64,000 nt of DNA from Candidatus Uhrbacteria bacterium (GTDB lineage Bacteria; Patescibacteriota; Patescibacteriia; JACQRZ01): the NCBI GenBank assembly GCA_016186045.1, contig JACPMJ010000005.1, positions 7,143 through 71,142 of the forward strand, written 5' to 3'. The translations under genes and the position numbers were made by a program. Shown here piece after piece: positions 1 to 64,000 of this stretch (positions within the stretch are counted from its first letter, which is position 1; each line of letters opens with the position of its first letter). The notes under the pieces are model-generated. The model made no database searches. It was not told the origin of the DNA and saw only the letters and a list, made by a program, of their open reading frames with translations.

Positions 1-601
1 TCTGCCGAAAAAAATAGAAACAGCAGATGCTATTCTTGAAGGTGCGGCAATAGTAAGCGGCGCAAAACATGATCCCATCAAGAAGGATCCCTTGCAAGAT
101 ACGCAGGTGTTGATAAGTAGCAATGTCATCAAGAGTCCCGTGAATTCTGATTTTGCGCTCTCCCTTGACTCTGCAATTCCGGATAATGAGCTTGTTATAG
201 GGAAACAAAAAACATATCGTATTACATGGACTGTTTCCAATTCACTTCATGAATTAAAGGAACTGAAGATATCTGGTCGCCTGCCCTCTACAGTAGTATG
301 GCTTGGAAATGAGACGCTTACTGCCGGAGAAATCCGTTTTGACAGCCAGACGCGGCAGATACTCTGGACATTGAATCGTCTGCCTGTTTCCGTGCACCAG
401 ATATCCATTGCGTTTGACGTGCAAATAACTCCGACAGAAGATGATCTCAAGCGGATAGATGCGTGTTCTGAGCGAAAGCCCCTGCCCCTGCTTTCAAAAA
501 TCATCGCATCAGCCACTGATACTGTCGCGAAAAGCACTGTTCAATCGGAACAGTCCATTGTGATCCAGGGGCCAGCGCTGAAGGAATGTAAAAATGAATA
601 G
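1..601 (+). CDS. hypothetical protein, 3' portion (reading frame open from window start; ORF track starts it at TTG 92)
   Basis: Frame 2 has no stop from position 2 to 601; no recognisable motif. Confidence 0.4.
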   Translation, partial: LPKKIETADAILEGAAIVSGAKHDPIKKDPLQDTQVLISSNVIKSPVNSDFALSLDSAIPDNELVIGKQKTYRITWTVSNSLHELKELKISGRLPSTVVWLGNETLTAGEIRFDSQTRQILWTLNRLPVSVHQISIAFDVQITPTEDDLKRIDACSERKPLPLLSKIIASATDTVAKSTVQSEQSIVIQGPALKECKNE

Positions 602-625
602 TATAGACCCTTTGCAAAAAGTCTT

Positions 626-2038
626 ATGATCATGCTATATAATACACGTACCAGGAAAAAAGAACTGTTCATGCCGCGTGAAGAACATATTGTGGGCATG
701 TATTCATGCGGCCCCACCGTTTATAATTATCCGCATATTGGAAATTATCGCGCATATGTGTGTAGCGATCTGCTTGCGCGCGCATTGGCATACCTCGGAT
801 ATTCCGTAAAACATATCATGAATATTACCGATGTGGACGATAAGACGATTCGGGATTCTCAAAAAGAAGGCGTGTCTTTGAAAGAATTCACTGCGCGATA
901 TGAGCAGGCATTTTTGGAAGATATTGCGTCATTGCGTATTAGGACCATTACGCGCCATACGCGTGCGACAGAACATATCGAAGAGATGGTTTCTCTTATT
1001 CAGGCGCTTTTAAAAAAAGGAATTGCATATCGCGGAGAAGACGGAAGTATTTATTATTCCATTGAAAAATTTCCTTCCTACGGAGCATTATCCGGATTGA
1101 GACTGCAAGATTTGGAAGCGGGAGCATCTGGCCGTATGCAGGCGGATGAATATGAAAAAGAACATGCGCAAGATTTTGCGCTTTGGAAGGCGTGGGTTCC
1201 TTCTGACGGAGAGGCATATTGGGAAACGCCACTTGGAAAAGGCAGGCCTGGTTGGCATATTGAATGTTCTGCCATGAGCATGAAATACTTGGGACAGCAG
1301 TTTGATATCCATTGCGGCGGAACGGATCTTATTTTTCCCCACCATGAAAATGAAATTGCGCAGAGCGAGGGGGCATATGGCGGACAATTCGTGCGATATT
1401 GGATTCATAATGCATGGCTTTTGGTTGACGGAAAAAAAATGGCAAAGAGCGCTGGTAATTTTTATACACTGCGGGACGTTATGGCACGCGGCGTAGATCC
1501 TCTCGCGTTTAAATTTTTTTGTCTCACCGCGCATTATCGCCAGCCCATGAATTTCACATGGGAGGCGCTTGCAAGCGCCCAGCAGGGATTGTGCCACGTG
1601 CAGTCCGCCGCTTTGCATATGAAGGAAATGGCAGCACATGCCGAGGAAGAGGCTCCTTGCGCGCGTGTACACCAGCTGGTTGATCAGCTGAAAGCGGATA
1701 TAACTTCCGCGCTTCATGATGATGTCAATAGCCCGCAGGCGCTTGCCGCGCTCTTTGATTTTATCAAAGCAGTATACAAGGAAAAAAAAAGTTTTACGCG
1801 CGCGGATTATTTGGAATTATTCAGGGCGCTTTGTGACAGCGATCGCGTATTTGGGTTTTGTCTTGAAGAGATTGTCATTCCTGATATCCCTCATGAAGTA
1901 CGGTCACTCATGGAAGAGCGTGAACGTGCGCGCAAGGAAAAACAATGGGAAAAGGCTGATGAATTTCGTATGCATATTGAAGAAAAGGGATATGCCATTG
2001 AAGATACGTCGCACGGTCCGCGAGCAGTGAAACGGTGA
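626..2038 (+). CDS. cysS: cysteinyl-tRNA synthetase
   Basis: CGPTVYNYPHIGN (HIGH-type motif), KMAKS (KMSKS), zinc-site WHIECSAMS identical to CysRS family. Confidence 0.9.
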   Translation: MIMLYNTRTRKKELFMPREEHIVGMYSCGPTVYNYPHIGNYRAYVCSDLLARALAYLGYSVKHIMNITDVDDKTIRDSQKEGVSLKEFTARYEQAFLEDIASLRIRTITRHTRATEHIEEMVSLIQALLKKGIAYRGEDGSIYYSIEKFPSYGALSGLRLQDLEAGASGRMQADEYEKEHAQDFALWKAWVPSDGEAYWETPLGKGRPGWHIECSAMSMKYLGQQFDIHCGGTDLIFPHHENEIAQSEGAYGGQFVRYWIHNAWLLVDGKKMAKSAGNFYTLRDVMARGVDPLAFKFFCLTAHYRQPMNFTWEALASAQQGLCHVQSAALHMKEMAAHAEEEAPCARVHQLVDQLKADITSALHDDVNSPQALAALFDFIKAVYKEKKSFTRADYLELFRALCDSDRVFGFCLEEIVIPDIPHEVRSLMEERERARKEKQWEKADEFRMHIEEKGYAIEDTSHGPRAVKR

Positions 2039-2039
2039 T

Positions 2040-3083
2040 ATGATCTATATTTTTCTCTTCATCTTGGCCTGCGGCATGACATGGCTACTTACGCTCGGAG
2101 TGCGGACATGCGCGCTCACATGCGATATCACAGACAAGCCGACATCGCCGCGAAAAATCCATGTGCGCCCCGTTCCATTACTTGGTGGCGTTGGCATATA
2201 TCTCTCCTTTGCCGCCGTAATGGTTGGATATCTTTTTTTTGCTCCTGCGTCATGGCCGACATTGACTGACGCACATGTTTTGCCCCGACATATCATTGGC
2301 ATTCTTATTGCGGGATTTTTTCTCATGATCGGAGGATTTCTTGACGATATCTACACGCTCAAACCTTATCAGCAAATCATTTGGCCCATACTCGCAACAC
2401 TTACCGTGATTATGTCAGGAATCGGCGTTGAAAAAATAACCAATCCATTCGGCGGATATATTATTCTCAATGAACCGCTGTCCAATGTCCTCACGTTTGT
2501 ATGGCTTTTGACGATTATCTATACCACAAAATTTTTGGACGGGCTTGACGGGCTTGTATCCGGCATGACCGTCATTAATGCGACAATCATTGTTTTTCTG
2601 AGTTTATTTTTCTTTGTAAATGTTCCCACTGCGGTGCTTGCGGTGCTTGTGGCAGGATGTTTTTTTGGATTTCTGATATGGAATTTCCATCCTGCAAAAA
2701 TATTTCTTGGAGAAGCGGGAAGCACACTTGCAGGATTTCTTTTGGGAGTACTTGCCATCATTTCCGGTGCGAAATTCGCTACCGCACTCCTCATGCTGGG
2801 AATCCCGGTCCTTGACGGAGCATGGGTTGTATTCAGGCGGCTCTGCATGGAAAGGCGATCCCCGTTTCAGGGAGATACAAAACATATCCATTTTCGCCTG
2901 TTATCCGTTGGCTTCTCACAGCGTCAAGCCGTGTTTTTTTTGTACGGAATGTCTGCGATATTCGGCGGGCTCGCGCTCTTTTTGCAAAGTTCCCAGAAAA
3001 TTGCCGCGCTTGCCGCAGTATGTGGCATCATGATCGTGCTGGCATATGTGTTTTTTCGCACGGAAAAAAGGGGCGTTCGTTGA
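2040..3083 (+). CDS. glycosyltransferase family 4 (MraY/WecA-type phospho-N-acetylhexosamine transferase), polytopic membrane protein
   Basis: KFLDGLDGLVSG motif, multiple TM helices, DDIYTL loop; ATG 1 nt after cysS stop. Confidence 0.75.
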   Translation: MIYIFLFILACGMTWLLTLGVRTCALTCDITDKPTSPRKIHVRPVPLLGGVGIYLSFAAVMVGYLFFAPASWPTLTDAHVLPRHIIGILIAGFFLMIGGFLDDIYTLKPYQQIIWPILATLTVIMSGIGVEKITNPFGGYIILNEPLSNVLTFVWLLTIIYTTKFLDGLDGLVSGMTVINATIIVFLSLFFFVNVPTAVLAVLVAGCFFGFLIWNFHPAKIFLGEAGSTLAGFLLGVLAIISGAKFATALLMLGIPVLDGAWVVFRRLCMERRSPFQGDTKHIHFRLLSVGFSQRQAVFFLYGMSAIFGGLALFLQSSQKIAALAAVCGIMIVLAYVFFRTEKRGVR

Positions 3084-3148
3084 TATTTGACAGTTTTTAG
3101 AGTTGTGATATACTCATGGTATCTTACTTATGGATAGAAGGAAAGACT

Positions 3149-3463
3149 ATGCTTGCAGTGATTCGGACCGGCGGAAAGCAGTATATTGTCAAGGAGGGTG
3201 ACGTGCTTATCGTTGAAAAATTGAAGGGAGATGAAAATGACAGCGTCACATTTAAAGACGTATTGTTAATATTTGATGAAGCAGGAGAGCAGGTGCAGGT
3301 AGGAAGCCCAGTATTGAATGGCATTCAGGTAACAGGCACAATAGTAGAACAGGGAAGAGGGAAAAAAATATCAGTGATCAAATATAAGCGGAAGGTCAGA
3401 TATCGCAGAAAAAAGGGACATCGCCAGCATATTACGAAAGTGAAAATCACAAAAATTGGATAG
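3149..3463 (+). CDS. rplU: 50S ribosomal protein L21
   Basis: MLAVIRTGGKQYIVKEGDVL N-terminus typical of L21; AGGAAAG RBS before ATG 3149 (ORF track start 3116 probably too early). Confidence 0.9.
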   Translation: MLAVIRTGGKQYIVKEGDVLIVEKLKGDENDSVTFKDVLLIFDEAGEQVQVGSPVLNGIQVTGTIVEQGRGKKISVIKYKRKVRYRRKKGHRQHITKVKITKIG

Positions 3464-3491
3464 AAAAAACCGGGAATATTCCCGGTATTTT

Positions 3492-4094
3492 TTATACTTC
3501 CCGTCGCAATTTCATGGCATCGCCCAGAGTCACTTCGTCCGCGTATTCAATGTCTGCGCCACGTGGTAAACCGCGCGCGAGCCGCGTGACGCGTACCGGG
3601 TATGATTTCAAAAGTTTTGAGAGGTAGAGTGTCGTGCTCTCTCCCTCCAGATCCGGATTAAAAGCAAGGATAATCTCCTTTATTTTTTGATCCGGCTGCT
3701 TGAGCCGCTCAATAAGTTCTTTAATCGTGAGTCTGTCCGGTGTCACTCCTTCCAGGATATTGATGTTTCCTCCAAGCACATGATACATGCCGCGATAATC
3801 CCCGGTTTTTTCCAATGCCTCCACTTCGTGGCTGAATGCCACCACACAGAGCGCACTTTTTTCCCTTGACGGATGTAAACAGATCGCGCATGTCGTGCGA
3901 TCGCTGTAATTATGGCATACGATGCATGTCATGATGGAATCTCGGAGATTCATGATAAGCTTTGCTATACGCAAGAGTTCCTGCTGGTGTTGGCGCAACA
4001 GAAAAAAAACAAATCGTTGCGCTGATTTTTCTCCGATGCCGGGAAATTTTACGAATTGGTCTATGAGTGCTTGAATGGGGGAGGGGTAGGGCAT
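3492..4094 (-). CDS. recR: recombination protein RecR
   Basis: N-terminal HhH (FPGIGEKSAQR), C4 zinc finger CIVCHNYSDRTTCAIC, Toprim region. Confidence 0.9.
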   Translation of the reverse strand: MPYPSPIQALIDQFVKFPGIGEKSAQRFVFFLLRQHQQELLRIAKLIMNLRDSIMTCIVCHNYSDRTTCAICLHPSREKSALCVVAFSHEVEALEKTGDYRGMYHVLGGNINILEGVTPDRLTIKELIERLKQPDQKIKEIILAFNPDLEGESTTLYLSKLLKSYPVRVTRLARGLPRGADIEYADEVTLGDAMKLRREV

Positions 4095-4103
4095 AGTGAC
4101 ATG

Positions 4104-4269
4104 AGCCAGGAGAGTCTTTATGTTTATGACGTTTCAATTCAAAGAAATACTGCGCGTCTCACAACGCAAAAATCAAAACTCGCTTCGCTCAAACAGTTGA
4201 TTTTTGCTGTTTACCGCGTGTATTTCTTGTTGAATTTTCACTAATGTAAACATAAAGACTCTCCCGGCT
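4104..4269. mobile_element. MITE-like element copy 1 (about 166 bp, about 24-bp terminal inverted repeats AGCCAGGAGAGTCTTTATGTTTAT / TAAACATAAAGACTCTCCCGGCT)
   Basis: TIRs read directly; internal sequence about 85% identical to reverse complement of 49497-49666. Confidence 0.7.
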
Positions 4270-4280
4270 CTTAATAATTT

Positions 4281-5675
4281 TTAGAAAGGATTTTCAAAAA
4301 GAGCGAATGAGTCGCGACTCTTTTCCAGATTCTGAAAGCTTGCGCGTTTTTCATTCCAAAACAGTCGCGTACTTCCCGTGGGGCCGTTTCTGTGTTTTGC
4401 TACGATGATTTCCGCGGTGTTTCGCTCATCTTCACTCAAATCTTCAAAGCGATAGTTTTTATCCGCGGCTTTGCGATAGATAAAAAGCACCACGTCCGCG
4501 TCTTGTTCGATACTGCCGGATTCGCGAAGATGCGCAAGTTTTGGAATTGCCGGCTTACTCAGCTCTACGGCGCGCGCAAGCTGGGAAAGGGCGACAACCG
4601 GAATGTTTAGTTCACGGGCGATGGCCTTGAGTCCGCGCGTGATTTCCGCCACCTCTTGCACTCTGCCATCACTTTTTGACATACTCTCCATAAGCTGGAG
4701 ATAATCCAAGATAATGACGTCCAATCCATATTCGCTTTGAAGTCTGCGTGCTTTTGTTTTTATTTCTAAAATATTTGCTGACGCGGTATCATCAATGAAA
4801 ATTTTTGCTTCTGAAAGCGTGTTGAGAGAATGGCCGATTTTTACGAAATCGTCAGATTCAGGCTTGTCTGAAAGTTTCCCAGTGCGCATTTTCCATAAGT
4901 CAATACCAGCTTCCGCACAGATCATGCGGTCCACAAGCTGTTCTTTGGACATTTCCAGACTGAAAATACCTACGCTCGCCTTGGATCGTATCGCCATTTT
5001 CCGCGCGATATCCAATGCAAGGCTTGTTTTTCCCACGCTTGGTCGCGCCGCGATAATAATGAGATCCGATTTTTGAAAGCCTGCAAGAATATTATCAAGA
5101 TCAGAAAATCCAGTAGGCATACCGCGTAGCTTTCCCCGTTCGCGATGTAATTCCTCAATTCGCTCAAATGCTTCGGTAAGGATGTTTTTGATTGGGATGA
5201 AAATACGCTTCAGCAGGCGCTGGGAAACCGCAAAAATGCGCTGTTCCGCCTTGTCTAACACCTCCTGGACATCATCTTCAGTCTGATACGAAAGCTGGGT
5301 GATCTCACTTGCCGCTCCTTGCAGTCTGCGAAGCATCGCTTTTTTTTGGATAATACTGGCATAATGCTTGACATTGCTGGATGTGGGAACTGCATTTGAA
5401 AGCTCCATAAGGTAGCTTCTGCCACCCACATATTCCAGCTGTTTTTTTTCTTCAAGCCGGTTTGTCACGCTCAAAATGTCGATTGGCTGGTGTTTTTCGT
5501 ACAGGTCAATCATTGCTTCAAAAACAGTTGCGTGCGCGTTTTTATAAAAATCAGATACATGCGTAACATCCCCTATTTTCGTGATAGCATCTTTGTCTAT
5601 GAGAATAGCGCCAAGGAGCGATTGTTCCGCCTCAATATTATGCGGTGGAATCCGGTCGAGGAGTTCGTTTGGCAT
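4281..5675 (-). CDS. dnaB: replicative DNA helicase DnaB
   Basis: N-term IPPHNIEAEQSLLGAILID, Walker A ARPSVGKTSLALDIA, RecA-like C-domain. Confidence 0.9.
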   Translation of the reverse strand: MPNELLDRIPPHNIEAEQSLLGAILIDKDAITKIGDVTHVSDFYKNAHATVFEAMIDLYEKHQPIDILSVTNRLEEKKQLEYVGGRSYLMELSNAVPTSSNVKHYASIIQKKAMLRRLQGAASEITQLSYQTEDDVQEVLDKAEQRIFAVSQRLLKRIFIPIKNILTEAFERIEELHRERGKLRGMPTGFSDLDNILAGFQKSDLIIIAARPSVGKTSLALDIARKMAIRSKASVGIFSLEMSKEQLVDRMICAEAGIDLWKMRTGKLSDKPESDDFVKIGHSLNTLSEAKIFIDDTASANILEIKTKARRLQSEYGLDVIILDYLQLMESMSKSDGRVQEVAEITRGLKAIARELNIPVVALSQLARAVELSKPAIPKLAHLRESGSIEQDADVVLFIYRKAADKNYRFEDLSEDERNTAEIIVAKHRNGPTGSTRLFWNEKRASFQNLEKSRDSFALFENPF

Positions 5676-5815
5676 AGGAGTGGGATAGTCTGTTATTTGG
5701 GCTTTTTTATTGTATCTGATATAATAAATTTATCAAGGAAGGCGAAGTGGATGAATAGTGGATGAAATACTTGATATTTTTTGGTTATTGTGGTGTAATA
5801 CTGGCATTGTGATAT

Positions 5816-5888
5816 GCGCCCATAGCTCAATCGGCAGAGCAACAGCCTTTTAAGCTGGTGGTTGAAGGTTCGATTCCTTCTGGGCGCA
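5816..5888 (+). tRNA. tRNA-Lys (anticodon UUU)
   Basis: Cloverleaf: acceptor GCGCCCA/TGGGCGC, D-arm TAGCTCAATCGGCAGAGC, anticodon loop CTTTTAA, T-arm GGTTCGATTCC, discriminator A; no encoded CCA. Confidence 0.85.
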
Positions 5889-5962
5889 GAATTGCGTCCC
5901 AAACGTTTTTTGAAAATAAAAAAAGCCGCAATAGCTTGTATCACGGCGTATAAGACTGGTTC

Positions 5963-7384
5963 CTATCTAGAAGCCCTCCTCTTTTTCCTTTTTTGAAAAA
6001 AAGAGGCCTGCTTCCTGTTTCTGAAGTCCACCGGTTTCTTTTCCTGCTGCTCCGTTTGATTGGTGGGGGTCGGTCTGCTTATTTTCTTGACCGACTGCCT
6101 TTTTTGCTGGTAGGTATCCGTACTTTCCAGCGCTTTCTTGACCTTGATGAGAATCGGCTTGATTTGTCTCACGTACCCTGCATCATTGTAGCGTGGGAAT
6201 TTCGATTGAAATTCCTTTATGATGGGAGAGGTGTCAGTGAGAAGGGTATTATCAGGGCAAGGGATGTCATGAAGGCATTTGACGCCATCTTTCACGAGCA
6301 TCAAGACCATCTCATGCAGGTTTGCATTAAGCTCCCTGATGACTCCTATTGGAGAGTTTTCCTCATCCCACACCGGAAGCTGTATGTTGTATGGAAATTC
6401 AGGATTTCCTGAGGGAACCGAGAGAGGAATCTCTTCGATTTCCTCGGTTTCCAGAGTTTCCGTAGTAGTATCTTTTGTGGGATCCAATGGAACAAGCGTT
6501 TCGTGTGCCTTGACAAGCGCGAGAACAGACGGATTCTTTACTTGTTCTTCGGTAGCAGAAGCGAGAATCGGTGGCATGTCCTGAAACTCGGAGCGATCCT
6601 CCATATCCGTATCCGTAGAAACGGCAGAAACGTCGGGAATATGTTTGCCCCCCTGTTGATTTTCTTCTTGCTCAACCTGAACTGGAATTTTCTGTTCCGA
6701 TACGTCGGCCTCTAATTGTTCTAGGAATGCCTTATAGTCAATGTGGGGCTTCATCTTGGTGATGACTCTTTTTGCAAGAGCATACTTACCAAGAGACAGC
6801 AAGACCGAGAAGATCTCCATGGCCGCCTGCACGACTGTCACGTGCTGGCCAGAATCATCCCAGTCAACATATTTCTTGCTATCCTCCAAGAGCGAGAGGG
6901 CATCACTATCACGTTCTGATGCCATGAGAAGGGAGAAAATTGTGTTGAATGCGTAGGCAGGGATCTTCTTGTGAGGTTTATCCCATGCAAAGTACTGCCA
7001 CATATGTTCCAGAAAGCTCAAGGCATCCGTATCACGATCCGCGCCAAGAAGCGCAAAGAAAAGTTTACGAACAGTACCTTGGGTGACTTCTGCCGGAATA
7101 CTCCCGACAAGATGAGGACACGCCTTCTCAAAGGTAGCAAACGCGTCATCATACACCCTAAGACATACGGTTACTTGATGAAACTGATCCTGATTCAAGA
7201 GATAGAGGGTGTTATGTGCCGTTGTGTCTCCCTTGAGGGCTTGGTTGAAGAGAATACTGTCACACATCTCAATGATATCTTCTATTTCATCTGGAGAAAG
7301 CCCATCCAGAAGATCGGCTCCTTTCTTTAAATGATGCAAGAAATCATCCACATTGACAGTGTGGACTATGCGTTTTGAGCTCAT
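5963..7384 (-). CDS. hypothetical protein (acidic middle, basic K/R-rich C-terminus)
   Basis: Long uninterrupted ORF, no recognisable motifs. Confidence 0.5.
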   Translation of the reverse strand: MSSKRIVHTVNVDDFLHHLKKGADLLDGLSPDEIEDIIEMCDSILFNQALKGDTTAHNTLYLLNQDQFHQVTVCLRVYDDAFATFEKACPHLVGSIPAEVTQGTVRKLFFALLGADRDTDALSFLEHMWQYFAWDKPHKKIPAYAFNTIFSLLMASERDSDALSLLEDSKKYVDWDDSGQHVTVVQAAMEIFSVLLSLGKYALAKRVITKMKPHIDYKAFLEQLEADVSEQKIPVQVEQEENQQGGKHIPDVSAVSTDTDMEDRSEFQDMPPILASATEEQVKNPSVLALVKAHETLVPLDPTKDTTTETLETEEIEEIPLSVPSGNPEFPYNIQLPVWDEENSPIGVIRELNANLHEMVLMLVKDGVKCLHDIPCPDNTLLTDTSPIIKEFQSKFPRYNDAGYVRQIKPILIKVKKALESTDTYQQKRQSVKKISRPTPTNQTEQQEKKPVDFRNRKQASFFQKRKKRRASR

Positions 7385-7504
7385 AGTTTCCTCCTTATAT
7401 GAGCGTTACGAACATTTTGTTGTCAAAGACCATGCGACTATGATAGCATATATTACCATTTTTGTCAATACCCTGCACTTTTCCCCTTATTTTACACATA
7501 ATTA

Positions 7505-8746
7505 TTGATTAATATATATTCTATGGAGGCAATACCAAGCGGCATAGTGCCCATTGCAAATTTACCCGGGACCGGATCTCTTATCGCCAGAAGCTATGCG
7601 ATATATGCGGCCCATTTTCAAAAGATCATCCAGCTGACCGGCTTGATGGTTTTGGGTTTTTTAATAAACATAAGCCTCTCTTCTTTTGTCGGATTTCTTG
7701 GTCAGAATGCACCGATATTTGGCAAATTTTTTCTTCAGCTCCTCTCCATAGGCATTAGTGGTGGAATTGGGTTGTATTATTGTTATGTTTTTTCCGCGCT
7801 GATTCTTATGATTGCCGCATGGTATCGGCATGCCGAGAATATTTCCTTACAAGAGGCATGCACGCGCGCAGGAAAGATATATAAGTCGTTGTTTCTCGTG
7901 GGATTATTGTATGGGTTTGTTATTGCTGGCACATCGTTTTTCATCCTTCTTCCGGTCATTTTTTCTCAAGGTCAGTATCCTGTTGATACGCCATCATTCC
8001 GTGGTCTACTCATGTTATATATGACCGCATTCCAATGGGGGACTGCGGTTGCGATTGTATTGCCACTCCTTTTTTCCGTATGGTATTATTTTGCCATTTA
8101 CGCGGTCATTCTTGACGGAGATCGTGGCATTGGCGCTTTGGCAAAAAGTAGATATCTCATGCATGGCATGTTTTTTAAGGTTACTGGCAGGTACATGACT
8201 GCCGCGGTTCTGTTGATTCTCGTTTTTTTTCTTCTGTATTTTACACTTGCGCTTCCCTATGGCTGGCTTATCTTCGTACTTCTGTTTATCGCATATGCCT
8301 TTTTGGTGCTTCCGTTTTTTGCGGTATATGAATATCTGCGATATGAGGATCTGCATACCGTGGAGCGGACAACGGAGTTTGCTGTGATCAGAGGAGAACA
8401 TAAAAGCATTTTGGCGTGGTCCGTGATTGGCGCCGGCGTGATGGTTATCAATATTCTTGCGGGATTTTTTGCGCTCCTTCCTATACAGGCGCAAAAAGAT
8501 TTTCAAACTTCTCTTGTGAAGGGATCGGTATATGTACTTGCGCCCGCGTCAATCGAAATAAACAAGAATGTTGAAATTCTCGCAAGTTTTTTTGCAAAAT
8601 TCAGGCCGCAACAGCAAGAAGAGAGATCAAATCCCGGAGGCTTACTCCCATTGGCGCCGGATGAAGAAAGCACGTATACTGCTCCAAAAAATTATTCAGA
8701 CTACAATCCTCCGTCAGGAGATTCGGGAAACACTGTTACATATTAA
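7505..8746 (+). CDS. hypothetical polytopic membrane protein
   Basis: About 8 hydrophobic helices, Pro/Ser-rich C-terminal tail. Confidence 0.5.
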   Translation: MINIYSMEAIPSGIVPIANLPGTGSLIARSYAIYAAHFQKIIQLTGLMVLGFLINISLSSFVGFLGQNAPIFGKFFLQLLSIGISGGIGLYYCYVFSALILMIAAWYRHAENISLQEACTRAGKIYKSLFLVGLLYGFVIAGTSFFILLPVIFSQGQYPVDTPSFRGLLMLYMTAFQWGTAVAIVLPLLFSVWYYFAIYAVILDGDRGIGALAKSRYLMHGMFFKVTGRYMTAAVLLILVFFLLYFTLALPYGWLIFVLLFIAYAFLVLPFFAVYEYLRYEDLHTVERTTEFAVIRGEHKSILAWSVIGAGVMVINILAGFFALLPIQAQKDFQTSLVKGSVYVLAPASIEINKNVEILASFFAKFRPQQQEERSNPGGLLPLAPDEESTYTAPKNYSDYNPPSGDSGNTVTY

Positions 8747-8855
8747 TCCTCCTTTCATTCAATTCTAATTCTATTTTATGCGACTTGAAGATGTTCGAAT
8801 ACAGCGCCTATATCATATTATAAGAGTTCATCTTTAAATGAAGGGAGGACAAGAT

Positions 8856-10358
8856 ATGGTTCGTGTCCGCATGGCGCCTTCGCCAACTGGATTTTTTCAT
8901 CTTGGAAATGCCCGTACCGCGCTTTTCAATAATCTTTTTGCAAAAAAGCAGAAAGGAGCGTTTATTTTGAGAATAGAAGATACGGATAATGAGCGGTCGA
9001 AAAAGGAATATGAAACAGTTATCATAGAGGCATTGCGCTGGCTTGGCATCCGGTATGACGAGGGACCGGACAGCGGCGGGCCATACGGGCCATATCGCCA
9101 AAGCGAACGTACAAAGATTTACCGCGCATACCTTGAACAGCTCACAGCAGAAGGACGCGTGTATCATTGTTTCTGCACAAAAGAAGAGCTTGAGGCGGAG
9201 CGAGAGAGCCAATTGCTTGCCAAACAGCCACCGCGTTATGGCGGAACATGCAAAAAAATTTCTCCGGAAGAATGCGCCGCGCAAAAAACCGCAGGAAAGG
9301 AATCTGTCCTGCGGTTTGGCGTTGATGATGCGCGCGGAAAAATTCAGGTCATTGACATGATTCGCGGATCCATGGAATTTGACCCGCGGCTTATCGGCGA
9401 TTTTGTCATCGCAAAGGATCTTGATACGCCGCTGTATAATTTTGCGGTTGTTGTGGATGATTTTCTCATGAAGATCTCCCATGTGATACGTGGAGACGAT
9501 CATATTTCAAACACGCCCAAACAGCTTTTGCTGTGCGAGGCGCTAGACTTTGATCCTCCTTTATTCGCGCACCTGCCCATGATATTGAATACAGACAAGA
9601 CAAAGCTGAGTAAGCGCGAAAACGAAGTCTCAGTGCTTGAATATCGGGCATTGGGATATCTGCCGGAGGCGCTGGTGAATTTCCTTGGACTTCTTGGCTG
9701 GAACCCGGGAGGAGACAGGGAGATTTTTTCCCTTGAAGAAATGCAGGAGTTGTTTCACATGGATGATGTGCACAAGGGAGGCGCGGTATTTGACATGCGT
9801 AAACTGCAATGGCTAAACGGCATGTACATCAGAAAAAAAGACGTTGTTACGCTTACGGACATGTGTATTCCCTACCTGTGTGAAGCAGGATATTTGGCAG
9901 AAGAGGGGAGCGAGAGTGCGCGAGAGTATCGCATACCCGCCACTGGAGAACGCGTCTCGCGTCAAACACTTGAGAATATTGTGCGCGGAGAGCACGAGCG
10001 CATGAAGACGCTGAAGGATATTGTCCAGCTTGCGGGATATTTTTTTCAGAAAGAGCTTTTCATCGATGCAGAGATTCTGCAGTGGAAAGAATGTTCGCGC
10101 GCGGAGACCGCGCATGCGCTTACATGTGCGCATGACACGCTTTTTCGCATGCAAAAATCCGATTTCACTTCCCTACAGATAGAAAAAAATCTGAAGGAGA
10201 TGATTGTTGCGCAAGGGCTGAGCAACGGCGCGGTTTTGTGGCCCCTGCGGGTATCGTTGACCGGATTACGTGCAAGCCAAGGGCCATTTGACGTTGCCGC
10301 TATTTTGGGAAAAGAAAAAACACTTCAGCGGATTCTTGCCGCGCATGACACGCTTTAA
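8856..10358 (+). CDS. gltX: glutamyl-tRNA synthetase
   Basis: APSPTGFFHLGNARTALFN (HIGH region), KLSKR (KMSKS); AGGGAGG RBS before ATG 8856. Confidence 0.9.
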   Translation: MVRVRMAPSPTGFFHLGNARTALFNNLFAKKQKGAFILRIEDTDNERSKKEYETVIIEALRWLGIRYDEGPDSGGPYGPYRQSERTKIYRAYLEQLTAEGRVYHCFCTKEELEAERESQLLAKQPPRYGGTCKKISPEECAAQKTAGKESVLRFGVDDARGKIQVIDMIRGSMEFDPRLIGDFVIAKDLDTPLYNFAVVVDDFLMKISHVIRGDDHISNTPKQLLLCEALDFDPPLFAHLPMILNTDKTKLSKRENEVSVLEYRALGYLPEALVNFLGLLGWNPGGDREIFSLEEMQELFHMDDVHKGGAVFDMRKLQWLNGMYIRKKDVVTLTDMCIPYLCEAGYLAEEGSESAREYRIPATGERVSRQTLENIVRGEHERMKTLKDIVQLAGYFFQKELFIDAEILQWKECSRAETAHALTCAHDTLFRMQKSDFTSLQIEKNLKEMIVAQGLSNGAVLWPLRVSLTGLRASQGPFDVAAILGKEKTLQRILAAHDTL

Positions 10359-10374
10359 CAATAAGACACTTCCC

Positions 10375-11561
10375 ATGCTTTTTCGTTTTTTTGCAAATTT
10401 TTTGTCCGATACAAAATATTTTTTACCGCAGTGTGTTTTTCTCATATACGCCAGCATGTTGTTTTTTCCTCTGTATGCATATTCCAGTGATGAAATGGGC
10501 GGAAATGCGGCAGGAGACATGAAAAATACTACGGTCCTTGAGCTTAATCAGCAGATTCAGCAGAAAAAAACAACAATTTCGAATCTTCGGAAGAGGATTG
10601 AGGTATACCAGAGAAATATCAAGATGCGGCAGACAGAAGCGGCAAATCTTGAAAATGAGATAGCGTCCATTGAGGATTCTGTTTCAGAAACAACGCTTGA
10701 CATTGAAGCAACGCAAGCAGAGATAGACCAGCTTGACCTTGAAGTCCAAGAGGCGGAGCTGGAAATAAGTCAGCGGGATGTGGAATCGTCTGTGCAAAAA
10801 GAAAAGGTGGGGGAATTTTTGCGGACCATTTATGAAGAAAACCAGCGGGATACTGTTGAACTCTTTTTTTCCAGCGAGAATTTCAGCGATTTTTTTAATC
10901 AAGTGCAGTATTTGGAATATGCGCACTCAGAACTTTATCGCACGCTGATGCGTATCAAGCAGCTCAAAGAACAGCTTACAAATCAACGGAGCGCGCTTGA
11001 AGAAAATAAAAAACGGCAAAGCGAACTCAAGACAAAACTCCTTGCAAAAAAAGATGAACTTGAAGATAAGAAAACCACCAAAGAGCATCTTATAGCTCAA
11101 TCCATTCTTTCCAAAGAGAAGTTTCAGCAGTTGCTCGCGGAAGCGCGAAAAGAGCAGCAGCAGATTGACAACGATATCGTGTATCTGGAGCGGAGTATTT
11201 TCATGATCCGTCATATCCGTATCGGTACGTCTATGAACATCCAGCTGTGGATATTCGGGCGTACCAAGGGACATCCATACAAGCGGCTGAAGCAGGATAT
11301 GTGGCACGCACAAAAAACGGCGGGGCAAAAGGGTATAGCTATATTATGATTCTCCATGACAGTGGTCTCGCCACAGTCTATGGACATGTGAACATAATAT
11401 TGGTTTCACAAGATACGTATGTGAAAAAAGGACAGGCGATAGCGCTTTCCGGCGGTAAACCCGGTACGGTAGGGGCCGGACCGCTGACTACCGGCCCGCA
11501 TCTTCATTTTGAGGTGCGTCTCAACGGGATTCCTGTTGATCCGTTGAAATATTTACCATGA
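10375..11561 (+). pseudogene. M23 family metallopeptidase (EnvC/NlpD-like: signal peptide + coiled coil + M23 domain) interrupted by a frameshift near 11195-11205
   Basis: Coiled-coil part in frame 1 (to 11349), M23 domain (HDPSYPYRY...VDIRA...GPHLHFEVR) in frame 0 open from about 11080 to 11561; T4 run at 11197-11200. Confidence 0.6.
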
Positions 11562-11585
11562 ATCAGTACTCAGTACTATTCTTGT

Positions 11586-12086
11586 ATGGCAGTTGAAATA
11601 GGCAAAGAATATCAAAAACTATCGCATAAAGAGAGTGAGCGGAAAGTAGAAGAATTTACAACGCGTATTCTTCCCGGTATTTTAAAACGTACAGGACGTT
11701 CGGGTCATTTTCGTCATATGAAGACACAGGAACTTATAGCGCCGTCTCAGATGTCCGATAATATAGAAGAGGACATGAAGCAGTATCGTACATTTACCTT
11801 ACAGCTTCATACGCTCTTGACGCAGAATGAAAAAGGAAAGGTGCGTGAGGCTGATAGAGAAAAAATTCGAGACATGTTTCATACCTATGGCAAAGGTAGG
11901 GAGCAGGGGAAGGTTCATTATTTTATAGAATATCTTAAAAACAAATCAGCACAGATTATTGCTGCGCTTGAATTAATGTTGGATGGGTATATTCCCCAAG
12001 AACGTCTTTCACAAGAAATACGAAAAGTACTCTCTGAACTAAGTGGTAAAGAAATAACACTCAAGAAAAAGTCAGCAGTGAAATAA
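11586..12086 (+). CDS. hypothetical protein
   Basis: ORF only. Confidence 0.4.
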   Translation: MAVEIGKEYQKLSHKESERKVEEFTTRILPGILKRTGRSGHFRHMKTQELIAPSQMSDNIEEDMKQYRTFTLQLHTLLTQNEKGKVREADREKIRDMFHTYGKGREQGKVHYFIEYLKNKSAQIIAALELMLDGYIPQERLSQEIRKVLSELSGKEITLKKKSAVK

Positions 12087-12229
12087 AATAAAAAATAACC
12101 TGGGAGTTTTTCTCGTCAGAACCAGATTAAATATTGTGCGACGCATAATATCACGAGTGGTTTTTTAGGGAGTTTTTTACCTATCTTGATTCTTTTTTTA
12201 TTTTACGGTAAGGTCAATGAAGTCGTTCT

Positions 12230-13231
12230 TTGACTCACAAAGGAGAGAAAGAAAGCGTGGATACCCAGGGACATAAAAAGACGCGCAAGGTGAGGAACAA
12301 TGGTGTGTCTCGGTCGAGGCAATATTACGGTCCGTCAAAAAAATACGAGTATAACGGACATACCTACGATGCCTATGGTGAAGTTCGTCTCGCAAAAATA
12401 TTCACCGAGCAGATGGATCCTCCCGTCGCATTTACCCCTCATGTTCGTGAAAGGTGTGCTGATCTTGACGGGGAGTTTGACTATGAGGTGGATTTTCGGA
12501 CCGAACGAGAAGTAAAATTTCCCGGCATGGGATTTGGCGCGCGTTATTTTGAGGTGAAGGGGTTTCTCTCTCGGAAATTCATCAGAAAGATGCGCGCGCT
12601 CGAGAACAAGACCGGACACAAGGGGTGGATCATGCTTCCCGGCCATTTGAATTTCATCGAAAAACCGGGAGGTACCGAATGGACAAGAGAAGATTTCATA
12701 AGCTTTGAACCGCCGAATTTCGGTAAGAATTCCGATAGCGACGCGATTGAAGAACTAAGAAAACTTCTCATCAAGGAGAGGATCTCCTTCAAAGAGTCCG
12801 CGGAATTTGAATGTATCGCATGGAAAGGCGAAGAGCTCATACGATTTACCTTCGTTGGGCACTTCTATTTTCCGGAACCGATCAAACTTTTTGGTATTCC
12901 ACATCCGGTACAGATACTTCGTGTGGTGGATGAGCTGACAAAAAATGAGATCATCGCGATGGAGTCGCTCACCGCGAGCGCCGAAGTGAATGGCTATCTC
13001 ACTTTGAAAACGCACGTCTACACATGGAAGAAAGAGGGTCTCGTCAAGCGTGGACGTCATCGGCCGGTACGGTCAATTCCCGGACCGATCATGGAGTCAC
13101 ACAATGGCTCTTCAAGGGAAAAAAAAGAGCAGACGGAGAAGGGTTGCGGCAAGGAAAAGTGTAAAAAAAGAAGGAGCGGCAGTAAAAACGGCAGTAAAAA
13201 TAGTAGAGGTACGCCGACCACCATTTCGTAA
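12230..13231 (+). CDS. hypothetical protein with possible PD-(D/E)xK-like motif (DGEFDYEVDF...RYFEVKG) and Lys-rich C-terminal tail
   Basis: Motif seen by eye only; followed by terminator hairpin. Confidence 0.4.
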   Translation: MTHKGEKESVDTQGHKKTRKVRNNGVSRSRQYYGPSKKYEYNGHTYDAYGEVRLAKIFTEQMDPPVAFTPHVRERCADLDGEFDYEVDFRTEREVKFPGMGFGARYFEVKGFLSRKFIRKMRALENKTGHKGWIMLPGHLNFIEKPGGTEWTREDFISFEPPNFGKNSDSDAIEELRKLLIKERISFKESAEFECIAWKGEELIRFTFVGHFYFPEPIKLFGIPHPVQILRVVDELTKNEIIAMESLTASAEVNGYLTLKTHVYTWKKEGLVKRGRHRPVRSIPGPIMESHNGSSREKKEQTEKGCGKEKCKKRRSGSKNGSKNSRGTPTTIS

Positions 13232-13240
13232 CTGCACAGA

Positions 13241-13275
13241 GGGCTTTAGTGAGAAAGAAAGCCCTTTTTTTAATG
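13241..13275 (+). terminator. intrinsic terminator (GGGCTTTAGTGAGAAAGAAAGCCC + T7)
   Basis: Stem-loop followed by TTTTTTT. Confidence 0.55.
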
Positions 13276-13368
13276 TTTATAAAAAAATCAAAAAAGGAGA
13301 AAGGGGTATTGTGTTATTCTTTATCTTATTATAGAATGGACGAGTGCTGAAACAAAGGAGAGAGCGAG

Positions 13369-13557
13369 TTGAAACAAGCCATTTCTTTTATTCTTGGGAC
13401 CCTTCTTATCATTATTGCAATAGAAGAGGGAGGTAAATCGCTTGCGTCGGCATGTATCGCCTTCGCCGGATTAGCCGGTATCATTTTTGCGATAGTTTCT
13501 TCCGCAATGAATTCAATCCAAAGAAGCTTTGAGCGCATGATCGGCTTTGACGAATAA
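13369..13557 (+). CDS. small hydrophobic membrane protein (62 aa, two predicted TM segments)
   Basis: ORF with hydrophobic composition; weak. Confidence 0.3.
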   Translation: MKQAISFILGTLLIIIAIEEGGKSLASACIAFAGLAGIIFAIVSSAMNSIQRSFERMIGFDE

Positions 13558-13574
13558 TAACGTCAAAAGATATT

Positions 13575-13874
13575 GTGCGACACAAGAAAGAAGGAGGAGA
13601 AAAGGTGACAAAGGAAGAGGTTCTCGTTATTTTGAATAAAAGAATATGGGAGATTCAAAGAACACCGTATGATACTACAAATAAGCCACGCGGTCAAGTC
13701 TCCGGAGATTTATTCGAACTTGCAGGAGAGTTAGAGACGCTCCTATGGGTTTGTCAGCTCGTAAGACAAATAGAGATTCCAGAGTCGGTCGCACCTTCAC
13801 CGGTCAATGAACAAAATTCCGTAGCCACTGGATGGCAGGCGGCGGTCACCGGAGAGCTTAAGCAGAAAAGATGA
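13575..13874 (+). CDS. hypothetical protein
   Basis: ORF only. Confidence 0.35.
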   Translation: MRHKKEGGEKVTKEEVLVILNKRIWEIQRTPYDTTNKPRGQVSGDLFELAGELETLLWVCQLVRQIEIPESVAPSPVNEQNSVATGWQAAVTGELKQKR

Positions 13875-13900
13875 CCCAGAGGTCATTCGAATTAACCACA

Positions 13901-13932
13901 GCGCGAATAAAAAGCATATTCGCGCTTTTTTA
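13901..13932 (+). terminator. intrinsic terminator (GCGCGAATAAAAAGCATATTCGCGC + T-run)
   Basis: 9-bp perfect stem followed by TTTTTTATTT. Confidence 0.55.
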
Positions 13933-14084
13933 TTTGAGGGTATTATCCACAGTTTTTTAGTGTTTTTTATGCTATACTTAACTGGGTATAATATCTCAAA
14001 CGCTCAGTAAAATGGATATTTGTAAAACTGACGGTGTGTTATCAAAGAAAGCCCTTCCCCTTTCCATATAACAGTCAAAATAAT

Positions 14085-15029
14085 ATGCTCCCCCTCTTTG
14101 ATGATTTCATCCTCCATTTGCAAGTAAATAATTATTCGAATGAGACGATCTATAATTATGAACGTGATCTTCGCGTATTTGAGATTTTTCTTATTGAGGA
14201 TGCACGGATTAATGACTTCTCCTGTGTTACAAAACAGACCATTGAGAGGTATAAGGCATATTTGAACTCCCGCGATAGAAAAACCGCCATTGGAGATAAG
14301 AAAAAAAGCGATTTAAGTTCATTTTCAAAAAATAGATTTTTTTCTTCTTTGCGCGGGTATCTGAAATATCTTATTGAGATGGATGTCAAAACTCCGATCC
14401 TGCCGGAAAACATACATCTCATAAAAACAGAGAAGAAAGTACCAAAAGTTGCCGAGCTTGCCGAGCTTGTCCGTCTCATAGAATTTCCCAGCTCTTTTGA
14501 AAAAAATATAAAAGTAGCGAAGAGAAACAGAGCGATGCTTGAGATACTTTTTTCGACCGGTTTACGTATCTCTGAATTAGTGAGTCTTAAAAAAGATCAT
14601 TTGGATTCGCGAGGAAGAATCTTTGTCATGGGAAAGGGGAAAAAAGAACGTTTTGCATATCTCACGCCACGTGCGATTGATCATCTGAAAGAGTATGTAG
14701 CGCTCAGAAAAGATACTATCCCCTATTTGTTCATTCCATACCGGGGAAGTCGGCTATCAAGCAATAAAGCGTGCATATCCACAAATTATCTTCAGGAAAA
14801 AATTAAGCGGTATCGGGAGATGTTGGGCATGAACATTCCCACATCCGCCCATTCTTTGCGGCACGGTTTTGCCACGTATTTAGCAGAATCCGGAGCAAAT
14901 CCAGCCGCGATACAAATTCTTCTCGGACATGAATCACTTGACACGACCACACGATATGTGCACGCTTCAGATAGATACGCGGAAAAGACGCACAGGACAT
15001 TTCATCCGCTCAAAAAAAGAACGGGTTAG
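14085..15029 (+). CDS. tyrosine recombinase, XerC/XerD-like integrase
   Basis: C-terminal catalytic box HSLRHGFATYLAESGANPAAIQILLGHESLDTTTRYVH (R..HxxR..Y); ORF track start 14034, ATG 14085 more likely. Confidence 0.8.
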   Translation: MLPLFDDFILHLQVNNYSNETIYNYERDLRVFEIFLIEDARINDFSCVTKQTIERYKAYLNSRDRKTAIGDKKKSDLSSFSKNRFFSSLRGYLKYLIEMDVKTPILPENIHLIKTEKKVPKVAELAELVRLIEFPSSFEKNIKVAKRNRAMLEILFSTGLRISELVSLKKDHLDSRGRIFVMGKGKKERFAYLTPRAIDHLKEYVALRKDTIPYLFIPYRGSRLSSNKACISTNYLQEKIKRYREMLGMNIPTSAHSLRHGFATYLAESGANPAAIQILLGHESLDTTTRYVHASDRYAEKTHRTFHPLKKRTG

Positions 15030-15049
15030 AAACTATTTAACATACGTGT

Positions 15050-15080
15050 GCAAATAAAAACAGAAGCTATTGTGCTTCTG
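15050..15080 (-). terminator. intrinsic terminator for the minus-strand SPFH gene (CAGAAGC-ACAATA-GCTTCTG followed by TTTTTATTT on minus strand)
   Basis: 7-bp perfect hairpin, T-run only on minus strand. Confidence 0.5.
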
Positions 15081-15272
15081 TGTCTGTGAGATTCAAAGCG
15101 TTCTCTGCTCTTTACGCTTTTTTTCTATATACTGCAGGAGCTTTCGCATTTCTTTTTCTGGGAGATTGCCGTGGTACTCCCCCGGAAAAAAAAGTTGATG
15201 AGGCGGCATGATTCGGATAGGAAGATCTTTCTGCGGATAAAGCAGAGGGAGAATATCCATGGCATGCATCCT

Positions 15273-16466
15273 CTAATTTGACGGAAGATCCGCGCGCGAA
15301 CTGATGACTGTGAACTTTCCGTTCCACATCAGTGCGGATTGTTCGCGTATGGCTTTTTTTGAGATGCCCTGTGCCATGCGTGCGTAGGCTGACTTTATAT
15401 CAGCCACTTTCACCTGTGCCACCTCTCGCTTAAATGCGGCGTCAAAGACTTCCTTGAGATAGCGCTCGATGGTGTCGATCGGCCTCTCATTCTTTTCATG
15501 CCGCATCCAGGGATTCTTCTCATCTTTGTATGTGGCGATAATCTGGTTTGGATCATCAACACAACAAGTGACCAAAGCGCTGATTTGTGCCTTCACCTCC
15601 ACGCCGTCCGCCGTCCTGCTGGACACGTCCATTACCACTTCTTGCTTTTGTGGAATAGAGACGATTTTGCTGAATAGCGGTACCGCGTACATGGTGCCGG
15701 TTGATCCGGTGGTCTTGTTTCCAATGATCCAGACCTTGCCCTCAAGCGGCGCGGAAAAGACACAAGAAGAGATCGCGAGCGTCACGATCGCCGGTCCAAG
15801 GACGACGTTGAATCGGTGAGGAAAATCCTTCTGTCCTTCCTTGGGATACCAATAATCCCTGAGATCGGAGAGAAGGAATACTGCGAGATACGGAAGCGTG
15901 AATACCGCGGCAAGACCAGTGACAGTGCGTAGAAATCCTTCCGTGGAAATCTGCTGGATTACGGTGAACAGCAGAAGTCCTAGAAGGCACAGAAGGATCA
16001 CTTGGGAAAATCTCGAATTCTGTATGGCTGTACGCACGGGTGTCCTCCCCTTTCTTGTGGTGCCGGTGAGCGCCGGCTTGAAGCGATCCCAGAATGATTG
16101 TGGCGCCCCGGTGGCTGCGTCTTCTTCTTGGGAAATGGTGTCGGCCTCCTCTGGATGCGTTTCCAAATTTTCCGAATTTGGATCTTCAGAGATCTGGGAT
16201 TTCCCCTTCCTTAAAAAAGGCGGGAGATCATCAAGATTTGGAACACCCTGCTCTTCTGTGTCTTCTAGACTCTTTTTGCCGTCATTTTTTCTGGAACGGC
16301 CGGTGTTGCGCATGAGAAACCTTCCTTTCTTGTATCTGAAAAACGGAATGATGCCAATAGTGAGAATGAACGTAGGTGCAGGTACCTTAGCATAAAATTT
16401 CCTTTTTGTCAAGGGGGACGCCTTTATGCAGCGTCTGAGTAAAATTTCATTATAAATAAGCGTCAA
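15273..16466 (-). CDS. SPFH/band-7 domain membrane protein with charged low-complexity N-terminal region
   Basis: TM helix then band-7-like segment KQEVVMDVSSRTADGVEVKAQISALVTCCVDDPNQI. Confidence 0.5.
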   Translation of the reverse strand: MTLIYNEILLRRCIKASPLTKRKFYAKVPAPTFILTIGIIPFFRYKKGRFLMRNTGRSRKNDGKKSLEDTEEQGVPNLDDLPPFLRKGKSQISEDPNSENLETHPEEADTISQEEDAATGAPQSFWDRFKPALTGTTRKGRTPVRTAIQNSRFSQVILLCLLGLLLFTVIQQISTEGFLRTVTGLAAVFTLPYLAVFLLSDLRDYWYPKEGQKDFPHRFNVVLGPAIVTLAISSCVFSAPLEGKVWIIGNKTTGSTGTMYAVPLFSKIVSIPQKQEVVMDVSSRTADGVEVKAQISALVTCCVDDPNQIIATYKDEKNPWMRHEKNERPIDTIERYLKEVFDAAFKREVAQVKVADIKSAYARMAQGISKKAIREQSALMWNGKFTVISSRADLPSN

Positions 16467-17602
16467 AACATCATTTTTGTTTCACGAAGTCGTCTCATGT
16501 GTTGGAGTTCTTGCCAGTCTTGCCATGACCGATTAACGTATTGAAGAATCTCTTTTTTGAATCGGTCCGCGCTGAATTTCAGCGCATAATTTCTGATGAT
16601 CTGGGGAGAAAACTGATCTGGCTTAAATCTGATGACCGCGTCAATAAGCGCGGCATAATCCTGATCAAAAAAGAAGACGCCGGTTACCTTATCCACAATA
16701 GTCTCCAGAGCGCCGCCTGCGGCAAGGGCGATCACTGGTTTGCCAGATGCCATCGCCTCAATGGCGGTAATACCAAAATCCTCTTCCTGTGGGTGGAGAT
16801 ATGCGATACAGTTTTTGTACAGTTCAGCACGCACCGGGTCTGAAACCGCTCCGGTGAATATTATATTTTTTTTTGCATATGAGCGGAGTTTTTTATATTC
16901 CGGCCCTTCGCCAAATATGTTTAGTGGCAATCCAAGCCTGTTAAACGCCTGGACAATAAGATCAAACCGCTTATAGGAAACTAGCCGTCCGCCCGCCAAA
17001 TAGTGCTCCCCCGCCCTATTGGACATTGAAAATTTGTCAAGTTCAACCGGCGGATAGATGATGTCGCTCTCTCTCCGATAATATTTTTTTATCCGTTCTT
17101 GAACTGTTCGAGAATTTGCAATGAATTTATCCACACGATCAGCGGCTGAGCGGTCCCATATGCGTAGTCCGCTCAAAAGAAACGGCACTGCTCGTTTGAG
17201 CGCGCGCGGCTGGTGCAGTTCCTTCAGATAGCTATGTGTGTCTGTCCAGAGATATCGCGTGGGTGTGTGGCAATAGCAGATGTGAAGCGTAGTGGATTTT
17301 GTGATAATGCCTTTTGCAAATGCAGATGTGCTAGAAAGCACCAAGTCGTATCTACTAAGGTCATACGATTCGGTCGCGTTTGGCATGAGCGGCAAGAGCC
17401 ATTGATATTTTTTTTTCGCAAATGGAATGTTTTGGAGATATGATGGGATGATCTGCGCATGTGGAAAATATTCACCCAAGCGTTTTTTGTCATACACAAG
17501 GGTGAAGATCGGCGCTTTTGGATACAGCTCCGTAAATATTCTCAAAACCCGTTCCGCGCCGCCGAGCTGAGTAAGATGGTCATGGATAAGTGCGACATTC
17601 AT
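16463..17602 (-). CDS. glycosyltransferase family 4 (GT-B, RfaB-like)
   Basis: EDFGITAIEAMASGKPVIA (E-x7-E-type motif), GxG; overlaps neighbour by 4 nt. Confidence 0.8.
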   Translation of the reverse strand: MNVALIHDHLTQLGGAERVLRIFTELYPKAPIFTLVYDKKRLGEYFPHAQIIPSYLQNIPFAKKKYQWLLPLMPNATESYDLSRYDLVLSSTSAFAKGIITKSTTLHICYCHTPTRYLWTDTHSYLKELHQPRALKRAVPFLLSGLRIWDRSAADRVDKFIANSRTVQERIKKYYRRESDIIYPPVELDKFSMSNRAGEHYLAGGRLVSYKRFDLIVQAFNRLGLPLNIFGEGPEYKKLRSYAKKNIIFTGAVSDPVRAELYKNCIAYLHPQEEDFGITAIEAMASGKPVIALAAGGALETIVDKVTGVFFFDQDYAALIDAVIRFKPDQFSPQIIRNYALKFSADRFKKEILQYVNRSWQDWQELQHMRRLRETKMMF

Positions 17603-19020
17603 ACACGCGACTTTCTGGTTAAAACTTTCAGCGGGGTTTTGCAGAGAATGATAAAATCAATCCATGGCGACCAGTTTTCGATATAGTACATGTCAAGACG
17701 CGCCTCGTCTTCAAAATCAAGGTCGCTCCTGCCCTCTATCTGCGCCATGCCGGTAATGCCGGGCTTGATAGTGAAAAGCGCTCGATGATGTTTTGTATAA
17801 TGTGCCACTTGATTTGGCATATGCGGCCGCGGACCAACTAAACTCATGGATCCAAAAAGTACATTGAAAAGCTGGGGAAGTTCATCCAAGCTAAATCGTT
17901 CCAAAAATCTTCCCACGCGCGTGCGCCGCGGATCATTGAGGACTTTGTATACCGGTCCTTTGCGTTCGCTTTTTTCCTGCGCAAGCTGTTCTTCATACGC
18001 AAGCGCTTTTCCCGTGGCGTCGTATTTTTTTCCAGTACAATATTGGATGTACATAGATCGAAATTTATAGGCAAAAAATGCGCGTTCATCTTTTCCAACA
18101 CGTTCATTAAAATAAAATATCGGTCCGCGAGATTCCAAACGAATAGCGATTGCGATCATAAGGAAGATGGGGAGTAAGGTGATGATAATCATGCATGATA
18201 CGACGATATCAAAAAGCCGCTTCAGGATTTTTCCCCATCCTTCAAGACGCGTCCGTTTAACCTCTACAAGCGGTATGCCCGCAAGCGTGCGCACCTCCAA
18301 GCGTTTACTGCCAAACATGTCAGCGGAATAGCGAAATGGAATATGATGTTCGTTTGCAAAGTTTAGGATCGCATTCAGCATCGCATAATCAGCTGCAGGA
18401 CTGACAAGAAAAATTTCATCGAGTTTTTTGTGCAGTCGCATGGCATGAAGTGATTGCGCGGTTTCATCTGTCCATGCAGCGCACTGAAACACCACTTGGA
18501 ATCCCAGGGATGGCCGATGGTCAATTTCTGAAATAATTGGCGCAATGCGCGCCATATCTCCGATCATGGCGATGGAATGCAAGCCAACGCCGGCTTTGAA
18601 CAGCGCTGTTTCTGTCAGGCGCAAAAGCATGCGTCCCATGCTCACAAAAAGAAAGGAAAGAATCCATGCCGCCAGTACGATAAAGCGTGAGCTGAACAAT
18701 CCGCTGACAAAAAAGAGATACACCAGAATAAACATCATGCCTGTTGAGCAGGCGATGCATATCTTTTGTATCTCATTCCGTATCTTATAATGACCAATGG
18801 CATACAGTCCTGTCAGTGCAAAGACCGCGAGGAAGAAAAGCGAAACAGTCAGGAGTATCTGTGTGTACTGCGCGAGCGGAATTTCAAAAATCGCAGGACG
18901 GATGTCTGTTAACGCTTGGAAACGTAAAAAATACGCGGCATATCCTGCCGCGATCAACATACAAAAATCCAGTGGGACACGCAAGACGGTAAAAACAAGA
19001 TCGGTGCGGTTCATAGACAT
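17599..19020 (-). CDS. polyprenyl-phosphate sugar phosphotransferase (WbaP/WcaJ-like bacterial sugar transferase)
   Basis: LKRLFDIVVS...GPIFYFNERVGKDE...DELPQLFNVLFGSMSLVGPRP. Confidence 0.85.
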   Translation of the reverse strand: MSMNRTDLVFTVLRVPLDFCMLIAAGYAAYFLRFQALTDIRPAIFEIPLAQYTQILLTVSLFFLAVFALTGLYAIGHYKIRNEIQKICIACSTGMMFILVYLFFVSGLFSSRFIVLAAWILSFLFVSMGRMLLRLTETALFKAGVGLHSIAMIGDMARIAPIISEIDHRPSLGFQVVFQCAAWTDETAQSLHAMRLHKKLDEIFLVSPAADYAMLNAILNFANEHHIPFRYSADMFGSKRLEVRTLAGIPLVEVKRTRLEGWGKILKRLFDIVVSCMIIITLLPIFLMIAIAIRLESRGPIFYFNERVGKDERAFFAYKFRSMYIQYCTGKKYDATGKALAYEEQLAQEKSERKGPVYKVLNDPRRTRVGRFLERFSLDELPQLFNVLFGSMSLVGPRPHMPNQVAHYTKHHRALFTIKPGITGMAQIEGRSDLDFEDEARLDMYYIENWSPWIDFIILCKTPLKVLTRKSRV

Positions 19021-19030
19021 GTGTCATGTC

Positions 19031-19698
19031 GTTTTTTGACAACATGGCGCACCACATAAGCCGAATTCTGTATCCATCATCCGCCTCCGCCAGTTGGCGG
19101 ATAGCGGAGGTGGATGGTGACCATCACTCTATCTTCATGATTACCCATGAAGTATTGCGAGCGTCTATTGCTCTTGCATCTGGTAGGTGTTTGCCAAGCT
19201 GACACATCACTATGCCACTGGTGCGCTCTTACCGCATTTTGCATATTCTTTTTTAACTAGGAGAGTTTAAAGAACGATTTTGAATATGCAAGTATTTATT
19301 TGCGTCAACCCTTATTCGGGTATCCACACCATTTCACCCTTACCCATAGCCATCGCCTGGGCGGTATGTTGTTTCATTCAAATCATCCAAATGAAACCTT
19401 TGCGCATTCGCAAAGCTTTTCTGTTGCTCCCCTGTTTCTGAAAAATCAGAAACAGCGAAATTTGGCTCGTAAAAACCAAGACACTATCCCGTATGCCAGT
19501 CCCCTGCTTTTTTGAATAAGAAAAGGGTATTCCCCTCGTCTTGATCACATAAAAAAGAAAGAAAAAGCCATAGGTCGCTGTTAGCGACTACCCTGTTGTC
19601 CGGCAGTGCCGGACAGATGTTCGGACTTTCCTCCCCTGAATATGGAAATATATCCATTTCAAGGGCGATCACCGTGGTGCGCCATGTTGTCAAAAAAC
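19031..19698 (-). ncRNA. rnpB: RNase P RNA (bacterial type A-like, about 670 nt with large insertions)
   Basis: Minus strand carries GGGGAGGAAAGTCCGAAC (P4 5' strand), GCAACAGAAAAGC, GGGTAAGGGTGAAATGGTG, GCGGTAAGAGCGCACC, ACAGAATTCGGCTTA (P4 3' strand); ends form 25-bp perfect helix (19031-19055 / 19674-19698). Confidence 0.8.
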
Positions 19699-19755
19699 AG
19701 TATGAGATTACTATAGTACTATAGAGAAGAAAAGTCAAGGATGTGAAAAGAAAAA

Positions 19756-19826
19756 GCTACCTCGCGCGCTGGCGGGTAGCTTGAGTGTCATTTCGATCCG
19801 CCAGCTGGCGGAGAGAAATTCCGACG
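19756..19826. repeat. palindromic repeat family member (hairpin GCTACCTCGCGCGCTGGCGGGTAGC plus GTCATTTCGATCCGCCAGCTGGCGGAGAGAAATTCCGAC)
   Basis: Core CCGCCAGCTGGCGG at 19798-19811. Confidence 0.7.
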
Positions 19827-19839
19827 ATTCAGTATGACG

Positions 19840-21666
19840 TTACTTGAGATTTTTTACGATCTCTTCAAGAATATCTCCGAAATTGTTCAGGCAGTCCTCC
19901 ATGGTACTGAACAAAAGTTCGGTGGGATAGATATGCGGAGTACCGTGAACCCCAATGAACATGTGAATGACGATAATGCCGGACTCCTTGAGCTCACGGG
20001 AGATTCGCGCCGCGAGCTTCAGGTCATCCGGACCGTCATCGCAGAGCATGATGAGAACTTTACGCTTTCGCTTTGACTCGCGTAGTTTTTTTGCGGCGAC
20101 CGTGAGCATGTGCGTATCCGAGTTCCCATCATCCGCGCTAATGACAACGAATGACGGGAACTTACTGGGAGGGCCGTAATCGTAGATGATTTTTGAATTG
20201 AACGCCCAGATGTTTCCCGCACACACCGGATGAAGCGCCATAATCGCCTCAGAAAAGAGAACGGCGATTTGTTTTGCTTGTTCTATCTTCTCCCCAGCCA
20301 TGGATCCGCTTCTATCAATGCAGAGATGAATCTCCGCATCAATATTTCGCTCTTCCACGATGTCTTTTAGAAATCCGGAGAGGCCTGTTGCGATGCGTGC
20401 GACCTCTCGAGTATCCAGCTCCCCCTCGTCCTGCCCATAGAGGATGTATTCGGAGGGATTTTCGAGACGCTTGAGCTTTCGCACCAGCGGCTCTACAAGA
20501 TGTTGGACCGAAGCAAGAATGCGATTATACGCGGGAGCGTGAACGCCATTTCTTGGAATGCTTTTGACGGGAACCGTATCTTCCCTGCCTACGGAATGTG
20601 GTCCGCGCGGATACGCGGCGCGCATACCTCTCATCCACTTGACGAGATTATTGAGCGCCTGATTTCTTCCTACTTTGAGAGTTCCTGCCATGATTGCATT
20701 GAGATTTCCAAGGAGTGCGGGATCCAGTGGCTCTCCCATCTCAATACTCGCGGCCAAGAGACAGAGCGCGATGAACTTTTGTTCAAATTCCTTGCGAAGA
20801 TTTTTGAGATTCTGACTCTTTCCCTGTTCCTTTTCTTTTTCATCAGGATCGCCAAGAATCGCGTGGATTTCTTGGGCGGCCCAGAGGAGATAGTCCGGTG
20901 TCGCAGTGAGAAGAAGTTTCGGAGAGATCAGTTTCATCGCCTTATGCACCTTCCTGATGCGCGGGCGCTTGTGCCACTTTGCCGCGAAGAAAAAATCTTC
21001 ATAGGCATCAGTTGGTTTCCAATTCCGAAGAATTAAGGTGATATGCGCCTCTCCTGTTTTTTGCGTCGAAAGGTTTCGAGCGCTCCGAGAGAGATTCTTT
21101 TTCTGCTTTTCTTTTTTTGCCGATATTTTCGCGTGGAGGGGTTTCGGATGCTCTGTGTTTCGTATGTATGTTGAGAGTATTTGCGCAAGGGTTTGTCTGC
21201 GCGCCATCGTGGAGACATAGGCGAGACGCCTACGCAGTGTACTCGCAAATCCCGGCGCATGGCCTGCGGTTAGGATATCATCTTTGCGATCAAGGATGAT
21301 ATTGGTGATATGTTGTAAGATATCTCCGCCAAAGTCGTACGCCTCTGCAAGAAGTTTTGTCCCATAAGGGGAAAACTTGATATGACCGCTCTCATGATAG
21401 CCGGTTCCAAAACCGACCTCCTCATGTCCTTCAGTGAAAAACCATGGAGAGATACGTACCTCGGCGATGCAATCCGTACTTGCGGTCGGAATACTTGCAT
21501 CAAAGATAAGCCGGAACGGCTTACCGATAAGCGCGGTAAGGTGATCACAGAGAATCGGAAAGACGCGTTCAAGAATCTTTTTATCCCGTTCTTCTTTTGG
21601 AAGTGCGGCCTCTATCGCCACATCCATCTGATCAAGGGTATCTTGAATACGGGAAAAAGCGTTCAT
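19840..21666 (-). CDS. von Willebrand factor A (VWA) domain protein, CobT-like architecture (about 430-aa unknown N-terminal region + C-terminal VWA)
   Basis: MIDAS motif LCIDRSGSMAG, VWA beta-alpha pattern in C-terminal third; last gene of RT-ATPase-VWA module. Confidence 0.8.
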   Translation of the reverse strand: MNAFSRIQDTLDQMDVAIEAALPKEERDKKILERVFPILCDHLTALIGKPFRLIFDASIPTASTDCIAEVRISPWFFTEGHEEVGFGTGYHESGHIKFSPYGTKLLAEAYDFGGDILQHITNIILDRKDDILTAGHAPGFASTLRRRLAYVSTMARRQTLAQILSTYIRNTEHPKPLHAKISAKKEKQKKNLSRSARNLSTQKTGEAHITLILRNWKPTDAYEDFFFAAKWHKRPRIRKVHKAMKLISPKLLLTATPDYLLWAAQEIHAILGDPDEKEKEQGKSQNLKNLRKEFEQKFIALCLLAASIEMGEPLDPALLGNLNAIMAGTLKVGRNQALNNLVKWMRGMRAAYPRGPHSVGREDTVPVKSIPRNGVHAPAYNRILASVQHLVEPLVRKLKRLENPSEYILYGQDEGELDTREVARIATGLSGFLKDIVEERNIDAEIHLCIDRSGSMAGEKIEQAKQIAVLFSEAIMALHPVCAGNIWAFNSKIIYDYGPPSKFPSFVVISADDGNSDTHMLTVAAKKLRESKRKRKVLIMLCDDGPDDLKLAARISRELKESGIIVIHMFIGVHGTPHIYPTELLFSTMEDCLNNFGDILEEIVKNLK

Positions 21667-21728
21667 GGAGTTCTCCTTTCATTGTGAAAAGTTGTCAAAG
21701 ATCTTTATGGTTATTGTAATCCTTTTTT

Positions 21729-21845
21729 AGGGAATAGAGGGTGTCATCCTGAGTGATAACGAAGGATCCCGTTGGTATCATGTTTTTAACATCGGGATTC
21801 CTCTCCGCCAGCTGGCGGATCGGAATGACATACATAGTATTCCCT
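21729..21845. repeat. A-type palindromic element copy 1 (GTCATCCTGAGTGA...GGGATTCCTCTCCGCCAGCTGGCGGATCGGAATGACATACATAGTATTCCC)
   Basis: Right 49 bp identical (1 mismatch) to 38451-38499; core CCGCCAGCTGGCGG 21805-21818. Confidence 0.8.
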
Positions 21846-22062
21846 AAAAAAGAGGGGGAACGAACGTTTTTCATTCCCCGTGGTGGAGAGGTTGGATATT
21901 TGATGGGCTGCCCCGTAGCCGGTATTCCCGCGATCGGGAATACCGTGCCGAGCCCTCGCGTTCATCGCGAGGGTGAGGGGGCCACGCTTACCCTGTTTGA
22001 CCGCAGACTCCCTGATTCTGGTACAGAATCAGATCAGCGTCCACGCAAAAGCGTATGCAGTA

Positions 22063-22116
22063 GGGTCACGTCTAAGGTGACCTACCTTTTTCGCATAGTG
22101 CAAAACGGTCAAGAAA
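22063..22116. repeat. B element copy 2 (GGGTCACGTCTAAGGTGACCTACCTTTTTCGCATAGTGCAAAACGGTCAAGAAA)
   Basis: About 90% identical to 23592-23646; contains hairpin GGTCAC-GTCTAAG-GTGACC; lies just 3' of ATPase gene. Confidence 0.7.
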
Positions 22117-22183
22117 TATCCAATGCGCCGTCTGGTACAAACGGCTCTCCCCTGTATGTGATGTGAGAAAGAAAGTTTAGAGA

Positions 22184-23341
22184 TTATGGAATCTTCATGG
22201 TAAGAGTGGCAAACGCCTTCGCCGCCTCTGTCCCGGACTTCACATCGATGGTTCCATCCTTCAAAACTTTAATGTCGGATGAATACTTATCAAGAAGTCC
22301 TCGCACGACCGCGAGTTTGAGCTTCCATCCTCCGAGCATGAGGCGCGCGGTGTTTCTGCATCCGCGATAACTCGGGGCGTATGAGATAGCGCCGGAATGC
22401 GCGAGATCGCGTATTGCTCGTGCGACCTGCACGATTGCGAGCGCGGCGCGTTCCGAGATACCCACCTCATCCTTGAGTTTTTTCACCTCGAAGTCCTCCG
22501 GCATGGACTCCACCCAAATGAATCCAAAACGATCCTGAAGAGCGGTGCCGAGAGAGAAGACGTCTTGATGCTGTGCGCCTTGATTCATGGTCCCGATGAA
22601 GTGAATATTCGGCGAGAGTCTGATCGTAACACTCCCGTCGGTCGTAGTAATAGCAATTTGCCCGGTGTCATCAAAAAGACCGTGCATACCCTGATGCGAC
22701 TTTTCATGGATGCGATTGATCTCATCCAAGATGACGAGGAAGTGCGTGTTCAGTCCTTGAGCGTATGCGATATTCGCCCGCTCTACGTAATCTGCAAAGG
22801 CGGACTTGACAAACTTTGTTGATGCATTCACTGCGGCATCGGATCCAAACATGTCGTTGCCATGCTTGATCGTCTCAATGTCCACCTTGCAGGGTTCTTG
22901 CCAGTGAAGGGCGTGAGCCACCGCATAGCCAAGGGTCGTCTTTCCGCTTCCCTTATCACCGAGAAGGATGACGTTGGTTCCATTGTTCAGCCAGTTCAAA
23001 AGCTGGCTCAACATAAGTGGATCGGTCCAGTGGCCAGGCAATTCTTTGATCTTTTGCCAGTCCGCAAGCTCCGTTTTTCTGGAAATAAGTCGCACAAACG
23101 ATGTACTCGTTCCCTTGCGACTTTTTTCTTGTCGTTCAAGTTCAACATGCCAAATATCACCATCATTGACGGCAACATTTGTCTGGTTTATCACCTGAAT
23201 CGCGGGAGGAATGTCATATTCCTCAACAAACGAAAGACAAGACACACCCTGTTCGGTGGTATGCGCTCGGGCAAGAAGTAAGTCCGCCATTATGTATCCA
23301 TCCTTTCTTTCTGTATCTTTGTAAAAGTACGGTTCCTCCAT
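22184..23341 (-). CDS. AAA+ ATPase, MoxR/CbbQ/NirQ/CobS-like, with about 110-aa N-terminal extension
   Basis: Walker A GDKGSGKTT, Walker B FLVILDEINR, sensor region IGTMNQG, arginine-rich C-terminal helical lid. Confidence 0.85.
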   Translation of the reverse strand: MEEPYFYKDTERKDGYIMADLLLARAHTTEQGVSCLSFVEEYDIPPAIQVINQTNVAVNDGDIWHVELERQEKSRKGTSTSFVRLISRKTELADWQKIKELPGHWTDPLMLSQLLNWLNNGTNVILLGDKGSGKTTLGYAVAHALHWQEPCKVDIETIKHGNDMFGSDAAVNASTKFVKSAFADYVERANIAYAQGLNTHFLVILDEINRIHEKSHQGMHGLFDDTGQIAITTTDGSVTIRLSPNIHFIGTMNQGAQHQDVFSLGTALQDRFGFIWVESMPEDFEVKKLKDEVGISERAALAIVQVARAIRDLAHSGAISYAPSYRGCRNTARLMLGGWKLKLAVVRGLLDKYSSDIKVLKDGTIDVKSGTEAAKAFATLTMKIP

Positions 23342-23359
23342 TTCAGATTATTAGACTCT

Positions 23360-23490
23360 GTCATTGCGAGGGATCCGCCTCCGTCTCCGCCAATTGGCGG
23401 ATGGCGGAGGTGGAAACCGTGGCAATCCCAATTAGAGATCCCTCGTCCCTCGGGGGTACTCGGGATGACATTACTTCGCTCGGGATGACA
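23360..23490. repeat. A-type-related palindromic element in reverse orientation (GTCATTGCGAGGGATCC...CCGCCAATTGGCGG...CTCGGGATGACATTACTTCGCTCGGGATGAC)
   Basis: Core CCGCCAATTGGCGG 23387-23400; reverse complement of 3' end equals GTCATCCCGAGCGAAG start of A-type element. Confidence 0.7.
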
Positions 23491-23591
23491 CACGGCGACT
23501 TTGATCCTATGGCGCAAGAAATGTTTTGTAAAGAAATGCTTGCGCGGATGGGATTTCCATTTGATCGAGGACGGCTTGATCAGATACGGTT

Positions 23592-23646
23592 GGATCACGT
23601 CTAAGGTGACCTACCTATTTCGCATGATGCAAAACGGTCAAGGAAA
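23592..23646. repeat. B element copy 1 (GGATCACGTCTAAGGTGACCTACCTATTTCGCATGATGCAAAACGGTCAAGGAAA)
   Basis: Immediately 3' of RT stop codon (23657-23659). Confidence 0.7.
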
Positions 23647-23656
23647 CTGGTATTTT

Positions 23657-24901
23657 TTATTTGAAAGGAATGGACTCGTCCGCAGTATCCTTCTTCTTGC
23701 GACTTCTGCGCCGAGGTGGCTCCTCGGTGGCAATCTGTGTTTCCGCCGAAGTTTCCGAAGTTTGCGGCTCTGGAGTGACAGCAGTCGTTTTCTTGCGTCT
23801 GCGCGGTTTCTTACCTAACTCTCCGGCAAGCTCATTGAACTTGATGGTCTTGAGCTCGGTTTCGGCTTTTTCCGTAATAGCACGAACCTTGCTTGGGAGC
23901 TTGTCAGAATAGATATGGCGAAGATAGCCGATAGTGCCGGCGATCTCTCCGTATACCTGTTTGGTGGGCTCCGCCTTGATGACCGCGAGGAGCTTGTTGA
24001 TCCTCGCGCGGAACTGGTTTAGCTTGTTTGGGGCAAGCGTAATCCGTCCGTCCGGAGCCAAAACGATTCCCGTGATCACTGGTACTGCTCCGGTTTTTGG
24101 AGTGAAGTACTTCGTCTTGTCTTTCCGTTCATGAGGAAAAAATCCATTCTTTTTCATGACGGCAAGAATCCTCTTTCGGAGCTCCCCGGGAATTTCTTCC
24201 TCAAAGGAGATCGTGAGATCATCGCACCATACCGTGATGCGATACTCCTGAAGCGGTGTGGAGTTTTCCGAGATCAGCTTCCAGATATCCTGATCCATCT
24301 TACAGCAGACGATATCAAGGATGCGTGGACTGGTCGGAGGGCCTTGCGGGAGACGGTCATGGAGACAGACGAGATCCACGAGAGACTCGAGCATCTGTTT
24401 TATCTCTTCCGCCTCGAATGTCTGTCCGGAAAATTGCTTCAGCGCAAAGGTGAAGGGTTTGCGAAGATTCGCGCGGATCCTACTCCGATAGACACTGGGA
24501 AAGGCGTTCACAATGTCGATCGAAAAGGCTCGCTCATTTCCCGCGTGGTGCTCTGCGTTTGTCTTCACACTGCACCCTCGCTGGTTCCCGTGCCTGCAGA
24601 AATGTACCGGAATGGAAATTAGAAATCTGTTAAGGATCTTTCGCTGGACGCTTTTAAGTTCATCACAGGGAGCCGCATAACGTCGTACTCCTCTGCCCGG
24701 CCCCTTTGATTCCGCCCACTCGCGGTATGCCGCCTTTTGACGAAGCTTGTCGAGACAAAAATCCCACTCCTGCGTGGAGAGATGAAGCAAGAGTCGTAAA
24801 ATTCGCGCAAGTCGTTCTGGAAGCTCCAGAACGCTCTCGAAATCCTTGTACACCCATTCTTTGGGCGTATGACGCCGACGCCGACGTGTTGAAGTCGCCA
24901 T
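23657..24901 (-). CDS. reverse transcriptase, retron-type/retron-like
   Basis: SKGPGRGVRRYAAP (motif 1), NAEHHAG (NAxxH), FSIDIVNAFPSV (motif 2), LPQGPPTSPRILDIV, VWCDD catalytic box (YADD variant), KTKYF, VITGIVL (VTG); 130-aa C-terminal extension with basic tail. Confidence 0.8.
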   Translation of the reverse strand: MATSTRRRRRHTPKEWVYKDFESVLELPERLARILRLLLHLSTQEWDFCLDKLRQKAAYREWAESKGPGRGVRRYAAPCDELKSVQRKILNRFLISIPVHFCRHGNQRGCSVKTNAEHHAGNERAFSIDIVNAFPSVYRSRIRANLRKPFTFALKQFSGQTFEAEEIKQMLESLVDLVCLHDRLPQGPPTSPRILDIVCCKMDQDIWKLISENSTPLQEYRITVWCDDLTISFEEEIPGELRKRILAVMKKNGFFPHERKDKTKYFTPKTGAVPVITGIVLAPDGRITLAPNKLNQFRARINKLLAVIKAEPTKQVYGEIAGTIGYLRHIYSDKLPSKVRAITEKAETELKTIKFNELAGELGKKPRRRKKTTAVTPEPQTSETSAETQIATEEPPRRRSRKKKDTADESIPFK

Positions 24902-25020
24902 GCGTATCCTTCCTTTCTCAATCTTTATGAAAAGAGCGATAAGAAACCTTTTGTTTTTGACACAAGGCTTCAGAATAGCTGATCACAAAAAGTGTTCAGA
25001 TATTCCGAAAACTCGAGATT

Positions 25021-25050
25021 AAAAAAGAGGACAAAATCCCCTCCTTTTTC
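25021..25050 (-). terminator. intrinsic terminator of rnhA (minus strand GGAGGGGATTTTGTCCTC + T6)
   Basis: Hairpin plus TTTTTT on minus strand, 60 nt after rnhA stop. Confidence 0.55.
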
Positions 25051-25111
25051 CCATATTTCAAAGAAACTATGGGTGTTTGAACGTTTCCTGCTTTACTCTA
25101 TCACTTCTTTA

Positions 25112-25537
25112 TTATTTTGTCAAGACCAGATGGGCATCTATCGCCATATTTACCAGCATATCCGCCTCCTTGTTTTTTTCACGAAAAATATGAGTAAATG
25201 TTATTTTTTTGAACTTTTGTTTAAGATTCCAAATTTTTAAAAATAATGGGGCGAGATTTTTATCCTTGACACGGTATATTCCATGGAGTTGTTTTACGAC
25301 AAGCTCGCTGTCTAAATAGCACCACACCTCCTGCGCATCCATCTCGTGCGCGCGCTCGAGCGCATACACCAGCGCTCGGTACTCCGCCTGATTATTTGTC
25401 GTCTCACCGATATATTTTTTGAAATGATGTTTTTCTCCTGTTTCTTTATCTTCCAAAACAATGCCGATGCCGGCGGGTCCGGGATTTCCCCGCGCGCCGC
25501 CATCGGTATGAATGATGAATGTTTTTTGATGAGACAT
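25112..25537 (-). CDS. rnhA: ribonuclease HI
   Basis: IHTDGGARGNPGPAGIGIV...NNQAEYRALVYALE...DSELVVKQ catalytic DEDD pattern. Confidence 0.85.
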   Translation of the reverse strand: MSHQKTFIIHTDGGARGNPGPAGIGIVLEDKETGEKHHFKKYIGETTNNQAEYRALVYALERAHEMDAQEVWCYLDSELVVKQLHGIYRVKDKNLAPLFLKIWNLKQKFKKITFTHIFREKNKEADMLVNMAIDAHLVLTK

Positions 25538-25560
25538 ATGATATTAAACTGGATTCCAGG

Positions 25561-25604
25561 GTCATCCGCCATCCACCAACTGGCGGAGGCGGACAGGAAT
25601 GACA
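25561..25604. repeat. palindromic family member (GTCATCCGCCATCCACCAACTGGCGGAGGCGGACAGGAATGACA) overlapping recJ stop codon
   Basis: Encodes the last residues RLRQLVDGG and stop of RecJ on minus strand. Confidence 0.7.
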
Positions 25605-27379
25605 TTTTTAGATAAACGCAGATCAATAATTTTCAGCTGAAGTTCTTTCGTCCCGTTCCATTCATTCGTGTCTAATTCAACTACCACATCTATACTGCTT
25701 CCCGTCTGGATTTTTTCCAACCACGAACCGAATGAAAAACCGATGAGTTTTTTTTGTATACCATCTTGCTGGACGGTGAGACGGAGGTGTTTATTCTCTT
25801 TTCCCACACCTTGCATGCCCAGAACATGGATATCGGAAATAAGAAATAATGGCTTTGGATTACCGTTTCCAAATGGCTCAAATTTTTCCAATTGTTCAAA
25901 AAAATTCCAAGTGAACTGGGAAAGTTTCACTTCCGCATCTATGGAAAGAACCGGAATACGGTCGTTGTCCTGAATCATCTCATCTCCAAGGCGCTGGAGT
26001 TCACGCTTGACCTCCTCGCAGTCCACGCCATCCGTGACTGCAAATCCTCCGGCCGCCTCATGTCCTCCATAGCGATCAAAAAAATGGCTCAACTTTTCAA
26101 ATACGCGGGCGAGATGAAATCCGTTCATGCTTCTGCCGGTGCCCGCGACATGACCTTCATGCGCGCGTGTCATAAGAATAACCGGCCGATGGTATTTTGA
26201 TGATATTTTTCCCGCAACAAGTCCCAGGATACCCAGTGGCCAATCGTCTCCAATTGCCACAAAAATTTTTTTATCTGCACAAATATCTTCTCTAAGTTGT
26301 TCCTCTACCGCGGCAACAACGCGATCGGTCGCCTTTCTGCGTTCAACATTGCTCCTATCAAGACGCTCGGCAAGTACGGCTGCTCGCTGGGGATCTTTTT
26401 CCGTCATGAGAAAAAAAGCAATCGTGCCATGTGTCATGCGGCTTGCCGCATTGATCCGTGGACCAAGCGCGAAATTGATCGTCTGTGTCGTAATTTTTTT
26501 ATCGGAAATATTCGCAACGGTGAGAAGTTTTTGAAGACCACTTCGTTTTGTTTTGTTCAATACGATCAGGCCGTATCGCACAAAAAGTCTATTTTCCCCA
26601 ATCAATGGTACGCAGTCACAAATAGTCGCCATACAGACCGCGTCAAGAAGCCATTTTTCAAAGCCCTCCCAATGGATGGGTTTTCCAGTATCATCAGTGA
26701 CGTTTTTTTTCTTTTCAGAAAAATCAGAGTCAAAATCCGCGCGAATAATCCCCTGTACCAATTTGAATGCCGTTCCCGCGCCCGCAAGATGTTTGAAAGG
26801 ATATCTGTCTGCGCGTACGCGAGGGTGAATGATGGCGTACGCGGACGGAATATCTTCTTCTTTCTCCGGAACATGATGATGATCGGTAATAATGACATCC
26901 ATTCCGAGATCATGCGCGTAAGCAACCTGCTCTTTATTTGATATGCCATGATCATTTGTGATGATAAGTGCAGTTTCATCCGCAGCGAGTTCTTTGATGG
27001 CATCCATCTGTAATCCGTATCCCGCTTTTTCCCTATGGTTCATGTGCACGTGAATACGATCCGTAAAAAGGGAGAGAACCTCATATAAAACGGTTGATCC
27101 ACAGACGCCGTCCACATCATAATCCCCATAGATAGTGATCTTCTCTTTTTCTTTGATCGCGCGTATGATACGCGCCACCGCGCGTTGCATATCGTCAAAG
27201 AGATACGGATCGTGCACATCACGCGCATAGTCAGGTTCAAGAAAGGCGCGTATCGCGCCTTCGTTTTCTATTGAGATGTTTCTGTTCGCTAAAAGTTGGA
27301 GAATAAACGGATCGATATGGGGATATGTGTTGCGTGTTTCTTCATCAACCTTCTGTGCGAGTATCCAGCGTTTTTCCAT
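25562..27379 (-). CDS. recJ: single-stranded-DNA-specific exonuclease RecJ
   Basis: DHH motifs ITIYGDYDVDGVCG, ITDHH, DHH-associated DHHA1 region GGHEAAGG. Confidence 0.85.
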   Translation of the reverse strand: MEKRWILAQKVDEETRNTYPHIDPFILQLLANRNISIENEGAIRAFLEPDYARDVHDPYLFDDMQRAVARIIRAIKEKEKITIYGDYDVDGVCGSTVLYEVLSLFTDRIHVHMNHREKAGYGLQMDAIKELAADETALIITNDHGISNKEQVAYAHDLGMDVIITDHHHVPEKEEDIPSAYAIIHPRVRADRYPFKHLAGAGTAFKLVQGIIRADFDSDFSEKKKNVTDDTGKPIHWEGFEKWLLDAVCMATICDCVPLIGENRLFVRYGLIVLNKTKRSGLQKLLTVANISDKKITTQTINFALGPRINAASRMTHGTIAFFLMTEKDPQRAAVLAERLDRSNVERRKATDRVVAAVEEQLREDICADKKIFVAIGDDWPLGILGLVAGKISSKYHRPVILMTRAHEGHVAGTGRSMNGFHLARVFEKLSHFFDRYGGHEAAGGFAVTDGVDCEEVKRELQRLGDEMIQDNDRIPVLSIDAEVKLSQFTWNFFEQLEKFEPFGNGNPKPLFLISDIHVLGMQGVGKENKHLRLTVQQDGIQKKLIGFSFGSWLEKIQTGSSIDVVVELDTNEWNGTKELQLKIIDLRLSKNVIPVRLRQLVDGG

Positions 27380-27400
27380 GGAGGATGTCTCACGTTAAAA

Positions 27401-27871
27401 TCAAATGGTTTTTTTCTTTTTTGGAATCAGGAGAAGCGTCGCGAGTCCCAGGACACTGGCGCCAACAATGCCGGTTCCTCCATACAGTTTGGTATAGGGA
27501 TCAATGGTTTCCCACCAGCTTGGCTGTTTTGGCGGACGAGTATTTTCAGGAGTTGGCGCAACAACCGCGGATACGGATGCGGCATTTTCTTGCGCCTTCA
27601 TTTTTGTCGAAACAAAGAGTAATGAGGTGAATAACACCATAAATCCGATAGAGAGAAACACCGCCTGTTTGAGATGGACGTGATACTGGACTGTTGTTAC
27701 TGGCTGAGGAACTGATGCTGGAAGCGAAGGTGCTATAACCTGCTCATTTGGTTCCATAGGCGCATCAGAAAGAATAACCGCTGAAAGAATTTCCGGAGCT
27801 GATATCTCGGTTTTTTTGGATTTTTTCGAGCTTCGTTTTTTAACAACTAACGTTCGTTTTTTGGGAGGCAT
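27401..27871 (-). CDS. hypothetical membrane-anchored protein (Lys-rich N-terminus, one TM)
   Basis: ORF only. Confidence 0.4.
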   Translation of the reverse strand: MPPKKRTLVVKKRSSKKSKKTEISAPEILSAVILSDAPMEPNEQVIAPSLPASVPQPVTTVQYHVHLKQAVFLSIGFMVLFTSLLFVSTKMKAQENAASVSAVVAPTPENTRPPKQPSWWETIDPYTKLYGGTGIVGASVLGLATLLLIPKKKKTI

Positions 27872-28041
27872 AGGATCGCAAAAAAAGAAATAAGTTAGAA
27901 AAATGGGGCGATGACAGTGGAAATGACCATTGAAAAAATAACAATGACGGCAAGGACAAGAAAAATGCGGCGTATCTGTTTTCTACTTAAGAATGGCATA
28001 TCATTAGTATACACCTTTTAAAAAAATACAAATGTGGATAG

Positions 28042-29844
28042 CTATCGCTTGAGCACCGCAAGATACGCTTCCGCAGGGATATCCACCTTTCCCATGGATT
28101 TCATGCGCTGTTTCCCCTTTTTCTGTTTTTCCAAAAGTTTTTGTTTTCGAGTGACATCTCCGCCGTAGAGTCCCACCGTCACATCTTTTCGCATTGGAGC
28201 GATGCGGTCCGATGCTATGACCTTTCCTCCGATCGCCGCCTGAATTTTTACCTCAAACATTTGCCGCGGAAGCATTTTTTTCAATGATTCAACGATTTTT
28301 CTTCCGGCGTAATACGCTCCATCTTCATAAACAATGGAGGAAAGTTCTTCTACAATGCTTCCGGCAACCAAGATATCCATACGCACCACATCCGCAGTCC
28401 GATATTCCATGAAATCGTAATTCATTGAGGCGTAGCCGGATGAGACGCTTTTTATCTTATCATAAAAATCCACAAGAATTGCAGATAAAGGTAGCTCAAA
28501 ACGCAAGATAACTCTGCGTTCACTCCCGTGAAGTTCCGAAGAAAGGTATTCCGTATTTTTATACACACCCTTTCGTTCCGTAGTACACGCCATGATTCCG
28601 CCGAGTGTGGACTCGGGTGTCACAATATCCACGCGCATCCACGGCTCTTCTATTTGTATCGGCATCTTATTTTGCGTAAGTTCAAGCGGGCCATGGATAA
28701 TTTTCTCAGTATTGTTTTGATAAGTTACACGGTAAGCAACGGATGGGATGGTTACGATAAGATTTAGCTGGTATTCGCGGTGAAGCCGCTCTTGGACAAT
28801 TTCAAGATGTAAAAGTCCGAGAAATCCGCAACGAAATCCAAATCCAAGCGCCGGTGAGTGTTCCGGCTCAAAGGTAAATGCCGCATCGTTGAGCTTGAAT
28901 TTTTCCACCGCTTCCCGCAGGCGTTTGAAATCATCTCCGTCTTTGCAAAATATGCCCGCAAATACCATGGGTTGTATTTCCTTGTATCCGCTAAGCGCGA
29001 GAATCTCTTCGCGATGATCCATGGAAACAATCGTATCGCCCACACGACACTCGTGCACATCACGTAGTCCGGTGACAATATAGCCGATATCTCCCGAAAA
29101 AAGCTCATCAGAGGGGGTGGCGCGCGGTTTAAAAAATCCCACTTCGAGCGCCTGAGCTTTGGTGCGTGTTCCTTTGAAAAATATTTTTGATTCTTTGCGT
29201 ATGCTTCCGGAAAAAAGTCGTACGTAGGCGATCACGCCGCGAAATTCATCGTACAAAGAGTCAAAAATAAGAGCCTGAGGTAGCGCTTCTTTTTTCCCCA
29301 AAGGCGGCGGGATACGTTTGGTAATTTGTGTTAAAAGCATCTCGACTCCCTCACCTGTTTTTGCGGATACCCTACAGATGTCTTCGCGCGCGCATCCCAA
29401 AAGATTGGATATTTCAGACTCCACCTCCGAAACGCGCGCACCCGGAAGGTCAATCTTATTTATTGCCGGAATGATAATAAGGTTTTGTTCCAGCGCCAAG
29501 TAAAGATTCGCAAGCGTCTGCGCCTGGATTCCTTGCGTGGCATCTACCAAGAGAATCGCACCTTCAACCGCGGCAAGCGAGCGTGATACCTCATAAGAAA
29601 AATCAACATGGCCCGGCGTGTCAATGAGATTGAGATTGTAAAGCTGTCCGGTAAGCGTATATGCCATGCGGACGGGCTGAAGCTTAATAGTTATTCCTCG
29701 CTCTCGCTCCAAATCCATTTGATCAAGAAGCTGATCCTTCATTTCCCGCTTTGATACGGTTCCGGTATATTCCAAAAGCCGGTCCGCAAGCGTGGATTTC
29801 CCATGGTCAATATGTGCGATGATGCAAAAATTTCGTGTTTCCAT
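28042..29844 (-). CDS. lepA: elongation factor 4 (LepA)
   Basis: NFCIIAHIDHGKSTLADRLL G1 motif, DTPGHVDF, NKIDL, LepA C-terminal domain. Confidence 0.9.
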   Translation of the reverse strand: METRNFCIIAHIDHGKSTLADRLLEYTGTVSKREMKDQLLDQMDLERERGITIKLQPVRMAYTLTGQLYNLNLIDTPGHVDFSYEVSRSLAAVEGAILLVDATQGIQAQTLANLYLALEQNLIIIPAINKIDLPGARVSEVESEISNLLGCAREDICRVSAKTGEGVEMLLTQITKRIPPPLGKKEALPQALIFDSLYDEFRGVIAYVRLFSGSIRKESKIFFKGTRTKAQALEVGFFKPRATPSDELFSGDIGYIVTGLRDVHECRVGDTIVSMDHREEILALSGYKEIQPMVFAGIFCKDGDDFKRLREAVEKFKLNDAAFTFEPEHSPALGFGFRCGFLGLLHLEIVQERLHREYQLNLIVTIPSVAYRVTYQNNTEKIIHGPLELTQNKMPIQIEEPWMRVDIVTPESTLGGIMACTTERKGVYKNTEYLSSELHGSERRVILRFELPLSAILVDFYDKIKSVSSGYASMNYDFMEYRTADVVRMDILVAGSIVEELSSIVYEDGAYYAGRKIVESLKKMLPRQMFEVKIQAAIGGKVIASDRIAPMRKDVTVGLYGGDVTRKQKLLEKQKKGKQRMKSMGKVDIPAEAYLAVLKR

Positions 29845-29872
29845 GCGGTGAGCAATAAATTGATTTGTGTGT

Positions 29873-30664
29873 TTACTGTACTAATACTGAGACAATCCTG
29901 ACGCGGGCATAATCCACTGCCGGGCTCACGGATGCGGTTTGAAAAAGGTCTGTTGGCCGGGTATCGAATTTTGAAATAGTACCAATAAGCAAGCCCGCAG
30001 GAATACCATCTTGTAGCCCGGATGTCTCTACAATGTCTCCGATTTCAATCTTTTCTGACATGGGAATAAGATCAATTTTCAACCCCAATCCAAATTGTCC
30101 GTTGACAACGCCGGTTGTGGGAGGTGTCGCCGCAATAATGGCTGTTACTTTGCTTTTACTGTCATTGATAAGCAGTACTTGGCTTGTCGCCTCCATCACT
30201 TTGTTGATTTTTCCAACCAACACCCCATTATTCGTGAGTACTGGCGCAGATAGCGTGATGCCGTCATTCTTCCCCTTGTCAATCAGGAATCCGCTTCTTC
30301 GCACATCCGTGGTCCAGCCGATGCGATTTGCAAGTTGGACATGGAATTTGCTTTGCTGAACAAACTTCAGCTGTTCACGCAAGGTTTCATTCTCACTTTG
30401 CGCGATGGTCAGTGCCGCACGTTCCACTTCAAGTTTTTGGATGCGCTCTTCCAGTATATGCAGAGGAGTTTTTTCTTTTTGTGTGAATAGGTCAGATATA
30501 TTTTGAAAAAAATCTGATACGCGCGTCGCCATGAAACTAAGCCGCGAGAGCACATATCCACTGCGCGCTTCCACTGGTGCAAGTATGCCAATGCCATGCG
30601 CGATCCAGAGGGCGCATATGCTGACGATACTGATGATGACTGCTCTGTGTATTCTCTGATGCAT
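29873..30664 (-). CDS. mreC: rod shape-determining protein MreC
   Basis: N-terminal TM, coiled coil, C-terminal GDIVETSGLQDGIPAGLLIGTI beta domain; directly downstream of mreB. Confidence 0.8.
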   Translation of the reverse strand: MHQRIHRAVIISIVSICALWIAHGIGILAPVEARSGYVLSRLSFMATRVSDFFQNISDLFTQKEKTPLHILEERIQKLEVERAALTIAQSENETLREQLKFVQQSKFHVQLANRIGWTTDVRRSGFLIDKGKNDGITLSAPVLTNNGVLVGKINKVMEATSQVLLINDSKSKVTAIIAATPPTTGVVNGQFGLGLKIDLIPMSEKIEIGDIVETSGLQDGIPAGLLIGTISKFDTRPTDLFQTASVSPAVDYARVRIVSVLVQ

Positions 30665-30679
30665 GAGCCATGAAAGATA

Positions 30680-31732
30680 TTACATTATTCCGGAATCCTG
30701 CACCACAACATTTTTTAAGAATGCAAGATCGTCAATAAGCACTGCGGTTCCGCGAACAACGCACGTGAGCGGATCTTCTGCGGCAAGCACTGGCACGCCG
30801 GTAGCGTCGGAAATGAGGTGGTCAAGATTTCGCAGAAGCGCCCCTCCACCGGTAAGCAACAGGCCGTTTTCATAAATGTCGGACACAAGTTCCGGCGGCG
30901 TATTTTCTATAGTTGACTTCACGCTATCCACAATCGTACGGACGCTTCTGGAAAGCGCCTCGCGCACTTGTGCGTCATCCATGATGATTTCTTTGGGAAG
31001 GCCGGTTACCAGATCCCTGCCGCGTACTTTCATGACCAATGGTTCAGGAAGGATATCCGCTGACCCGATTTTTATTTTTACATTTTCCGAGGTCCGTTCC
31101 CCTAAAAGCACATTAAAATAGTCTCGTGCATATTTAATAATATCTTCATTAAATTCATTTCCCGCAATTTTTAGGGATTTTGACGTGACAATACCACCTA
31201 AGGAGACCACCGCAATATCCGTGGTGCCGCCGCCGATATCCACCACCATGTGGCCGCTGGATTCTTGTACCGGTAAACGCGCGCCAATGGCAGACGCCAT
31301 AGGCTGTTCAATGAGATACACTTCACGCGCGCCTGCGGAAAGCGCCGCGTCAATCACGGCCTTGCGCTCCACCTCTGTCACCTCTAAAGGAATGCCGATG
31401 ACAATGCGCGGCCGAGGGGTAAATGCAAATGTCTCCTTGTGTACTTTGCGGATGAAATATTTCAACATTTTTTCCGTCACTTCAAAATCAGAAATGACGC
31501 CGTCAACCAGCGGCTTGGTGGCAACAATATATGAGGGTGTTCTGCCCACCATTTTGTATGCTTCCGTGCCAACAGCCAGGATTTGATCTGTGCGATTATT
31601 GACAGCAACCACAGACGGTTCATTGATAAGAATTCCCTTGTCTTTCACATAGACAAGCGTATTTGCCGTACCAAGGTCTATGCCAAGATCGTTTGAAAAT
31701 CTGCCGAATAAGATATTCAGAACTCCGCGCAT
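30680..31732 (-). CDS. mreB: rod shape-determining protein MreB (actin homolog)
   Basis: DLGIDLGTANTLVYV phosphate-1, DIGGGTTDIAV phosphate-2. Confidence 0.9.
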   Translation of the reverse strand: MRGVLNILFGRFSNDLGIDLGTANTLVYVKDKGILINEPSVVAVNNRTDQILAVGTEAYKMVGRTPSYIVATKPLVDGVISDFEVTEKMLKYFIRKVHKETFAFTPRPRIVIGIPLEVTEVERKAVIDAALSAGAREVYLIEQPMASAIGARLPVQESSGHMVVDIGGGTTDIAVVSLGGIVTSKSLKIAGNEFNEDIIKYARDYFNVLLGERTSENVKIKIGSADILPEPLVMKVRGRDLVTGLPKEIIMDDAQVREALSRSVRTIVDSVKSTIENTPPELVSDIYENGLLLTGGGALLRNLDHLISDATGVPVLAAEDPLTCVVRGTAVLIDDLAFLKNVVVQDSGIM

Positions 31733-31735
31733 ACA

Positions 31736-32995
31736 TTATGATTTCATCAAAGAGACAATGTCTGAAAGCCGTAATATTTTTATTTCTTTACTCGCGCGTT
31801 CTTTCCACTCGCCAGAATCTTGCGCAAGCGTTTTTTCACTGATGACAATGCGATGCGGAAGACCGATGAGATCCGCGTCTTTGAATTTTTCTCCGGCAGT
31901 CGCATCGCTTCGGTCGTCAAAAAGTGTTTCAATGCCTGCGGAGAAAAGCGTCTCATACAGTTTTTTCGCTTCGTTTGAAATGCGTGTCTGTATCGCATCA
32001 TCAGAGCTTGTCAGCGGAATAATATGTGCGGCAAATGGCGCGATTGCCACAGGCCAGATCATGCCGTTTTCATCATGATTTGTCTCAATGACTGTTGCCA
32101 ACAGGCGCCCCACTCCAATGCCATAGCACCCCATGATAATTGGTTTTTTTATTCCATCTTCATTCACAAATGTCGCATGCAACGGCTCGCTGTATTTTGT
32201 GCCAAGTTTGAAGATATGCCCATTCTCAATGGCTGATTCCGTGGTAAGCACAGCGCCGCATTGCGGGCATACGGTCTGTCCCTGTTCCATGGTTTCAAAA
32301 TTTGCCGCAAAATCACACGATGAACAAAGAGCGATTTTATCTTCTCCGGTTGGCGCAATGCAGGCGAATTCATGGGAAAAATTTCCGCCGATTGATCCGG
32401 ATGACGCGCGGATAGGAACTGCGCGGATGCCGCATCGTTGGTAGATCCGCGCATATGCCGCTTTGATCGCCTCATAAAAAATATCCAGATCTTCTTCTGT
32501 TCGATGAAAGCTGTACAAGTCTTTCATGATAAATTCGCGCACGCGCAGAAGCCCGCTGGTGGAGCGCATCTCGTTGCGGAATTTTGTCTGTATTTGATAT
32601 GCGGAAAACGGCAGGTCGCGGTAGGAATGCACATGGGTGCGGGCAAGATCGGTGATCACCTCCTCATGCGTACTTGCAAGGCCGATTATTTTTTTATGCC
32701 GGTCCTCAAATTTAAAAAGCGGCGGGTCGATGGTATCCCATCTGTTGCTTTCCATCCAGAGATTCGCCGGCTGAAGACTGGGCATAAGAAGTTCTTGACA
32801 GCCGAGTATATTGAGTTCCTCGCGAATAATGTTCTCTATATTTTTATGTACGCGAAATCCCATAGGCAGGAGGGAATATACGCCACTCATGAGCTGTTGG
32901 ATGTATCCGCTGCGTGTAAGGAGAATATGGCTGATACTCTCCGCGTCGCGCGGCGAATGTTTGGATGTTTTTCCTAAGAGCGTTGATTGGAACAT
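31736..32995 (-). CDS. proS: prolyl-tRNA synthetase (short bacterial form lacking INS domain)
   Basis: N-terminus MFQSTLLGKTSKHSPRDAESISHILLTRSGYIQQ, class II motifs FRNEMRSTSGLLRVREF, ASSGSIGG. Confidence 0.85.
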   Translation of the reverse strand: MFQSTLLGKTSKHSPRDAESISHILLTRSGYIQQLMSGVYSLLPMGFRVHKNIENIIREELNILGCQELLMPSLQPANLWMESNRWDTIDPPLFKFEDRHKKIIGLASTHEEVITDLARTHVHSYRDLPFSAYQIQTKFRNEMRSTSGLLRVREFIMKDLYSFHRTEEDLDIFYEAIKAAYARIYQRCGIRAVPIRASSGSIGGNFSHEFACIAPTGEDKIALCSSCDFAANFETMEQGQTVCPQCGAVLTTESAIENGHIFKLGTKYSEPLHATFVNEDGIKKPIIMGCYGIGVGRLLATVIETNHDENGMIWPVAIAPFAAHIIPLTSSDDAIQTRISNEAKKLYETLFSAGIETLFDDRSDATAGEKFKDADLIGLPHRIVISEKTLAQDSGEWKERASKEIKILRLSDIVSLMKS

Positions 32996-33005
32996 AGACG
33001 ATTTT

Positions 33006-34601
33006 TTATGAATGGAGTTGCAAGAGACTTGACCCGGTCATATCCGCGGGTTTTTCAATATTGAGTAAATCAAGGACGGTTGGCGCAACATCAGAGAGCA
33101 TACCGCTGGTTTCAAGCACGCTGAGGTCTTTTTGCGACACATCCAACGGATGAAGCGTTTTTCCCTCAAGTTCGCTTGCGATGATGATACATGGGATCGG
33201 GCTCCCATTATGCTCCTTGTCAATTTTTCCCGTCTGTAAATCCAAAAGCACCTCTGCGTTTCCATGATCCGCGGTCATAATCACCGCACCATCCTTTTGC
33301 AGGATAAGCGGCACAAACTGTTTGAAACATTGGTCCAAAGTTTCAATGGCTTTGATGGTCGCCTTCATGTTTCCTGTGTGCCCCACCATGTCCGCATTTG
33401 CAAAGTTCACTGCAAAAAAATCGTACGTGTCGCCCTCTATTGCTTTCACAAGGCTTTGTGTGATTTTTTGAGCGCTCATTTCCGGTTTTTTGTCATAGGA
33501 CTCCACATGTGGCGATGGGATCATCTCCCGCTTTTCTTCCGTGAATGGTTCTTCTCTGCCGGCATTTAAGAAATATGTGACGTGCGCGTATTTTTCCGTT
33601 TCTGCAATATGGAATTGTTTCAGTCCGGCGTTGCTCACTGCTTCCGCCAGGCAATTACGGATGATTTGTGGAGGGAATGCTACGTGCGCAGGTGTTCCTT
33701 TTTCGTACTGCGTGAATGTTGCAAAAAAAAGATTGGCATAGTCCATTCGCTGAAATGTGTCAAAAGATGGATCAGTAAATATCTGTGTGATTTGTCGCGC
33801 GCGGTCTGCGCGGATATTGAAAAAAATCACCGCATCGCCATTTTGAACGGGCGCGACAGGTTTGCCATGCTCTGTGATGACCGTGGGGATGAATTCTTCG
33901 TCGGTGACTCCCCTTTCGTATGATTCTTTGATAGTCTGCACAGGATCCTCGTGTGTAGAGTCGGATATTCCTTGACTGATCGCTTTGTATGCCCTCTCCT
34001 CCCTATCCCAGTGGTGGTCGCGATCCATGGTATAAAACCGTCCGGAAAGTGTTGCGATTTTTCCGTGTACTTTTTTTAGTTTTTCTACAAGCGTTTCAAT
34101 GTATCCGACGGCGCTTGCGTATGATGTGTCTCTACCGTCAAGAATCGCATGAACAAAACACTCTTCCAATCCTTCTTTTTTTACAAACTCCAACAGGGCA
34201 TACAGATGATCAATATGGCTGTGGATGCCGCCCGGACTCACAAGACCAAGAATATGAATTTTTCCTTTATTTTTTTTGACATGTTCCACTGCTTCGCGCA
34301 AAACAGGGTTTGAAAAAAAAGAACCGTCAGAGATGGCGGCATTGATGCGCGACAATTCCTGATATACGATGCGGCCTGCGCCAATAGTCATGTGCCCCAC
34401 CTCTGAATTGCCAACATCTCCCCATGGCAAACCCGCCGCTTCTCCGCCTGCTTGCAGGGCGACCGTAGGATACGTGGAAATATAATGGTCAAAATTCGGT
34501 GTATTGGCTTGTGTGATTGCATTGGCGCGTGATGGAAGCTGGATTCCCCAGCCGTCAAGAATAACTAATGCAACAGGACGATGCGGTTTTTGCATATTCA
34601 A
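33006..34601 (-). CDS. gpmI: 2,3-bisphosphoglycerate-independent phosphoglycerate mutase
   Basis: VALVILDGWG, GNSEVGHMTIGAGR, TADHGNAE metal-site motifs. Confidence 0.9.
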   Translation of the reverse strand: MNMQKPHRPVALVILDGWGIQLPSRANAITQANTPNFDHYISTYPTVALQAGGEAAGLPWGDVGNSEVGHMTIGAGRIVYQELSRINAAISDGSFFSNPVLREAVEHVKKNKGKIHILGLVSPGGIHSHIDHLYALLEFVKKEGLEECFVHAILDGRDTSYASAVGYIETLVEKLKKVHGKIATLSGRFYTMDRDHHWDREERAYKAISQGISDSTHEDPVQTIKESYERGVTDEEFIPTVITEHGKPVAPVQNGDAVIFFNIRADRARQITQIFTDPSFDTFQRMDYANLFFATFTQYEKGTPAHVAFPPQIIRNCLAEAVSNAGLKQFHIAETEKYAHVTYFLNAGREEPFTEEKREMIPSPHVESYDKKPEMSAQKITQSLVKAIEGDTYDFFAVNFANADMVGHTGNMKATIKAIETLDQCFKQFVPLILQKDGAVIMTADHGNAEVLLDLQTGKIDKEHNGSPIPCIIIASELEGKTLHPLDVSQKDLSVLETSGMLSDVAPTVLDLLNIEKPADMTGSSLLQLHS

Positions 34602-35869
34602 GCTTTTTTCAAGAGTTCCGCTTCTATCTCCATAAGACGGTTATATTTTTCCACGCGTTCAGATCGTGAGAGGCTTCCCGTCTTGATATACTCGGCATTT
34701 ACGGCAACGGCCAGATCCGCAATGGTCGTATCACACGTTTCGCCGGAACGATGTGAGATATTGATTTTGTAATGATTCTTTTGCGCGAGTAAAATACAGT
34801 CTATGGTTTCAGAGAGTGTGCCGATCTGATTAAGTTTAATGAGAATAGCATTTCCCACCTTTTTGTCAATGCCCATCTGCAGGCGTTTTGTGTTTGTGAC
34901 AAAAAGGTCATCGCCGACAAGAAGGAGTTTTTTTCCGAGTTTTTTTGTAAGCTCTTGCCAACCGCTCCAGTCATCTTCGGAAAGCCCATCTTCCACAAGC
35001 GCGATAGGATATTTTTCTTTCCATTGTGCAATGCGCTCTATCATCTGGTCGGATGTAAGGCCGGTTTTTTTCCCCGCATCCAGCATATAGCGTTTTTTTT
35101 CAGCGTCGTAAAATTCTGATGCGGCAAAATCAAATCCAAGAGACACATCTTTTCCGGCTGTGTAGCCCGCATCAGAAATAGCCGCGAGAATAAGCGCGAT
35201 CGCTTTTTCATTGGTTCCTGCGAGCGGCGCAAATCCTCCCTCATCTCCTACTAGTGCCGGAAATCCTTTCTTTTTTAAAATACTTTTCAGTGAATGAAAA
35301 ATTTCAGCGCCAATGCGCACGCGTTCTGAAAATCGCGCGTGTTTTGGAAGTATCATGAATTCTTGAATTGCAAGTCCGCTATCCGCGTGTTTTCCGCCAT
35401 TCACAATATTCATGGTCGGATGCGGAAGCTGATAGGTATTTCCAAAAGAAAGATGGAATATATCGCGGATATATTTGTAGAGCGGTTTTTTTGCTGATAT
35501 GGATCCGGCATACGCACACGCGAGAGAGACGCCAAGAATCGCATTCGCGCCAAGTTTTGTTTTATTTTCCGTCCCATCCAATTCGCGCATGGTTTTGTCT
35601 ATGATGCGCTGTTCCGTGACTTCCACGCCACTAAGCGCCTGTGCGATTGTGGTATTGATATTGCTAACCGCCTTTGTCACTCCTTTTCCTTTGTATCGTT
35701 TCGGATTGTTATCTCGGAGTTCAAGAGCTTCATGACTGCCGGTGGACGCGCCTGATGGAACCGATGCGGTTCCACTGATGCCATTGTCGAGAAATACTTT
35801 GACGCGAACCGTAGGGTTTCCTCGTGAGTCAAGAACTTCAGATCCAATGATGCGGGTGATTTTTGGCAT
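34598..35869 (-). CDS. eno: enolase
   Basis: MPKITRIIGSEVLDSRGNPTVRVKV, SHRSGETCDTTIADLAVA. Confidence 0.9.
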   Translation of the reverse strand: MPKITRIIGSEVLDSRGNPTVRVKVFLDNGISGTASVPSGASTGSHEALELRDNNPKRYKGKGVTKAVSNINTTIAQALSGVEVTEQRIIDKTMRELDGTENKTKLGANAILGVSLACAYAGSISAKKPLYKYIRDIFHLSFGNTYQLPHPTMNIVNGGKHADSGLAIQEFMILPKHARFSERVRIGAEIFHSLKSILKKKGFPALVGDEGGFAPLAGTNEKAIALILAAISDAGYTAGKDVSLGFDFAASEFYDAEKKRYMLDAGKKTGLTSDQMIERIAQWKEKYPIALVEDGLSEDDWSGWQELTKKLGKKLLLVGDDLFVTNTKRLQMGIDKKVGNAILIKLNQIGTLSETIDCILLAQKNHYKINISHRSGETCDTTIADLAVAVNAEYIKTGSLSRSERVEKYNRLMEIEAELLKKA

Positions 35870-35887
35870 ACGATTGCTGTTTAGCTA

Positions 35888-37186
35888 TTAAGATTTCATA
35901 AGATATGTTAAGACGGGAAATTCTTTCCCAGAGAGAAGCTCCAAGGATGCGCCGCCGCCGGTAGAGACAAAGGTAAATTTTTTTGTCAGGTGGTATTTTT
36001 TTGTAAAACTTTGCGTGTCTCCCCCGCCCAAGATGGATGTCGCCTTACTGTGAATAATTGCCTGTGCGATACCTTTTGACCCCGCGCAAAATTGATCCGT
36101 CTCAAAATATCCTACGGGGCCATTCCAAAAGACCGTCTTTGCTTTTTTTATAATAGATGCGTAATACGCGACAGTTTTTGGACCAATATCCAGATACATC
36201 CAATCGCGCGGCAAAGTGCTGTTGTGCTCTATAGAGATATTTTTTATCTCGATTGATGGTCCATCTTTACGTGACGCCGCGACAAAGTCGAGTGGAAGGA
36301 CAAGTTTTGGCACATTCAGGCCGGGCCCGAGGTTGACAAAGGTATCTTTGGTTTTTTTCAAAAGCTCTTCAGCGGTCTGAAGAATAGACTGTGTTTCTTT
36401 TTTTGGAGTGAGACTCACATCTTTTTCAATGTACGATGCGCCAATTTTTATACCCTGTACTTTGAGAAAGTTATGCGCCATGGCGCCACCGATCAAGATA
36501 ACATCCGCAAGAGAAAGAAACGAGCGGAGTGTCTCGATCTTATCTGAAATTTTTGCGCCTCCGAGAATAACGATAAACGGAACTTTTGGTTTTTTCATGA
36601 GTGATTGCAGTGTGGAAAGTTCTTTTTCCATATGAAATCCGGCGACAGAAGGAAGCGCTTTGAGAATTCCTGTCGTAGAGGGATAGTCTCTATGGCTTTG
36701 CGCGAATGCGTCAAAGACGACACACTCACCGAGCGTGGAAAGTTTTTGACTAAATTTTTCATCGCACGCCTCTTCTTCCAGATGAAATCTGACATTTTCC
36801 AAAAGAATAATATCCTTTGGTTTCATAGCGGCCAATGCGCGATCTACGTCCGGGCCGATGCAGTCGTTTAGTTTTTTTACTTTTCTATGGATGAGCTCGC
36901 TTAGGCGCTTTGCTACCGGATCAAGTTTTAGTTTTTCCTCAGGTTTTCCCGCGGGCCTGCCGAGCCATGTGAGAATAACTATCTTACAATTATTTTTCAA
37001 AAGATATTTCAACGAGGGAATACTTGCGGCGATGCGCGTATCGTCAGAGACGATCCATCTTCCTCCTTTTTTTTCAACAGGCACATCATACGCGGTACGA
37101 AATAGGACATGCTTGTTTTTCAGGGATATGTCTTTGAGCGTTTTTAGGCCAATGACCATAGTGTTTTGCCTTTTATGGATAAACAA
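35888..37186 (-). CDS. pgk: phosphoglycerate kinase
   Basis: N-domain VLFRTAYDVP, hinge and C-domain GGGASLELLSGKEFP. Confidence 0.9.
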   Translation of the reverse strand: MFIHKRQNTMVIGLKTLKDISLKNKHVLFRTAYDVPVEKKGGRWIVSDDTRIAASIPSLKYLLKNNCKIVILTWLGRPAGKPEEKLKLDPVAKRLSELIHRKVKKLNDCIGPDVDRALAAMKPKDIILLENVRFHLEEEACDEKFSQKLSTLGECVVFDAFAQSHRDYPSTTGILKALPSVAGFHMEKELSTLQSLMKKPKVPFIVILGGAKISDKIETLRSFLSLADVILIGGAMAHNFLKVQGIKIGASYIEKDVSLTPKKETQSILQTAEELLKKTKDTFVNLGPGLNVPKLVLPLDFVAASRKDGPSIEIKNISIEHNSTLPRDWMYLDIGPKTVAYYASIIKKAKTVFWNGPVGYFETDQFCAGSKGIAQAIIHSKATSILGGGDTQSFTKKYHLTKKFTFVSTGGGASLELLSGKEFPVLTYLMKS

Positions 37187-37338
37187 AAAGCCTCATACAA
37201 TAAAGATAGTATATCATGAATAAAAAAATAAAAAAAGAGCGGAAAATAGAGAGAAAAATAGAGCAAAACCCTCCGTTTTCAGAGGGTTTTTGAGTATTGT
37301 TTTTTACTACGAACTGACAACTGTGTACTGTGTACTGA

Positions 37339-38355
37339 TTATATCGTACTTCCCACATGTTCCGCCATCTCGGCAAGGCGGCAGGAGTATCCCCACTCGT
37401 TGTCATACCATGCGATAATTTTTACCAGATCACCATCTATGACTTTTGTGAGAGAGAGGTCTACTACCGTGGAATACGAGCTACCGATAAAATCAGAGGA
37501 GACGAGCTGTTCTTCGGTTACGCCGATGATGCCTTTGTACATGGGATCTTGTGAGACTTTTTTGAAAAGCGCGTTTATTTCCTCCACGGTTGTTTTCTTT
37601 TTCAGAACAAAAACAAAATCTGTCAGTGAGACATCTGCTATCGGGACGCGCATGGCAAGACCGTCAAAAAGACCTTTGAGTTCCGGAATGGCCTCTGTAG
37701 TGGCGATGGCGGCGCCGGTAGTGGTGGGGACGATATTTTGATACGCGATACGCGCACGGCGCATATCCCCTTTCTTCAGTCCGGGCGGCGGACCGTCTAC
37801 GATATTTTGTTCGGCAGTCACTGCGTGAATGGTGGTCATAAGCGCCTTTGCGATACCAAATGCGCCGTGAAGCACCGTTGCGATTGGCGAGATGCAGTTT
37901 GTAGTACAGGATGCGTTATTGATAATGGGCTCTTTTGCGTACTTGTGTGCGTTTGCGCCAAAGACATACGTGGGAACTCCACCCTTGACCGGTGCGGAGA
38001 CAATCACACGTTTTGCGCCGGCAGTCAGATGTTTTTTACAATCCTCGATATTTGTAAATCTACCCGTGCATTCCAGCACTACATCTACATTCAGCGCCTT
38101 CCACGGCAGTTTTTCCGGTTCTTTCTCCGCGATAACTTGGAGTGTTTTTCCGTCTATAAAAATATTTTTCTCGTCATGAGAAATTTCTTTTTGAAAAGCG
38201 CCAAAGACGGTATCGTACTTCAAAAGATGCGCGAGTGTGGCGGAGTCCGTAAGATCATTGACCGCGACGAACTCGATATTCGGATTATCGATACCCGCTT
38301 TCAGGGTATTTCGGCCGATGCGACCGAATCCATTGATGGCGATGCGTATGGGCAT
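37339..38355 (-). CDS. gap: glyceraldehyde-3-phosphate dehydrogenase
   Basis: MPIRIAINGFGRIGR Rossmann, ASCTTNC catalytic Cys. Confidence 0.9.
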   Translation of the reverse strand: MPIRIAINGFGRIGRNTLKAGIDNPNIEFVAVNDLTDSATLAHLLKYDTVFGAFQKEISHDEKNIFIDGKTLQVIAEKEPEKLPWKALNVDVVLECTGRFTNIEDCKKHLTAGAKRVIVSAPVKGGVPTYVFGANAHKYAKEPIINNASCTTNCISPIATVLHGAFGIAKALMTTIHAVTAEQNIVDGPPPGLKKGDMRRARIAYQNIVPTTTGAAIATTEAIPELKGLFDGLAMRVPIADVSLTDFVFVLKKKTTVEEINALFKKVSQDPMYKGIIGVTEEQLVSSDFIGSSYSTVVDLSLTKVIDGDLVKIIAWYDNEWGYSCRLAEMAEHVGSTI

Positions 38356-38404
38356 AGGGATAGTACTTAGTTCTTAGTTATCAGTTCGCAGTTATTTTTT
38401 ATAT

Positions 38405-38499
38405 GTCATCCTGAGTGAAGCGAAGGATCCCGTTCGTGATAAAGAGCTGGGATTCCTCTCCGCCAGCTGGCGGATCGGAATGACATACATAGTATACCC
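38405..38499. repeat. A-type palindromic element copy 2
   Basis: GTCATCCTGAGTGAAGCGAAGGATCC...CCGCCAGCTGGCGGATCGGAATGACATACATAGTATACCC; marks the gap-proximal edge of the GC-rich island. Confidence 0.8.
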
Positions 38500-38586
38500 T
38501 ATTTTTATAATCTTCACAAAATAAAAAAAGACTTATTGCATTTTGCGATAGGTCTTTGAAATTTTTTTTGCGGAATTACGGGGATG

Positions 38587-38651
38587 ATCCCTACCTTACC
38601 ATGCCTTGCCCCGCCGGACCAAACCATACCATACCGGACCTCACCGCACCT
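38587..38651. repeat. C-type array: strict 5-nt periodic (NNNCC)x12 tract beginning CCCTACCTTACCATGCCTTGCC
   Basis: CC dinucleotide every 5 nt read directly. Confidence 0.75.
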
Positions 38652-38715
38652 TAGATAAAATATGAGGACGAAATATCTTTCCTAAATATTCCGCCCTCTG
38701 AACTATGAGTGACGC

Positions 38716-39381
38716 CTATGCGGCGCTCTCTTCGGTGTCGCTCTCACTTTCACTTGGCAAGACCAGAGCCTCGAACACGAGATCCTTTTCCTCCTCGTAC
38801 TTGAGGACGTCGAACTTGGTGACGATGAACTTGCCGAATCGCGGCCGATAGTCGCCAATGCCATTGTGTTGGCCTGCGCGGACGAGAATGCTCTGAAGCA
38901 CCTCTACCGGCAAGATGCGTTCGTCCAAAACGGAGAGCGTGAATTCCGTGCACCACTCCTCCAAGCGAGGCCGTGCGCGAAGCACACGGGCGGTACCGAT
39001 ACGTGCCGGACGCTTGTCGATGGCGTAGTCGTAGAGCTTCTCTCCCTTGAGATTCGTGATTCCCGAATACTCTGGAAAGACGCCTACGCCGCCCTTCACC
39101 GGATCCTTGAAGGTCTTCTTTCCCTGCCCCTTCACTTGGAAGGAGCTTGCCGCCTTTACCATGGTTTGGTAGACGTGCTCTCCGGGAACGCAGAGCTGGC
39201 CCTTCTTGTCGCCATTCGCCGGGTCAAGGCGATAGGCTCCCTGCTCCGCCTCCACCTCCGGGAGTGGCGGACCTGTCTTTCTGGACTTGACCGTGCCCTC
39301 CAGCTCGGCCGTGGCCTCCATGGAGAACTTGTGCATGAGAAGAGGGGCAGATCCTTGGATTTTCACTGCGACTTCGTACAT
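38716..39381 (-). CDS. hypothetical protein (221 aa) in GC-rich island, flanked by direct C-type arrays
   Basis: ORF with GC-rich codons; no motifs recognised. Confidence 0.5.
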   Translation of the reverse strand: MYEVAVKIQGSAPLLMHKFSMEATAELEGTVKSRKTGPPLPEVEAEQGAYRLDPANGDKKGQLCVPGEHVYQTMVKAASSFQVKGQGKKTFKDPVKGGVGVFPEYSGITNLKGEKLYDYAIDKRPARIGTARVLRARPRLEEWCTEFTLSVLDERILPVEVLQSILVRAGQHNGIGDYRPRFGKFIVTKFDVLKYEEEKDLVFEALVLPSESESDTEESAA

Positions 39382-39423
39382 CTCTCGTACCTCCTTACCT
39401 TAAATTGAGAGAGTTTTCGAATG

Positions 39424-39512
39424 GGCCCTACCTTACCGTGCCTTACCACGCCTTACCACGCCTAACCTCGCCACGCCCAGCCAGACCGCAACCCCACCAG
39501 ACCAAACCCTAT
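39424..39512. repeat. C-type array: (NNNCC)x13 decaying to NNNAC, begins GCCCTACCTTACCGTGCCTTACC
   Basis: Same orientation and 5' sequence as 38587 copy. Confidence 0.75.
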
Positions 39513-39667
39513 ATGAGTATAAAGCGGGCTGGTAAGCTGATTTCCTTATAAAAAGGATACATTGAGGACGAGCTTAGTATAGAACACATTGTATGGTTTT
39601 GTCAAGGGTCAATACCCTGAAAAAAGAAAAAGGGTTCGACGTATTTGTCGAACCCGTGGGTTTTTGT

Positions 39668-41908
39668 TTAGGAGAGACTGAATACGAGATTATCCAGACT
39701 TCCAAGTAGGAACGGAGTATCACTCAGTGCGCACGCGGCGATTTTTTCGCACGTGAGTGAGGTGAGTGATGCCGTGTATCTTTCTTTGGACGGTACGGGA
39801 CTTTCCTTCAACTCCTGCTGTGCCTCCTCGCACAATGGAAGGTGAATGGCGAGATGCTCGCCGCCAAAGGAGATACCGAAGGCGCTGGCGTCAGAAGGAT
39901 TCAGCCGAATCGCTTCACCCCAATCTTCCCTCCGGGAGAGATGCATACGCATGGGAACGTATATGTCGGAATACGTCGCAAGGACCATGTGGTGATCCAT
40001 GTATGCCGACATCATCTCGAGGATATACGGTTCGAGTACTCCGCCTTCGAGCAAAACACCCGCCTCCTTTACGGTCATTGCTCGGCCGTCGGCGACAATC
40101 GTACTCATGATGATCGGTTTGAGAAGTTCAGTCGCGATAGTGGTCGGGATTCCCAGCATCTTTTTTTGAAGAGAGGGATCCGGCACACACACCGCGGTTG
40201 CGGAATAGTCTACCCGCCGCTCATAGAAGTCTCTCGCGGCATTATCGATCTCCATATCGATACTCTGAAGAAGACGGCCAAATGAACCCTGGAGTGTGGT
40301 ATTGCGCATCAGCGTTTCTACCGCCTCCTGTACCATTTGGCACTCGTTTCTGATGATGATCTCTGGGGCACCCATCTCCATCAGACGACTGACACGATTA
40401 TTCCTACCGATAATGCGTCGATACAGATCGTTGAGATCTGATGTTGCGAAAGTTTTTGCATCGTATCGGACCATCGGTCGGAGGTTGGTGGGCAGAACCG
40501 GGAGATTGCGTATAAGGAAGCGTGAGATATCAACCCCTCGCTCCATGCACACGCTCTCGAGTGCCGCCACTCCCCAGTCGCTTGGTTCGGCATCGTCATC
40601 ATCATCCACTATGGATCGTTTGTAATCGATGACAGCGAGAATGCCCTCGATATCTCCGATGCCGACTTGTGCAATAGTTTGTGCACATTGCAGCTTGAGC
40701 CATGGATGGACAACCGGAATCGCAAGTTTGATATGACCAAACCTGCTATTCGGTGCCAAGTGTGTATCAACTTGGACGCCGCACTTCATGCACGTGATAC
40801 CCTTATGCCTGATGCCCTCGAGTCTGCCACAACTGCACTTCAGATCTCGGCCGTTTCCGAAGATCGCCTCGCAGAAGAGACCTTCGTGTTCTGGCTTCAA
40901 TGTTTTGTAGCTGATGGTCTCTGGACGTTTTACCTCGCCGTGTGACTGCTTGACGATCTGCGCATCGGTTATGCGCATGATATGTAGAGCACCATCTTCA
41001 ACTTTCGTTGAGAAACCGCACCCAACCATCAATGTTGCAAGTCGATGTGCGGAGTGAGTCGGTGGTGTTTCCAATGCGGGGACGGGATTTCGGAGAAGCA
41101 ATGCTTCATATGCTGTTGCTCGCGCGCGTATGCCGCTTGATTTGACCATAGCCATTTCCACAGCGTTCTGTACGTATCCGAGGTGCGCAAACTTTTGGAT
41201 GTTGACCTTTTGTCCTGGATTTGGATGTTCCGATAGGGGCTGTTGAGTGACTAGGCTATACCGTCCAGTCGAACGTCCAGCCAACTTGTCTTCCATGCGC
41301 CGCGTTATTTTCGTGAGTTTCACGGCACGAAATGCAGGACCATCCGAATCCGGAACTGGAAGTCCCTTGAGGATATCAGCGTCTGGATGGACGAGAATAT
41401 CCGTACCAAAGGAAAAGCATCCCTTGGCGCTGAACCCTGCTACGACCAAGGTATGGCCGTGGTTATCATTAAGGACATCGCCGACAGCCAGCTTGCGCTG
41501 GATGAGGAGGTCGATGGTTACGACCTTACCCTTGTTGAAATCCTTGATCTCTACGTTTGTGACCAACGCCTCATCCCGCTGTTTTGCGATCGCGACGATG
41601 GGTTGTGTCTGGGCAAGCGTTGCGGCGAGTACCGAGCGCTGTGCGACTTTCGTACCGACCATCACTACGCCATTCTTATCCAGATTCGCACCCGGAAAGT
41701 ACCCCTCGAAGTCTGCGGGTTTTGCGCTTTTTGCCGGCGCATCGATAGAGAATGGTGACTGGCGCTCCAGAAGCGCGGTGTCAAACCGCCCCTGATCGCG
41801 CACCTCCTCTGATACGATGCAGGCGTTGCCGGTCAGCTGCGGATATGTCCGCAGAAGGTTTTTTCCGGCTATTCGGAGTCTGAGTCTTGATTTCCCATCC
41901 AGGATCAT
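39668..41908 (-). CDS. RNA polymerase clamp-module homolog: RpoB C-terminal-like region fused to RpoC N-terminal-like region, catalytic residues not conserved
   Basis: RSTGRYSLVTQQPL (beta), EVKRPETISYKTLKPEHEGLFCEAIFG, zinc finger CSCG...CMKCG, FATSDLNDLYRRIIGRNNR clamp helices, RVDYSATAV; NADFDGDQM replaced by AYMDHHM. Confidence 0.6.
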   Translation of the reverse strand: MILDGKSRLRLRIAGKNLLRTYPQLTGNACIVSEEVRDQGRFDTALLERQSPFSIDAPAKSAKPADFEGYFPGANLDKNGVVMVGTKVAQRSVLAATLAQTQPIVAIAKQRDEALVTNVEIKDFNKGKVVTIDLLIQRKLAVGDVLNDNHGHTLVVAGFSAKGCFSFGTDILVHPDADILKGLPVPDSDGPAFRAVKLTKITRRMEDKLAGRSTGRYSLVTQQPLSEHPNPGQKVNIQKFAHLGYVQNAVEMAMVKSSGIRARATAYEALLLRNPVPALETPPTHSAHRLATLMVGCGFSTKVEDGALHIMRITDAQIVKQSHGEVKRPETISYKTLKPEHEGLFCEAIFGNGRDLKCSCGRLEGIRHKGITCMKCGVQVDTHLAPNSRFGHIKLAIPVVHPWLKLQCAQTIAQVGIGDIEGILAVIDYKRSIVDDDDDAEPSDWGVAALESVCMERGVDISRFLIRNLPVLPTNLRPMVRYDAKTFATSDLNDLYRRIIGRNNRVSRLMEMGAPEIIIRNECQMVQEAVETLMRNTTLQGSFGRLLQSIDMEIDNAARDFYERRVDYSATAVCVPDPSLQKKMLGIPTTIATELLKPIIMSTIVADGRAMTVKEAGVLLEGGVLEPYILEMMSAYMDHHMVLATYSDIYVPMRMHLSRREDWGEAIRLNPSDASAFGISFGGEHLAIHLPLCEEAQQELKESPVPSKERYTASLTSLTCEKIAACALSDTPFLLGSLDNLVFSLS

Positions 41909-42023
41909 CGGATTCCTCCTTGCATCCCGTCTTCCGACAGGTAAAGCCCGGTTTTCCCGAGCGTGTCAAAGAACCGATAGTAATGTACATGCATGAATTA
42001 TATATTGTCAAGGAGCTGTACTG

Positions 42024-42150
42024 AGGCCGTTGCAAAACTCAGCTAAGCATGTCATTCCCGCGAAGGCGGGAATCCAGTTCTTTTAATTTAAGAAGAATTC
42101 TGGATCCCCGATCAGGTCGGGGATGACAATCGGAGGGTTTTGCAACGGTC
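42024..42150. mobile_element. MITE-like insertion with about 15-bp TIRs (AGGCCGTTGCAAAACTC / GAGGGTTTTGCAACGGTC) carrying a GTCATTCCCGCGAAGGCGGGAATC...GGGGATGACAA palindromic element; flanked by 18-bp direct repeats TGTCAAGGAGCTGTAC(TG/AG) at 42006-42023 and 42158-42175
   Basis: TIRs and direct repeats read directly. Confidence 0.7.
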
Positions 42151-42195
42151 TCTGTACTGTCAAGGAGCTGTACAGCGCGAGTACATAGGTAACAC

Positions 42196-42672
42196 TTACT
42201 TGTCGCCAAAGCGCTTTTTATATCGCGCAGTAATCTCATCCACGAGATACTTTAAGAAAGTATCTTCTCTTACCGTTTTTAGTACCGGCTCCTCGAGAAT
42301 ATCGAGCAGAAATACTCCTGAGGCGACGAGTGTGAAGCAGATGCCGCATTCATCCGCATGCATGTCTCTCGGCTTTCCTGTACTTACGGCGATCGCCGTC
42401 CGAAGAATTTGTACGTCGCTGAAATGCGGATTTTCTCCGACCGATCGGATTCCGATCGAACGAAGAATCATGATCATCATCTCCTCACCCATCTGATTTT
42501 TCTTCACATTTCCTCCTTCGAGAATTCTTTTTAATCCCATCCATGTGCGCACACAGATATATGGATTAGCCAAAAATCCTCTCTTCAGGAAATCTACTAT
42601 ACATAGTAGTGATTTCCTGGAGAGAAGGCGCGAAGGTTTCTCTATGTCCTTCGCGCAAATATTCCTGAGCAC
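42196..42672 (-). CDS. hypothetical small protein (158 aa; 5' end overlaps hairpin repeats, true start may be internal)
   Basis: ORF only. Confidence 0.3.
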   Translation of the reverse strand: MLRNICAKDIEKPSRLLSRKSLLCIVDFLKRGFLANPYICVRTWMGLKRILEGGNVKKNQMGEEMMIMILRSIGIRSVGENPHFSDVQILRTAIAVSTGKPRDMHADECGICFTLVASGVFLLDILEEPVLKTVREDTFLKYLVDEITARYKKRFGDK

Positions 42673-42701
42673 CTATCAGTCAAGAACTACTCGTTCTCCT
42701 A

Positions 42702-44165
42702 CTATGGCACGAGGCGCTTGTAGCGACGATTGATATATCGCCGCATGAATCCGGAAACTTGCGCCTCCGCATGGAACTTAGCGTGCCCGATACTCATACG
42801 ACGCCCATCACTGACGAAGCAGTTCAGGAAGTCCTGATCCGTCATCGTGGTAACCACCTTGAGTCGCTCATCGTCAAGGATTGCCTTGAATTCTGGCACG
42901 AGTGCGAGTCGTGACGGAATTTTCAGGTCATTCCCAAGATCAACGGCGTTCCCGAATAGTTTATTGGGATCTACTCTACCGAGTCGCGCGGCCATGGCTC
43001 TGAAGTGAGTCATAATCTGACTCCTGTAGCGAGTCTTATACGGCTCTTGCACGAATACCGCCTCGGGCACGTGGCGATAGTCATGGATGAAAGCAGCATG
43101 CGCCAGCGCATTAGCGATAACAGTATCTGCTGTCGCCAACTCGCGAGCCACAAGCTCCTCCATTCGCCCCGTGAATTCATTCGGAAAGAGATACACAAGA
43201 CGCTGAAATGTTTTGCGATCGTCCCCTTTTGGCACACCCGGAAGAGCATCGAAGAAAGCGTTGATGATATCCCTCCTCGTCTCTTCGTCATAGTCGAGGT
43301 ACCAGCACCGCTGGCTGACGACGCTGATATCCCCGCTCCAATAGAGGTACCGTCGCGACGGAACCTCCATGCCACGCAGGAGCTCCTCCACGATCAGATA
43401 GATCAGCTGATCGCCCTCCAAGATACGATTCTTTTGGGCTTCGTTCTGGAAAGCGAAATGCCGACTTGCATAATCGATCACCTCTCGAATGAGCGCTGGC
43501 TCGATCCGTCCATCCGATGTGAATGCCTTGGACCGGAACTCGATCACGTCGCGAATGTCCGCAACTGGAATAGGAATGAACCCGACGTGTCCGTCCCGCC
43601 GTTTCTCCCGTTGGGCGATCGCGGCAGCCGCTTGCTTCCGACGAAGTGACCCTGTGGCGTACTGGACAATGAAATCAACCACCGGAAAGGACCGCTCGAT
43701 CTGAACGGGTTCCGTCCTATTCTCGTTGACAGGAAGGTCAATCACTGTGCGTCCGAGGCACGCCGCCGAGAAAATCGGCGGGATGCCAGCCGCTCTGAAG
43801 TCGCGTGCGCGCTGTTCGATCTTGTCTAGCAGCGCTGACGATGCCATCTGTTCACCAGCTAAAACGAGTTTTAGGTGATCGTAATGTGGGCCGTAAAAAT
43901 ATCCCTCACACATCACGAGAAAGCGCCGCGCTCGCTGACACGCAGATTCATATTCCCGTAAGTCAACGAATGTATATACATTGTCTCGCTTACGGTAGAG
44001 GCGCTTGATACCCGCCTGATTGAATACCTCTTCAGAGATACTTCGAACACTTAGGTTACCAGCAAGCTGGCTTATCTGAGCTGCCAATTGAGAAGTGCTC
44101 CGGGCCATTGCTGGCCTCCTTTCAAATTTCAATGAAATTTCAATGAACTTTCCCCTCACCTTCAA
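42702..44165 (-). CDS. hypothetical protein (487 aa), GC-rich island
   Basis: ORF only; no motif recognised. Confidence 0.5.
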   Translation of the reverse strand: MKVRGKFIEISLKFERRPAMARSTSQLAAQISQLAGNLSVRSISEEVFNQAGIKRLYRKRDNVYTFVDLREYESACQRARRFLVMCEGYFYGPHYDHLKLVLAGEQMASSALLDKIEQRARDFRAAGIPPIFSAACLGRTVIDLPVNENRTEPVQIERSFPVVDFIVQYATGSLRRKQAAAAIAQREKRRDGHVGFIPIPVADIRDVIEFRSKAFTSDGRIEPALIREVIDYASRHFAFQNEAQKNRILEGDQLIYLIVEELLRGMEVPSRRYLYWSGDISVVSQRCWYLDYDEETRRDIINAFFDALPGVPKGDDRKTFQRLVYLFPNEFTGRMEELVARELATADTVIANALAHAAFIHDYRHVPEAVFVQEPYKTRYRSQIMTHFRAMAARLGRVDPNKLFGNAVDLGNDLKIPSRLALVPEFKAILDDERLKVVTTMTDQDFLNCFVSDGRRMSIGHAKFHAEAQVSGFMRRYINRRYKRLVP

Positions 44166-44359
44166 AACACCACTAATTGATGTCCTGAAGAGAAAGTGGG
44201 AGCAAATCAGTACGAATACTATCTACTCCCAAATTACTTCAACCCCGTATCTTTTCACGCGCCGGCGATTATCCCGGCAAACTTCGCGACGGCCCCTTCG
44301 ACAAGGACGCTCGTCACCTCCTCGTCCATGCAGTCATGAATATACTCCCTTCTTCTTGG

Positions 44360-45055
44360 CTATACTGACGTTGGAACGTAAAACTCAAGAATGTCGATAG
44401 TTCGTTCGATGCCGTCTCGTATTGTGTCTATCATGGAGACAAGTTCCTCTATAGATCGATACGCGAGCGGTGGTGCTTCTGGAAGAACCAGCGACGGTTC
44501 GCTCGACCCTTGTCCGAAGAGCTGTGAGATAATCCTCCTACCATTACTTGGTAGGGTACGCGCCTCTCGAAGTTGATTCTCGTACTCCCACCGAAGATCC
44601 CGGATCAAATTTCTGTACTCAATACGAGCCAGATCCTCTACCCAGACTTTATCCTCCTTAACCTCAATGATCATCTCACCTTTTAGACGTTCTGGCCCGA
44701 GCAGATATCTATCACTCTCTTTGTCATACCGACAACCCACATAATTTGCTATGGAGCCTAAGTATAGAGCTCTATGGCCTGCCCAACGAATCCGTATGAC
44801 GGTTCTGCTAAAAGCAATGTAGAGTGATCCCTCCATATTGTCTCCTTGGGCATGAAAGAGTTGACCACGTTCATGAACGATCCCCATGTTGGGGTTTACC
44901 TTATGTCCCATCCTCCAATGTCCAACGGAAACAAGACCGCCAATCTTTTGGAGTTTCTTGGTCTCCGAGAGTACATCGAGTACATGCATCAGCTCGTTAT
45001 ACTTTTCAGTGAGATTACTCACAGACTCCTGAACGGCCACGTTACAAATTTCCAT
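44360..45055 (-). CDS. hypothetical protein (231 aa), GC-rich island; His-rich patch GHWRMGHKVNPNMGIVHERGQLFH
   Basis: ORF only. Confidence 0.45.
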   Translation of the reverse strand: MEICNVAVQESVSNLTEKYNELMHVLDVLSETKKLQKIGGLVSVGHWRMGHKVNPNMGIVHERGQLFHAQGDNMEGSLYIAFSRTVIRIRWAGHRALYLGSIANYVGCRYDKESDRYLLGPERLKGEMIIEVKEDKVWVEDLARIEYRNLIRDLRWEYENQLREARTLPSNGRRIISQLFGQGSSEPSLVLPEAPPLAYRSIEELVSMIDTIRDGIERTIDILEFYVPTSV

Positions 45056-45420
45056 GAAATCTCCAGAGAAGGCTATAACCCCACTCGGCCTTTACCGAAT
45101 GCAAGGCGGATTTTCACCCTCACTTCAGAGCATGCAGAGAGAGCTCCGATGCCCTGAAGAGAAGGTGAAATATTTTCTATATCTAAAACATGGCTATTCT
45201 CCTTTCTTCAAGGGTTGAAGATTGTAAGGAACAATTTGTATTACTATAATCCAAATATAACAGAGAGAAATAACATGTCAATAGCAAATTGACCACTTTT
45301 CATTATAATTTCAAGATTATTCTGACCATAATAAAAGGATTTACTACAATAAGAGGAAAATATGTCAGATGTATTTGACATTGTTAAATTATATGATATA
45401 ATTAAATCAACATTCTCTGT

Positions 45421-46185
45421 ATGTATCAAACATTACTCACACAACTCGGACTCGCAGAAAAAGAGGCGACCATCTATGAAACGCTCGTAGAAAAGGGCTC
45501 ATTGACTGCTGGACGCCTACTGAAAGAACTTCCCTACAAACGAGGAGATATGTATTACCTTCTTTCACGATTAAAGGAAAAGGGATTAGTGACAGATGTC
45601 CTTTCCAAAAAGGGAGTTGCAGTATTTACAGCTGCGAATCCCACAACTCTTGAATCACTCGCAGAAAAAGTTCTTGAAAAGGCTCAGCAGATAAAAACAG
45701 GTCTGGATGCCGCACTTCCAAACCTGAAATCTCTATACAATCTCGCAATGGAGAAACCTGGCATGCGCTTCTATGAAGGTGAGGCGGGAATATGGAAACT
45801 ACTCAATGACACTCTTGACTCAAAAACCGAACTTCTCTTTTTGGGTGATCACGACGCAATTAACACTCATATTCCGACACTCAATAAAGATTATGTACTT
45901 AAAAGAAAAAAACGACACATCAAAAAGCGTCTTATCCAATTTGATACGCCATCCGCTCGCGCATTTGCACGTACCGGTGATGAATTCACCGAGGTTCGAC
46001 TTATTGCCACGGATGCGTCAAACATCCGAAGTTTCATGCATATCTATGATAACAAGGTATCGTATGTAACGTTTTTGGAAACCGCATTCATCGGCGTTCT
46101 TATTGAAGATCCAATGTTCTATCAACTTCAACGAGTAATGTTTGAATATATGTGGAAAACTGCCACACGTTTTACGAATTCCTAA
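45421..46185 (+). CDS. TrmB-family transcriptional regulator
   Basis: N-terminal winged HTH LGLAEKEATIYETLVEKGSLTAGRLLKELPYKRGDMYYLLSRLKEKGLV. Confidence 0.7.
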   Translation: MYQTLLTQLGLAEKEATIYETLVEKGSLTAGRLLKELPYKRGDMYYLLSRLKEKGLVTDVLSKKGVAVFTAANPTTLESLAEKVLEKAQQIKTGLDAALPNLKSLYNLAMEKPGMRFYEGEAGIWKLLNDTLDSKTELLFLGDHDAINTHIPTLNKDYVLKRKKRHIKKRLIQFDTPSARAFARTGDEFTEVRLIATDASNIRSFMHIYDNKVSYVTFLETAFIGVLIEDPMFYQLQRVMFEYMWKTATRFTNS

Positions 46186-48611
46186 CCACGATACTCAAAT
46201 ACAAGTTGAGCGTGCTCTGCGTTTTTTGTGTATCGAGAAAGAACGTAGCCGTGTGCCAATGGGGCGAATATCTCCTGCATTATACGGGGATCGAATAGAT
46301 CACGCGTGTCTACTTCAAATGCGATTATCGATTTTTTTTCGGCAATTTGCTCTGATATGTCGAGCAGTGAAAAAGAAAGGAGCGGCGACGGAAATTCCGG
46401 CTTTGATCTTGATTTGATTTGCCGATCAATAATAAGAACGCCGTCCTGCTCTTCTTTATCATAATGGAAACTAACTCCCTCGAATTTTGCCTGCTCGATA
46501 TAGGAGGCGGCAATATCTTTCCACACCGATGTCTTTCCACGAATTAATGCGTCTTTTGACTCCTTCTCCAGCGCCTGCATAATAATAGAAGGATAGAATC
46601 CCGACCCTCTGTATGCAGTCTCGAAAAACAACGCGCTCCAAAATTTTTCATGCGGTGCCGTGTCGGTGAACACCGCCGATCCGATAAGAGGTTTCGGAGT
46701 TTTATCTTCTCGCAAAATCACATAAAAACGGCTTTTATTTTCCGGATCATTTACCCGCGCGTCCAGCTCTGCAAGAAGGCGGTCAACTTTTGCATTGTCG
46801 CCCCACTCTTTGCGCAGACTTTTCTCGTACCCCGCATGCACCATTCTCGTTATTTCTTTATGGGTGCGCATTTCTTTGGAGGTAAACTCATGCAAGTGGA
46901 ATAGTTTTACGTCTTCTAGGTCGATATGCTCCCCTTTCAGTGCCGCAACCCCCGCGCAGATCATAGACGCCTGCTCGTCAATCATTTCCAGGTCTGCTAA
47001 CAACTCTTTTTGATTCTTTTTTTTCACTGCTCCATGCAATAATTCTTTGCCGCGAGCAAGGAGATTGACAGTGAATGCACGCACAACTGGTTCTGCTTTC
47101 GGGCCTCCTCCAAAATTTTCTCGAAGATAATCAGCCGCGCGGTAAGCTGTCTGGGCGATTTTCGCGTATTTCTGAAAGAGTGGTGCTGCCGCATTTCCAA
47201 ATCGCCTCCCGATATCAATAAGTTTTGCGCCAAATTCTAGATCTCCTTCAGTTGCAAGAAGCGAAGTAAGCGCGTCATTGCCAAATTGTTTTACAAAATC
47301 TCTCATGGAAAGAGCGTGCATAATATCTTGCTGACTAAAAAAACTTAAAAAATTACGTTGCACCCACAATGGCTGATGATTTAATGTAATACCGAAATGA
47401 TTTTCAATAATCTCGCGCATCTGCAGACACATAAGATACGAATATTCATCGTATGACGCGGGATCAAAAGAAGCGGCTCCAGGATGCAGTGCAGTAAAAA
47501 AATCCTCCTTCGCTAATGGGTAATGGGGAGAATGGCCCCTCTTCTCTGCGAAGGAAAGAATATTTACTTCTTCCCCAGGGAATAAGTGCGATATATAGTT
47601 TCGAAGCCACACTTCCAAATGAGGGGACATCATGATTGCGGCAGTGGCATTGGCTTTCGCTGCGTTCAGCGCTTCGTAATCCTCATCAGTAGCAAAAAAA
47701 ATCGCAGACATTCTCCCTGTTTTCTGATATTCAGCGATATAGTGCGGCGCGAGCTGATAATAGTGTGCGTTTGGATTGTTATCTTTTCCAATAAGATAAC
47801 CACTCTCATTTTCTTCTTTGAAATGTTTTACCCGATAACGTTCAAAAGAATCGATGTGACACCTTTTGCCACCGATCTCCTTACCCTCGATAAAATAACC
47901 AAGCTGCAAATAGCGACCATAAATAAGAAAATTGCTATTTCTATGACGCGCCATAATATCGGCAATTCCGTAAAATTTCTTAGCACACTCGCTTTGGATA
48001 TCATGTCTGTCTTGGGGTAGAGATGCAATCAAGGCGCTGCTATAATGTTCAAAAAAATCGAGAATCTTATGGGAAAGCACATTGGCATACGGCCGATTAA
48101 TGAGCTGCAGTAATATAAAACCCTTTGATGCAGACGGCGATAACGAGTCGAACGGATATAATACTTCCTTGTTAACCTGCAAAAGCTCACCAGATGCTTT
48201 ATTATCTGCTCGATATTGGGACGCTACTCCAAGAAGTGTAAGGAGAGAAAGAGAGAGTTTTGTATTGGGTTGTATTTGATTCGCGATTTCAGCCTCAAGG
48301 CTCCTGATAAGCGCGGGGCGTTCTTGTTCGGGTGCATATTCAAGAGTCGCGCGGACATTACGGATAATTTCGAAAGTTTCGCTTCCATCCTGATCGATAA
48401 AAAAAATAGAGAAATCTTTTGGCAGCAATTTCATAGCATCCTCCTCCGTCGGCACCTCCTGTATCAGCTCGCAGAGCGCAATTAGCTCCTGCACGGCATG
48501 CTTAGGGAGATCGAATCCCTCTTTTCTAAATCTTGTAAATGTCTCTATTAGTTCCTGCCGAATCGACGGAGGCGTTTCTGGTAATCTTTGTGATTCGTGT
48601 TCTGATCGCAT
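46182..48611 (-). CDS. hypothetical large protein (809 aa)
   Basis: ORF only. Confidence 0.5.
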   Translation of the reverse strand: MRSEHESQRLPETPPSIRQELIETFTRFRKEGFDLPKHAVQELIALCELIQEVPTEEDAMKLLPKDFSIFFIDQDGSETFEIIRNVRATLEYAPEQERPALIRSLEAEIANQIQPNTKLSLSLLTLLGVASQYRADNKASGELLQVNKEVLYPFDSLSPSASKGFILLQLINRPYANVLSHKILDFFEHYSSALIASLPQDRHDIQSECAKKFYGIADIMARHRNSNFLIYGRYLQLGYFIEGKEIGGKRCHIDSFERYRVKHFKEENESGYLIGKDNNPNAHYYQLAPHYIAEYQKTGRMSAIFFATDEDYEALNAAKANATAAIMMSPHLEVWLRNYISHLFPGEEVNILSFAEKRGHSPHYPLAKEDFFTALHPGAASFDPASYDEYSYLMCLQMREIIENHFGITLNHQPLWVQRNFLSFFSQQDIMHALSMRDFVKQFGNDALTSLLATEGDLEFGAKLIDIGRRFGNAAAPLFQKYAKIAQTAYRAADYLRENFGGGPKAEPVVRAFTVNLLARGKELLHGAVKKKNQKELLADLEMIDEQASMICAGVAALKGEHIDLEDVKLFHLHEFTSKEMRTHKEITRMVHAGYEKSLRKEWGDNAKVDRLLAELDARVNDPENKSRFYVILREDKTPKPLIGSAVFTDTAPHEKFWSALFFETAYRGSGFYPSIIMQALEKESKDALIRGKTSVWKDIAASYIEQAKFEGVSFHYDKEEQDGVLIIDRQIKSRSKPEFPSPLLSFSLLDISEQIAEKKSIIAFEVDTRDLFDPRIMQEIFAPLAHGYVLSRYTKNAEHAQLVFEYRG

Positions 48612-48810
48612 AGACTATGTTTAACGACTCAAAAGAAAGATTTTTCTGATACTCACATAGTATCATACATATTTCTCCAAAACAATTTTATTGAGACATA
48701 TCGGTAACACTGGGAGAGTCGCCAGACTCTACTACCTAACGTATCTCATTTTTTACAGCGGAAACCTATGAAAAACTAAAATACCCGCAGAATATGCGGA
48801 TATTTTAAGT

Positions 48811-48883
48811 GGGTTCTCGGGTCAAGCCCAAGCCTGTCCTCGGACTTGATCCGAGGAATGGCGCATATATCGGGAATGACAAG
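48811..48883. repeat. palindromic family member (GGGTTCTCGGGTCAAGCCC...CCTCGGACTTGATCCGAGG...GGGAATGACAAG)
   Basis: Hairpins read directly; sits between tsf stop and the 809-aa gene. Confidence 0.6.
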
Positions 48884-48887
48884 ATAT

Positions 48888-49472
48888 TTACAACGCGAAA
48901 CGGCTGAAGCGATGTATCTGGATATTTTCCCCTGTTTTCGCAATCATCTGCGTAAGAAGTTGTTCTACGGTCTGTGAGTCATCTTTTACGAATTGTTGTT
49001 TTAAGAGACAGACCTCCTGATAATATTTTGCAACTTTTCCAGTGAGAATCTTTTCAAGAATTTCCGGTGGTTTTTTCTCTCCCACCATTTGATCGCGGTA
49101 GATTTCTTTTTCTTTCTCAATAAGTTCTGCGGGTACTTCTTCAGTACGTACATAGAGCGGATTCATGGCCGCGATCTGAAGCGCGATATCATGGGCGAAA
49201 TCCTTAAACTCATCGGTGCGCGCCACAAAATCCGTCTCACAGAGAAGCTCTACGAGAACGCCTACTTTGCCGTTTGGATGGATGTATGAAAGGATAAGCC
49301 CTTCTTTTGTGGATCGGTCTTGTTTGTTTGCGGCAACCTTTTGTCCTTTTTTTCGTAAAAATTCTACCGCCTGTTCATAATTTCCGTTCGCTTCCTCTAA
49401 TGCCTTTTTACAATCTACAATGCCGGCGCCGGTTTGTGTGCGAAGCGTAGTGACAAGCTTTGGGTCGATCAT
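48888..49472 (-). CDS. tsf: elongation factor Ts
   Basis: MIDPKLVTTLRTQTGAGIVDCKKALEEANGNYEQAVEFLRKKG UBA-like N-terminus. Confidence 0.9.
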   Translation of the reverse strand: MIDPKLVTTLRTQTGAGIVDCKKALEEANGNYEQAVEFLRKKGQKVAANKQDRSTKEGLILSYIHPNGKVGVLVELLCETDFVARTDEFKDFAHDIALQIAAMNPLYVRTEEVPAELIEKEKEIYRDQMVGEKKPPEILEKILTGKVAKYYQEVCLLKQQFVKDDSQTVEQLLTQMIAKTGENIQIHRFSRFAL

Positions 49473-49496
49473 ATACCTTTATATTTATCATTTAGA

Positions 49497-49666
49497 GGAA
49501 GTGGGAGATTTTTTATGTTTATATTAGCGGAGATTCAATGAGAAATAGGCGTGGTGAGTAGTAAAAATCAATTGTTTGAGCGAAGCGAGTTTTGATTTTT
49601 ACGTTATAAGACGCGCAATATTTCTTTGAATCGGAGCGTCATAAACATAAAAAATCTCCCACTTCC
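49497..49666. mobile_element. MITE-like element copy 2 (170 bp, perfect 26-bp TIRs GGAAGTGGGAGATTTTTTATGTTTAT) between tsf and rpsB, opposite orientation to copy at 4104-4269
   Basis: Perfect inverted repeats 49497-49522 / 49641-49666. Confidence 0.75.
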
Positions 49667-49673
49667 CGTCCCG

Positions 49674-50555
49674 TTACTCATCTTCGCTTTCCGGCCGGAG
49701 ATTCGCCGGAAGCTCTTCTACCTCTTCCTCTACTACGCCCGCCTTTGGCTCGGGAGAAATCGGGGCCTTTTGAGTATCTGGAGCTACTTCGGGAGAAGCA
49801 GGTATTTCTGTTATAGATGTGGGTGCGGCAACTGCTTTCACTGCTTGTGCGGTTGCTTGATCTTTTACTCGCTCTGCCTTTCCTTCTCGTATCGCATCCG
49901 CGAGTGCGCCAGTGATAATATCAATGGATTTTATCGCATCATCGTTTGCCGGAATAGGATAGGTGATATTTTCCGGATTTGTATTTGTGTCACATAATGC
50001 AATAACCGGGATATTGCGCTTCAGTGCCTCTCGAAATGGTGTCTCTTCTTTACGCGGATCAATGATATAAAGTGCATCCGGAAGTTTGGTAAGGGTCTGA
50101 ATACCGCCGATAAGTCCCTCTAATTCTTCGATTTTTCGTGAAAGTTCAAGTTGTTCTTTTTTTGTATATTTTTTATACTCCCCCGCCTCTGTCTTTTCCT
50201 TCATCTTGAGATAATTTTTGATCATCTTTGAAATAATGGCGTAATTGGTGATAGTTCCGCCGATCCAACGCGTATGTACATACGGCATACCGCAGGCGAG
50301 CGCGTGCTTTTTGATGATTTCCTGTGCTTGACGCTTGGTCCCTACAAAGATAATTGTTCCGCCTTGGCGCGCAATATTTTTTGCAAATATAAGCGCCTGC
50401 TCAAGATGTTCCGATGTTTTCTGAAGGTCAATAATACTAACCTCATTTTTGGAACCAAAAATATACGGTTTCATTTTTGGATTCCGCTTGGATGTTTTAT
50501 GCCCAAAATGAACTCCCGCCTTCAGCAGGTCGGGCACTGTAGGTATCTGAGACAT
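49674..50555 (-). CDS. rpsB: 30S ribosomal protein S2 (with acidic C-terminal extension)
   Basis: LLKAGVHFGHKTSKRNPKMKPYIFG. Confidence 0.9.
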   Translation of the reverse strand: MSQIPTVPDLLKAGVHFGHKTSKRNPKMKPYIFGSKNEVSIIDLQKTSEHLEQALIFAKNIARQGGTIIFVGTKRQAQEIIKKHALACGMPYVHTRWIGGTITNYAIISKMIKNYLKMKEKTEAGEYKKYTKKEQLELSRKIEELEGLIGGIQTLTKLPDALYIIDPRKEETPFREALKRNIPVIALCDTNTNPENITYPIPANDDAIKSIDIITGALADAIREGKAERVKDQATAQAVKAVAAPTSITEIPASPEVAPDTQKAPISPEPKAGVVEEEVEELPANLRPESEDE

Positions 50556-50589
50556 ACTTTGATTCTCCTTTTAGCCTCTACCCTTTGCT

Positions 50590-50625
50590 TCATCCGGCTC
50601 CGCCAGTTGGCGGACGGACAAGGAG
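50590..50625. repeat. palindromic family member (core CCGCCAGTTGGCGG 50600-50613) in rpsB/rpmE divergent region
   Basis: Read directly. Confidence 0.6.
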
Positions 50626-50974
50626 ACACTGGAACACTTGTGATATAGTTTCTCGTAGCGAAATGATGATTTTTTGAGCGAAAACAATGAAGCGTGAGGA
50701 GGTGAATAGAAGCCTATTCATTGACGAGCGGTGAATTGTTTGCAGCCAAAAAAGCATCATTGCAGTAGAGAGGGCTGTATCACAAGTGTTCCAAAGGGCA
50801 TGAGAGATGAGTAAATAAACGATGGGATGAGTATATCATATCCTCAAAAACATTCAAGCCCCTTGATAAATTGTCTTATTCTTTGTATACTTTTGACATT
50901 TTTTATTCCATCTTGACATGAAAAACATTTTTTGACATACTTATTGAAATAGTTTCACTTATTACTCTCTTTAT

Positions 50975-51268
50975 ATGAAAAAAGACATACATCCTGAATA
51001 CTTTACCGATGCAAAAATCACCTGTGCCTGCGGACACAGCGCGGTGATGGGTTCCACGCAAAAAGCAGTGTTTGTTGAATTGTGCAGTACATGCCATCCT
51101 TTTTATACCGGAAAGCAAAAACTTGTAGATACTGCCGGTCGTGTTGAACGTTTTCAGAAGCGTGCGGCAAAAAAAGATGCGGCGGCAACTGCTCGAAAAG
51201 GAAAAAAGATAAAAAAAGTTGCGGCAAAAAATAGAAAGAAAGAAAAAGAGGAATCCGTAGAAGAGTAG
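50975..51268 (+). CDS. rpmE: 50S ribosomal protein L31 (Lys-rich C-terminal extension)
   Basis: [22 protein letters not shown]...[10 protein letters not shown] zinc ribbon. Confidence 0.85.
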
Positions 51269-51345
51269 CTTTATGGGAAGAACCATCGCGTCGATATGAA
51301 CAGAAGCGATGGTTTTTTATTGCGATATACTGTAATCTATACTAT

Positions 51346-52431
51346 ATGCAATTCAGTGAACACATTCAATCATTACGTATCCGGTTAAAAGAATTGGAGG
51401 TACAGCTTTCACAGCCCGCGATCGCCGCTGACGCAAGCGCGTTTATTTCCTATTCCAAGGAATACAAAGAAATTCAGGACGTATTACAGGTGGCAGATCG
51501 TGCGGAAGATCTGGAAAAGCAAATTTCGGATGCGAAAGAAATTATTGCAAGCGGACAAGATGACGAGCTTACGGCAATGGCACAAGAAGAGCTTGTAGTA
51601 TATGTTAAGGAGCTTGAAAAAGCAGAGGCGGACATACGTGAATATTTCCAGCCGGCAGATCCCATGGATAAGCGGGATGTTATCGTGGAAATTCGGGCAG
51701 GCGCCGGCGGTGATGAGGCGGCGTTATTTGCGGGAGAGCTTTTCCGGATGTATAGTTTATATGCGGAAAAAAGAGGATGGAAAACACGGCTTATCAGCGC
51801 AAGTCGTATCGGCATAGGGGGACTCAAAGAAGTTATTTTTGAAATCGTTGGTACAAGCGCCTACCGTTTCCTTAAATACGAGAGTGGTGTACATAGAGTC
51901 CAACGTGTGCCGGAGACGGAAAAAAGCGGTAGCGTGCATACCTCTACCGTCACCGTCGCGGTACTGCCGGTAGCGGAAGAAATTGATATAAAGATTGATC
52001 CAAAAGATCTCCGCATTGATACATTCTGTTCCGGCGGAGCGGGCGGACAGTCTGTAAATACGACATACTCCGCGGTTCGTATTACCCATATTCCGTCGGG
52101 TGTTGTGGTAAGTTGCCAAGACGAGCGCTCACAGCTTCAAAACCGCGAGCGGGCACTATCTGTCTTGCGCGCACGGATTTTAGCCGCCGAGCAAGAAAAA
52201 CAAAATAAAGCGCTCTCTGCGCAACGCAAAAAGATGGTAGGCACCGGAGACAGATCAGAAAAAATCCGCACGTATAATTTTCCACAAAGCAGGATCACTG
52301 ATCATAGGATAAAACAAAGTTGGCACACCATGACTGACATTTTGAATGGAAATATTGATGAGATGGTTGAGGCGCTTACCGTTGCAGATCAACGTGATCA
52401 ATTTGATAATGACCAAGAGGACGATGAGTAA
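51346..52431 (+). CDS. prfA: peptide chain release factor 1
   Basis: GGQ motif [12 protein letters not shown], PxT-region, RF-1 domain order. Confidence 0.9.
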
Positions 52432-52523
52432 CGTCAGTACACAGTACTTGGTACATAGTTGTAAGTAAAAATACAACTACACAATAACTGTGAACTGACA
52501 ACTAAGAACTAAGTACTGTTTAT

Positions 52524-53081
52524 ATGATTCTTTGCGACAAAACACTTCGTGAGCTTATCCAAAAAGGTGATCTTGGTATAGATCCTCTTGGCGAAAATGC
52601 CATCCAGCCCGCATCCATAGACCTGCGGCTTGGCAATCATTTCCTTATTCTAGATGATCATCACATGGATATTATTCGTATGGATGGTGAAAGCTCGTAC
52701 CGCGAAATTGTCGCGGATTCCGTGACGATTCCTCCGCACTCATTTGTCCTTGCGACAACGATTGAATACGTACGGGTCCCCGCATATCTCACTATGGCGG
52801 TAGAAGGCAGAAGCTCTGTGGGTCGCTTGGGATTATTTATCCAAAACGCCGGATGGATTGACCCGGGATTTGAGGGAAATATCACACTTGAACTCTATAA
52901 TGCAAACTCACTTCCTATCGTACTACAGGCGGGAAGACGTATTTGCCAAGCCGTCACACAAAAGCTTGACTTTCCATCTGAACGGCCGTATGCAGGAAAA
53001 TATAAGGGGCAGAAAAATACCATTGGCAGTAGAATTTTCCGAGATAAGGAAATCACCCATGACGAAAAAAGCACTACATAA
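52524..53081 (+). CDS. dcd: dCTP deaminase (dUTPase superfamily)
   Basis: MILCDKTLRELIQKG, GRSSVGRLG, GWIDPGFEG. Confidence 0.85.
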   Translation: MILCDKTLRELIQKGDLGIDPLGENAIQPASIDLRLGNHFLILDDHHMDIIRMDGESSYREIVADSVTIPPHSFVLATTIEYVRVPAYLTMAVEGRSSVGRLGLFIQNAGWIDPGFEGNITLELYNANSLPIVLQAGRRICQAVTQKLDFPSERPYAGKYKGQKNTIGSRIFRDKEITHDEKSTT

Positions 53082-53949
53082 AAAAACACATCATCTCACT
53101 ATTTCAGACGTGCTTCTTTCCGCGATGAAGACTCTCAAGAAAAAAAAATTGCCGTCGGTCGCTCTTGATGCCGAGGTGCTTTTGGCATATACGCTTAAAA
53201 AAGATCGCGCGTTTATTCTGGCGCATCCGGAGTATGTACTTGGGGCATCAGAAATTCATACGTACCGCGCATGCATACAAAACCGTGTACATCATGTGAC
53301 GGTTGCATACATTACGGGACGACGAGATTTTTATGGACATTCTTTTTTTGTGAATAACCACGTTCTTATTCCTCGCCAAGAAACAGAATTATTGGTTGAA
53401 GAGGCTAGTATGTATCTGCGACAGCATCCGAAAAAAAAATCACTTCTCGATGTTGGGACTGGAAGCGGATGCATCGCGCTTTCTGTCGCAAAAGAAATTC
53501 CATCTCTGCAAAAAATTATCGCAACGGATGTCTCAGAAGCCGCACTGTCAGTCGCGAAGAAAAATGCGCGTGTGTGTGGATGTGAAAAACGTATCGTATT
53601 CCAAAAGGCGCATATGTTTGGCTCACTAAAAGATTCTTTTGATTGTATCGTAGCTAATCTCCCCTATCTCTCGCAAAAAGAATACGCGCAGGCAAAAAAA
53701 CTTTACCCTGAAATAGCATACGAACCGAAAGGAGCAATCTGCGCGGGAAAAACAGGGTTGGAGCTTTTTGAGCTTTTTTTTCGGCATGTTTATAGACAGC
53801 TTAATCCCGATGGAACAATATTTCTGGAAATCGGCAATGAGCAGAAACGCAGTATCCAAAGACTTGTAAAAACATATCTTCCTCAAGCTGATGTCCGCTT
53901 CGTCCGTGATTTAACAAAAAGAATACGCGTTGCCATTGTTCAAATGTAA
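53059..53949 (+). CDS. prmC: release factor glutamine N5-methyltransferase (HemK/PrmC)
   Basis: SAM motif LLDVGTGSGCIAL, substrate motif IVANLPYL (NPPY variant); follows prfA; ORF track start 52858 overlaps dcd, ATG 53059 preferred. Confidence 0.75.
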   Translation: MTKKALHKKTHHLTISDVLLSAMKTLKKKKLPSVALDAEVLLAYTLKKDRAFILAHPEYVLGASEIHTYRACIQNRVHHVTVAYITGRRDFYGHSFFVNNHVLIPRQETELLVEEASMYLRQHPKKKSLLDVGTGSGCIALSVAKEIPSLQKIIATDVSEAALSVAKKNARVCGCEKRIVFQKAHMFGSLKDSFDCIVANLPYLSQKEYAQAKKLYPEIAYEPKGAICAGKTGLELFELFFRHVYRQLNPDGTIFLEIGNEQKRSIQRLVKTYLPQADVRFVRDLTKRIRVAIVQM

Positions 53950-53994
53950 ATAAAAAATAGCCCTGTCAGGTATCAACCGTAGATGAGCTATTTT

Positions 53995-54570
53995 TTATTT
54001 ATGCTTTTTTATTTTCTGCATGACCTCCTCTATTTTCTGCTCAAATTCTTCTACGCTTCCATTATTTTCTACAACAAAATCCGCGCGCTCTTTCAAGAGA
54101 TCAATCTCTTGTTCCGGTTCCGCGTTGCTACGCTTGAGGAATTCGTCGTATGGCATCCCCGCATCTCCGGGATTTTCATCGCGTTTCACATAGCGGTCAT
54201 AACGAATTTTTTCATCTGTTTCTATAAATAAAAGAAAAAAATTATCACGCGCACGAAATATTTCCGCGTCTATCTTTCTGCGCACACCGTCAAAGATGCA
54301 TATCTCTGCGGTTGATTTTTCAATGAGTCCACCGACCGCATGCGCAATAATATTTTCTCCATATGCAGATCGAAGAAACGTGGAGAGTTTTTGCATGGTT
54401 TCTCGTGATTGCGGGATGCTAAATATGTCCAATGACGCCCGGAGAGGAGTGGATGAGCGAAAGCGCTGGGCTCCGTATTTTTTCGCAAGGTACGCGCCTG
54501 CCATTCCCTTTCCGCATCCCATACGGCCGGCAATACCAATAATAATCTTTTTGTGCATATGTTTTGACAA
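53995..54570 (-). CDS. P-loop nucleoside/nucleotide kinase family protein (dephospho-CoA-kinase/dNMP-kinase-like)
   Basis: IIIGIAGRMGCGKG P-loop at N-terminus, about 190 aa. Confidence 0.45.
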   Translation of the reverse strand: MSKHMHKKIIIGIAGRMGCGKGMAGAYLAKKYGAQRFRSSTPLRASLDIFSIPQSRETMQKLSTFLRSAYGENIIAHAVGGLIEKSTAEICIFDGVRRKIDAEIFRARDNFFLLFIETDEKIRYDRYVKRDENPGDAGMPYDEFLKRSNAEPEQEIDLLKERADFVVENNGSVEEFEQKIEEVMQKIKKHK

Positions 54571-54584
54571 GCTAAAACAGTCTC

Positions 54585-55238
54585 TTATTTCTCTTCTTCT
54601 TTCTTCTTCTTCTTCTCTTCCACCTTTATCGCGGTAACATCTTCCACCGGTTTTTCCTCAAGTTTCTTCAAATCTTCTTCAGAGATCGGCGGTGTTATGG
54701 TCGCGATAACATTATTTTTATTATCGAGCACCTCGATGCTCTTTGGCAATGTGATATCTGAAATTTTGATAACATCTTCAAATGTTGCAAGGGAAGAAAT
54801 ATTCACCTCAATTTCGTGCACCAAATCGCCCGGCAAACATCGTACGTTGAGTTCTTGTACGCTTTTTACCAATATGCCACCCAATTCCTTTATCGCCCGC
54901 GATTCCCCAATGAATTTCAATGGTATCTCGGTAGTGAGTTTTTCAGTCATATCAACCTGATAAAAATCTATATGTGAAAATTTATCAGTAAGAGGATCTT
55001 TTTGGATATCATAAATAAGCACTTTTATTGGTGGCTGACTGTCAATCACCAAGTCAATAAGTGAACTCTCCCCTGCCTTTTGAAAAACTTTTATAAATGG
55101 CACTTCTGCAATACTCACCATTTTTCCCGATACATGATGCCCATAAAGCACACCAGGAATAAATCCTTTTTCCCGCAAAGCAGAAATTTTTTTCCCTGTG
55201 ATATCGCGTGATTGCGCCTCAAGGTTAAACGTTTCCAT
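54585..55238 (-). CDS. rplY: 50S ribosomal protein L25 / general stress protein Ctc, with KE-rich C-terminal tail
   Basis: N-terminal L25 beta-barrel LEAQSRDITGKKISALREKGFIPGVLYGH. Confidence 0.8.
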   Translation of the reverse strand: METFNLEAQSRDITGKKISALREKGFIPGVLYGHHVSGKMVSIAEVPFIKVFQKAGESSLIDLVIDSQPPIKVLIYDIQKDPLTDKFSHIDFYQVDMTEKLTTEIPLKFIGESRAIKELGGILVKSVQELNVRCLPGDLVHEIEVNISSLATFEDVIKISDITLPKSIEVLDNKNNVIATITPPISEEDLKKLEEKPVEDVTAIKVEEKKKKKEEEK

Positions 55239-55281
55239 ACGTTGTTCATTCCAATAGTAAAATGATTATAACGTTTTTTAC

Positions 55282-55377
55282 TAGACCTGTTGCGAAATAG
55301 CTTCCCGGTCTCCGCCAGCTGGCGGAGGACAGAAGTGAGCCGGAAGAAATACATAATGGTATTTCGCAACAGGTCTA
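55282..55377. repeat. palindromic element with 18-bp perfect TIRs (TAGACCTGTTGCGAAATA / TATTTCGCAACAGGTCTA) enclosing core CCGCCAGCTGGCGG (55312-55325)
   Basis: Read directly. Confidence 0.75.
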
Positions 55378-55507
55378 CTATATCAAATATCTGATGTTTG
55401 TCAAACGTATATGCTCATGTGGTGGTCAGGCTTGACATTTATGCGGAATTTTATTATACTATCCGCATGTTTCCTTGACAATTTATTTGAAAGAAAAAGG
55501 AGGTGGT

Positions 55508-55681
55508 ATGTCGTACATAGGAGACAGCTGTCCCGTCTGTCGTTTTGGCGAGGTAGATGAGGGAATATGCGATCGTTGCAAGGTGGAATTTTGTCCGCTC
55601 TGTCATGGTCTTCTCCATGGCAGAATGAGTCCGAATGTGGATCCTTGCATATGCGATCGAGAACAAATCAAAGCCGTGTGA
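55508..55681 (+). CDS. small zinc-ribbon protein (57 aa, three CxxC pairs)
   Basis: AGGAGGTG RBS 6 nt before ATG 55508; CPVC...CDRC...CPLC...CIC; followed by terminator. Confidence 0.5.
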   Translation: MSYIGDSCPVCRFGEVDEGICDRCKVEFCPLCHGLLHGRMSPNVDPCICDREQIKAV

Positions 55682-55706
55682 TCGTATTCACCGGCTTTTT
55701 TATTTT
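55671..55706 (+). terminator. intrinsic terminator (AAGCCGTGTGA-TCGTAT-TCACCGGCTT + TTTTTATTTT)
   Basis: 10-bp stem with one bulge, T-run. Confidence 0.6.
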
Positions 55707-55715
55707 AAGAAAAAT

Positions 55716-56740
55716 CTACGAATTATACACCTTAATGCTTTGCACGAGGCCAACTGCAAGCAAGGACAATGCGAGTGAACTTCCGCCATAGCTCAGGAAT
55801 GGAAGCGGTATGCCAGTCAGGGGTACGAGGCCTATATTCCCTCCAATATTCAGCATGACATGTGTGAAAAACATCATAGTAATTCCAAGGACGGCATAGA
55901 GCGCGAAGTCGTCTCGGCATATCTTCATAATACGGACGAGACGATAAAGTCCGTCTGTGTTTCCGGTAAGAATTTCAGGTGACTTTGCGAACCAAATCCC
56001 AATCCCCGGCCAAACAGCTGGCCAGACCCGATAGCAATCATCGCCTGGCGGATATTATATCCGCTTCCCTGTACATCTGCGGATGGACGCAGAAATGTGA
56101 CGATCCGTTCTTTTTGGTAATCTTTCAAAAAAAACAACCACGCACCCAATGATATCACCGCAATGCCAAGCACAAGCGCGAAAATATATTTTTTTGGAAT
56201 GCCGCTTGCCATGATCATGCCGAACCAAATCAGAAATAATACGACCGCAGATCCTACATCCGGCTGGAGAAGAACAAGTGCTATGGGTACGCCGGCAATC
56301 AAGGCGCTTGCAAGAATATGGCGGAATTGTCCGATCTGGCGGGTGTGGCCGGAGAAATATCGTGCAAGCACGCATACAAGCGCAAGTTTTGCAAATTCAG
56401 CGGGCTGGATTCCAAATGATCCGAGCATAAACCAGCCGCGCGTTCCCCGGATTGTTTGGCCGCTTAGGAGTACTACTATGAGCGCGATACATACCGCTAT
56501 ATACGCAAGAAAACTTACACTTCGTATCATACGGTAGTTCAAAAGTCCAACGATGAAAAAAAGCACAAGAAAAACAGCGAATACGCCCAACTGTTTTTGA
56601 ATGTAAAAAAAATTTTGTGGATCTTTTCCAAGTCCCACACTGTACAGTGCGGCAAAGCCAAAACTGCACAGTACGATAATGCTTAAGAAAAGGAGAATGT
56701 CAATATCCCTGAAATTCCTCAAGAATCCAATTTGCGTCAT
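55716..56740 (-). pseudogene. SEDS family glycosyltransferase (RodA/FtsW) split by frameshift at about 55925-55930 with an apparent ~25-aa loss relative to E. coli RodA
   Basis: 271-aa ORF ends ...FLPETQTDFIVSSVL*; 70-aa ORF in another frame carries the conserved C-terminus NIGGNIGLVPLTGIPLPFLSYGGSS. Confidence 0.7.
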
Positions 56741-56749
56741 AGCTTTGGG

Positions 56750-57700
56750 TTACTGCGGTTCTTCGAATTGCTGCTGTTCTTCCTGTTGTTGGCGAAGGAG
56801 CTCTTCTTCCTGTTTGATGACATCCGGACTTCGCTCTTCCAATTCCTGCACGGTGGGAGCCTGGTATAATCCAGGATTAAATATATCAACTGTCGGCAGA
56901 ATATCAACCGCGGTGGCGTTGCTCAGATCCGCATACCAACGGGATTCCATTGCGCGTGTTTCGCCGAATCCAAAATTAGTGAGTGGAATGGTATTGATAG
57001 CGATGATTTGATCCCCTGTTTTTACAAGTAAGGGAACAGATATGTCCCAAAAACGATAGACGGTTTCATTGAGAATTTTAAATGTCAGCTTGGTATAGGA
57101 AATTGCCCCTCCTTCTATTTGCTGGATCGGCGCGATTTTTATGTCTTTTACCGTGAAGCGAAGTTTTTGTGGCATTTCTTCCTTTTCTTTTTTTGATACG
57201 CGGTTCCAGGAAATATTTTGAAATTCCAAGCCAAGCGTTGTGGGCTGACTGGTGCGCTTGAGTCCCGGGAACATAAGATACTTTTCTTCTTCAGGCAAAA
57301 GAAATGCTTTTTGAGGCGGCAGAGGGCTTTCATCTGCGCTGAACACCGCGTCAACATATGCGAGCCAAAGCGAATTTGGATTTTTTACGCGAACATAGAG
57401 ATCATATGTTCCTTCCTCGCTTTGGATAAATGATACGCTGTCTTTTTGGATATCCTGAACAAGTGGGCGAATCAAAAGCGACGAGTATTGTTTTTTCAGG
57501 TCAGACAGCATTCCCTGATAATCCTGCCATGGGATAAAAATAATGCGCACAGCAAGGAATATGGCGATAGCCCAGATAAAAAAACAAATAATGCCCAATG
57601 TCATGGCTATCATGCGCAGAATTCGGTCTTTATGCGTGAGAAACCAATAACTTTTTTCAAGTTCTTCGTCAGTAAGATTTTGGGAAATATTTTCACTCAT
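56750..57700 (-). CDS. hypothetical membrane-anchored protein with Gln/Glu-rich C-terminus
   Basis: ORF only. Confidence 0.45.
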   Translation of the reverse strand: MSENISQNLTDEELEKSYWFLTHKDRILRMIAMTLGIICFFIWAIAIFLAVRIIFIPWQDYQGMLSDLKKQYSSLLIRPLVQDIQKDSVSFIQSEEGTYDLYVRVKNPNSLWLAYVDAVFSADESPLPPQKAFLLPEEEKYLMFPGLKRTSQPTTLGLEFQNISWNRVSKKEKEEMPQKLRFTVKDIKIAPIQQIEGGAISYTKLTFKILNETVYRFWDISVPLLVKTGDQIIAINTIPLTNFGFGETRAMESRWYADLSNATAVDILPTVDIFNPGLYQAPTVQELEERSPDVIKQEEELLRQQQEEQQQFEEPQ

Positions 57701-57774
57701 ACATTACAAATATAGCACATTCCAACCCCCTTGACAAAATAAGGAACGTATGGTTTGCTATACGTGCTTTCTGC

Positions 57775-57867
57775 GGTGTGGTGTGACGTAGTCGTGCAAG
57801 ACGGGGTGGGGTTGGGTCTGGCTAGGTATGGTTTGGCTAGGCGAGGCGAGGCACGGTAAGGTAGGGC
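57775..57867. repeat. C-type array in inverse orientation ((GGNNN)n ending ...GGCACGGTAAGGTAGGGC)
   Basis: Reverse complement begins GCCCTACCTTACCGTGCC like the 39424 copy. Confidence 0.75.
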
Positions 57868-57956
57868 TTATTCAAAGGAATGAGCTCTTTTTAATTTGAC
57901 GAAAAATAGGTGTTTGATAAGGTAAAAGCGGTGAAAAACAGAATCGTCTAAGAACT

Positions 57957-58029
57957 GTCATCCTCGGGCTTGACCCGAGGATCCAGAGTTCATAGATCCC
58001 GGATCAGCGGAGGCGGATTGGGATGACAA
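57957..58029. repeat. palindromic family member (GTCATCCTCGGGCTTGACCCGAGGATCC...GCGGAGGCGGATTGGGATGAC)
   Basis: Termini GTCATCC / GGATGAC, internal hairpin CCTCGGGCTTGACCCGAGG. Confidence 0.7.
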
Positions 58030-58039
58030 TTTCATACGT

Positions 58040-60124
58040 ATGACGAATGTCAGACTCCTTGTTTCTCTGATTATCGCATCTGGAATATTTAGCATCTTTT
58101 TATTTGGAAATACCTTATCTGGATTTGAAGCTGTTTACGCAGAATCGCTCCCCGTACCATTTGTTCGCACCGCGAATTATTTTTTACGAACCGTTCCGGA
58201 TATCAATCCGAATACATACGATGTATTGGCCGCGTACGACCTTCTCATACTCCCCATGGAGGCGCAAATCTACAATAGGGAGTTTTTTGATTACGCGCGC
58301 AAAAAAAATCCTTATATTATTATCTTAGCGTATGTTCCCTCGCGGAGTATCAATATTATTGACATAGATGACGGCGCACAGATCCGCAAAAAATTAAAAA
58401 ATGGCATTCAGAACGAGTGGTATCTGCGTGACAGTCGCGGAAGTATCGTGCAGGCATGGCCGGGAACGATCCCTGTAAACGTCACAACAGAATGGAATGC
58501 ATATTTGCCGCAATACGTGCATGAGGTGATTCTTTCCACGGGTCTATGGGATGGAATTTTTTATGACGAGGTGCAAGACTCCATGACCTATCTCAATCAT
58601 GGAGATATTGACATCAACAGTGACGGCAAACCAGACTCAAAAGAAGATGCGGATATATGGTGGCAAGACGGCATGCGAATATTATTCAAGCATACCCGTG
58701 AGCGTATAGGTGAAAAACCGATTATTCTCACAAACGGAAGCTCTCTGTCCGCATATGAGACGTATGTAAATGGCAGAATGTTTGAAAATTTTCCCTCTCC
58801 AAGGGGACATGGAACATGGCTTGAGTCCGTAAAGTCATATTTGCATCTTGATAAAAATAACACGCGACAGCCGATAAATATCATAAATACTACGACACTT
58901 AATACTGGTAATAAAAATGATTTTCGCACCATGCGTTTTGGCTTAGCATCCGCGCTTTTGGCAAACGGCTATTTCGCGTTTGACTACGGTGATAAAGATC
59001 ATGGCCAGCTGTGGAACTATGATGAGTACGACGTACAATTGGGGAAACCTACGGGATCACCGGAGAATGCCCTCGCGGGAATATCTACAAATATCCAAGA
59101 AGGAGTGTGGCGAAGAGATTTTTTACAAGGCGCGGTATTTTTGAATGCAACAGAGCATCAACAGACGTTTGAGCTTGAAGAAGAGTTTGAAAAAATTCGC
59201 GGGTCACAGGATCCGAATCATAATAATGGATCCATTATCTCTGAAATATCCCTTGATCCATATGATGGTATCATTCTTCTTCGGCCATTGGATGCTATTT
59301 TTGACCAGCAATTTTTAAACGGCTCATTTGCAAAAATTTTTAATGCGGATGGATCCGTCAAACGCAATGGATTTTTTGCGTATGAACAGCGTGTACGCGG
59401 ATCTGCGCAAGTGATTATCTCAGATGCCGTGTTTGTTGGCAGAAAAATTATCATTTCCGCGGATAGAGGAGTGGTTTCCATGAATTTCGATGACGGCGTA
59501 CCGATATATTCTTTTCAACCGTTTGGAAATGATTGGAAGTTTCCGATCTCTCTTGCGCTGGGAAAAAATGCTTTGTATACTTCGCTTCTGGCTGTAGCGC
59601 CGGCGCAGACAAACATAAAAAAACAAAAACACGGAACCAGTATCAAGATATATGATCTTTCATCAGGCAAGGAACAAAAATCTTTTCAGCCATTTGGCAA
59701 AACATTCAAGGGCTCTGTCTCGCTCGTATTCGGAGATATTGATCATGACGGCGCAGAAGAAATCATTGCCGCCGCAGGCGCTGGCGGAGGCCCGCACGTC
59801 CGCGCATTTCATGCAGACGGCACGCCAACAAAAACAAGTTTTTTCGCATATGAAAAAAAATTCAGAGGCGGCGTAGCCGTAGCGGTTGGGGATGTGTTTG
59901 GTACTGGTCTGCCGCAAATCATCACTGCGCCGGGTCCGGGCAGAGCGCCGGAGGTTCGCGTATTTTATTTTGACGGAAAACAATATGGAAAAACATTTTC
60001 TTTGTCTGAAAAAAATCGTAAAGACGGAACGCGCCTGGCAGTTTCTGACATAGATCATGACGGAAAAGACGAAATCATCACATTTACCGCCAATGTTTTT
60101 ACTATAGCCGGAGTTTCCCAATAA
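58040..60124 (+). CDS. secreted protein: N-terminal putative glycoside-hydrolase-like (TIM-barrel, GHL-type) domain + C-terminal FG-GAP/VCBS-like repeats
   Basis: Signal peptide; repeats FGDIDHDGAEEIIAA, VSDIDHDGKDEIITF, GTGLPQIITAPGPG. Confidence 0.5.
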   Translation: MTNVRLLVSLIIASGIFSIFLFGNTLSGFEAVYAESLPVPFVRTANYFLRTVPDINPNTYDVLAAYDLLILPMEAQIYNREFFDYARKKNPYIIILAYVPSRSINIIDIDDGAQIRKKLKNGIQNEWYLRDSRGSIVQAWPGTIPVNVTTEWNAYLPQYVHEVILSTGLWDGIFYDEVQDSMTYLNHGDIDINSDGKPDSKEDADIWWQDGMRILFKHTRERIGEKPIILTNGSSLSAYETYVNGRMFENFPSPRGHGTWLESVKSYLHLDKNNTRQPINIINTTTLNTGNKNDFRTMRFGLASALLANGYFAFDYGDKDHGQLWNYDEYDVQLGKPTGSPENALAGISTNIQEGVWRRDFLQGAVFLNATEHQQTFELEEEFEKIRGSQDPNHNNGSIISEISLDPYDGIILLRPLDAIFDQQFLNGSFAKIFNADGSVKRNGFFAYEQRVRGSAQVIISDAVFVGRKIIISADRGVVSMNFDDGVPIYSFQPFGNDWKFPISLALGKNALYTSLLAVAPAQTNIKKQKHGTSIKIYDLSSGKEQKSFQPFGKTFKGSVSLVFGDIDHDGAEEIIAAAGAGGGPHVRAFHADGTPTKTSFFAYEKKFRGGVAVAVGDVFGTGLPQIITAPGPGRAPEVRVFYFDGKQYGKTFSLSEKNRKDGTRLAVSDIDHDGKDEIITFTANVFTIAGVSQ

Positions 60125-60132
60125 TGTACGAT

Positions 60133-60185
60133 GTCATCCTCGGTTCGCCTCCGCCAGTTGACGGATGGCGAATGACCGAGGATCC
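60133..60185. repeat. palindromic family member (GTCATCCTCGGTTCGCCTCCGCCAGTTGACGGATGGCGAATGACCGAGGATCC)
   Basis: Overlaps annotated ATG 60165 of next ORF. Confidence 0.7.
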
Positions 60186-60209
60186 AGACAGAAAAATAAT
60201 ACTGACTTT

Positions 60210-61964
60210 ATGGAAAACGCGCCAAATTTTCTCCACCCCGCATCTATTGCCGATATCCAGAAGAAATATTCTTTTTTCAGAAAGAGGTATGAAGAATTTT
60301 ATCATCATACCGTGCCCAGCAGATTTTTGCATATCATCGGCGATTCTTTGCTCATCATTCTTATTCTTTTTTTTGGATCATATGCCGGAGTATCGTATGT
60401 CCAGCAGAAGTTTTTTTCTCCTGCGTCAGCAAAAATGATAATCATTTTACCCGGAGACATTATGACAGTTGGTATGCCGATGAAATTTCTCATACGGTAC
60501 GAGAATACCACGCGCGTTCCTTTGCGCGATGCCCGCATAACATTCCAGTTTCATCCTCTTTTTACATCAGCAACATCATCACAATTCGCATTGAATCCGG
60601 AAACACGCACATTGGAACTTGGAACCATTGAGGCGAACCAGGAAAAAGAATTCGTACTTTCCGGTGTGCCATTCGGAGCGCTTGGCGATGTACAAACATT
60701 GTCCGGAGAATTGTCATTTCAAAGCAACAAGAAAGAAGGAAGGGAGCATATTCCTTCATTTGTTCGGTATGCCATCCAAAAAGGCGCACTCGCGCATCTT
60801 TCATGCGCTGTGCCAAGCTTTGTCACGTTTTATCAGATATTTGACCATGAGTGCACGGTTTTAAACATATCCGGACAATCCTTTGATCATGTTTCAACGA
60901 AATTTTCATTCTCTTCTTCATACACGAGTCGTTCGCGCGCCGCTGACTCAGAATATGCCCTTTCCGCGAATGAGGGAAGGGATATTTCGCATATGGGATT
61001 TTTCCAAAAAGAAGGCGTTGGCGCGCAAACAATCATTGCGCGGACATACCTTTCCTTGCATGATACAACATATCTTCAGGATGAAACACGCATGGCTGTG
61101 CGCGTCCTTGCGCCCGCACTTTCCTTATATGTGCGCTATGATCCGCTTCAGCCCCGTATGCCCGGAAAAACATATTCGTTTGTCTTGCATTGGAAAAATG
61201 AAAGCGCGCAAGGTATTTCTGACGCGCGCATACGCATGTTTGCGCACGGAGATTATGTGCAAGACAAAGAAATTGTATCTTTTATTAAATTCATACAACC
61301 CAGCAAAGAAGGAGATATTACATTCACACTTGCGTTAGATAAAAAACGTGAGCCGCAAAAAGAGTCTACTGACCATCTGTTTCAAATGACGTTTGAACCA
61401 TCCGCGTCATATATAAACCAAGAACAGCAAACAATAAAAGTTTTTGCCGTTCCCGTGCAGCTTGATATCAGTTCGGATATTTCAGTGCGGGCGTTTGCAC
61501 GGTATTATACTACTGACGGTGAACAAATTGGTCGCGGCCCCCTACCGCCTCGTGTAGGAAAAACCACACGGTATAGTATATTCCTTGCGCAAAAAAACAG
61601 CATCCATGCCATTGAAAATTTTACTGTTACCGCACAGCTGGGGCCGCACGCCTCATGGACCGGCATTGTGCCGATTGGAAGCGATGCGATCCGGTACTAT
61701 CCGGAGAAAAAAGAATTAGTCTATTTACTCTCGCTTCTTCCGTCTATATTTAACGCATCCAGCGAAGAATCGGGAGCGGTCTTTGAGCTCGCATTTACGC
61801 CAACCTCTCAAGATATCGGAATAGCGCCAACATTACTTCAGAATATCCGCGCGACAGGAAGAGACAGTGTCACGCATATGCCGCTGGAATTCAACGCGCC
61901 GGATATTACGACGGATGTACTTTTCGATTCACGAGCGAAGAGTATTGGAGGAGTAGTAAAATAG
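60210..61964 (+). CDS. hypothetical membrane-anchored extracytoplasmic protein (ORF track start 60165 lies inside a repeat; ATG 60210 preferred)
   Basis: One N-terminal TM then about 500 aa without recognised motifs. Confidence 0.45.
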   Translation: MENAPNFLHPASIADIQKKYSFFRKRYEEFYHHTVPSRFLHIIGDSLLIILILFFGSYAGVSYVQQKFFSPASAKMIIILPGDIMTVGMPMKFLIRYENTTRVPLRDARITFQFHPLFTSATSSQFALNPETRTLELGTIEANQEKEFVLSGVPFGALGDVQTLSGELSFQSNKKEGREHIPSFVRYAIQKGALAHLSCAVPSFVTFYQIFDHECTVLNISGQSFDHVSTKFSFSSSYTSRSRAADSEYALSANEGRDISHMGFFQKEGVGAQTIIARTYLSLHDTTYLQDETRMAVRVLAPALSLYVRYDPLQPRMPGKTYSFVLHWKNESAQGISDARIRMFAHGDYVQDKEIVSFIKFIQPSKEGDITFTLALDKKREPQKESTDHLFQMTFEPSASYINQEQQTIKVFAVPVQLDISSDISVRAFARYYTTDGEQIGRGPLPPRVGKTTRYSIFLAQKNSIHAIENFTVTAQLGPHASWTGIVPIGSDAIRYYPEKKELVYLLSLLPSIFNASSEESGAVFELAFTPTSQDIGIAPTLLQNIRATGRDSVTHMPLEFNAPDITTDVLFDSRAKSIGGVVK

Positions 61965-61969
61965 GAAAA

Positions 61970-62629
61970 CTACAATTCCAATCTCTCCCCTATTTCCAGA
62001 AATCTGTAATTCAGCCCTGCCGCCTCAAATTCTTTTTTCACGAGAGGAATATCCGCGGGGAATTTTAGATTGTCATAATGTATAGGTACTACAAGTTTTG
62101 CTTCTGATTCTTTTGCAAAAAGTGCCGCTTCCCATGGACTCATGACAAGTCCGTGATTATTCACCGGTAAAAAGATGACATCACACTTGTATTCATTTTC
62201 AAAACAAAGAGTATCGCTCGTTTGGTATATCCTATGACTCCCATCGTCAACAATATACCCGATATTTTCATTCACCTCTCTGCCCTTAAGCAACGGAGTC
62301 CATCCATGGACCGCTCTAACAACTTCCACCTTAACATCATTAAAGTCCAGAACATCACCGGCCTTTACGATATTTGGGGAAAGTTCAGAATATGCATTCG
62401 CAACTTCTTGAGACGTATAAAATTTTGTTTTAGGATTTTTTGCTATCTCCTTAATCGCGTCAACGTGGCAGTGATCAGCATGTTTATGAGTAACAAGAAT
62501 AGTATCAATATCCGACCATTCTTTTTGGAGATATGATTCCTGATACTGAATAAATCCCGGATCAATAAGTATTCTCTTTCCCTTTGTCTCAATAAGTAAA
62601 CACGATTGCGCAAAGCGAGTAATGTGCAT
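61970..62629 (-). CDS. metallo-beta-lactamase-fold hydrolase
   Basis: VTHKHADHCHVD (HxHxDH) motif, later His/Asp ligands. Confidence 0.7.
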   Translation of the reverse strand: MHITRFAQSCLLIETKGKRILIDPGFIQYQESYLQKEWSDIDTILVTHKHADHCHVDAIKEIAKNPKTKFYTSQEVANAYSELSPNIVKAGDVLDFNDVKVEVVRAVHGWTPLLKGREVNENIGYIVDDGSHRIYQTSDTLCFENEYKCDVIFLPVNNHGLVMSPWEAALFAKESEAKLVVPIHYDNLKFPADIPLVKKEFEAAGLNYRFLEIGERLEL

Positions 62630-62980
62630 ATTTTTTATTTTCTATTTTTAATTTCGTTGATTTGAAATGATAATTCCTCTATTGATGGCATATGGTATGT
62701 ATAATATGGCATTACTATTATTTTACTATAACTTAGGTGTTTTACAAAATTTCACCCACAGTCCTATTGACAAAAACAAGGAGATATGGTATAGTATATT
62801 CGTTCCCTAAAAATTTACTTAAAATAAAAGGAAAAGAGGCATTCTAAAATGAGAATGCGGTTATATCCTGACCGAGCTACCTATTATAGTAATTATAGTA
62901 ATCTTTTTGACAGCGCTGATGAGCGAGGATGACCATCGCCATACCGAAATTCCACCGGTTCGCGAAGGAGGGTAAAGAAA

Positions 62981-63079
62981 GTGAATCAGATCTGCCTCAG
63001 CATAATCATGACGCTTGTATTCTCAGAAATTTTCATCGCAGTAAGCTATTATTATCTGCGACAGAGAAATAAGTCATGA
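62981..63079 (+). CDS. possible small hydrophobic peptide (32 aa, VNQICLSIIMTLVFSEIFIAVSYYYLRQRNKS), GTG start
   Basis: Strong SD AAGGAGGG 8 nt upstream; terminator 20 nt downstream. Confidence 0.3.
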   Translation: MNQICLSIIMTLVFSEIFIAVSYYYLRQRNKS

Positions 63080-63098
63080 TCGGAATGACCGAAATTCC

Positions 63099-63133
63099 AG
63101 CCCACCTAAAGAAACAGTGGGCTTTTTTATTTT
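63099..63133 (+). terminator. intrinsic terminator (AGCCCAC-CTAAAGAAACA-GTGGGCT + TTTTTTATTTT)
   Basis: 7-bp stem, T-run. Confidence 0.6.
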
Positions 63134-63186
63134 CCCAAACCTGTTATAATGTATGTATAACTTCGTAAGGAAGCTCTCTTTATTTT

Positions 63187-64000
63187 ATGGTAAAAAAGAA
63201 ACACACCACCGGCGAATATGGCGCAAAACAAATCACTGTTCTTGAAGGCCTTGAGGCGGTACGGAAACGTCCGGGCATGTATATTGGTAACACTGCTGAA
63301 GCGGGTCTCCATCATCTCGTTTGGGAGGTGGTGGATAACTCCATAGACGAGGCGATGGCTGGCTTTTGTACGGAAATATCCGTAACACTCCTTCCTGATG
63401 GTGTAGTATCCGTACAAGACAATGGCCGAGGTATCCCTATCGATATTCATAAACAAACCGGCGTATCCGCTCTTGAAACCTGTCTTACCAAACTCCACGC
63501 CGGAGGAAAATTCGGTCAAGGCGCCTACAAAGTATCAGGTGGACTCCACGGTGTGGGTATCTCGGTAGTAAATGCGCTCTCAAGTTACCTGAAGGCGGAA
63601 GTGCGGCAAGACGGAAAACTCTATCAGCAAGAATATAAAATTGGAAAGCCACTCTATAAAGTGAAGCCAGTCGGAAAAGCGCACAACACGGGAACTACTA
63701 TTACCTTCAAGGCGGATGGCGCTATTTTTTCTGTTACGGAATATAATTGGGACATGATCATAGAGCGTCTCCGCCAGCAGGCATATCTTACAAAGGGAAT
63801 ACATATTACTGTTACCGACAAACGTGAAGGGAAAGAATCTATTCCGTATGAGTATTATTTTGAGGGAGGTGTTGCCTCATATGTGAGATTTTTGAATAGA
63901 AAAAAAGAACCCAAGCATGATCAGGTCTTTTACATGGAAAAAGAAATGCAGGAGGGACATATTTTGGTTGAGGTTGCTCTGCAATATGTGAATGACTATA
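63187..64000 (+). CDS. gyrB: DNA gyrase subunit B, 5' portion (continues beyond window)
   Basis: YGAKQITVLEGLEAVRKRPGMYIG, HAGGKFGQGAYKVSGGLHGVGISVVNALS ATPase motifs; no stop before window end. Confidence 0.85.
   Translation, partial: MVKKKHTTGEYGAKQITVLEGLEAVRKRPGMYIGNTAEAGLHHLVWEVVDNSIDEAMAGFCTEISVTLLPDGVVSVQDNGRGIPIDIHKQTGVSALETCLTKLHAGGKFGQGAYKVSGGLHGVGISVVNALSSYLKAEVRQDGKLYQQEYKIGKPLYKVKPVGKAHNTGTTITFKADGAIFSVTEYNWDMIIERLRQQAYLTKGIHITVTDKREGKESIPYEYYFEGGVASYVRFLNRKKEPKHDQVFYMEKEMQEGHILVEVALQYVNDY

Follow-up and report, generated by a model that had tools for sequence, protein, structure and literature searches.

A probable MITE-like hairpin element in two housekeeping operons of Candidatus Uhrbacteria carries a tip module found across bacterial phyla

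Introduction

In bacteria, families of MITEs and REPs are regarded as lineage-specific and as constrained at their ends, and the Correia/NEMIS elements of Neisseria, the enterobacterial ERIC/IRU and the pneumococcal RUP are families confined to one genus or family, their ends conserved. The two copies (A and B) of a hairpin element described here, from a 64-kb stretch of Candidatus Uhrbacteria DNA analysed in full and referred to as the window, share with these three families a length of 100–170 bp, a lack of coding sequence, terminal inverted repeats (TIRs), an intergenic and often co-transcribed location in either orientation, a long RNA hairpin and presence or absence between relatives. Unlike those families, the ends and stem vary here whilst a 26-nt tip is common to at least eight phyla. 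A relationship to ERIC was rejected: E. coli carries ERIC, and BLASTN against 5,426 genomes of that species gave no match.

REP/REPIN-RAYT elements are likewise hairpins that preserve structure more than sequence; they fold in a strand-specific manner, and individual copies have no adjacent transposase. They differ from the present elements, which lack the GTAG/CGTC tag, are much longer, show target duplications in several families and carry a cross-phylum motif in the loop where the REP motif lies at the foot. That group is defined by 20–40-nt palindromes with this tag and by a RAYT gene flanked by REPs; the ends of the window copies carry no such tag, and the window has no Y1 transposase. 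Integron attC sites are recombined by an Xer-like tyrosine recombinase and, as imperfect hairpins of ~60–140 nt that work in the folded, single-stranded state and whose stem sequence is free, are also similar. However, attC sites have conserved boxes at the foot and a variable tip, and occur in a single orientation in cassette arrays beside intI, whereas here the tip is conserved, the foot varies and copies are dispersed in both orientations; the window copies, 45 kb apart and oppositely oriented, do not fit the attC arrangement of R''/L'' and L'/R' foot boxes, variable tip and cassette array beside intI.

IS1397 and ISKpn1, found in REP loops, and ISPpu9/10 are insertion sequences that target palindrome loops (PMC1525189). 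Entry into a pre-existing palindrome loop with a short duplication is also suggested here by 5-nt repeats, but those insertion sequences are autonomous with a transposase gene, whereas the present unit is a 99-nt geneless hairpin whose putative targeting is deduced from just two copies. Hirao and co-workers reportedly described d(GCGAAGC)/GNA-loop DNA mini-hairpins. The tip of the present elements has GCGAAGC, with variants GC-GNA-GC or GC-GNNA-GC, although d(GCGAAGC) is a physical motif rather than a genetic element and the likeness is read here from sequence alone.

Results

Two copies of a hairpin element in the window

Copy A (4103–4270, 168 nt) and copy B (49497–49666, 170 nt) lie 45 kb apart in opposite orientation and are mutual reverse complements, 84–87% identical. 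An ungapped repeat search paired arms at 4109–4265 and 49503–49659 (157 nt, 84% complementary), and column identity in a MAFFT alignment of the two copies was 87%. TIRs of 24 nt (4103–4126/4247–4270, 96% identity) bound copy A and perfect TIRs of 26 nt (49497–49522/49641–49666, 100%) bound copy B. These values agree with an initial sequence-only reading of this DNA, which had placed both copies to within 1 nt, given TIRs of 24–26 bp and a full-length reverse complementarity of about 85%, and quoted the internal block correctly. Both copies are smaller than ~500 bp, with ends GAGCC and GGAAG, and contain only ORFs of 14–26 codons that are not conserved between them. The 28-mer AAAAATCAAAACTCGCTTCGCTCAAACA has exactly two occurrences, one per strand (expectation from shuffles 0.00). 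Each copy is predicted to form a single continuous hairpin, with an RNA minimum free energy of -70.1 (A) or -66.2 (B) kcal/mol and stability z scores of -10.0 and -11.5, respectively; none of 200 shuffles was equally stable.

Pfam-supported neighbours are recR (3492–4094) and dnaB (4281–5675) for copy A and tsf (48888–49472) and rpsB (49674–50555) for copy B. Since recR, dnaB, tsf and rpsB are all encoded by the minus strand, the copies are oppositely oriented relative to transcription: the better-folding strand, which carries GAGCGAAGCGAG, is the minus and hence the transcribed strand at copy A, and the plus strand, antisense to the operon, at copy B. When a covariance model of tip and stem (R1) was run over the window with filters off, copies A and B scored 63.7 and 60.1 bits, the next best score was 11.6 and no third copy was found in the 64 kb; the rest of the genome is available as ~1–2-kb contigs. 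The parts of the two copies are as follows.

4103–4270, minus strand: copy A, whole hairpin, between the dnaB stop (4281) and the recR start (4094)
4103–4131, no strand assigned: copy A outer arm, low-coordinate half, GAGCCAGGAGAGTCTTTATGTTTATGACG, including the 24-nt TIR
4132–4136, no strand assigned: copy A left 5-nt direct repeat TTTCA, same as 4236–4240, putative target duplication of an inner element
4137–4235, minus strand: copy A putative inner element, 99 nt, ends ATTCAA...TTGAAT, 86% identical to that of copy B
4174–4199, minus strand: copy A conserved tip module, plus strand CAAAACTCGCTTCGCTCAAACAGTTG, minus strand CAACTGTTTGAGCGAAGCGAGTTTTG; mini-hairpin GCGAAGC at 4182–4188
4236–4240, no strand assigned: copy A right 5-nt direct repeat TTTCA, as read
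4241–4270, no strand assigned: copy A outer arm, high-coordinate half, CTAATGTAAACATAAAGACTCTCCCGGCTC, from sequence and TIR
49497–49666, plus strand: copy B, whole hairpin, between the rpsB stop (49674) and the tsf start (49472)
49497–49527, no strand assigned: copy B outer arm, low-coordinate half, including the perfect 26-nt TIR
49528–49532, no strand assigned: copy B first 5-nt direct repeat, CTCCG on the minus strand, as read
49533–49631, plus strand: copy B putative inner element, 99 nt, from sequence
49569–49594, plus strand: copy B conserved tip module, GAGCGAAGCGAG beginning at 49578 on the plus strand; mini-hairpin GCGAAGC at 49580–49586
49632–49636, no strand assigned: copy B second 5-nt direct repeat, CTCCG on the minus strand, as read
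49637–49666, no strand assigned: copy B outer arm, high-coordinate half, from sequence and TIR

The low-coordinate outer arm of copy A also resembles a Shine-Dalgarno site plus ATG.

Both sites are empty in relatives

In relatives with about 80–90% protein identity, compared at both sites, the rpsB–tsf spacer is 13, 20 and 5 nt long (201 nt here) and the dnaB–recR spacer 21, 6 and 21 nt (186 nt here). Because the relatives' spacers are only 5–21 nt at both sites, copies A and B are insertions, and they lie in very short spacers inside housekeeping operons. Their description as a MITE family present in two intergenic regions in opposite orientations is therefore upheld, the copies being small, non-coding and bounded by TIRs, with the spacers empty in relatives. 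The rpsB–tsf spacer had also been named as a usual location of autoregulatory leader structures, and a comparison of this spacer in relatives had been suggested. That comparison gave spacers of 5–20 nt from which the element is absent and, with no Rfam match and with the copies oppositely oriented, a leader role at this site was not supported. The known S2 leader sits upstream of rpsB. Copy B lies downstream of rpsB and matched neither the rpsB-leader nor any other Rfam cis-regulatory model.

One hairpin tip recurs in at least eight phyla

The hairpin-tip 21-mer CAAAACTCGCTTCGCTCAAAC, matched exactly by copies A and B, was present at at least 119 loci in about 60 assemblies of at least eight phyla, in multiple copies per genome; about 0.3 chance matches would be expected in 596 Gb by our own estimate. 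Host phyla include Bacillota, Bacteroidota, Pseudomonadota, Campylobacterota, Thermodesulfobacteriota, Nitrospirota, Fusobacteriota and Patescibacteria, and related families reach at least 10–16 copies in one assembly. Cultivable carriers include Ilyobacter polytropus DSM 2926, Sedimenticola hydrogenitrophicus, Natronincola peptidivorans, Peptoniphilus ovalis, Undibacterium baiyunense and Lachnospiraceae C6A11 and V9D3004. Most of these loci are long continuous hairpins (median 157 nt) with the 21-mer at the apex, and fall into ~55 sequence groups. On the better-folding strand the tip module of ~26 nt reads (C)AAyTGTyTGA-GC-GNA-GC-GAGTTTTG. The tip is invariant whilst the stem beneath it differs among families, and stem covariation below the tip amounted to 151 double-change cells versus 69 in shuffles, none of 500 shuffles being as high. 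The superfamily is defined by this ~26-nt tip module closing a long hairpin with a covarying stem, and both window copies have the TGTyTGA-GC-GNA-GC-GAGTTT tip on such a stem. Conservation of the interior had earlier been taken as a possible sign of recent transposition. This interpretation was not sustained: the conserved core is the cross-phylum tip motif, and the copies are not recent, being only about 85% alike.

Tip variants retain a GC-(GAA/GTA/GCA/GCCA/GTCA/GTTA)-GC mini-hairpin, others have a longer mini-stem (GTCCC-TGAAG-GGGAC), and their indels are not multiples of three. Several other accounts of the tip were rejected. A small-peptide gene (the tip translates as ..QLFERSEF) is contradicted by ORF positions that vary by family and by +1 or +8-nt indels that keep the mini-hairpin, and an alternative fold pairing CTGTTT with AAGCGAG by changes at the paired positions that are uncompensated. 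Viral origin was dismissed, the motif occurring in only 5 of 2.9 million viral contigs, as was a fragment of a universal gene, for which BLASTN with the 32-nt tip found nothing beyond a partial match of 18 nt in gltX (E = 6).

The family was found in neither Rfam nor the searchable literature. At gathering score, tRNA-Lys was the sole Rfam hit in the window and the elements were without a match both there and at 18 foreign loci, whilst permissive scans of copy A, an Ilyobacter element and a Bacteroidales element returned only generic long-hairpin matches of the miRNA-precursor-like kind. A 16-mer was absent from the searchable literature and keyword searches gave no description of the element.

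One strand folds better

The strand carrying GAGCGAAGCGAG folds better in 54 of 55 groups, by a mean of 13 kcal/mol; in the window copies the energies of the two strands are -78.0/-68.9 and -76.6/-64.0. In the stems alone, wobble-type mismatches number 146 versus 76 (p = 3e-6), the G.T wobbles being carried by the better-folding strand, and its unpaired stretches are rich in purines (GGAGGA, GAATGAG). A functional payload of the element may exist, because one strand folds consistently better; nothing shows a payload that serves the flanking genes. Promoter or terminator function was rejected, as no consistent consensus site was found in the window copies.

The folding bias in 54 of 55 groups and the excess of G.U-type wobbles and of purines in unpaired regions on the better-folding strand, together with tip conservation far above that of the rest of the element and transcription of that strand of copy A with dnaB–recR, would suit a reading in which the element is chiefly a structured RNA (an sRNA gene or a module acting in cis), with MITE-like spread only as its vehicle and the tip as a protein- or RNA-binding motif such as a K-turn-like or GNA-loop motif. 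We consider this unlikely. Orientation relative to transcription is opposite in the two window copies and, across loci, is the same as that of co-directional neighbours in 25 cases and opposite in 24; the window copies have no consensus promoter or terminator, Rfam gave no family match even at permissive thresholds, and relatives lack the element at both sites. Furthermore, GNA triloops and the non-GNRA GNNA loops (GCCA, GTCA, GTTA) are better known as DNA mini-hairpins.

Target duplications and probable nesting

Element ends and duplications were located by inspection and a simple scan. Five members of one family (group 0) have 9-bp target duplications: L018 (AATACCTTG), L022 (GATATAGTT), L023 (AAAAATTAT), L087 (CATACTTTT) and L054 (TAATCATCA). 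Those of group 5 are about 8–9 bp, and those of L077, L083 and L097 8–10 bp. In both window copies a duplication around the whole 168-nt unit is absent, and neither TA nor any other duplication was found flanking it. Perfect 5-nt direct repeats do occur at equivalent positions around the 99-nt inner part, TTTCA in copy A and CTCCG in copy B, and similar 8-nt repeats surround short inner units in L020 and L090. Judged from these repeats, the window copies are probably composite, a shorter outer palindrome holding a 99-nt inner element in its loop. The 168-nt unit of the sequence-only reading accordingly stands as a small TIR element but probably not as a single one. Nesting is not shown as general, because symmetric direct-repeat enrichment across families is modest (1.5–1.9-fold), and Piscirickettsiaceae copies have no repeat at the inner/outer junction. 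Outer stems within a genome differ with full compensation, both between window copies A and B and among L019, L025, L036 and L067, a pattern that would not be expected of termini read by a transposase. L019 and L067 also exemplify inversion in situ. Target duplications in related families elsewhere are consistent with the MITE call.

It could be argued that the 168-nt unit is one ordinary MITE, the 5-nt repeats a symmetric internal-loop feature and the likeness of tips a product of recent, unconstrained horizontal spread. Inner and outer parts are similarly diverged between A and B (86% versus about 80%), TTTCA and CTCCG differ at three positions, two of which also represent compensatory base-pair changes, and the direct-repeat enrichment is weak. 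Nevertheless we find this account highly improbable. The repeats are identical at 5/5 positions within each copy, yet differ at 3/5 between A and B, for which chance is estimated at ~1e-5, and stems diverged beyond recognition between families around an identical tip are the reverse of neutral decay.

Search for a mobilising enzyme

Neither a DDE nor a Y1 transposase was found in the 64-kb window, where the only candidates were an Xer-like recombinase (14034–15029) and a retron-type reverse transcriptase. A link to either was rejected, as they lie 10–25 kb away and no such neighbour recurs elsewhere. No protein gene recurs next to the elements among the at least 119 loci; all-versus-all ORF comparison of these turned up nothing but response regulators, UvrA/ABC ATPases and the like, and about 1 Mb of carrier loci contained no multi-copy protein. 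Plasmid searches for an autonomous partner yielded nothing beyond unannotated copies in Ilyobacter, Chondrinema and Aureibacter, and a metagenome scan with the window TIR hit only the starts of unrelated genes, where a ribosome-binding site precedes an ATG. No autonomous counterpart that shares these ends and encodes a transposase turned up in the window, the carrier loci, the plasmid searches or the metagenome TIR scan.

A missing adjacent transposase, a strand-specific fold and structure kept while sequence is free are also traits of single-stranded DNA elements of the REP/REPIN-RAYT or IS200/IS605 (PATE) kind, mobilised by a hairpin-recognising HUH/Y1 enzyme. It is very unlikely that the present elements are of this kind, given 8–10-bp target duplications and true TIRs in several families, neither of which Y1 transposases are known to make. 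The GTAG/CGTC tag is absent from the element ends, the 64-kb window lacks a Y1 transposase, and REPs are species-specific rather than common to several phyla.

Discussion

The data are best explained if copies A and B are a MITE-like, non-autonomous, non-coding hairpin element of a superfamily present in at least eight phyla, and we regard this as likely. Such elements would be moved in trans by putative transposases making staggered cuts, possibly of more than one kind, because duplication lengths differ (5 and 8–10 bp). By inference, the tip is probably a constrained cis-acting site. It would act as a folded single strand, of DNA more likely than RNA, in which the GC-GNA-GC mini-hairpin and flanking G.A pairs may initiate folding into a hairpin or cruciform and form the feature that a putative protein recognises. 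In the window, the 99-nt inner element would have entered the loop of a pre-existing 65-nt outer palindrome with a 5-bp duplication, lengthening that palindrome into a single 168-nt hairpin. For the host, the consequence would be a hairpin RNA (~-64 to -78 kcal/mol) with no terminator tail that parts dnaB from recR and rpsB from tsf, and that probably affects processing or translational coupling rather than acting as a regulator.

With bacterial MITE and REP families the pattern is one of constrained ends. Here it is reversed, a tip of 21–26 nt being identical from CPR to Proteobacteria, Firmicutes and Bacteroidetes whilst stem and ends drift with compensation. This conservation points to a conserved partner that would recognise the folded strand by its tip. 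Such a partner could be an enzyme, an RNA or some host factor, and covariance model R1 provides a handle for finding it. More tentatively, and with considerable doubt, the tip could be the site of a cross-phylum machinery that moves folded single-stranded hairpins, or else a widespread, undescribed RNA motif carried by MITEs. Such a putative tip-reading machinery, if true, would prefer the loops of other palindromes as target and would represent a new structure-guided class of mobile element that differs from MITEs of the DDE type as well as from REPINs and attC cassettes. For annotation, the element accounts for long 'orphan' spacers that interrupt essential operons in the small genomes of CPR bacteria, and it cautions against taking such spacers for leaders or sRNAs.

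Two hairpin copies in the window

4103-4270: copy A, hairpin element between dnaB and recR
49497-49666: copy B, hairpin element between rpsB and tsf

The sequence-only reading had described a two-copy family with terminal inverted repeats (TIRs) whose members are reverse complements of one another, and this was borne out over 157 nt at 84% ungapped identity (87% column identity, MAFFT), with TIRs of 24 nt (96%) in copy A and 26 nt (100%) in copy B. A 28-mer common to both copies occurs exactly twice in the window versus 0.00 times expected in shuffles. Each copy forms a single continuous imperfect hairpin, with RNA MFE of -70.1 (A) and -66.2 kcal/mol (B) and stability z of -10.0 and -11.5, respectively. 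The genes recR, dnaB, tsf and rpsB were identified by Pfam, all four on the minus strand. Along the operons copy A follows dnaB and precedes recR, and copy B follows rpsB and precedes tsf, so that the two are oppositely oriented with respect to transcription. A covariance model of the tip (a conserved ~26-nt module at the hairpin apex) and the stem (the paired arms below) found only copies A and B in the 64-kb window. RpsB and RecR homologues placed the host in Patescibacteria (CPR), relatives having ~80-90% identity and named Uhrbacteria/Patescibacteria matches 55-60% (RpsB) and ~65-76% (RecR).

Among relatives sharing the window gene order, the tsf-rpsB spacer, for which such a comparison had been suggested, measures 13 nt (L127), 20 nt (L129/L130) or 5 nt (L131) versus 201 nt in the window, and the dnaB-recR spacer 21 nt (L151, L153) or 6 nt (L152) versus 186 nt. 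Judged by sequence comparison, both copies are insertions. A different 150-nt hairpin element (10781-10930; ends TCGAGCGGAGCTGT...) lies in the rpsB-tsf spacer of the relative L132 (RpsB 81% identity) and carries a tip-like sequence (GGTTTGAGCGAAGCGAGAGAAC), its two motifs of this kind reading GAGCGAAGCGAG and GAGCGAAAGCGAG, whilst the 149-nt dnaB-recR spacer of the relative L154 is unrelated in sequence.

Probable nested anatomy of the copies

4132-4136 and 4236-4240: copy A, perfect 5-nt direct repeat TTTCA
49632-49636 and 49528-49532, read on the minus strand: copy B, perfect 5-nt direct repeat CTCCG

These repeats occupy equivalent positions, bracketing a 99-nt inner element (ends ATTCAA...TTGAAT). 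Within each copy they match perfectly, although 3 of the 5 positions differ from copy to copy (chance ~1e-5 by our estimate). The simplest reading is that an outer 65-nt palindrome (stem 24-26 bp) would have received the inner element in its loop on two separate occasions, each time with a 5-bp duplication. Short inner units bracketed by similar 8-nt repeats were seen in carrier loci L020 and L090; across all families symmetric direct repeats were enriched only 1.5-1.9-fold and Piscirickettsiaceae copies were without them, so that nesting is considered likely in the window copies and is not carried over to the family in general. The outer TIR (GGAGAKTYTTTATG...) resembles a ribosome-binding site and start codon, and a scan of metagenomes with its pattern returned true gene starts only.

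Other hairpins and genes in the window

50645-50800: 165-nt hairpin of a different family (ends GGAACACTTGTGATATAG...CTGTATCACAAGTGTTCC), divergent rpsB-L31 spacer
42018-42172: branched hairpin of ~125 nt (GCCGTTGCAAAAC...GTTTTGCAACGG), 15-nt direct repeat TGTCAAGGAGCTGTA on its flanks
55277-55392: hairpin (18-nt ends TAGACCTGTTGCGAAATA...TATTTCGCAACAGGTCTA) around a CCGCCAGCTGGCGG palindrome
19080, 19790, 21797, 23380, 25565, 38452, 50593, 55305, 60144: CCGCCAGYTGGCGGA palindrome family
38584-38630, 39421-39487, 57805-57876: CCTTACCACGCC-type short-period repeats, direct at two places and inverted at the third
23657-24901, minus: retron-type reverse transcriptase, best PADLOC matches RT_XIII and RT_VI
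22184-23341: AAA ATPase adjoining the reverse transcriptase (region 22055-24901)
14034-15029: XerC/XerD-like tyrosine recombinase, below NCBIfam equivalog cut-offs
39668-41908: 746-aa ORF with RNA polymerase domain fragments only (Rpb2_6 near the N-terminus, then Rpb1_1, Rpb1_2)
50903-51286, minus: 127-aa ORF, no Pfam match, overlapping a 97-aa ORF (50975-51268, plus)

Three more long hairpin elements of other families are present, of which that at 42018-42172 looks like another mobile element and that at 50645-50800 is strongly strand-biased (plus -79.8, minus -56.9 kcal/mol). The tsf-rpsB spacer had been regarded as a usual site of autoregulatory leaders; an S2 leader would be expected instead in the rpsB-L31 spacer, between the rpsB start at 50555 (minus) and L31 at 50975-51268 (plus). 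Since the 97-aa ORF is L31 by synteny with relatives, the overlapping 127-aa ORF is probably spurious. The CCGCCAGYTGGCGGA palindromes, mostly directly past gene ends and in two cases 98% alike over 53 nt (21794-21846, 38449-38501), may be terminators or REP-like repeats. The reverse transcriptase matched NCBIfam retron St85 under cut-off, and a 62-nt repeat (87%) follows both it and the ATPase gene (23584-23645, 22055-22116). The recombinase is probably the host Xer, and the 746-aa ORF, in the highest-G+C stretch of the window (0.518), may represent an rpoB/rpoC-like gene that is fused or truncated. No link to the tip hairpins was found for the further hairpins, reverse transcriptase or recombinase in the window.

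A hairpin tip shared across phyla

A 21-mer within the tip, CAAAACTCGCTTCGCTCAAAC, was found at at least 119 loci among 185,579 species genomes scanned (chance expectation ~0.3 by our estimate), in at least ~60 assemblies and often in multiple copies per genome. Its hosts, a lower bound that may be skewed, include Bacillota, Bacteroidota, Gamma- and Betaproteobacteria, Campylobacterota, Thermodesulfobacteriota/Desulfobacterota, Nitrospirota, Fusobacteriota and three CPR lineages; in viral contigs the motif is rare (5 of 2.9 million in the collection). At nearly every locus a long hairpin (median length 157 nt) carries the 21-mer at its apex, the stems sorting into at least ~55 unrelated sequence groups. 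Across 58 aligned representatives the stem covaries below the tip (151 double-change cells versus 69 in shuffles, with 0 of 500 shuffles as high) and the tip is invariant; tip conservation within families is subject to selection bias, the loci having been chosen by exact tip match. A plain single-unit MITE with an unconstrained tip is at odds with this conservation pattern and is given very little credence. The tip hairpin matched no Rfam family, and the motif was absent from the searchable literature.

Of 55 groups, 54 fold better on the strand reading GTTTGAGCGAAGCGAGTTTTG, the mean advantage being 13 kcal/mol, and the window copies do likewise (-78.0 versus -68.9 and -76.6 versus -64.0 kcal/mol). 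In stems alone, mismatches turning into G.T wobbles on this strand numbered 146 versus 76 of the reverse kind (p = 3e-6; 36 versus 12 by group). Tip variants, collected through arm similarity, retain a GC-N(3-4)-GC mini-hairpin with loops GAA, GTA, GCA, GCCA, GTCA or GTTA on the GTTTGAGCGAAGCGAGTTTTG strand and R-A/R-A flanks, one having a longer mini-stem (GTCCC-TGAAG-GGGAC). Their changes excluded both a peptide reading (..LFERSEF..) and an alternative fold suggested by the energy model. Most likely the tip works in a folded single strand, where it would nucleate folding and be recognised by a protein. That strand would more probably be DNA than RNA; the main rival, that the element carries a structured RNA, is judged rather unlikely. 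G-C-closed GNA/GNNA loops are characteristic of highly stable DNA mini-hairpins; for the tip this is a lead only.

In other phyla a second conserved module, found in neither window copy, often lies upstream of the tip hairpin (L037 1150-1650; L080, L108, L031, L078, L093, L046, L124; L126 3915-4365). It comprises a small hairpin GTTACTTTTGCCTTGATGCAAAAGTAAC, then AAAAAATCAAGGC, its tail being the complement of the loop and covarying with it (CTTGAT/ATCAAG, CTTGAA/TTCAAG, CTTGAC/GTCAAG, TCGCC/GGCGA). Units are often paired face to face with 100-200 nt between, and 21 places on the Ilyobacter polytropus megaplasmid match.

Evidence for mobility, and consequence for the host

Clean 9-bp target duplications were present at at least 5 loci of group 0 (Acetivibrio and related Bacillota; ends GGGTGCATG...), duplications of ~8-9 bp in group 5 (Thermodesulfobacteriota; ends GGTAACTATTCAGCC), and of 8, 9 and 10 bp at L077, L083 and L097, respectively. 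As duplication lengths and ends vary by family while the tip is constant, the tip is not bound to the end recognition of one transposase. A single-strand mechanism of REPIN/IS200 type is at odds with the target duplications and TIRs and is considered improbable. Tip elements are intergenic and without orientation bias (25 same, 24 opposite to genes, which in foreign loci were called crudely by longest ORF). In one Piscirickettsiaceae assembly two homologous loci bear the element oppositely oriented, pointing to in-situ inversion or repeated insertion; flanks of L019 (3720-4435) and L067 (1647-2366) are homologous on opposite strands (83.5%), and within the element the 172-nt inner part aligns better in the same orientation (90.1%). 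No recurrent protein family adjoined tip elements across carrier loci, and no multi-copy protein was present in ~1 Mb of these loci; an autonomous partner was found neither there nor in the window or the plasmids searched. Copies A and B are probably a MITE-like non-autonomous element, a member of a cross-phylum superfamily. For the host, the consequence is that a hairpin without a terminator now splits two tightly packed operons.

Follow-up and report, generated by a model that had tools for sequence, protein, structure and literature searches.

Class A RNase P RNAs, the type of the E. coli M1 RNA, are represented in Rfam by model RF00010. The junction J11/12 is part of the conserved core of the specificity domain. 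Additions to the RNA have a reported precedent in heterocyst-forming cyanobacteria, where STRR heptamer repeats are said to lie inside helix P12 of rnpB (reportedly described by Vioque in Nucleic Acids Res in 1997). Class B RNAs carry P5.1, P10.1, P15.1, and P19 and lack P13, P14, P6, P16, and P17 (PMC2858038), and type B RNA has a contact between L5.1 and L15.1 (PMC5066622). Divergent, hard-to-detect RNase P RNAs of the CPR were already reported in 2021: 10 of 35 RNAs were missed by Rfam, some had large helix extensions, and 23 of the 35 were without UGG (Lui et al. 2021, PLoS Comput Biol, PMC8172020). A search of the literature on RNase P RNA in Patescibacteria or Parcubacteria found nothing specific.

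The window analyzed here, a 64-kb stretch of the genome of a Candidatus Uhrbacteria bacterium (CPR/Patescibacteria), carries on its minus strand an rnpB gene, very probably functional, for an RNase P catalytic RNA of type-A ancestry with a remodelled periphery (Table 1). Blocks belonging to CR-I to CR-V (GAGGAAAGUCC, ACAGAAA..ACCGCC, GGUAAGGGUGAAA, and ACAGAAnnCGGCUUA) can be read directly on this strand and are invariant in six homologs, and the whole RNA folds far better than shuffled sequences (z = −11). The first-pass annotation, which had quoted five type-A blocks here, estimated an RNA of about 670 nt, and described its ends as a long, perfect P1 helix of 25 bp, was right on each of these points. 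In about 30 Patescibacteria genomes, an ortholog of this RNA is encoded immediately upstream of the same sugar-transferase gene. Transcription is predicted to start from the gene's own sigma-70-type promoter, and TTGACT and TATA(G/C)T boxes occur at the same place in four relatives (L083, L084, L085, and L086). The predicted activity of the product is removal of the 5' leader from precursor tRNAs. BLAST of the gene against phage records gave no match, and an exact-protein look-up of the proteins flanking it in the window returned no record.

Detection by covariance model, which had been proposed as a check, gave a divided answer. With the gene supplied alone (19029-19700), RF00010 returned a full-length match (19042-19683, model positions 1 to 367) at 102.5 bits, compared to a gathering score of 100, with an E value of 3.4e-32. 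A scan of the whole window at the gathering score gave no match, and a 951-nt slice (18900-19850) gave a misaligned 65-bit match. The pass is marginal and filter-dependent, with the gathering score just reached and only when the gene is isolated. When orthologous Patescibacteria RNAs were scanned with the same model, 11 of 15 scored above the gathering score.

Table 1. Features of the rnpB locus in window coordinates, ordered along the RNA from the promoter to the 3' end
Feature	Position	Strand	Basis
rnpB, RNase P RNA, 668 nt from first to last P1 base pair	19031..19698	-	RF00010 match, curated structure, folding z
Sigma-70-type promoter, TTGACT + 17-nt spacer + TATAGT; -10 box ends 12 nt upstream of P1 (predicted)	19710..19738	-	promoter scan, 10/12 matches
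P1 5' strand, 25 nt; outer 12 bp (UUUUUUGACAAC) invariant in five close relatives, inner part covaries	19674..19698	-	7 pairs with double changes
P3, 33-nt hairpin	19633..19665	-	folding z = −3.8; double changes in 10/13 pairs
CR-I / J3/4 + P4 5' strand (GAGGAAAGUCCGAAC)	19619..19633	-	direct reading; pairs with 19058-19065
P5.1-like hairpin, 17 nt, between P5 and P7	19598..19614	-	covariance model needs 14-nt insert; folding z = −4.3
P7 5' strand + P8 (UAAC-type loop)	19575..19592	-	covariance-model alignment, homolog pairing
P9 expansion, 143 nt vs ~15 in consensus: long irregular hairpin + two hairpins	19432..19574	-	folding z = −4.6
P10/11 5' strand + first half of J11/12 (GGAGCAACAGAAAAGC), predicted pairing	19415..19430	-	identical in WIN, L083, L084, L085, L001; one A-to-G change in L086
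Two hairpins in J11/12 (45 nt), between ACAGAAAAGC and AACAUACCGCC	19371..19415	-	in 6/6 homologs, stems differ; z = −4.9
Short P12 + J12/13 (GGUAAGGGUGAAA)	19332..19364	-	covariance model, per-sequence folds
P13 three-way junction: GGUGUG/CGCACC stem, 13a, UGAC, long 13b, then conserved GGUAAGAG	19219..19331	-	same layout in 6/6 homologs
Invariant 18-nt loop of 13b (GUUCUUUMAACUCUCCUA)	19258..19275	-	one A/C position varies among WIN, L083, L084, L085, L086; stem beneath differs in each
P14, 7 bp, GUGA loop	19200..19217	-	double changes in 5/7 pairs
P15 reduced to 4-bp hairpin, loop AAUAGAC	19159..19173	-	covariance model: 4 nt vs 41 in consensus
P18, 8 bp, GUAA tetraloop	19133..19152	-	covariance-model alignment; double changes in 6/8 pairs
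P19, lengthened to 44 nt by nested palindrome of the repeat family; three stacked stems	19072..19115	-	dG = −27 kcal/mol, z = −4.3
14-nt palindromic core (CCGCCAACTGGCGG; CCGCCAACUGGCGG in RNA)	19087..19100	.	repeat count, window BLAST, alignment of copies
CR-V: ACAGAA + P4 3' strand (ACAGAAUUCGGCUUAU)	19056..19071	-	direct reading, covariance model, homolog pairing
P1 3' strand, 25 nt	19031..19055	-	perfect 25-bp helix with 19698-19674

The universal catalytic core (CR-I to CR-V, the P4 pseudoknot, P1-P5, P7-P12, and P15) is intact, as are the type-A helices P13, P14, and P18. For example, the P4 pseudoknot between CR-I and CR-V has eight pairs with U74 bulged, all of them standard in six of six sequences, with AA/UU in place of the GG/CC of the Rfam consensus, and the P13 stem has 7 bp that are 98% paired. 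The stretch from P10/11 into J11/12 is aligned differently by the covariance model in the window RNA and in L083, with low posterior probability. The P15-P16-P17 arm and the P6 pseudoknot are absent, and all six homologs have P15 as a closed 4-bp hairpin with no GG in its loop; L15 has no GGU motif for pairing with the tRNA 3'-CCA. This lineage has lost both P6/P16/P17 and the CCA-binding motif. Absence of the arm does not exclude type-A membership, since certain type-A lineages and CPR bacteria are known to lack it (PMC8172020). The missing GGU is consistent with the tRNA-Lys gene of the window, which ends GCGCA|GAATTG without an encoded CCA, although this is the only tRNA gene in the window and the relatives' loci have none.

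Secondary structure, which had also been recommended for modelling, was derived from six homologs: the window sequence (WIN), L083, L084, L085, L086, and the more distant L001. A metagenome pattern scan contributed L083, the only useful one of its three matches; the others (L081 and L082) were chance matches inside protein-coding, regulator-like genes. The RNAs are 617, 633, 639, and 665 nt long in the relatives and 541 nt in the more distant homolog, and the six-genome alignment has about 80% identity. RNAalifold, applied to three sequences at full length, gave wrong pairings for some core elements (P5, P7, and P10/11) and was left out of the core model. The curated structure of 214 bp is 90.2% paired over the six homologs, compared to 40 to 46% for shifted registers. 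Changes on both sides of a pair occur at 72 pairs, compared to 14 to 20 in shifted registers and 33 in shuffles, and none of 500 shuffles reached 72. Compensatory change on this scale across six genomes points to purifying selection on the structure. Comparison with relatives, suggested as a way to date the insertions, separated two classes of sequence. Most of the extra length is, by this comparison, old: conserved, covarying, structured expansion segments common to five relatives. Only the palindrome in P19 looks like a recent repeat insertion.

The 14-mer at the center of the P19 palindrome belongs to a family with nine copies in the window, where 0.06 would be expected by chance; none of 100 shuffles reached nine. 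No part of rnpB other than the P19 hairpin recurs in the window (one of its copies, at 23380-23414, matches at 91% over 35 nt), and BLAST of P19 against four other window copies gave E values of 5.6e-7 to 2e-3. An 18-nt core, UCCGCCARYUGGCGGAG, is invariant and asymmetric and sits on lower stems that vary, and the repeat arms resemble stacked heptamers (UCCGCYA-UCCGCCA ... GGCGGAG-GCGGAU). Membership of the hairpin 5' of ACAGAA in this palindromic family had been recognized in the first-pass annotation, with a span of 19074-19126 that is corrected here to 19072-19115. Its placement at P18 was mistaken, as the palindrome sits between the P2 3' strand and ACAGAA, which is the position of P19, and the canonical P18 is a separate helix.

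In the relatives P19 is 16 to 19 nt long, except in L085 (SRR22388272, another sample), where it is 31 nt and has the same core. L083, the nearest relative, has a plain 7-bp P19, and P19 is also plain in L084 and L086. Because every relative has at least a short P19, the repeat entered a pre-existing helix rather than created one, which bears on the choice offered earlier between insertion into a structural RNA and recruitment of the repeat as the P18 helix. The pre-existing stem (AUCCGC/GCGGAK) was kept. L085 has a further core at the tip of P5.1, making three occurrences inside rnpB over two genomes, and both of its cores have the same RNA orientation as in WIN. By protein markers, WIN groups with L083 and L085 groups with L086, so the two P19 occurrences look independent. 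This pattern of filled and plain P19 helices, together with the P5.1 copy, suggests that helix tips have been colonised repeatedly.

Evidence from outside rnpB concerns how the repeat moves. At the 3' end of RecJ, an element of about 58 nt is present in WIN and missing from L084 and L086, so that the inserted unit is the whole nested hairpin; one repeat copy extends the RecJ reading frame. The syntenic 21-kb regions of L084 and L086 do not contain the family core, and comparison of two sites (the RecJ 3' end and P19) showed no clear target duplication. Insertion of the core into loops of pre-existing host hairpins was considered as a general rule and rejected, as the RecJ site lacks the whole nested hairpin in relatives and the core heptamer frequently recurs in the lower stems. 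These comparisons are in keeping with a REP/MITE-like nested palindrome that is probably spreading through intergenic regions and has probably occupied the tip of P19 recently. Because P19 is proposed to point away from the active site, the insertion would be tolerated and probably neutral.

A recruited functional module, with a role in protein binding, processing, or stability and repeatedly selected at rnpB helix tips, is an unlikely explanation for the same hairpin, even though several observations favor it. The core stayed invariant and asymmetric while its lower stems varied, and it reached P19 in both WIN and L085, and the P5.1 tip in L085, in one orientation and apparently independently. 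Within 14 kb of the L085 contig, no cores were seen other than the two in rnpB, a distribution compatible with hairpin selection and with neutral insertion alike; the absence of copies from the 13.4 kb outside rnpB compares to about 1.9 expected at the density of the window, which is not significant. The plain P19 of L083, L084, and L086 shows that such a module is dispensable. Eight of the nine window copies are intergenic or at gene ends, and about five are sense, three antisense, and one in a divergent intergenic region, which points to an element acting at the DNA level. Neutral insertion of a mobile palindrome into P19 is the reading preferred here.

The older expansion segments enlarge P1, P3, P9 (three hairpins), J11/12 (two), and L13 (two). 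Each folds alike in every homolog despite differing stem sequences, according to per-sequence folds. In P9, independent folds of the homologs gave the same three hairpins, with compensatory changes in 17 of 48 pairs, and identity to L083 is 86%, above that of P3 or P12. Of the two extra hairpins carried by L13, 13b is short in L001 and long in five close relatives, and its stem contains a perfect helix of 10 bp. Pairing of the 13b loop (CUCUCC) with GGGGAG at 19427-19432 was considered; the two could pair on paper, but with GGGGA present at three places in the RNA the pairing is unsupported. The P5.1-like hairpin, which occurs with differing sequences in all six close homologs and, by eye, in most of the other Patescibacteria sequences inspected, fills the former P6 strand, a site that is single-stranded in standard type A RNA. 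The AT-rich insertion of about 100 nt noted earlier after GGTG corresponds to the 93 nt from GGUG to GGUAAGAGC (GC, 0.32). A further insertion of about 200 nt had been assigned to the P3/P5 region, but the additional sequence of the 5' half, roughly 190 nt, is located from P8 to P12, in P9 (143 nt) and J11/12 (45 nt) of the specificity domain. Under a fully canonical mechanism, one would not expect J11/12 to be split by two hairpins.

These segments probably remain in the mature RNA, where they would provide scaffolding or docking sites at the periphery, much as expansion segments do in rRNA. They might instead be intervening sequences, spliced out or cut by RNase III after transcription to leave a normal-sized or fragmented RNA. 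CPR rRNA genes provide a precedent, with insertions that are missing from the mature rRNA. The segments are AT-rich (GC, 0.32 to 0.39, compared to a genome value of about 0.45) and fold into long, regular hairpins located at helix tips, and RNase III would plausibly find good substrates in the 25-bp P1, the perfect stem of 13b, and the nested P19. This alternative is nonetheless improbable. A permissive Rfam scan of 18900-19850 (E up to 10) returned only RF00010 and three chance-level matches and no group I or group II intron, and segments of 45 to 145 nt are too small to be self-splicing introns. The expansion helices keep their pairing through compensatory changes and retain an invariant 18-nt loop, a pattern in line with a function of the folded molecule, but one that a conserved processing signal could also explain. 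Retention of the segments in the mature RNA is the reading carried forward.

Assembly error, raised in the first-pass annotation as something that could undo the insertions, is highly improbable. When short reads are assembled, mis-joins can arise at palindromic repeats that are short and GC-rich, and P19 carries such a repeat; it is nevertheless flanked by a correctly ordered P2 3' strand and ACAGAA, and the independent assembly of L085 has the same core at the same place. The other expansions are not artefacts, because five independent assemblies from different samples carry them. Nor is the gene at all likely to be a decaying pseudogene whose function passed to a protein-only RNase P, despite its unusual length and its omission by standard annotation, as the conserved regions are intact, all P4 pairs and the promoter are kept, and 72 pairs show compensatory change.

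A bolder interpretation, which we regard as doubtful, is that this Uhrbacteria clade has a distinct subtype of RNase P RNA. It would join a type-A specificity domain to a partly type-B-like catalytic domain (P5.1 and P19 present, P6/P16/P17 missing) with seven extra helices; the J11/12 hairpins and the 13b loop would form a new module, for instance for a lineage-specific protein contact or altered substrate recognition; and the palindrome would be targeted to, or selected at, rnpB tips (P19 twice independently and P5.1 once). Nothing here alters what RNase P is or does. The six-genome comparison yields the structure of a bacterial RNase P RNA of very large size and identifies peripheral sites that tolerate growth, including the normally highly conserved J11/12. 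The arrival of a palindromic repeat at helix tips of this essential ribozyme, seen in two genomes, is also a natural experiment on how much structural change RNase P tolerates. In addition, the gene is a well-supported example of how expansion segments break covariance-model heuristics and leave rnpB unannotated in CPR genomes, which matters for genome-completeness checks.

Compared to class A (RF00010, E. coli M1 RNA type), the window RNA has the same five conserved regions, P4 pseudoknot, P1-P5, P7-P12, P13, P14, P15, and P18 with a GNRA-type loop, at 668 nt compared to a consensus of 367 positions. It differs in having no P6/P16/P17 or L15 GGU, an extra hairpin between P5 and P7, three hairpins for P9, two hairpins in J11/12, a three-way junction at L13, a P1 of 25 bp, and a P19 of 44 nt. 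Like class B (Bacillus type), it has a hairpin between P5 and P7 (P5.1), has P19, and lacks P6/P16/P17. However, P13 and P14 are present and P10.1 and P15.1 were not found in it; without P15.1 the type-B contact between L5.1 and L15.1 cannot form. The window RNA is a partial look-alike of type B and not a member.

With the CPR RNAs of Lui et al. (PMC8172020), the window RNA shares the superphylum, failure of detection at Rfam default settings, helix extensions, and loss of P16/P17 and of the UGG/CCA motif. The examples given there from other CPR classes have an extended P15 or loss of P12, P13, P14, and P18, whereas the window RNA keeps these four helices; its expansions at P9, J11/12, and L13 and its P19 repeat are not described in the portion of that paper considered here (PMC8172020). 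As reported, the cyanobacterial STRR repeats resemble the present family as a genome-wide short repeat family that lies inside an rnpB helix and lengthens it, and the repeat arms in WIN are heptamer-like; they differ in reportedly occupying P12 as tandem direct repeats, compared to a nested palindrome in P19 and P5.1 here. REP/BIME and MITE-like repeats share with this family multiple, mostly intergenic copies, imperfect nested hairpins of about 40 to 60 nt, and presence/absence polymorphism between relatives. The window family is distinguished from them by an invariant 18-mer core on variable lower stems and by copies that lie inside a structural RNA gene.

The gene at 19031 to 19698 on the minus strand is a class-A RNase P RNA (rnpB) of 668 nt. 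Direct reading found every universal RNase P block that the first-pass annotation had listed on this strand, and the two ends of the gene, claimed to form a 25-bp helix, are perfectly complementary (19698 to 19674 with 19055 to 19031). Folding of the whole RNA gave a z of −11 against shuffles. Support from Rfam depended on the sequence scanned: scanned alone (19029 to 19700), the gene had a full-length alignment to the class-A model RF00010 at 19042 to 19683 (102.5 bits, E = 3.4e-32; gathering score, 100 bits), but a scan of the whole window at gathering thresholds reported a single tRNA and no RNase P RNA, and a 951-nt slice scanned permissively gave 65 bits with an alignment missing the gene's actual 5' third. 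Because insertions in rnpB defeat search heuristics, the gene is missed in routine annotation.

Near relatives for comparison were obtained via a metagenome pattern scan (L083) or as contigs encoding transferases 78 to 86% identical (L084, L085, L086, and the partial L087 and L088). In L083 to L086, rnpB measures 617, 633, 665, and 639 nt, and that of the more distant L001 is 541 nt. Among Patescibacteria loci, GAGGAAAGUCC and ACAGAA are 271 to 622 nt apart; in the window the spacing is 562 nt. Rfam detected 11 of 15 scanned Patescibacteria loci at the gathering score, including a 698-nt match in a Jacksonbacteria metagenome-assembled genome (L035:3105-3802); the window RNA is therefore large, yet not the largest. 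An rnpB of ~700 nt also occurs in Parcubacteria GW2011_GWA2_43_13 (L033, about 3090-3770), and by eye the large insertions in these two loci lie elsewhere, after P5 and within P12.

In about 30 Patescibacteria genomes, and at the same place in L083 to L086, RNase P RNA precedes a sugar-transferase ortholog on the same strand. The transferase start codon lies 10 to 16 nt past the final P1 base in the window and 5 to 40 nt past it in relatives, and the window gap has no terminator and is too short for a promoter. This tight spacing and conserved order suggest that the two genes are co-transcribed, in which case the mRNA would be freed by processing at P1.

A secondary-structure model was built from the covariance-model alignment and a separate fold of each homolog (window coordinate = 19699 minus RNA position). 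It contains 214 bp including the P4 pseudoknot, all canonical in the window sequence. Across a six-sequence alignment, 90.2% of cells were paired, versus 40 to 46% with partners shifted by 1 to 3 columns, and 72 pairs had two-sided changes, versus 14 to 20 when shifted and 33 when shuffled; none of 500 shuffles attained 72. The modeled core is standard, with P1, P2, P3, CR-I/P4, P5, P7, P8, P13, P14, P15, P18, and CR-V, along with a short P12 and a J12/13 of GGUAAGGGUGAAA.

Coordinates of features in and around the window's rnpB gene
Feature	Window position	Strand	Remark
tRNA-Lys(UUU)	5815-5889		
Bac_transf sugar transferase gene	17599-19020	minus	Downstream neighbor of rnpB
Transferase start to final P1 base	19014-19031	minus	
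ACAGAA	19066-19071	minus	
P2, 3' strand	19116-19122	minus	
P18, GUAA loop	19133-19152	minus	Standard class-A core element
Loop of hairpin 13b	19258-19275	minus	18 nt
GGGGAG	19427-19432	minus	Candidate partner of the 13b loop
Best BLAST match of P19 hairpin	23380-23414		91% over 35 nt
Repeat copy 21805	21775-21848		
Repeat copy 38460	38430-38503		
Reverse transcriptase gene	23657-24901	minus	PADLOC RT_XIII, E = 4e-36
Other genes of its cluster	22184-23341; 19840-21666	minus	
RecJ 3' end	25540-25600		Repeat copy at 25573-25586

Compared with the class-A consensus, the window RNA has an extended P1 of 25 bp, the outer 12 bp of which are invariant among five close relatives, and a 17-nt hairpin between P5 and P7, in the place of P5.1 in type-B RNAs. 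All six close homologs have this P5.1-like hairpin, built on unrelated stem sequences, and visual inspection placed one in most other Patescibacteria sequences read. In place of P9 are 143 nt that fold into one long and two shorter hairpins, J11/12 holds two hairpins (45 nt, between ACAGAAAAGC and AACAUACCGCC) that recur in all six homologs with different sequences, and L13 has two hairpins preceding the conserved GGUAAGAG. The AT richness claimed for the extra sequence was borne out in these three segments (GC content, 0.32 to 0.39), but the roughly 200 nt assigned to the P3/P5 region are specificity-domain sequence, namely the expanded P9 and J11/12. Recent insertion also fails as a description, as most of the extra sequence is ancient, clade-conserved architecture kept by selection. 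Of 48 pairs in the P9 expansion, 17 show compensatory changes, and this segment is 86% identical to L083, with P3 and P12 less so. Some segments may instead be excised or cleaved after transcription, but they are under structural selection and matched no known intron family in a permissive Rfam scan.

The second L13 hairpin, 13b, is long in five close relatives; its loop (GUUCUUUMAACUCUCCUA) does not vary among five genomes with ~80% overall rnpB identity, and the stem under it is different in each. Judged by complementarity, CUCUCC in this loop could pair with GGGGAG. L001, without a long 13b, has CCGGAG at the latter position. P15 is a closed 4-bp hairpin without P16, P17, P6, or GGU. That L15 has lost its CCA-binding GGU matches the sole tRNA gene in the window, a tRNA-Lys whose 3' CCA is not encoded (GAATTG follows the discriminator base).

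The palindrome first assigned to P18 sits at the P19 position, bounded by the 3' strand of P2 and ACAGAA. P19, 44 nt long here, is a helix of type-B and some type-A RNAs (helix table, PMC2858038). The best-supported reading is a predicted active RNase P ribozyme carrying lineage-specific expansion segments, with a P19 tip newly occupied by a repeat; a REP/MITE-like nested palindrome spreading in this genome would have taken that tip recently. Its proposed membership in a genomic repeat family held: the window has 9 occurrences of the 14-mer CCGCCARYTGGCGG (≤1 mismatch) versus 0.06 expected, no shuffle attained 9, and when the gene was BLASTed against the window, this hairpin was the sole rnpB part with copies elsewhere. 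By eye, its nearest counterpart is copy 23387, with about 28/30 nt in common across the 5' arm and core. An asymmetric core of 18 nt (UCCGCCARYUGGCGGAG) is invariant across all nine copies. It forms a 6-bp GC-rich stem capped by a 4-nt loop and flanked by an A/G mismatch, and it rests on lower stems that vary and often repeat the same heptamer. Eight of the copies are intergenic or at gene ends. At the RecJ 3' end, a ~58-nt nested hairpin lengthens the protein by 13 codons to 605 aa; with the site empty, L084 and L086 have a RecJ of 592 aa.

Outside the window, the core was not found in 21 kb of synteny in either L084 or L086, in 11 kb of L083, or in other fetched loci except the rnpB of L085. 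P19 is a plain 16 to 19 nt in L083 (AUCCGCU-cuuu-AGCGGAU), L084 (AUCCGGC-uuuuu-GUCGGAU), and L086 (AUCCGC-GUAA-GCGGAG). In L085, which was sequenced in a separate run, the lower stem is that of L086 with the GUAA loop exchanged for CAA-CCGCCAACUGGCGG-AG; its P5.1-like hairpin bears a second core, CCGCCGACUGGCGG, at the tip. Because two protein markers group the window's genome with L083 and L085 with L086 (the closest pair by rnpB identity, 87%), two separate P19 gains are more parsimonious than one gain and several precise losses. The relative represented by L087 (80-118) and L088 (rnpB 3' end) has a different GC-rich palindrome of 35 nt at P19, CACGCACGAACAGCGCATGCGCGCTGCTCATGCGG, so that P19 seems to be a hotspot of palindromic growth in this clade. 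The recurrence in rnpB favors a rival view, in which the palindrome may be a selected functional module, but it is missing from the nearest relatives, and its copies in intergenic DNA are of mixed orientation. An assembly artifact or pseudogene is poorly supported, the independent core at P19 of L085 arguing against an artifact. For repeat occupation of P19, a precedent of genomic repeats in rnpB is the STRR heptamers that Vioque is said to have described in 1997 in P12 of heterocystous cyanobacteria.

Several features of the repeats extend beyond the core. Copies 21805 and 38460 are alike over about 80 nt (gaaggatcccgtt...gggattcctct-core-atcggaatgacatacatagtat), a layout that implies a longer sub-family element. 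A GUCAUYY motif flanks one side of five of the nine window copies. In L086, an element at L090:9215-9265, orthologous to window positions 19780-19830 upstream of the rnpB promoter, has the same outer arms (GAATTCC...GGAATGACAC) and a different apical hairpin, CGGCGCAAGGCC; no element occupies this spot in L083, L084, or L085. Outer arms and core may be evolving or moving separately. Copy 23387 lies just downstream of a retron-type reverse transcriptase (RT) gene in a cluster (RecJ / RNase H-like / RT / MoxR-like AAA ATPase / ~600-aa protein with a weak VWA match) whose synteny is kept in L084 and L086, and which could be a retron or other RT-based defense system.

The observation of an oversized RNase P RNA is confirmed, and its original interpretation was right in part. 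Bacterial RNase P RNAs usually span 250 to 550 nt (PMC2996960). The combination of a type-A S-domain, a P5.1-like hairpin, and P9, J11/12, and L13 expansions was not found in the literature examined. Lui et al. (2021, PMC8172020) reported that RNase P RNAs of the Candidate Phyla Radiation (CPR) are divergent: 10 of 35 fall below Rfam thresholds, 23 of 35 have no UGG motif, and many have large helix extensions or are missing P13, P14, P16, and P17. Since such divergence was already reported, the window RNA adds a well-characterized member to a known group.

Follow-up and report, generated by a model that had tools for sequence, protein, structure and literature searches.

GTC-tagged hairpins are already known to be cut as single-stranded DNA by small GIY-YIG (Ssn) nucleases. 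To our knowledge, the activity demonstrated for Ssn is DNA cleavage rather than transposition, and we know of no copy mechanism for the CGTC-REP/NTS/SRM superfamily. Among other small palindromic repeats, the Rickettsia palindromic elements (RPE) reportedly measure about 100-150 bp and are inserted in frame within ORFs, and the small dispersed repeats (SDR) of heterocyst-forming cyanobacteria, for which we know of no enzyme, are said to be imperfect palindromes of 21-27 nt, apparently mobile and nested in one another and within larger elements. The Ssn nuclease itself, a single GIY-YIG domain of ~95 aa, is typically encoded between two inverted hairpins; in other bacteria, it binds the tagged hairpin and cuts a few nucleotides upstream, acting on single-stranded DNA only and on the tagged strand only, and it does not bind RNA (Chenal et al. 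2025, PMC11893778). The word "Patescibacteria" is absent from the main text of that article. Neisseria dRS3 and Rickettsia RPE-4/-6 belong to the CGTC-tagged REP superfamily (Di Nocera et al. 2013, PMC3733652).

The palindromic repeats found in a 64-kb window (the whole stretch of DNA analysed) of Candidatus Uhrbacteria (Patescibacteria) are genuine, recent insertions, and their outer GTCAT…ATGAC termini are (T/C)GTC-tagged hairpins of this superfamily. A preliminary description had listed 12 places, all 12 of which contain the sequences described, as copies of a single repeat family. That unity does not hold: the observed family combines three types of element, namely, outer hairpins, an inner core palindrome, and longer host palindromes that bear elements within their loops. 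The tagged hairpins at 42051, 48811 and 57957 have no core, and the cores at 19087, 50590 and 55282 have no GTCAT termini; core and termini are separable modules. As single-stranded DNA, all elements fold strongly (z from -2.4 to -8.0). They are as follows (for those marked unstranded, no single strand is assigned).

19072..19115, minus strand: rnpB insert, a multi-tier TCCGCC/GGCGGA palindrome with core TCCGCCAACTGGCGGA on the RNA strand, in the peripheral hairpin between P18 and the 3' strand of P4 (-14.3 kcal/mol, z -4.1)
19786..19825, plus strand: single tagged hairpin, T-GTC-ATTTC-GA-[core]-GA-GAAAT-TCC, between the stop of a VWA-like gene and the native terminator of that gene (19750-19780)
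21742..21830, unstranded: inverted SRM pair, tags outward (z -3.5)
21742-21770, plus strand: first unit of this pair, GTC-ATCCT-GA-GTGATAAC-GA-AGGAT-CCC
21794-21830, minus strand: second unit of this pair, GTC-ATTCC-GA-[core]-GA-GGAAT-CCC
23359..23490, unstranded: three-unit cluster (-36.2 kcal/mol, z -5.6)
23359-23429, plus strand: cluster unit 1, stem ATTGC, three-tier core cargo
23435-23470, minus strand: cluster unit 2, stem ATCCC
23471-23490, minus strand: cluster unit 3, truncated
25549..25604, minus strand: tagged hairpin at the recJ end, GTC-ATTCC-[TCCGCC-TCCGCCAGTTGGTGGA-TGGCGGA]-GGAAT-CCAG
38404..38485, unstranded: inverted SRM pair just downstream of the apparent gap promoter; 38404-38431 (plus) with apical GTGAAGC, 38449-38485 (minus) with core
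42050..42128, unstranded: canonical inverted SRM pair without core, TGTCATTCCCGCGAAGGCGGGAATCCAG (plus) and TGTCATCCCCGACCTGATCGGGGATCCAG (minus), within the loop of TIR 42018-42038/42137-42157, folding into a three-way junction (z -6.8)
48811..48881, minus strand: degenerate, rearranged SRM pair downstream of tsf, at the edge of a strain-specific island
50592..50619, minus strand: core TCCGCCAACTGGCGGA on the tip of the native rpsB-leader hairpin, without GTC tag
55282..55377, unstranded: 96-nt TIR hairpin element, TAGACCTGTTGCGAAATA…, core central, without GTC tag, inserted immediately past the apparent -10 of the L25 (rplY) gene (-30 kcal/mol, z -8.0)
57956..58028, unstranded: inverted SRM pair
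57956-57986, plus strand: first unit of this pair, GTC-ATCCTCGGG-CTTGA-CCCGAGGAT-CCAG
57993-58028, minus strand: second unit of this pair, cargo of GCGGAGGCGGA type
60132..60187, plus strand: tagged hairpin with two-tier core, the 57956 outer hairpin with its loop replaced by TTCGCC-TCCGCCAGTTGACGGA-TGGCGAA; 9-bp stem, tail CCAG (z -4.7)

The tagged hairpins follow a simple grammar, with an unpaired (T/C)GTC tag, an AT-initial stem and a C-initial tail (CCA, CCC or CTC), and are most commonly arranged as inverted pairs with tags outward. With the NTS/SRM substrates of SsnA, they share the (H)GTC tag directly upstream of an AT/AY-initial hairpin, the C after the palindrome, and the directionality whereby the tagged strand alone is recognised (PMC11893778). 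The published SRM pattern is matched three times in the window (0.16 expected), namely, by both units of 42050..42128 and by 57956-57986. Furthermore, 42050-42077 agrees with the Neisseria NTS consensus CGTCATTCCCGCGMAVGCGGGAATCYRG at 27 of 28 bases, differing only at base 1. Units 42050, 42100, 57956 and 60132 have AT-initial stems of 8-9 bp and CCAG tails; the loops are of 4-5 nt in the first three and replaced by the two-tier core in 60132. By contrast, most units consist of a 5-bp basal stem, a GA/GA junction and a long apical hairpin, and so fall outside the published definitions as strictly read (stem of 8-9 bp, loop of 4-5 nt; hence only three SRM-pattern matches). In the CGTC-tagged REPs, similarly, the tag reads CGTC or TGTC, stems begin with AT, and a 3-nt tail (CCA) follows; they form inverted pairs across often structured spacers of 20-100 bp, with pairs inserted into longer palindromes, and have occasional intragenic copies, notably in replication/repair genes (here recJ), but their stems are limited to 8-9 bp and loops to 4-5 nt, nested or long apical parts were not described, and CPR is not among the phyla listed (PMC3733652).

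Comparison with three related Uhrbacteria genomes (RecJ 80-85% identical) revealed the presence/absence polymorphism sought in orthologous regions. At 10 of the 11 positions compared, the relatives have empty sites or different elements, indicating that the insertions are recent; the exception is 48811, where an intact SRM pair occupies the same place in L253, with only a terminator in L251 and nothing in L254. Across the same 22 kb, the window contains five elements and the relatives 2, 0 and 0. The 19786 site is empty in L247 and L249, with a different element in L245. The host hairpin that encloses the 21742..21830 pair in its loop (arms 21722-21736 and 21838-21852) is conserved, and in L247 and L249 it is empty. 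At 23359..23490, where short-read (Logan) contigs break, the relatives keep a non-coding stretch between RT and AAA5 whose 3' part is missing from the window. The 38404..38485 site is empty in L251, and L253 and L254 carry different SRM-type elements nearby; 55282..55377 is missing from L251 and L253, and L251, whose spacer around the site aligns poorly, apparently lacks the 57956..58028 pair. No target-site duplication was seen at the four pairs whose junctions were inspected.

Two of the insertions lie in genes. The recJ element, missing from L245, L247 and L249, contributes the final 13 codons and a new stop, extending RecJ to 605 aa versus 592, 592 and 593 aa in the relatives; the proposal that the recJ end derives from the repeat is thus borne out, with 13 codons (25549-25604) rather than nine. 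This copy is reproduced exactly in three independent Logan assemblies; the repeats are not assembly artefacts. At the rnpB site, the relatives have only ATCCGC-loop-GCGGAT, and the window is 25-27 nt longer. RPEs are likewise small palindromic elements tolerated within genes, but the recJ copy replaces the C-terminal end and another window copy lies in an RNA gene. The overlap of 60132..60187 with the first ATG of ORF 60165 reflects a mechanical ORF call only.

Several other details of the preliminary description can be refined. Its copy at 19756-19826 comprises the repeat at 19786-19825 and, at 19756-19781, the native terminator of the upstream gene, which the relatives have also conserved and which shows a T-run when read on the minus strand; the copies themselves are, as proposed, not simple terminators. 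The two ~100-bp copies of one element are confirmed by 53 nt shared at 98% identity between 38404..38485 and 21794-21846, and the 55282/55360 TIR is genuine (55279/55360, 21 nt, 95%). Of the association with boundaries of accessory DNA, the part concerning the GC island stands, the 38.7-48.6 kb island being strain-specific with SRM elements at its borders; the RT module, syntenic in all four genomes, is ruled out as accessory DNA.

The core, TCCGCCA-NN-TGGCGGA, is strongly over-represented within the window: the full 16-mer TCCGCCANNTGGCGGA occurs in nine copies (<=1 mismatch) versus 0.02 expected, and CCGCCANNTGGCGG in seven exact copies versus 0.00 in shuffles. It resides on the tips of SRM hairpins, of the separate TIR hairpin and of two native hairpins (rnpB and the rpsB leader); the latter reads GTCCGGC-GAA-GCCGGAT in L253 versus GTCCG-TCCGCCAACTGGCGGA-GCCGGAT in the window. 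On the tagged strand, GA/GA mismatches join the core to the 5-bp basal stem, and GA…GA brackets every one of the alternative apical hairpins catalogued. Identical basal stems occur with and without core, both within the window (57956 versus 60132) and on the two sides of the L214 gene. Patescibacteria, Bacteroidota, Gammaproteobacteria and other groups share, letter for letter, a 21-mer that includes the core, and it is embedded there in many kinds of unrelated repeat. A GTC tag lies upstream of only 32 of its 121 cross-genome occurrences, so the core is not intrinsically an Ssn feature. The core was also found in none of the flanks of 80 metagenome ssn loci.

Neither the 64-kb window nor the roughly 40 kb examined in each of three relatives contains a GIY-YIG gene, a difference from the NTS/SRM-SsnA system (PMC11893778). 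Among 120 loci sharing the 21-mer, there are eight GIY-YIG ORFs of ~90-125 aa, and the GTCAT…gene…ATGAC arrangement is present at L214, L244 and the Uhrbacteria locus L255. The SRM-ssn-SRM architecture, with inverted hairpins around a ~95-aa single-domain GIY-YIG gene, is found in other CPR genomes, including another Uhrbacteria. Outward tags flank both sides of 76% of 72 metagenome loci encoding relatives of the GIY-YIG protein; in control windows, the 5-mer motif is present 19% of the time. The catalytic Y…Y…E spacing of the protein agrees with that reported for SsnA.

Taken together, we favour, with a probability of roughly 0.7, a CGTC/TGTC-tagged REP/NTS/SRM system handled by an Ssn-type enzyme acting in trans, with the core as an exchangeable apical module. 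The earlier assignment to REP/MITE-type elements was right in kind but too coarse. Classical REP/REPINs that depend on a RAYT (Y1/HUH) transposase, or ordinary MITEs served by one of the DDE type, would also be palindromic, mostly intergenic, arranged in inverted pairs and polymorphic between relatives; we nevertheless consider them very improbable, given that the tag is (T/C)GTC rather than GTAG, that the window yielded neither a Y1 nor a DDE transposase, that no target-site duplication was seen at the four pairs inspected, and that, in related genomes, the product of the gene lying between such hairpins is a GIY-YIG protein. It appears unlikely, if less starkly so, that the hairpins are kept mainly for an RNA role, with co-transcribed stem-loops stabilising mRNA 3' ends, attenuating transcription or directing RNase processing, and spread being secondary. 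Many copies indeed lie directly past stop codons (19786, 25549, 48811, 60132) or in 5' leaders (38404, 50592, 55282), the recJ mismatch is G·U-compatible on the mRNA strand, and many REPs have been argued to act as RNA elements (PMC3733652). However, the stabilisation that the GA/GA junction and the GCGAAGC mini-hairpin provide is specific to DNA and to one strand, and on the transcribed strand the mismatches in 23386 and 60150 turn into C·A. RNA is not bound by Ssn, the orthologous genes of the relatives work without the hairpins, and an Rfam search returned no match.

Two further alternatives concern the core. As a perfect 16-bp palindrome, the core could be an operator bound as duplex DNA by a dimeric regulator or a partition-type protein, and the cross-phylum identity of the 21-mer would then be accounted for, but we give this little credence: every copy lies at the apex of a longer hairpin, not at a set distance from promoters, the core is also found within an RNA gene and where a coding sequence ends, it nests inside itself, and its copy number differs sharply between close relatives. 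Alternatively, and as a tentative possibility, the core might be a tiny mobile or convertible element in its own right, akin to the cyanobacterial SDR (sequences and phylum differ), that copies itself into existing hairpin tips via template switching or gene conversion, its two complementary stem arms providing two microhomologies and SRM hairpins being merely the commonest landing sites. Consistent with this, all nine copies are at hairpin apices in at least four unrelated kinds of host (SRM loops, a TIR element, rnpB and the rpsB leader), both native recipient stems resemble the core (ATCCGC, TCCGGC), the rnpB multi-tier unit and the 23380-23414 cargo share 91% identity over 35 nt, self-nested tiers occur at 19072, 23359, 25549 and 60132, orthologous sites in the relatives lack the core, with only one core-like copy seen, at a different site in L254, and the repeat contexts of the 21-mer are diverse. 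Yet, the mechanism is purely conjectural, native non-SRM targets number only two, the core may just ride SRM variants swapped by ordinary recombination between similar hairpins, and its identity across phyla is hard to account for by template switching alone.

Under the favoured reading of SRM hairpins with an exchangeable apical module, the inverted, tags-outward arrangement, as in SRM-ssn-SRM, makes the window pairs resemble MITE-like derivatives that lack the gene. They would be handled in trans by an Ssn-type enzyme whose gene lies in another part of the genome, and pairs may enter hairpin loops that are single-stranded or extruded, with no duplication of the target. TCCGCCA-NN-TGGCGGA would be one allele of the apical module, others including the mini-hairpin GCGAAGC; in this lineage, the core might also spread alone into hairpins with core-like stems, such as those of rnpB and the rpsB leader, and into itself, creating the nested tiers. 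The setting is a Candidatus Uhrbacteria genome whose hairpins frequently contain an additional inner palindrome, one that has likewise made its way into the RNase P RNA gene, the rpsB leader and the recJ end.

The sequences noted in the preliminary description are present at all 12 of the places listed there, and their abundance exceeds expectation. For instance, CCGCCANNTGGCGG occurs in 7 copies in the window compared to 0.00 in dinucleotide shuffles, and the full 16-mer of the inner palindrome (hereafter the core), TCCGCCANNTGGCGGA, is found in 9 copies with at most one mismatch versus 0.02 expected, all of them within 19-60 kb. The two ~100-bp copies thought to represent one element are indeed related (98% identity over 53 nt), and the long inverted repeats near 21.7, 42.0 and 55.3 kb were confirmed. 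Assembly duplication, the alternative raised at the outset, was ruled out, given that the copies have diverged and lie in different contexts and that independent assemblies agree. The recJ copy, in particular, is identical base for base in three independent Logan assemblies of the same organism, the short-read contigs of which terminate at the 23359-23490 cluster, as would be expected of a multi-copy repeat. The stretch 19750-19780, previously counted as part of the repeat, is a native terminator that is kept in the relatives. In the window, Rfam at gathering thresholds matched one tRNA, and no family covered the repeats; a strict perfect-stem hairpin scan, too crude a scanner, yielded 14 matches compared to 4.7 expected.

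The outer hairpins of these elements resemble a described superfamily. As first defined, these CGTC-REPs possess an unpaired CGTC tag (often TGTC), AT-initial stems and a 3-nt tail close to CCA; they form mostly inverted dimers with structured spacers, some within longer palindromes or genes, and had no known transposase; Neisseria dRS3 and Rickettsia RPE-4/-6 belong to them (Di Nocera et al., PMC3733652). Such hairpins, named NTS in Neisseria and SRM in general, are bound by SsnA, a 94-aa single-domain GIY-YIG nuclease (Ssn proteins being of the cd10448 type) which acts on ssDNA only, and on the tagged strand only, cutting a few nt upstream; the loop identity is dispensable, and the ssn gene typically carries the motif on both flanks, in an IS-like manner (Chenal et al., PMC11893778). 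Judged by sequence, most copies in the window are members of this CGTC-REP/NTS/SRM superfamily, with a (C/T)GTC tag, an AT-initial stem and a C following the palindrome. As among CGTC-REPs, for which spacers of 20-100 bp have been published, inverted pairs predominate.

Hairpin units of the window, named by position (minus-strand units marked (-))
TGTC directly 5' of the hairpin: 19786, 21742, 21830(-), 23359, 23470(-), 23490(-), 25604(-), 38404, 38485(-), 42050, 42128(-), 48881(-), 57956, 58028(-), 60132
Unpaired GTC tag missing: 19072, 50592, 55282
Tail CCAG: 42050, 42100, 57956, 60132, 25549
Tail CCC: 21742, 21794, 38404, 38449, 23359
Tail CTC: 23435
Tail CTA: 57993
Tail TCC: 19786
Inverted pairs, tags outward: 21742-21830, 38404-38485, 42050-42128, 57956-58028, 23359-23470
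Degenerate inverted pair: 48811-48881

In total, six loci of the window are inverted pairs with outward tags. The basal stems of the tagged units (ATTCC, ATCCT, ATCCC, ATTGC and ATTTC) are all AT-initial, and folding of the elements as ssDNA is strong (z from -2.4 to -8.0). Three window units (42050, 42100 and 57956) have an 8-9 bp stem with a 4-5 nt loop and match the published SRM pattern, HGTCWYN(0-2)YYVSBRHN(0-5)WNVSBRGN(0-2)RNCYNB, versus 0.16 matches expected by chance, and 42050-42077 (TGTCATTCCCGCGAAGGCGGGAATCCAG) is identical to the NTS consensus except for base 1. In the remaining units, which miss the pattern, a GA/GA junction links the 5-bp basal stem to a long apical hairpin; this two-tier architecture falls outside the published definitions. 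We found no report of CGTC-REP/NTS/SRM elements from Patescibacteria, the phylum of the window, in the literature. Overall, the initial REP/MITE-type reading was right in kind but too coarse, as it did not separate the members of this superfamily from a semi-independent inner palindrome.

Comparison of the orthologous regions revealed extensive presence/absence polymorphism. The comparators were three Uhrbacteria genomes with RecJ proteins 85, 81 and 80% identical to that of the window (loci L245/L253, L247/L251 and L249/L254), which are syntenic with the window all the way from the glycosyltransferase genes to RodA. The exact RecJ and GAPDH (MBI2644708.1) proteins of the window carry the NCBI annotation Candidatus Uhrbacteria.

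Occupancy of orthologous sites in the window and in the three relatives
rnpB hairpin: ATCCACC-TCCGC-TA-TCCGCCAACTGGCGGA-G-GCGGA-TGATGGAT in the window, 25-27 nt longer than in the relatives, which have a small ATCCGC-loop-GCGGAT hairpin between P18 and the P4 3' strand
19786-19825: element lying after a stop codon and ahead of the native terminator; site empty in two relatives, occupied by a different element in one
21742-21830: pair in the loop of a conserved hairpin; two relatives empty, an apparent remnant in the third
25549-25604, recJ 3' end: 56-nt element; all three relatives without it
38404-38485: pair; one relative without it, the other two with different SRM-type elements nearby
48811: degenerate pair; one relative has an intact pair at this position
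rpsB leader: GTCCG-TCCGCCAACTGGCGGA-GCCGGAT in the window, GTCCGGC-GAA-GCCGGAT at L253
55282-55377: element; missing in both relatives covering the site
57956-58028: pair; appears missing in the one relative covering the site

Within the shared 22 kb, the window contains five elements compared to two (both different), zero and zero in the relatives, none of which has the core in this region; conversely, L245 carries a pair of its own that is missing in the window. These empty sites and different occupants show that the window elements are recent, lineage-specific insertions. At recJ, the insertion has altered a protein: RecJ is 605 aa long in the window, ending in …LSKN-VIPVRLRQLVDGG*, versus 592, 592 and 593 aa in the relatives. 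Thus, the claim that the element supplies the end of this gene holds, but its extent is 13 codons plus the stop.

The RNase P RNA gene that received the core (19038-19691, minus strand, ~654 nt) reaches just 65 bits with RF00010, for which the gathering threshold is 100. The repeat insert was considered as the cause of this low score and rejected in favour of large clade-specific expansions, which are also present in the relatives; a literature search on palindromic elements in RNase P RNA genes returned nothing relevant. The adjacent RNaseH-reverse transcriptase-AAA_5/CbbQ_C-VWA-like module (19840-25537, minus strand) had been regarded as accessory DNA, which was not borne out, as it is kept in all four genomes. 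Its AAA5 and VWA-like genes both follow a conserved non-coding stretch (22055-22116 and 23584-23645) that has an apparent TTGACC promoter and then GGTAGGTCACCTTAGACGTGA…; the window copy ahead of AAA5 is shortened by the SRM cluster. The interval termed the tsf-gap slot is hypervariable, with different content in each of the four genomes, two of which have SRM elements at its borders. In the relatives (L251, L253 and L254), it contains a single gene, another single gene and six genes; in the window, it contains seven (38716-48611) and is occupied by a higher-GC island of ~9.5 kb (38.7-48.6 kb) found only in the window among the four genomes. One island ORF of 746 aa (39668-41908, minus strand) with Pfam RNA_pol_Rpb2_6 and Rpb1 domains 1 and 2 looks like a fused single-chain two-barrel RNA polymerase.

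Several further features of the window were recorded alongside the tagged hairpins.

Other repeats and an interrupted gene
4103-4270, 49497-49666, 50630-50793: further hairpin elements of MITE-like type, their terminal inverted repeats 19-26 nt long; two have the end …TTTATGTTTA in common, and the rpsB-leader element is missing in the relatives
37306-37351, 52438-52532: short ACTGTGTACTG/AACTAAGTACTG-type repeats close to gene ends
38584-38630, 39421-39487, ~57790-57860: CCTTACC/GTGCC-type repeats with ~10-nt phase, upstream of apparent promoters, also at orthologous places in the relatives
55694-56740 (-): RodA, with an apparent in-frame TGA at 55925-55927 and the C-terminal part in another frame; intact, 366 aa, in the relatives; candidate causes of the interruption are a frameshift, a pseudogene and a sequencing error

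No GIY-YIG ORFs were detected in the window or in the loci of the relatives. Among the 120 genome loci listed for the 21-mer consisting of the core and its immediate flanks, there are eight GIY-YIG ORFs of ~90-125 aa, assigned by Pfam PF01541 alone, and in several of these loci the gene is bracketed by GTCAT…ATGAC. Relatives of this protein are widespread in Patescibacteria and include MBI4272636.1 (P0356, locus L255) from another Uhrbacteria assembly, the gene of which lies between GTC-ATCCC-GA… and …GGGAT-GAC. Of 72 metagenome loci that encode proteins of this kind, 55 (76%) had outward tags on both sides, whereas the 5-mer motif occurs in 19% of control windows. Furthermore, the proteins have invariant Y, Y and E residues spaced as reported for the SsnA catalytic residues. 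Because GIY-YIG genes elsewhere are bracketed by tagged hairpins of this kind, the window pairs look like SRM-ssn-SRM units minus the gene, and an Ssn nuclease may act on them in this organism.

Two-tier units from the window and the fetched loci follow one plan, namely, GTC, a 5-bp basal stem, GA, an apical hairpin, GA, the basal stem and a C-tail. Many apical alleles exist, among them TCCGCCAGCTGGCGGA, several stems of TCCCGA and GTCCGA type, and GCGAAGC, a DNA mini-hairpin of high stability. The purine GA/GA junction and the GCGAAGC-type apices are confined to the tagged strand; for the junction, this fits a strand-specific ssDNA structure. A GA…GAG asymmetry around the core, considered as a sign of oriented insertion, was dismissed, since GA stands symmetrically on both sides of the core and the final G is part of the basal stem.

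The inner palindrome behaves semi-independently of the tagged hairpins. One basal stem is found with and without the core (57956 versus 60132), and the two hairpins flanking the GIY-YIG gene of the CPR locus L214 have a common basal stem but the core in just one. Nor is the core restricted to tagged hairpins in this genome, as it also resides in rnpB, the rpsB leader and the centre of the terminal-inverted-repeat element 55282-55377, and it is nested within its own copies at 19072, 23359, 25549 and 60132. The rnpB insert and the cargo at 23380-23414 share 91% identity across 35 nt. Both native recipient hairpins, those of rnpB and the rpsB leader, have core-like stems, suggesting copying guided by stem homology, perhaps by conversion from one hairpin to another or by template switching. 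Small dispersed repeats reportedly consist of imperfect 21-27-nt palindromes that nest within one another and are present or absent at orthologous positions (Elhai 2008); the core, which behaves in this way, may be comparable to them.

Other mechanisms account less well for these observations. Mobilization as GTAG REP/REPIN by a RAYT fails, as the tag is GTC rather than GTAG and no Y1_Tnp (IS200/IS605-like) match was obtained among the window ORFs scanned. The inverted termini would suit a MITE moved by a DDE transposase, but this reading also fails: no DDE transposase was found in the window, and inspection by eye of junctions and empty sites revealed no flanking direct repeat at 21742-21830, 38404-38485, 42050-42128 or 57956-58028. 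A role of the hairpins at the RNA level is possible as a side effect but is not favoured, considering the strand-specific DNA features and the dispensability of the elements in the relatives. That the core serves as an operator in duplex DNA is unlikely in view of its apical positions, self-nesting and sharply differing copy number.

The exact 21-mer, GATCCGCCAGCTGGCGGAGAG, was found at no fewer than 120 loci (at least 120) in species-representative genomes. Among the matches listed, it occurs in many Patescibacteria classes, Bacteroidota (including the cultured Draconibacterium orientale), uncultured Gammaproteobacteria, Caldisericia and Elusimicrobia, along with a few matches that are likely coding or due to chance; only 32 of the 121 occurrences listed have the GTC tag upstream, the rest being in other repeat families. 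Several untagged repeat families of Bacteroidales and Rikenellaceae contain the 21-mer, e.g. as GCCCCGCCTGGGCGGGGCGATCTCAT-21mer-TAAATTCCGATAC (Bacteroidota loci L129, L172, L175, L178, L189, L198, L211, L213 and others). It was not found in the flanks of 80 metagenome ssn loci and had zero exact matches in 2.9 million viral contigs, giving no sign of phage carriage. Among the viral matches listed for the 16-mer core were coding sequences and terminator-like hairpins (AAAAA-core-TTTTT), and hence the bare 16-mer is not diagnostic. A literature search on the core sequence and on 'nested' small repeats gave no match. One tentative explanation, to which we assign a probability of only about 0.2, is that GA-TCCGCCAGCTGGCGGA-GA, a 16-21-nt palindrome, is a self-propagating apical module. 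It would copy itself into hairpin tips elsewhere, whether in Ssn-type hairpins, in other MITE-like palindromes or in hairpins native to essential RNAs, using complementary stem arms as paired microhomologies, and would have spread base for base over Patescibacteria, Bacteroidota, Gammaproteobacteria and other phyla.

An inner palindrome that is the same across phyla and nested in itself is a puzzle; if the apical-module reading were true, it would represent DNA mobility smaller than any known transposable element and without a dedicated enzyme. In practical terms, the published SRM search pattern misses most two-tier copies, and repeats of this kind break short-read assemblies. Such elements are tolerated within an essential ribozyme gene (rnpB), in a ribosomal protein leader and at the recJ 3' end. 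It was not until 2025 that Ssn nucleases were characterized together with their hairpin motifs, from Neisseria and a small number of other bacteria, and the window extends the motif grammar, including a near-exact Neisseria NTS, to a genome of the CPR/Patescibacteria, organisms with tiny genomes that are thought to depend on DNA uptake. One question raised is whether gene-less pairs are seeded by SRM-ssn-SRM units; another is whether the pairs mark slots that are hypervariable.
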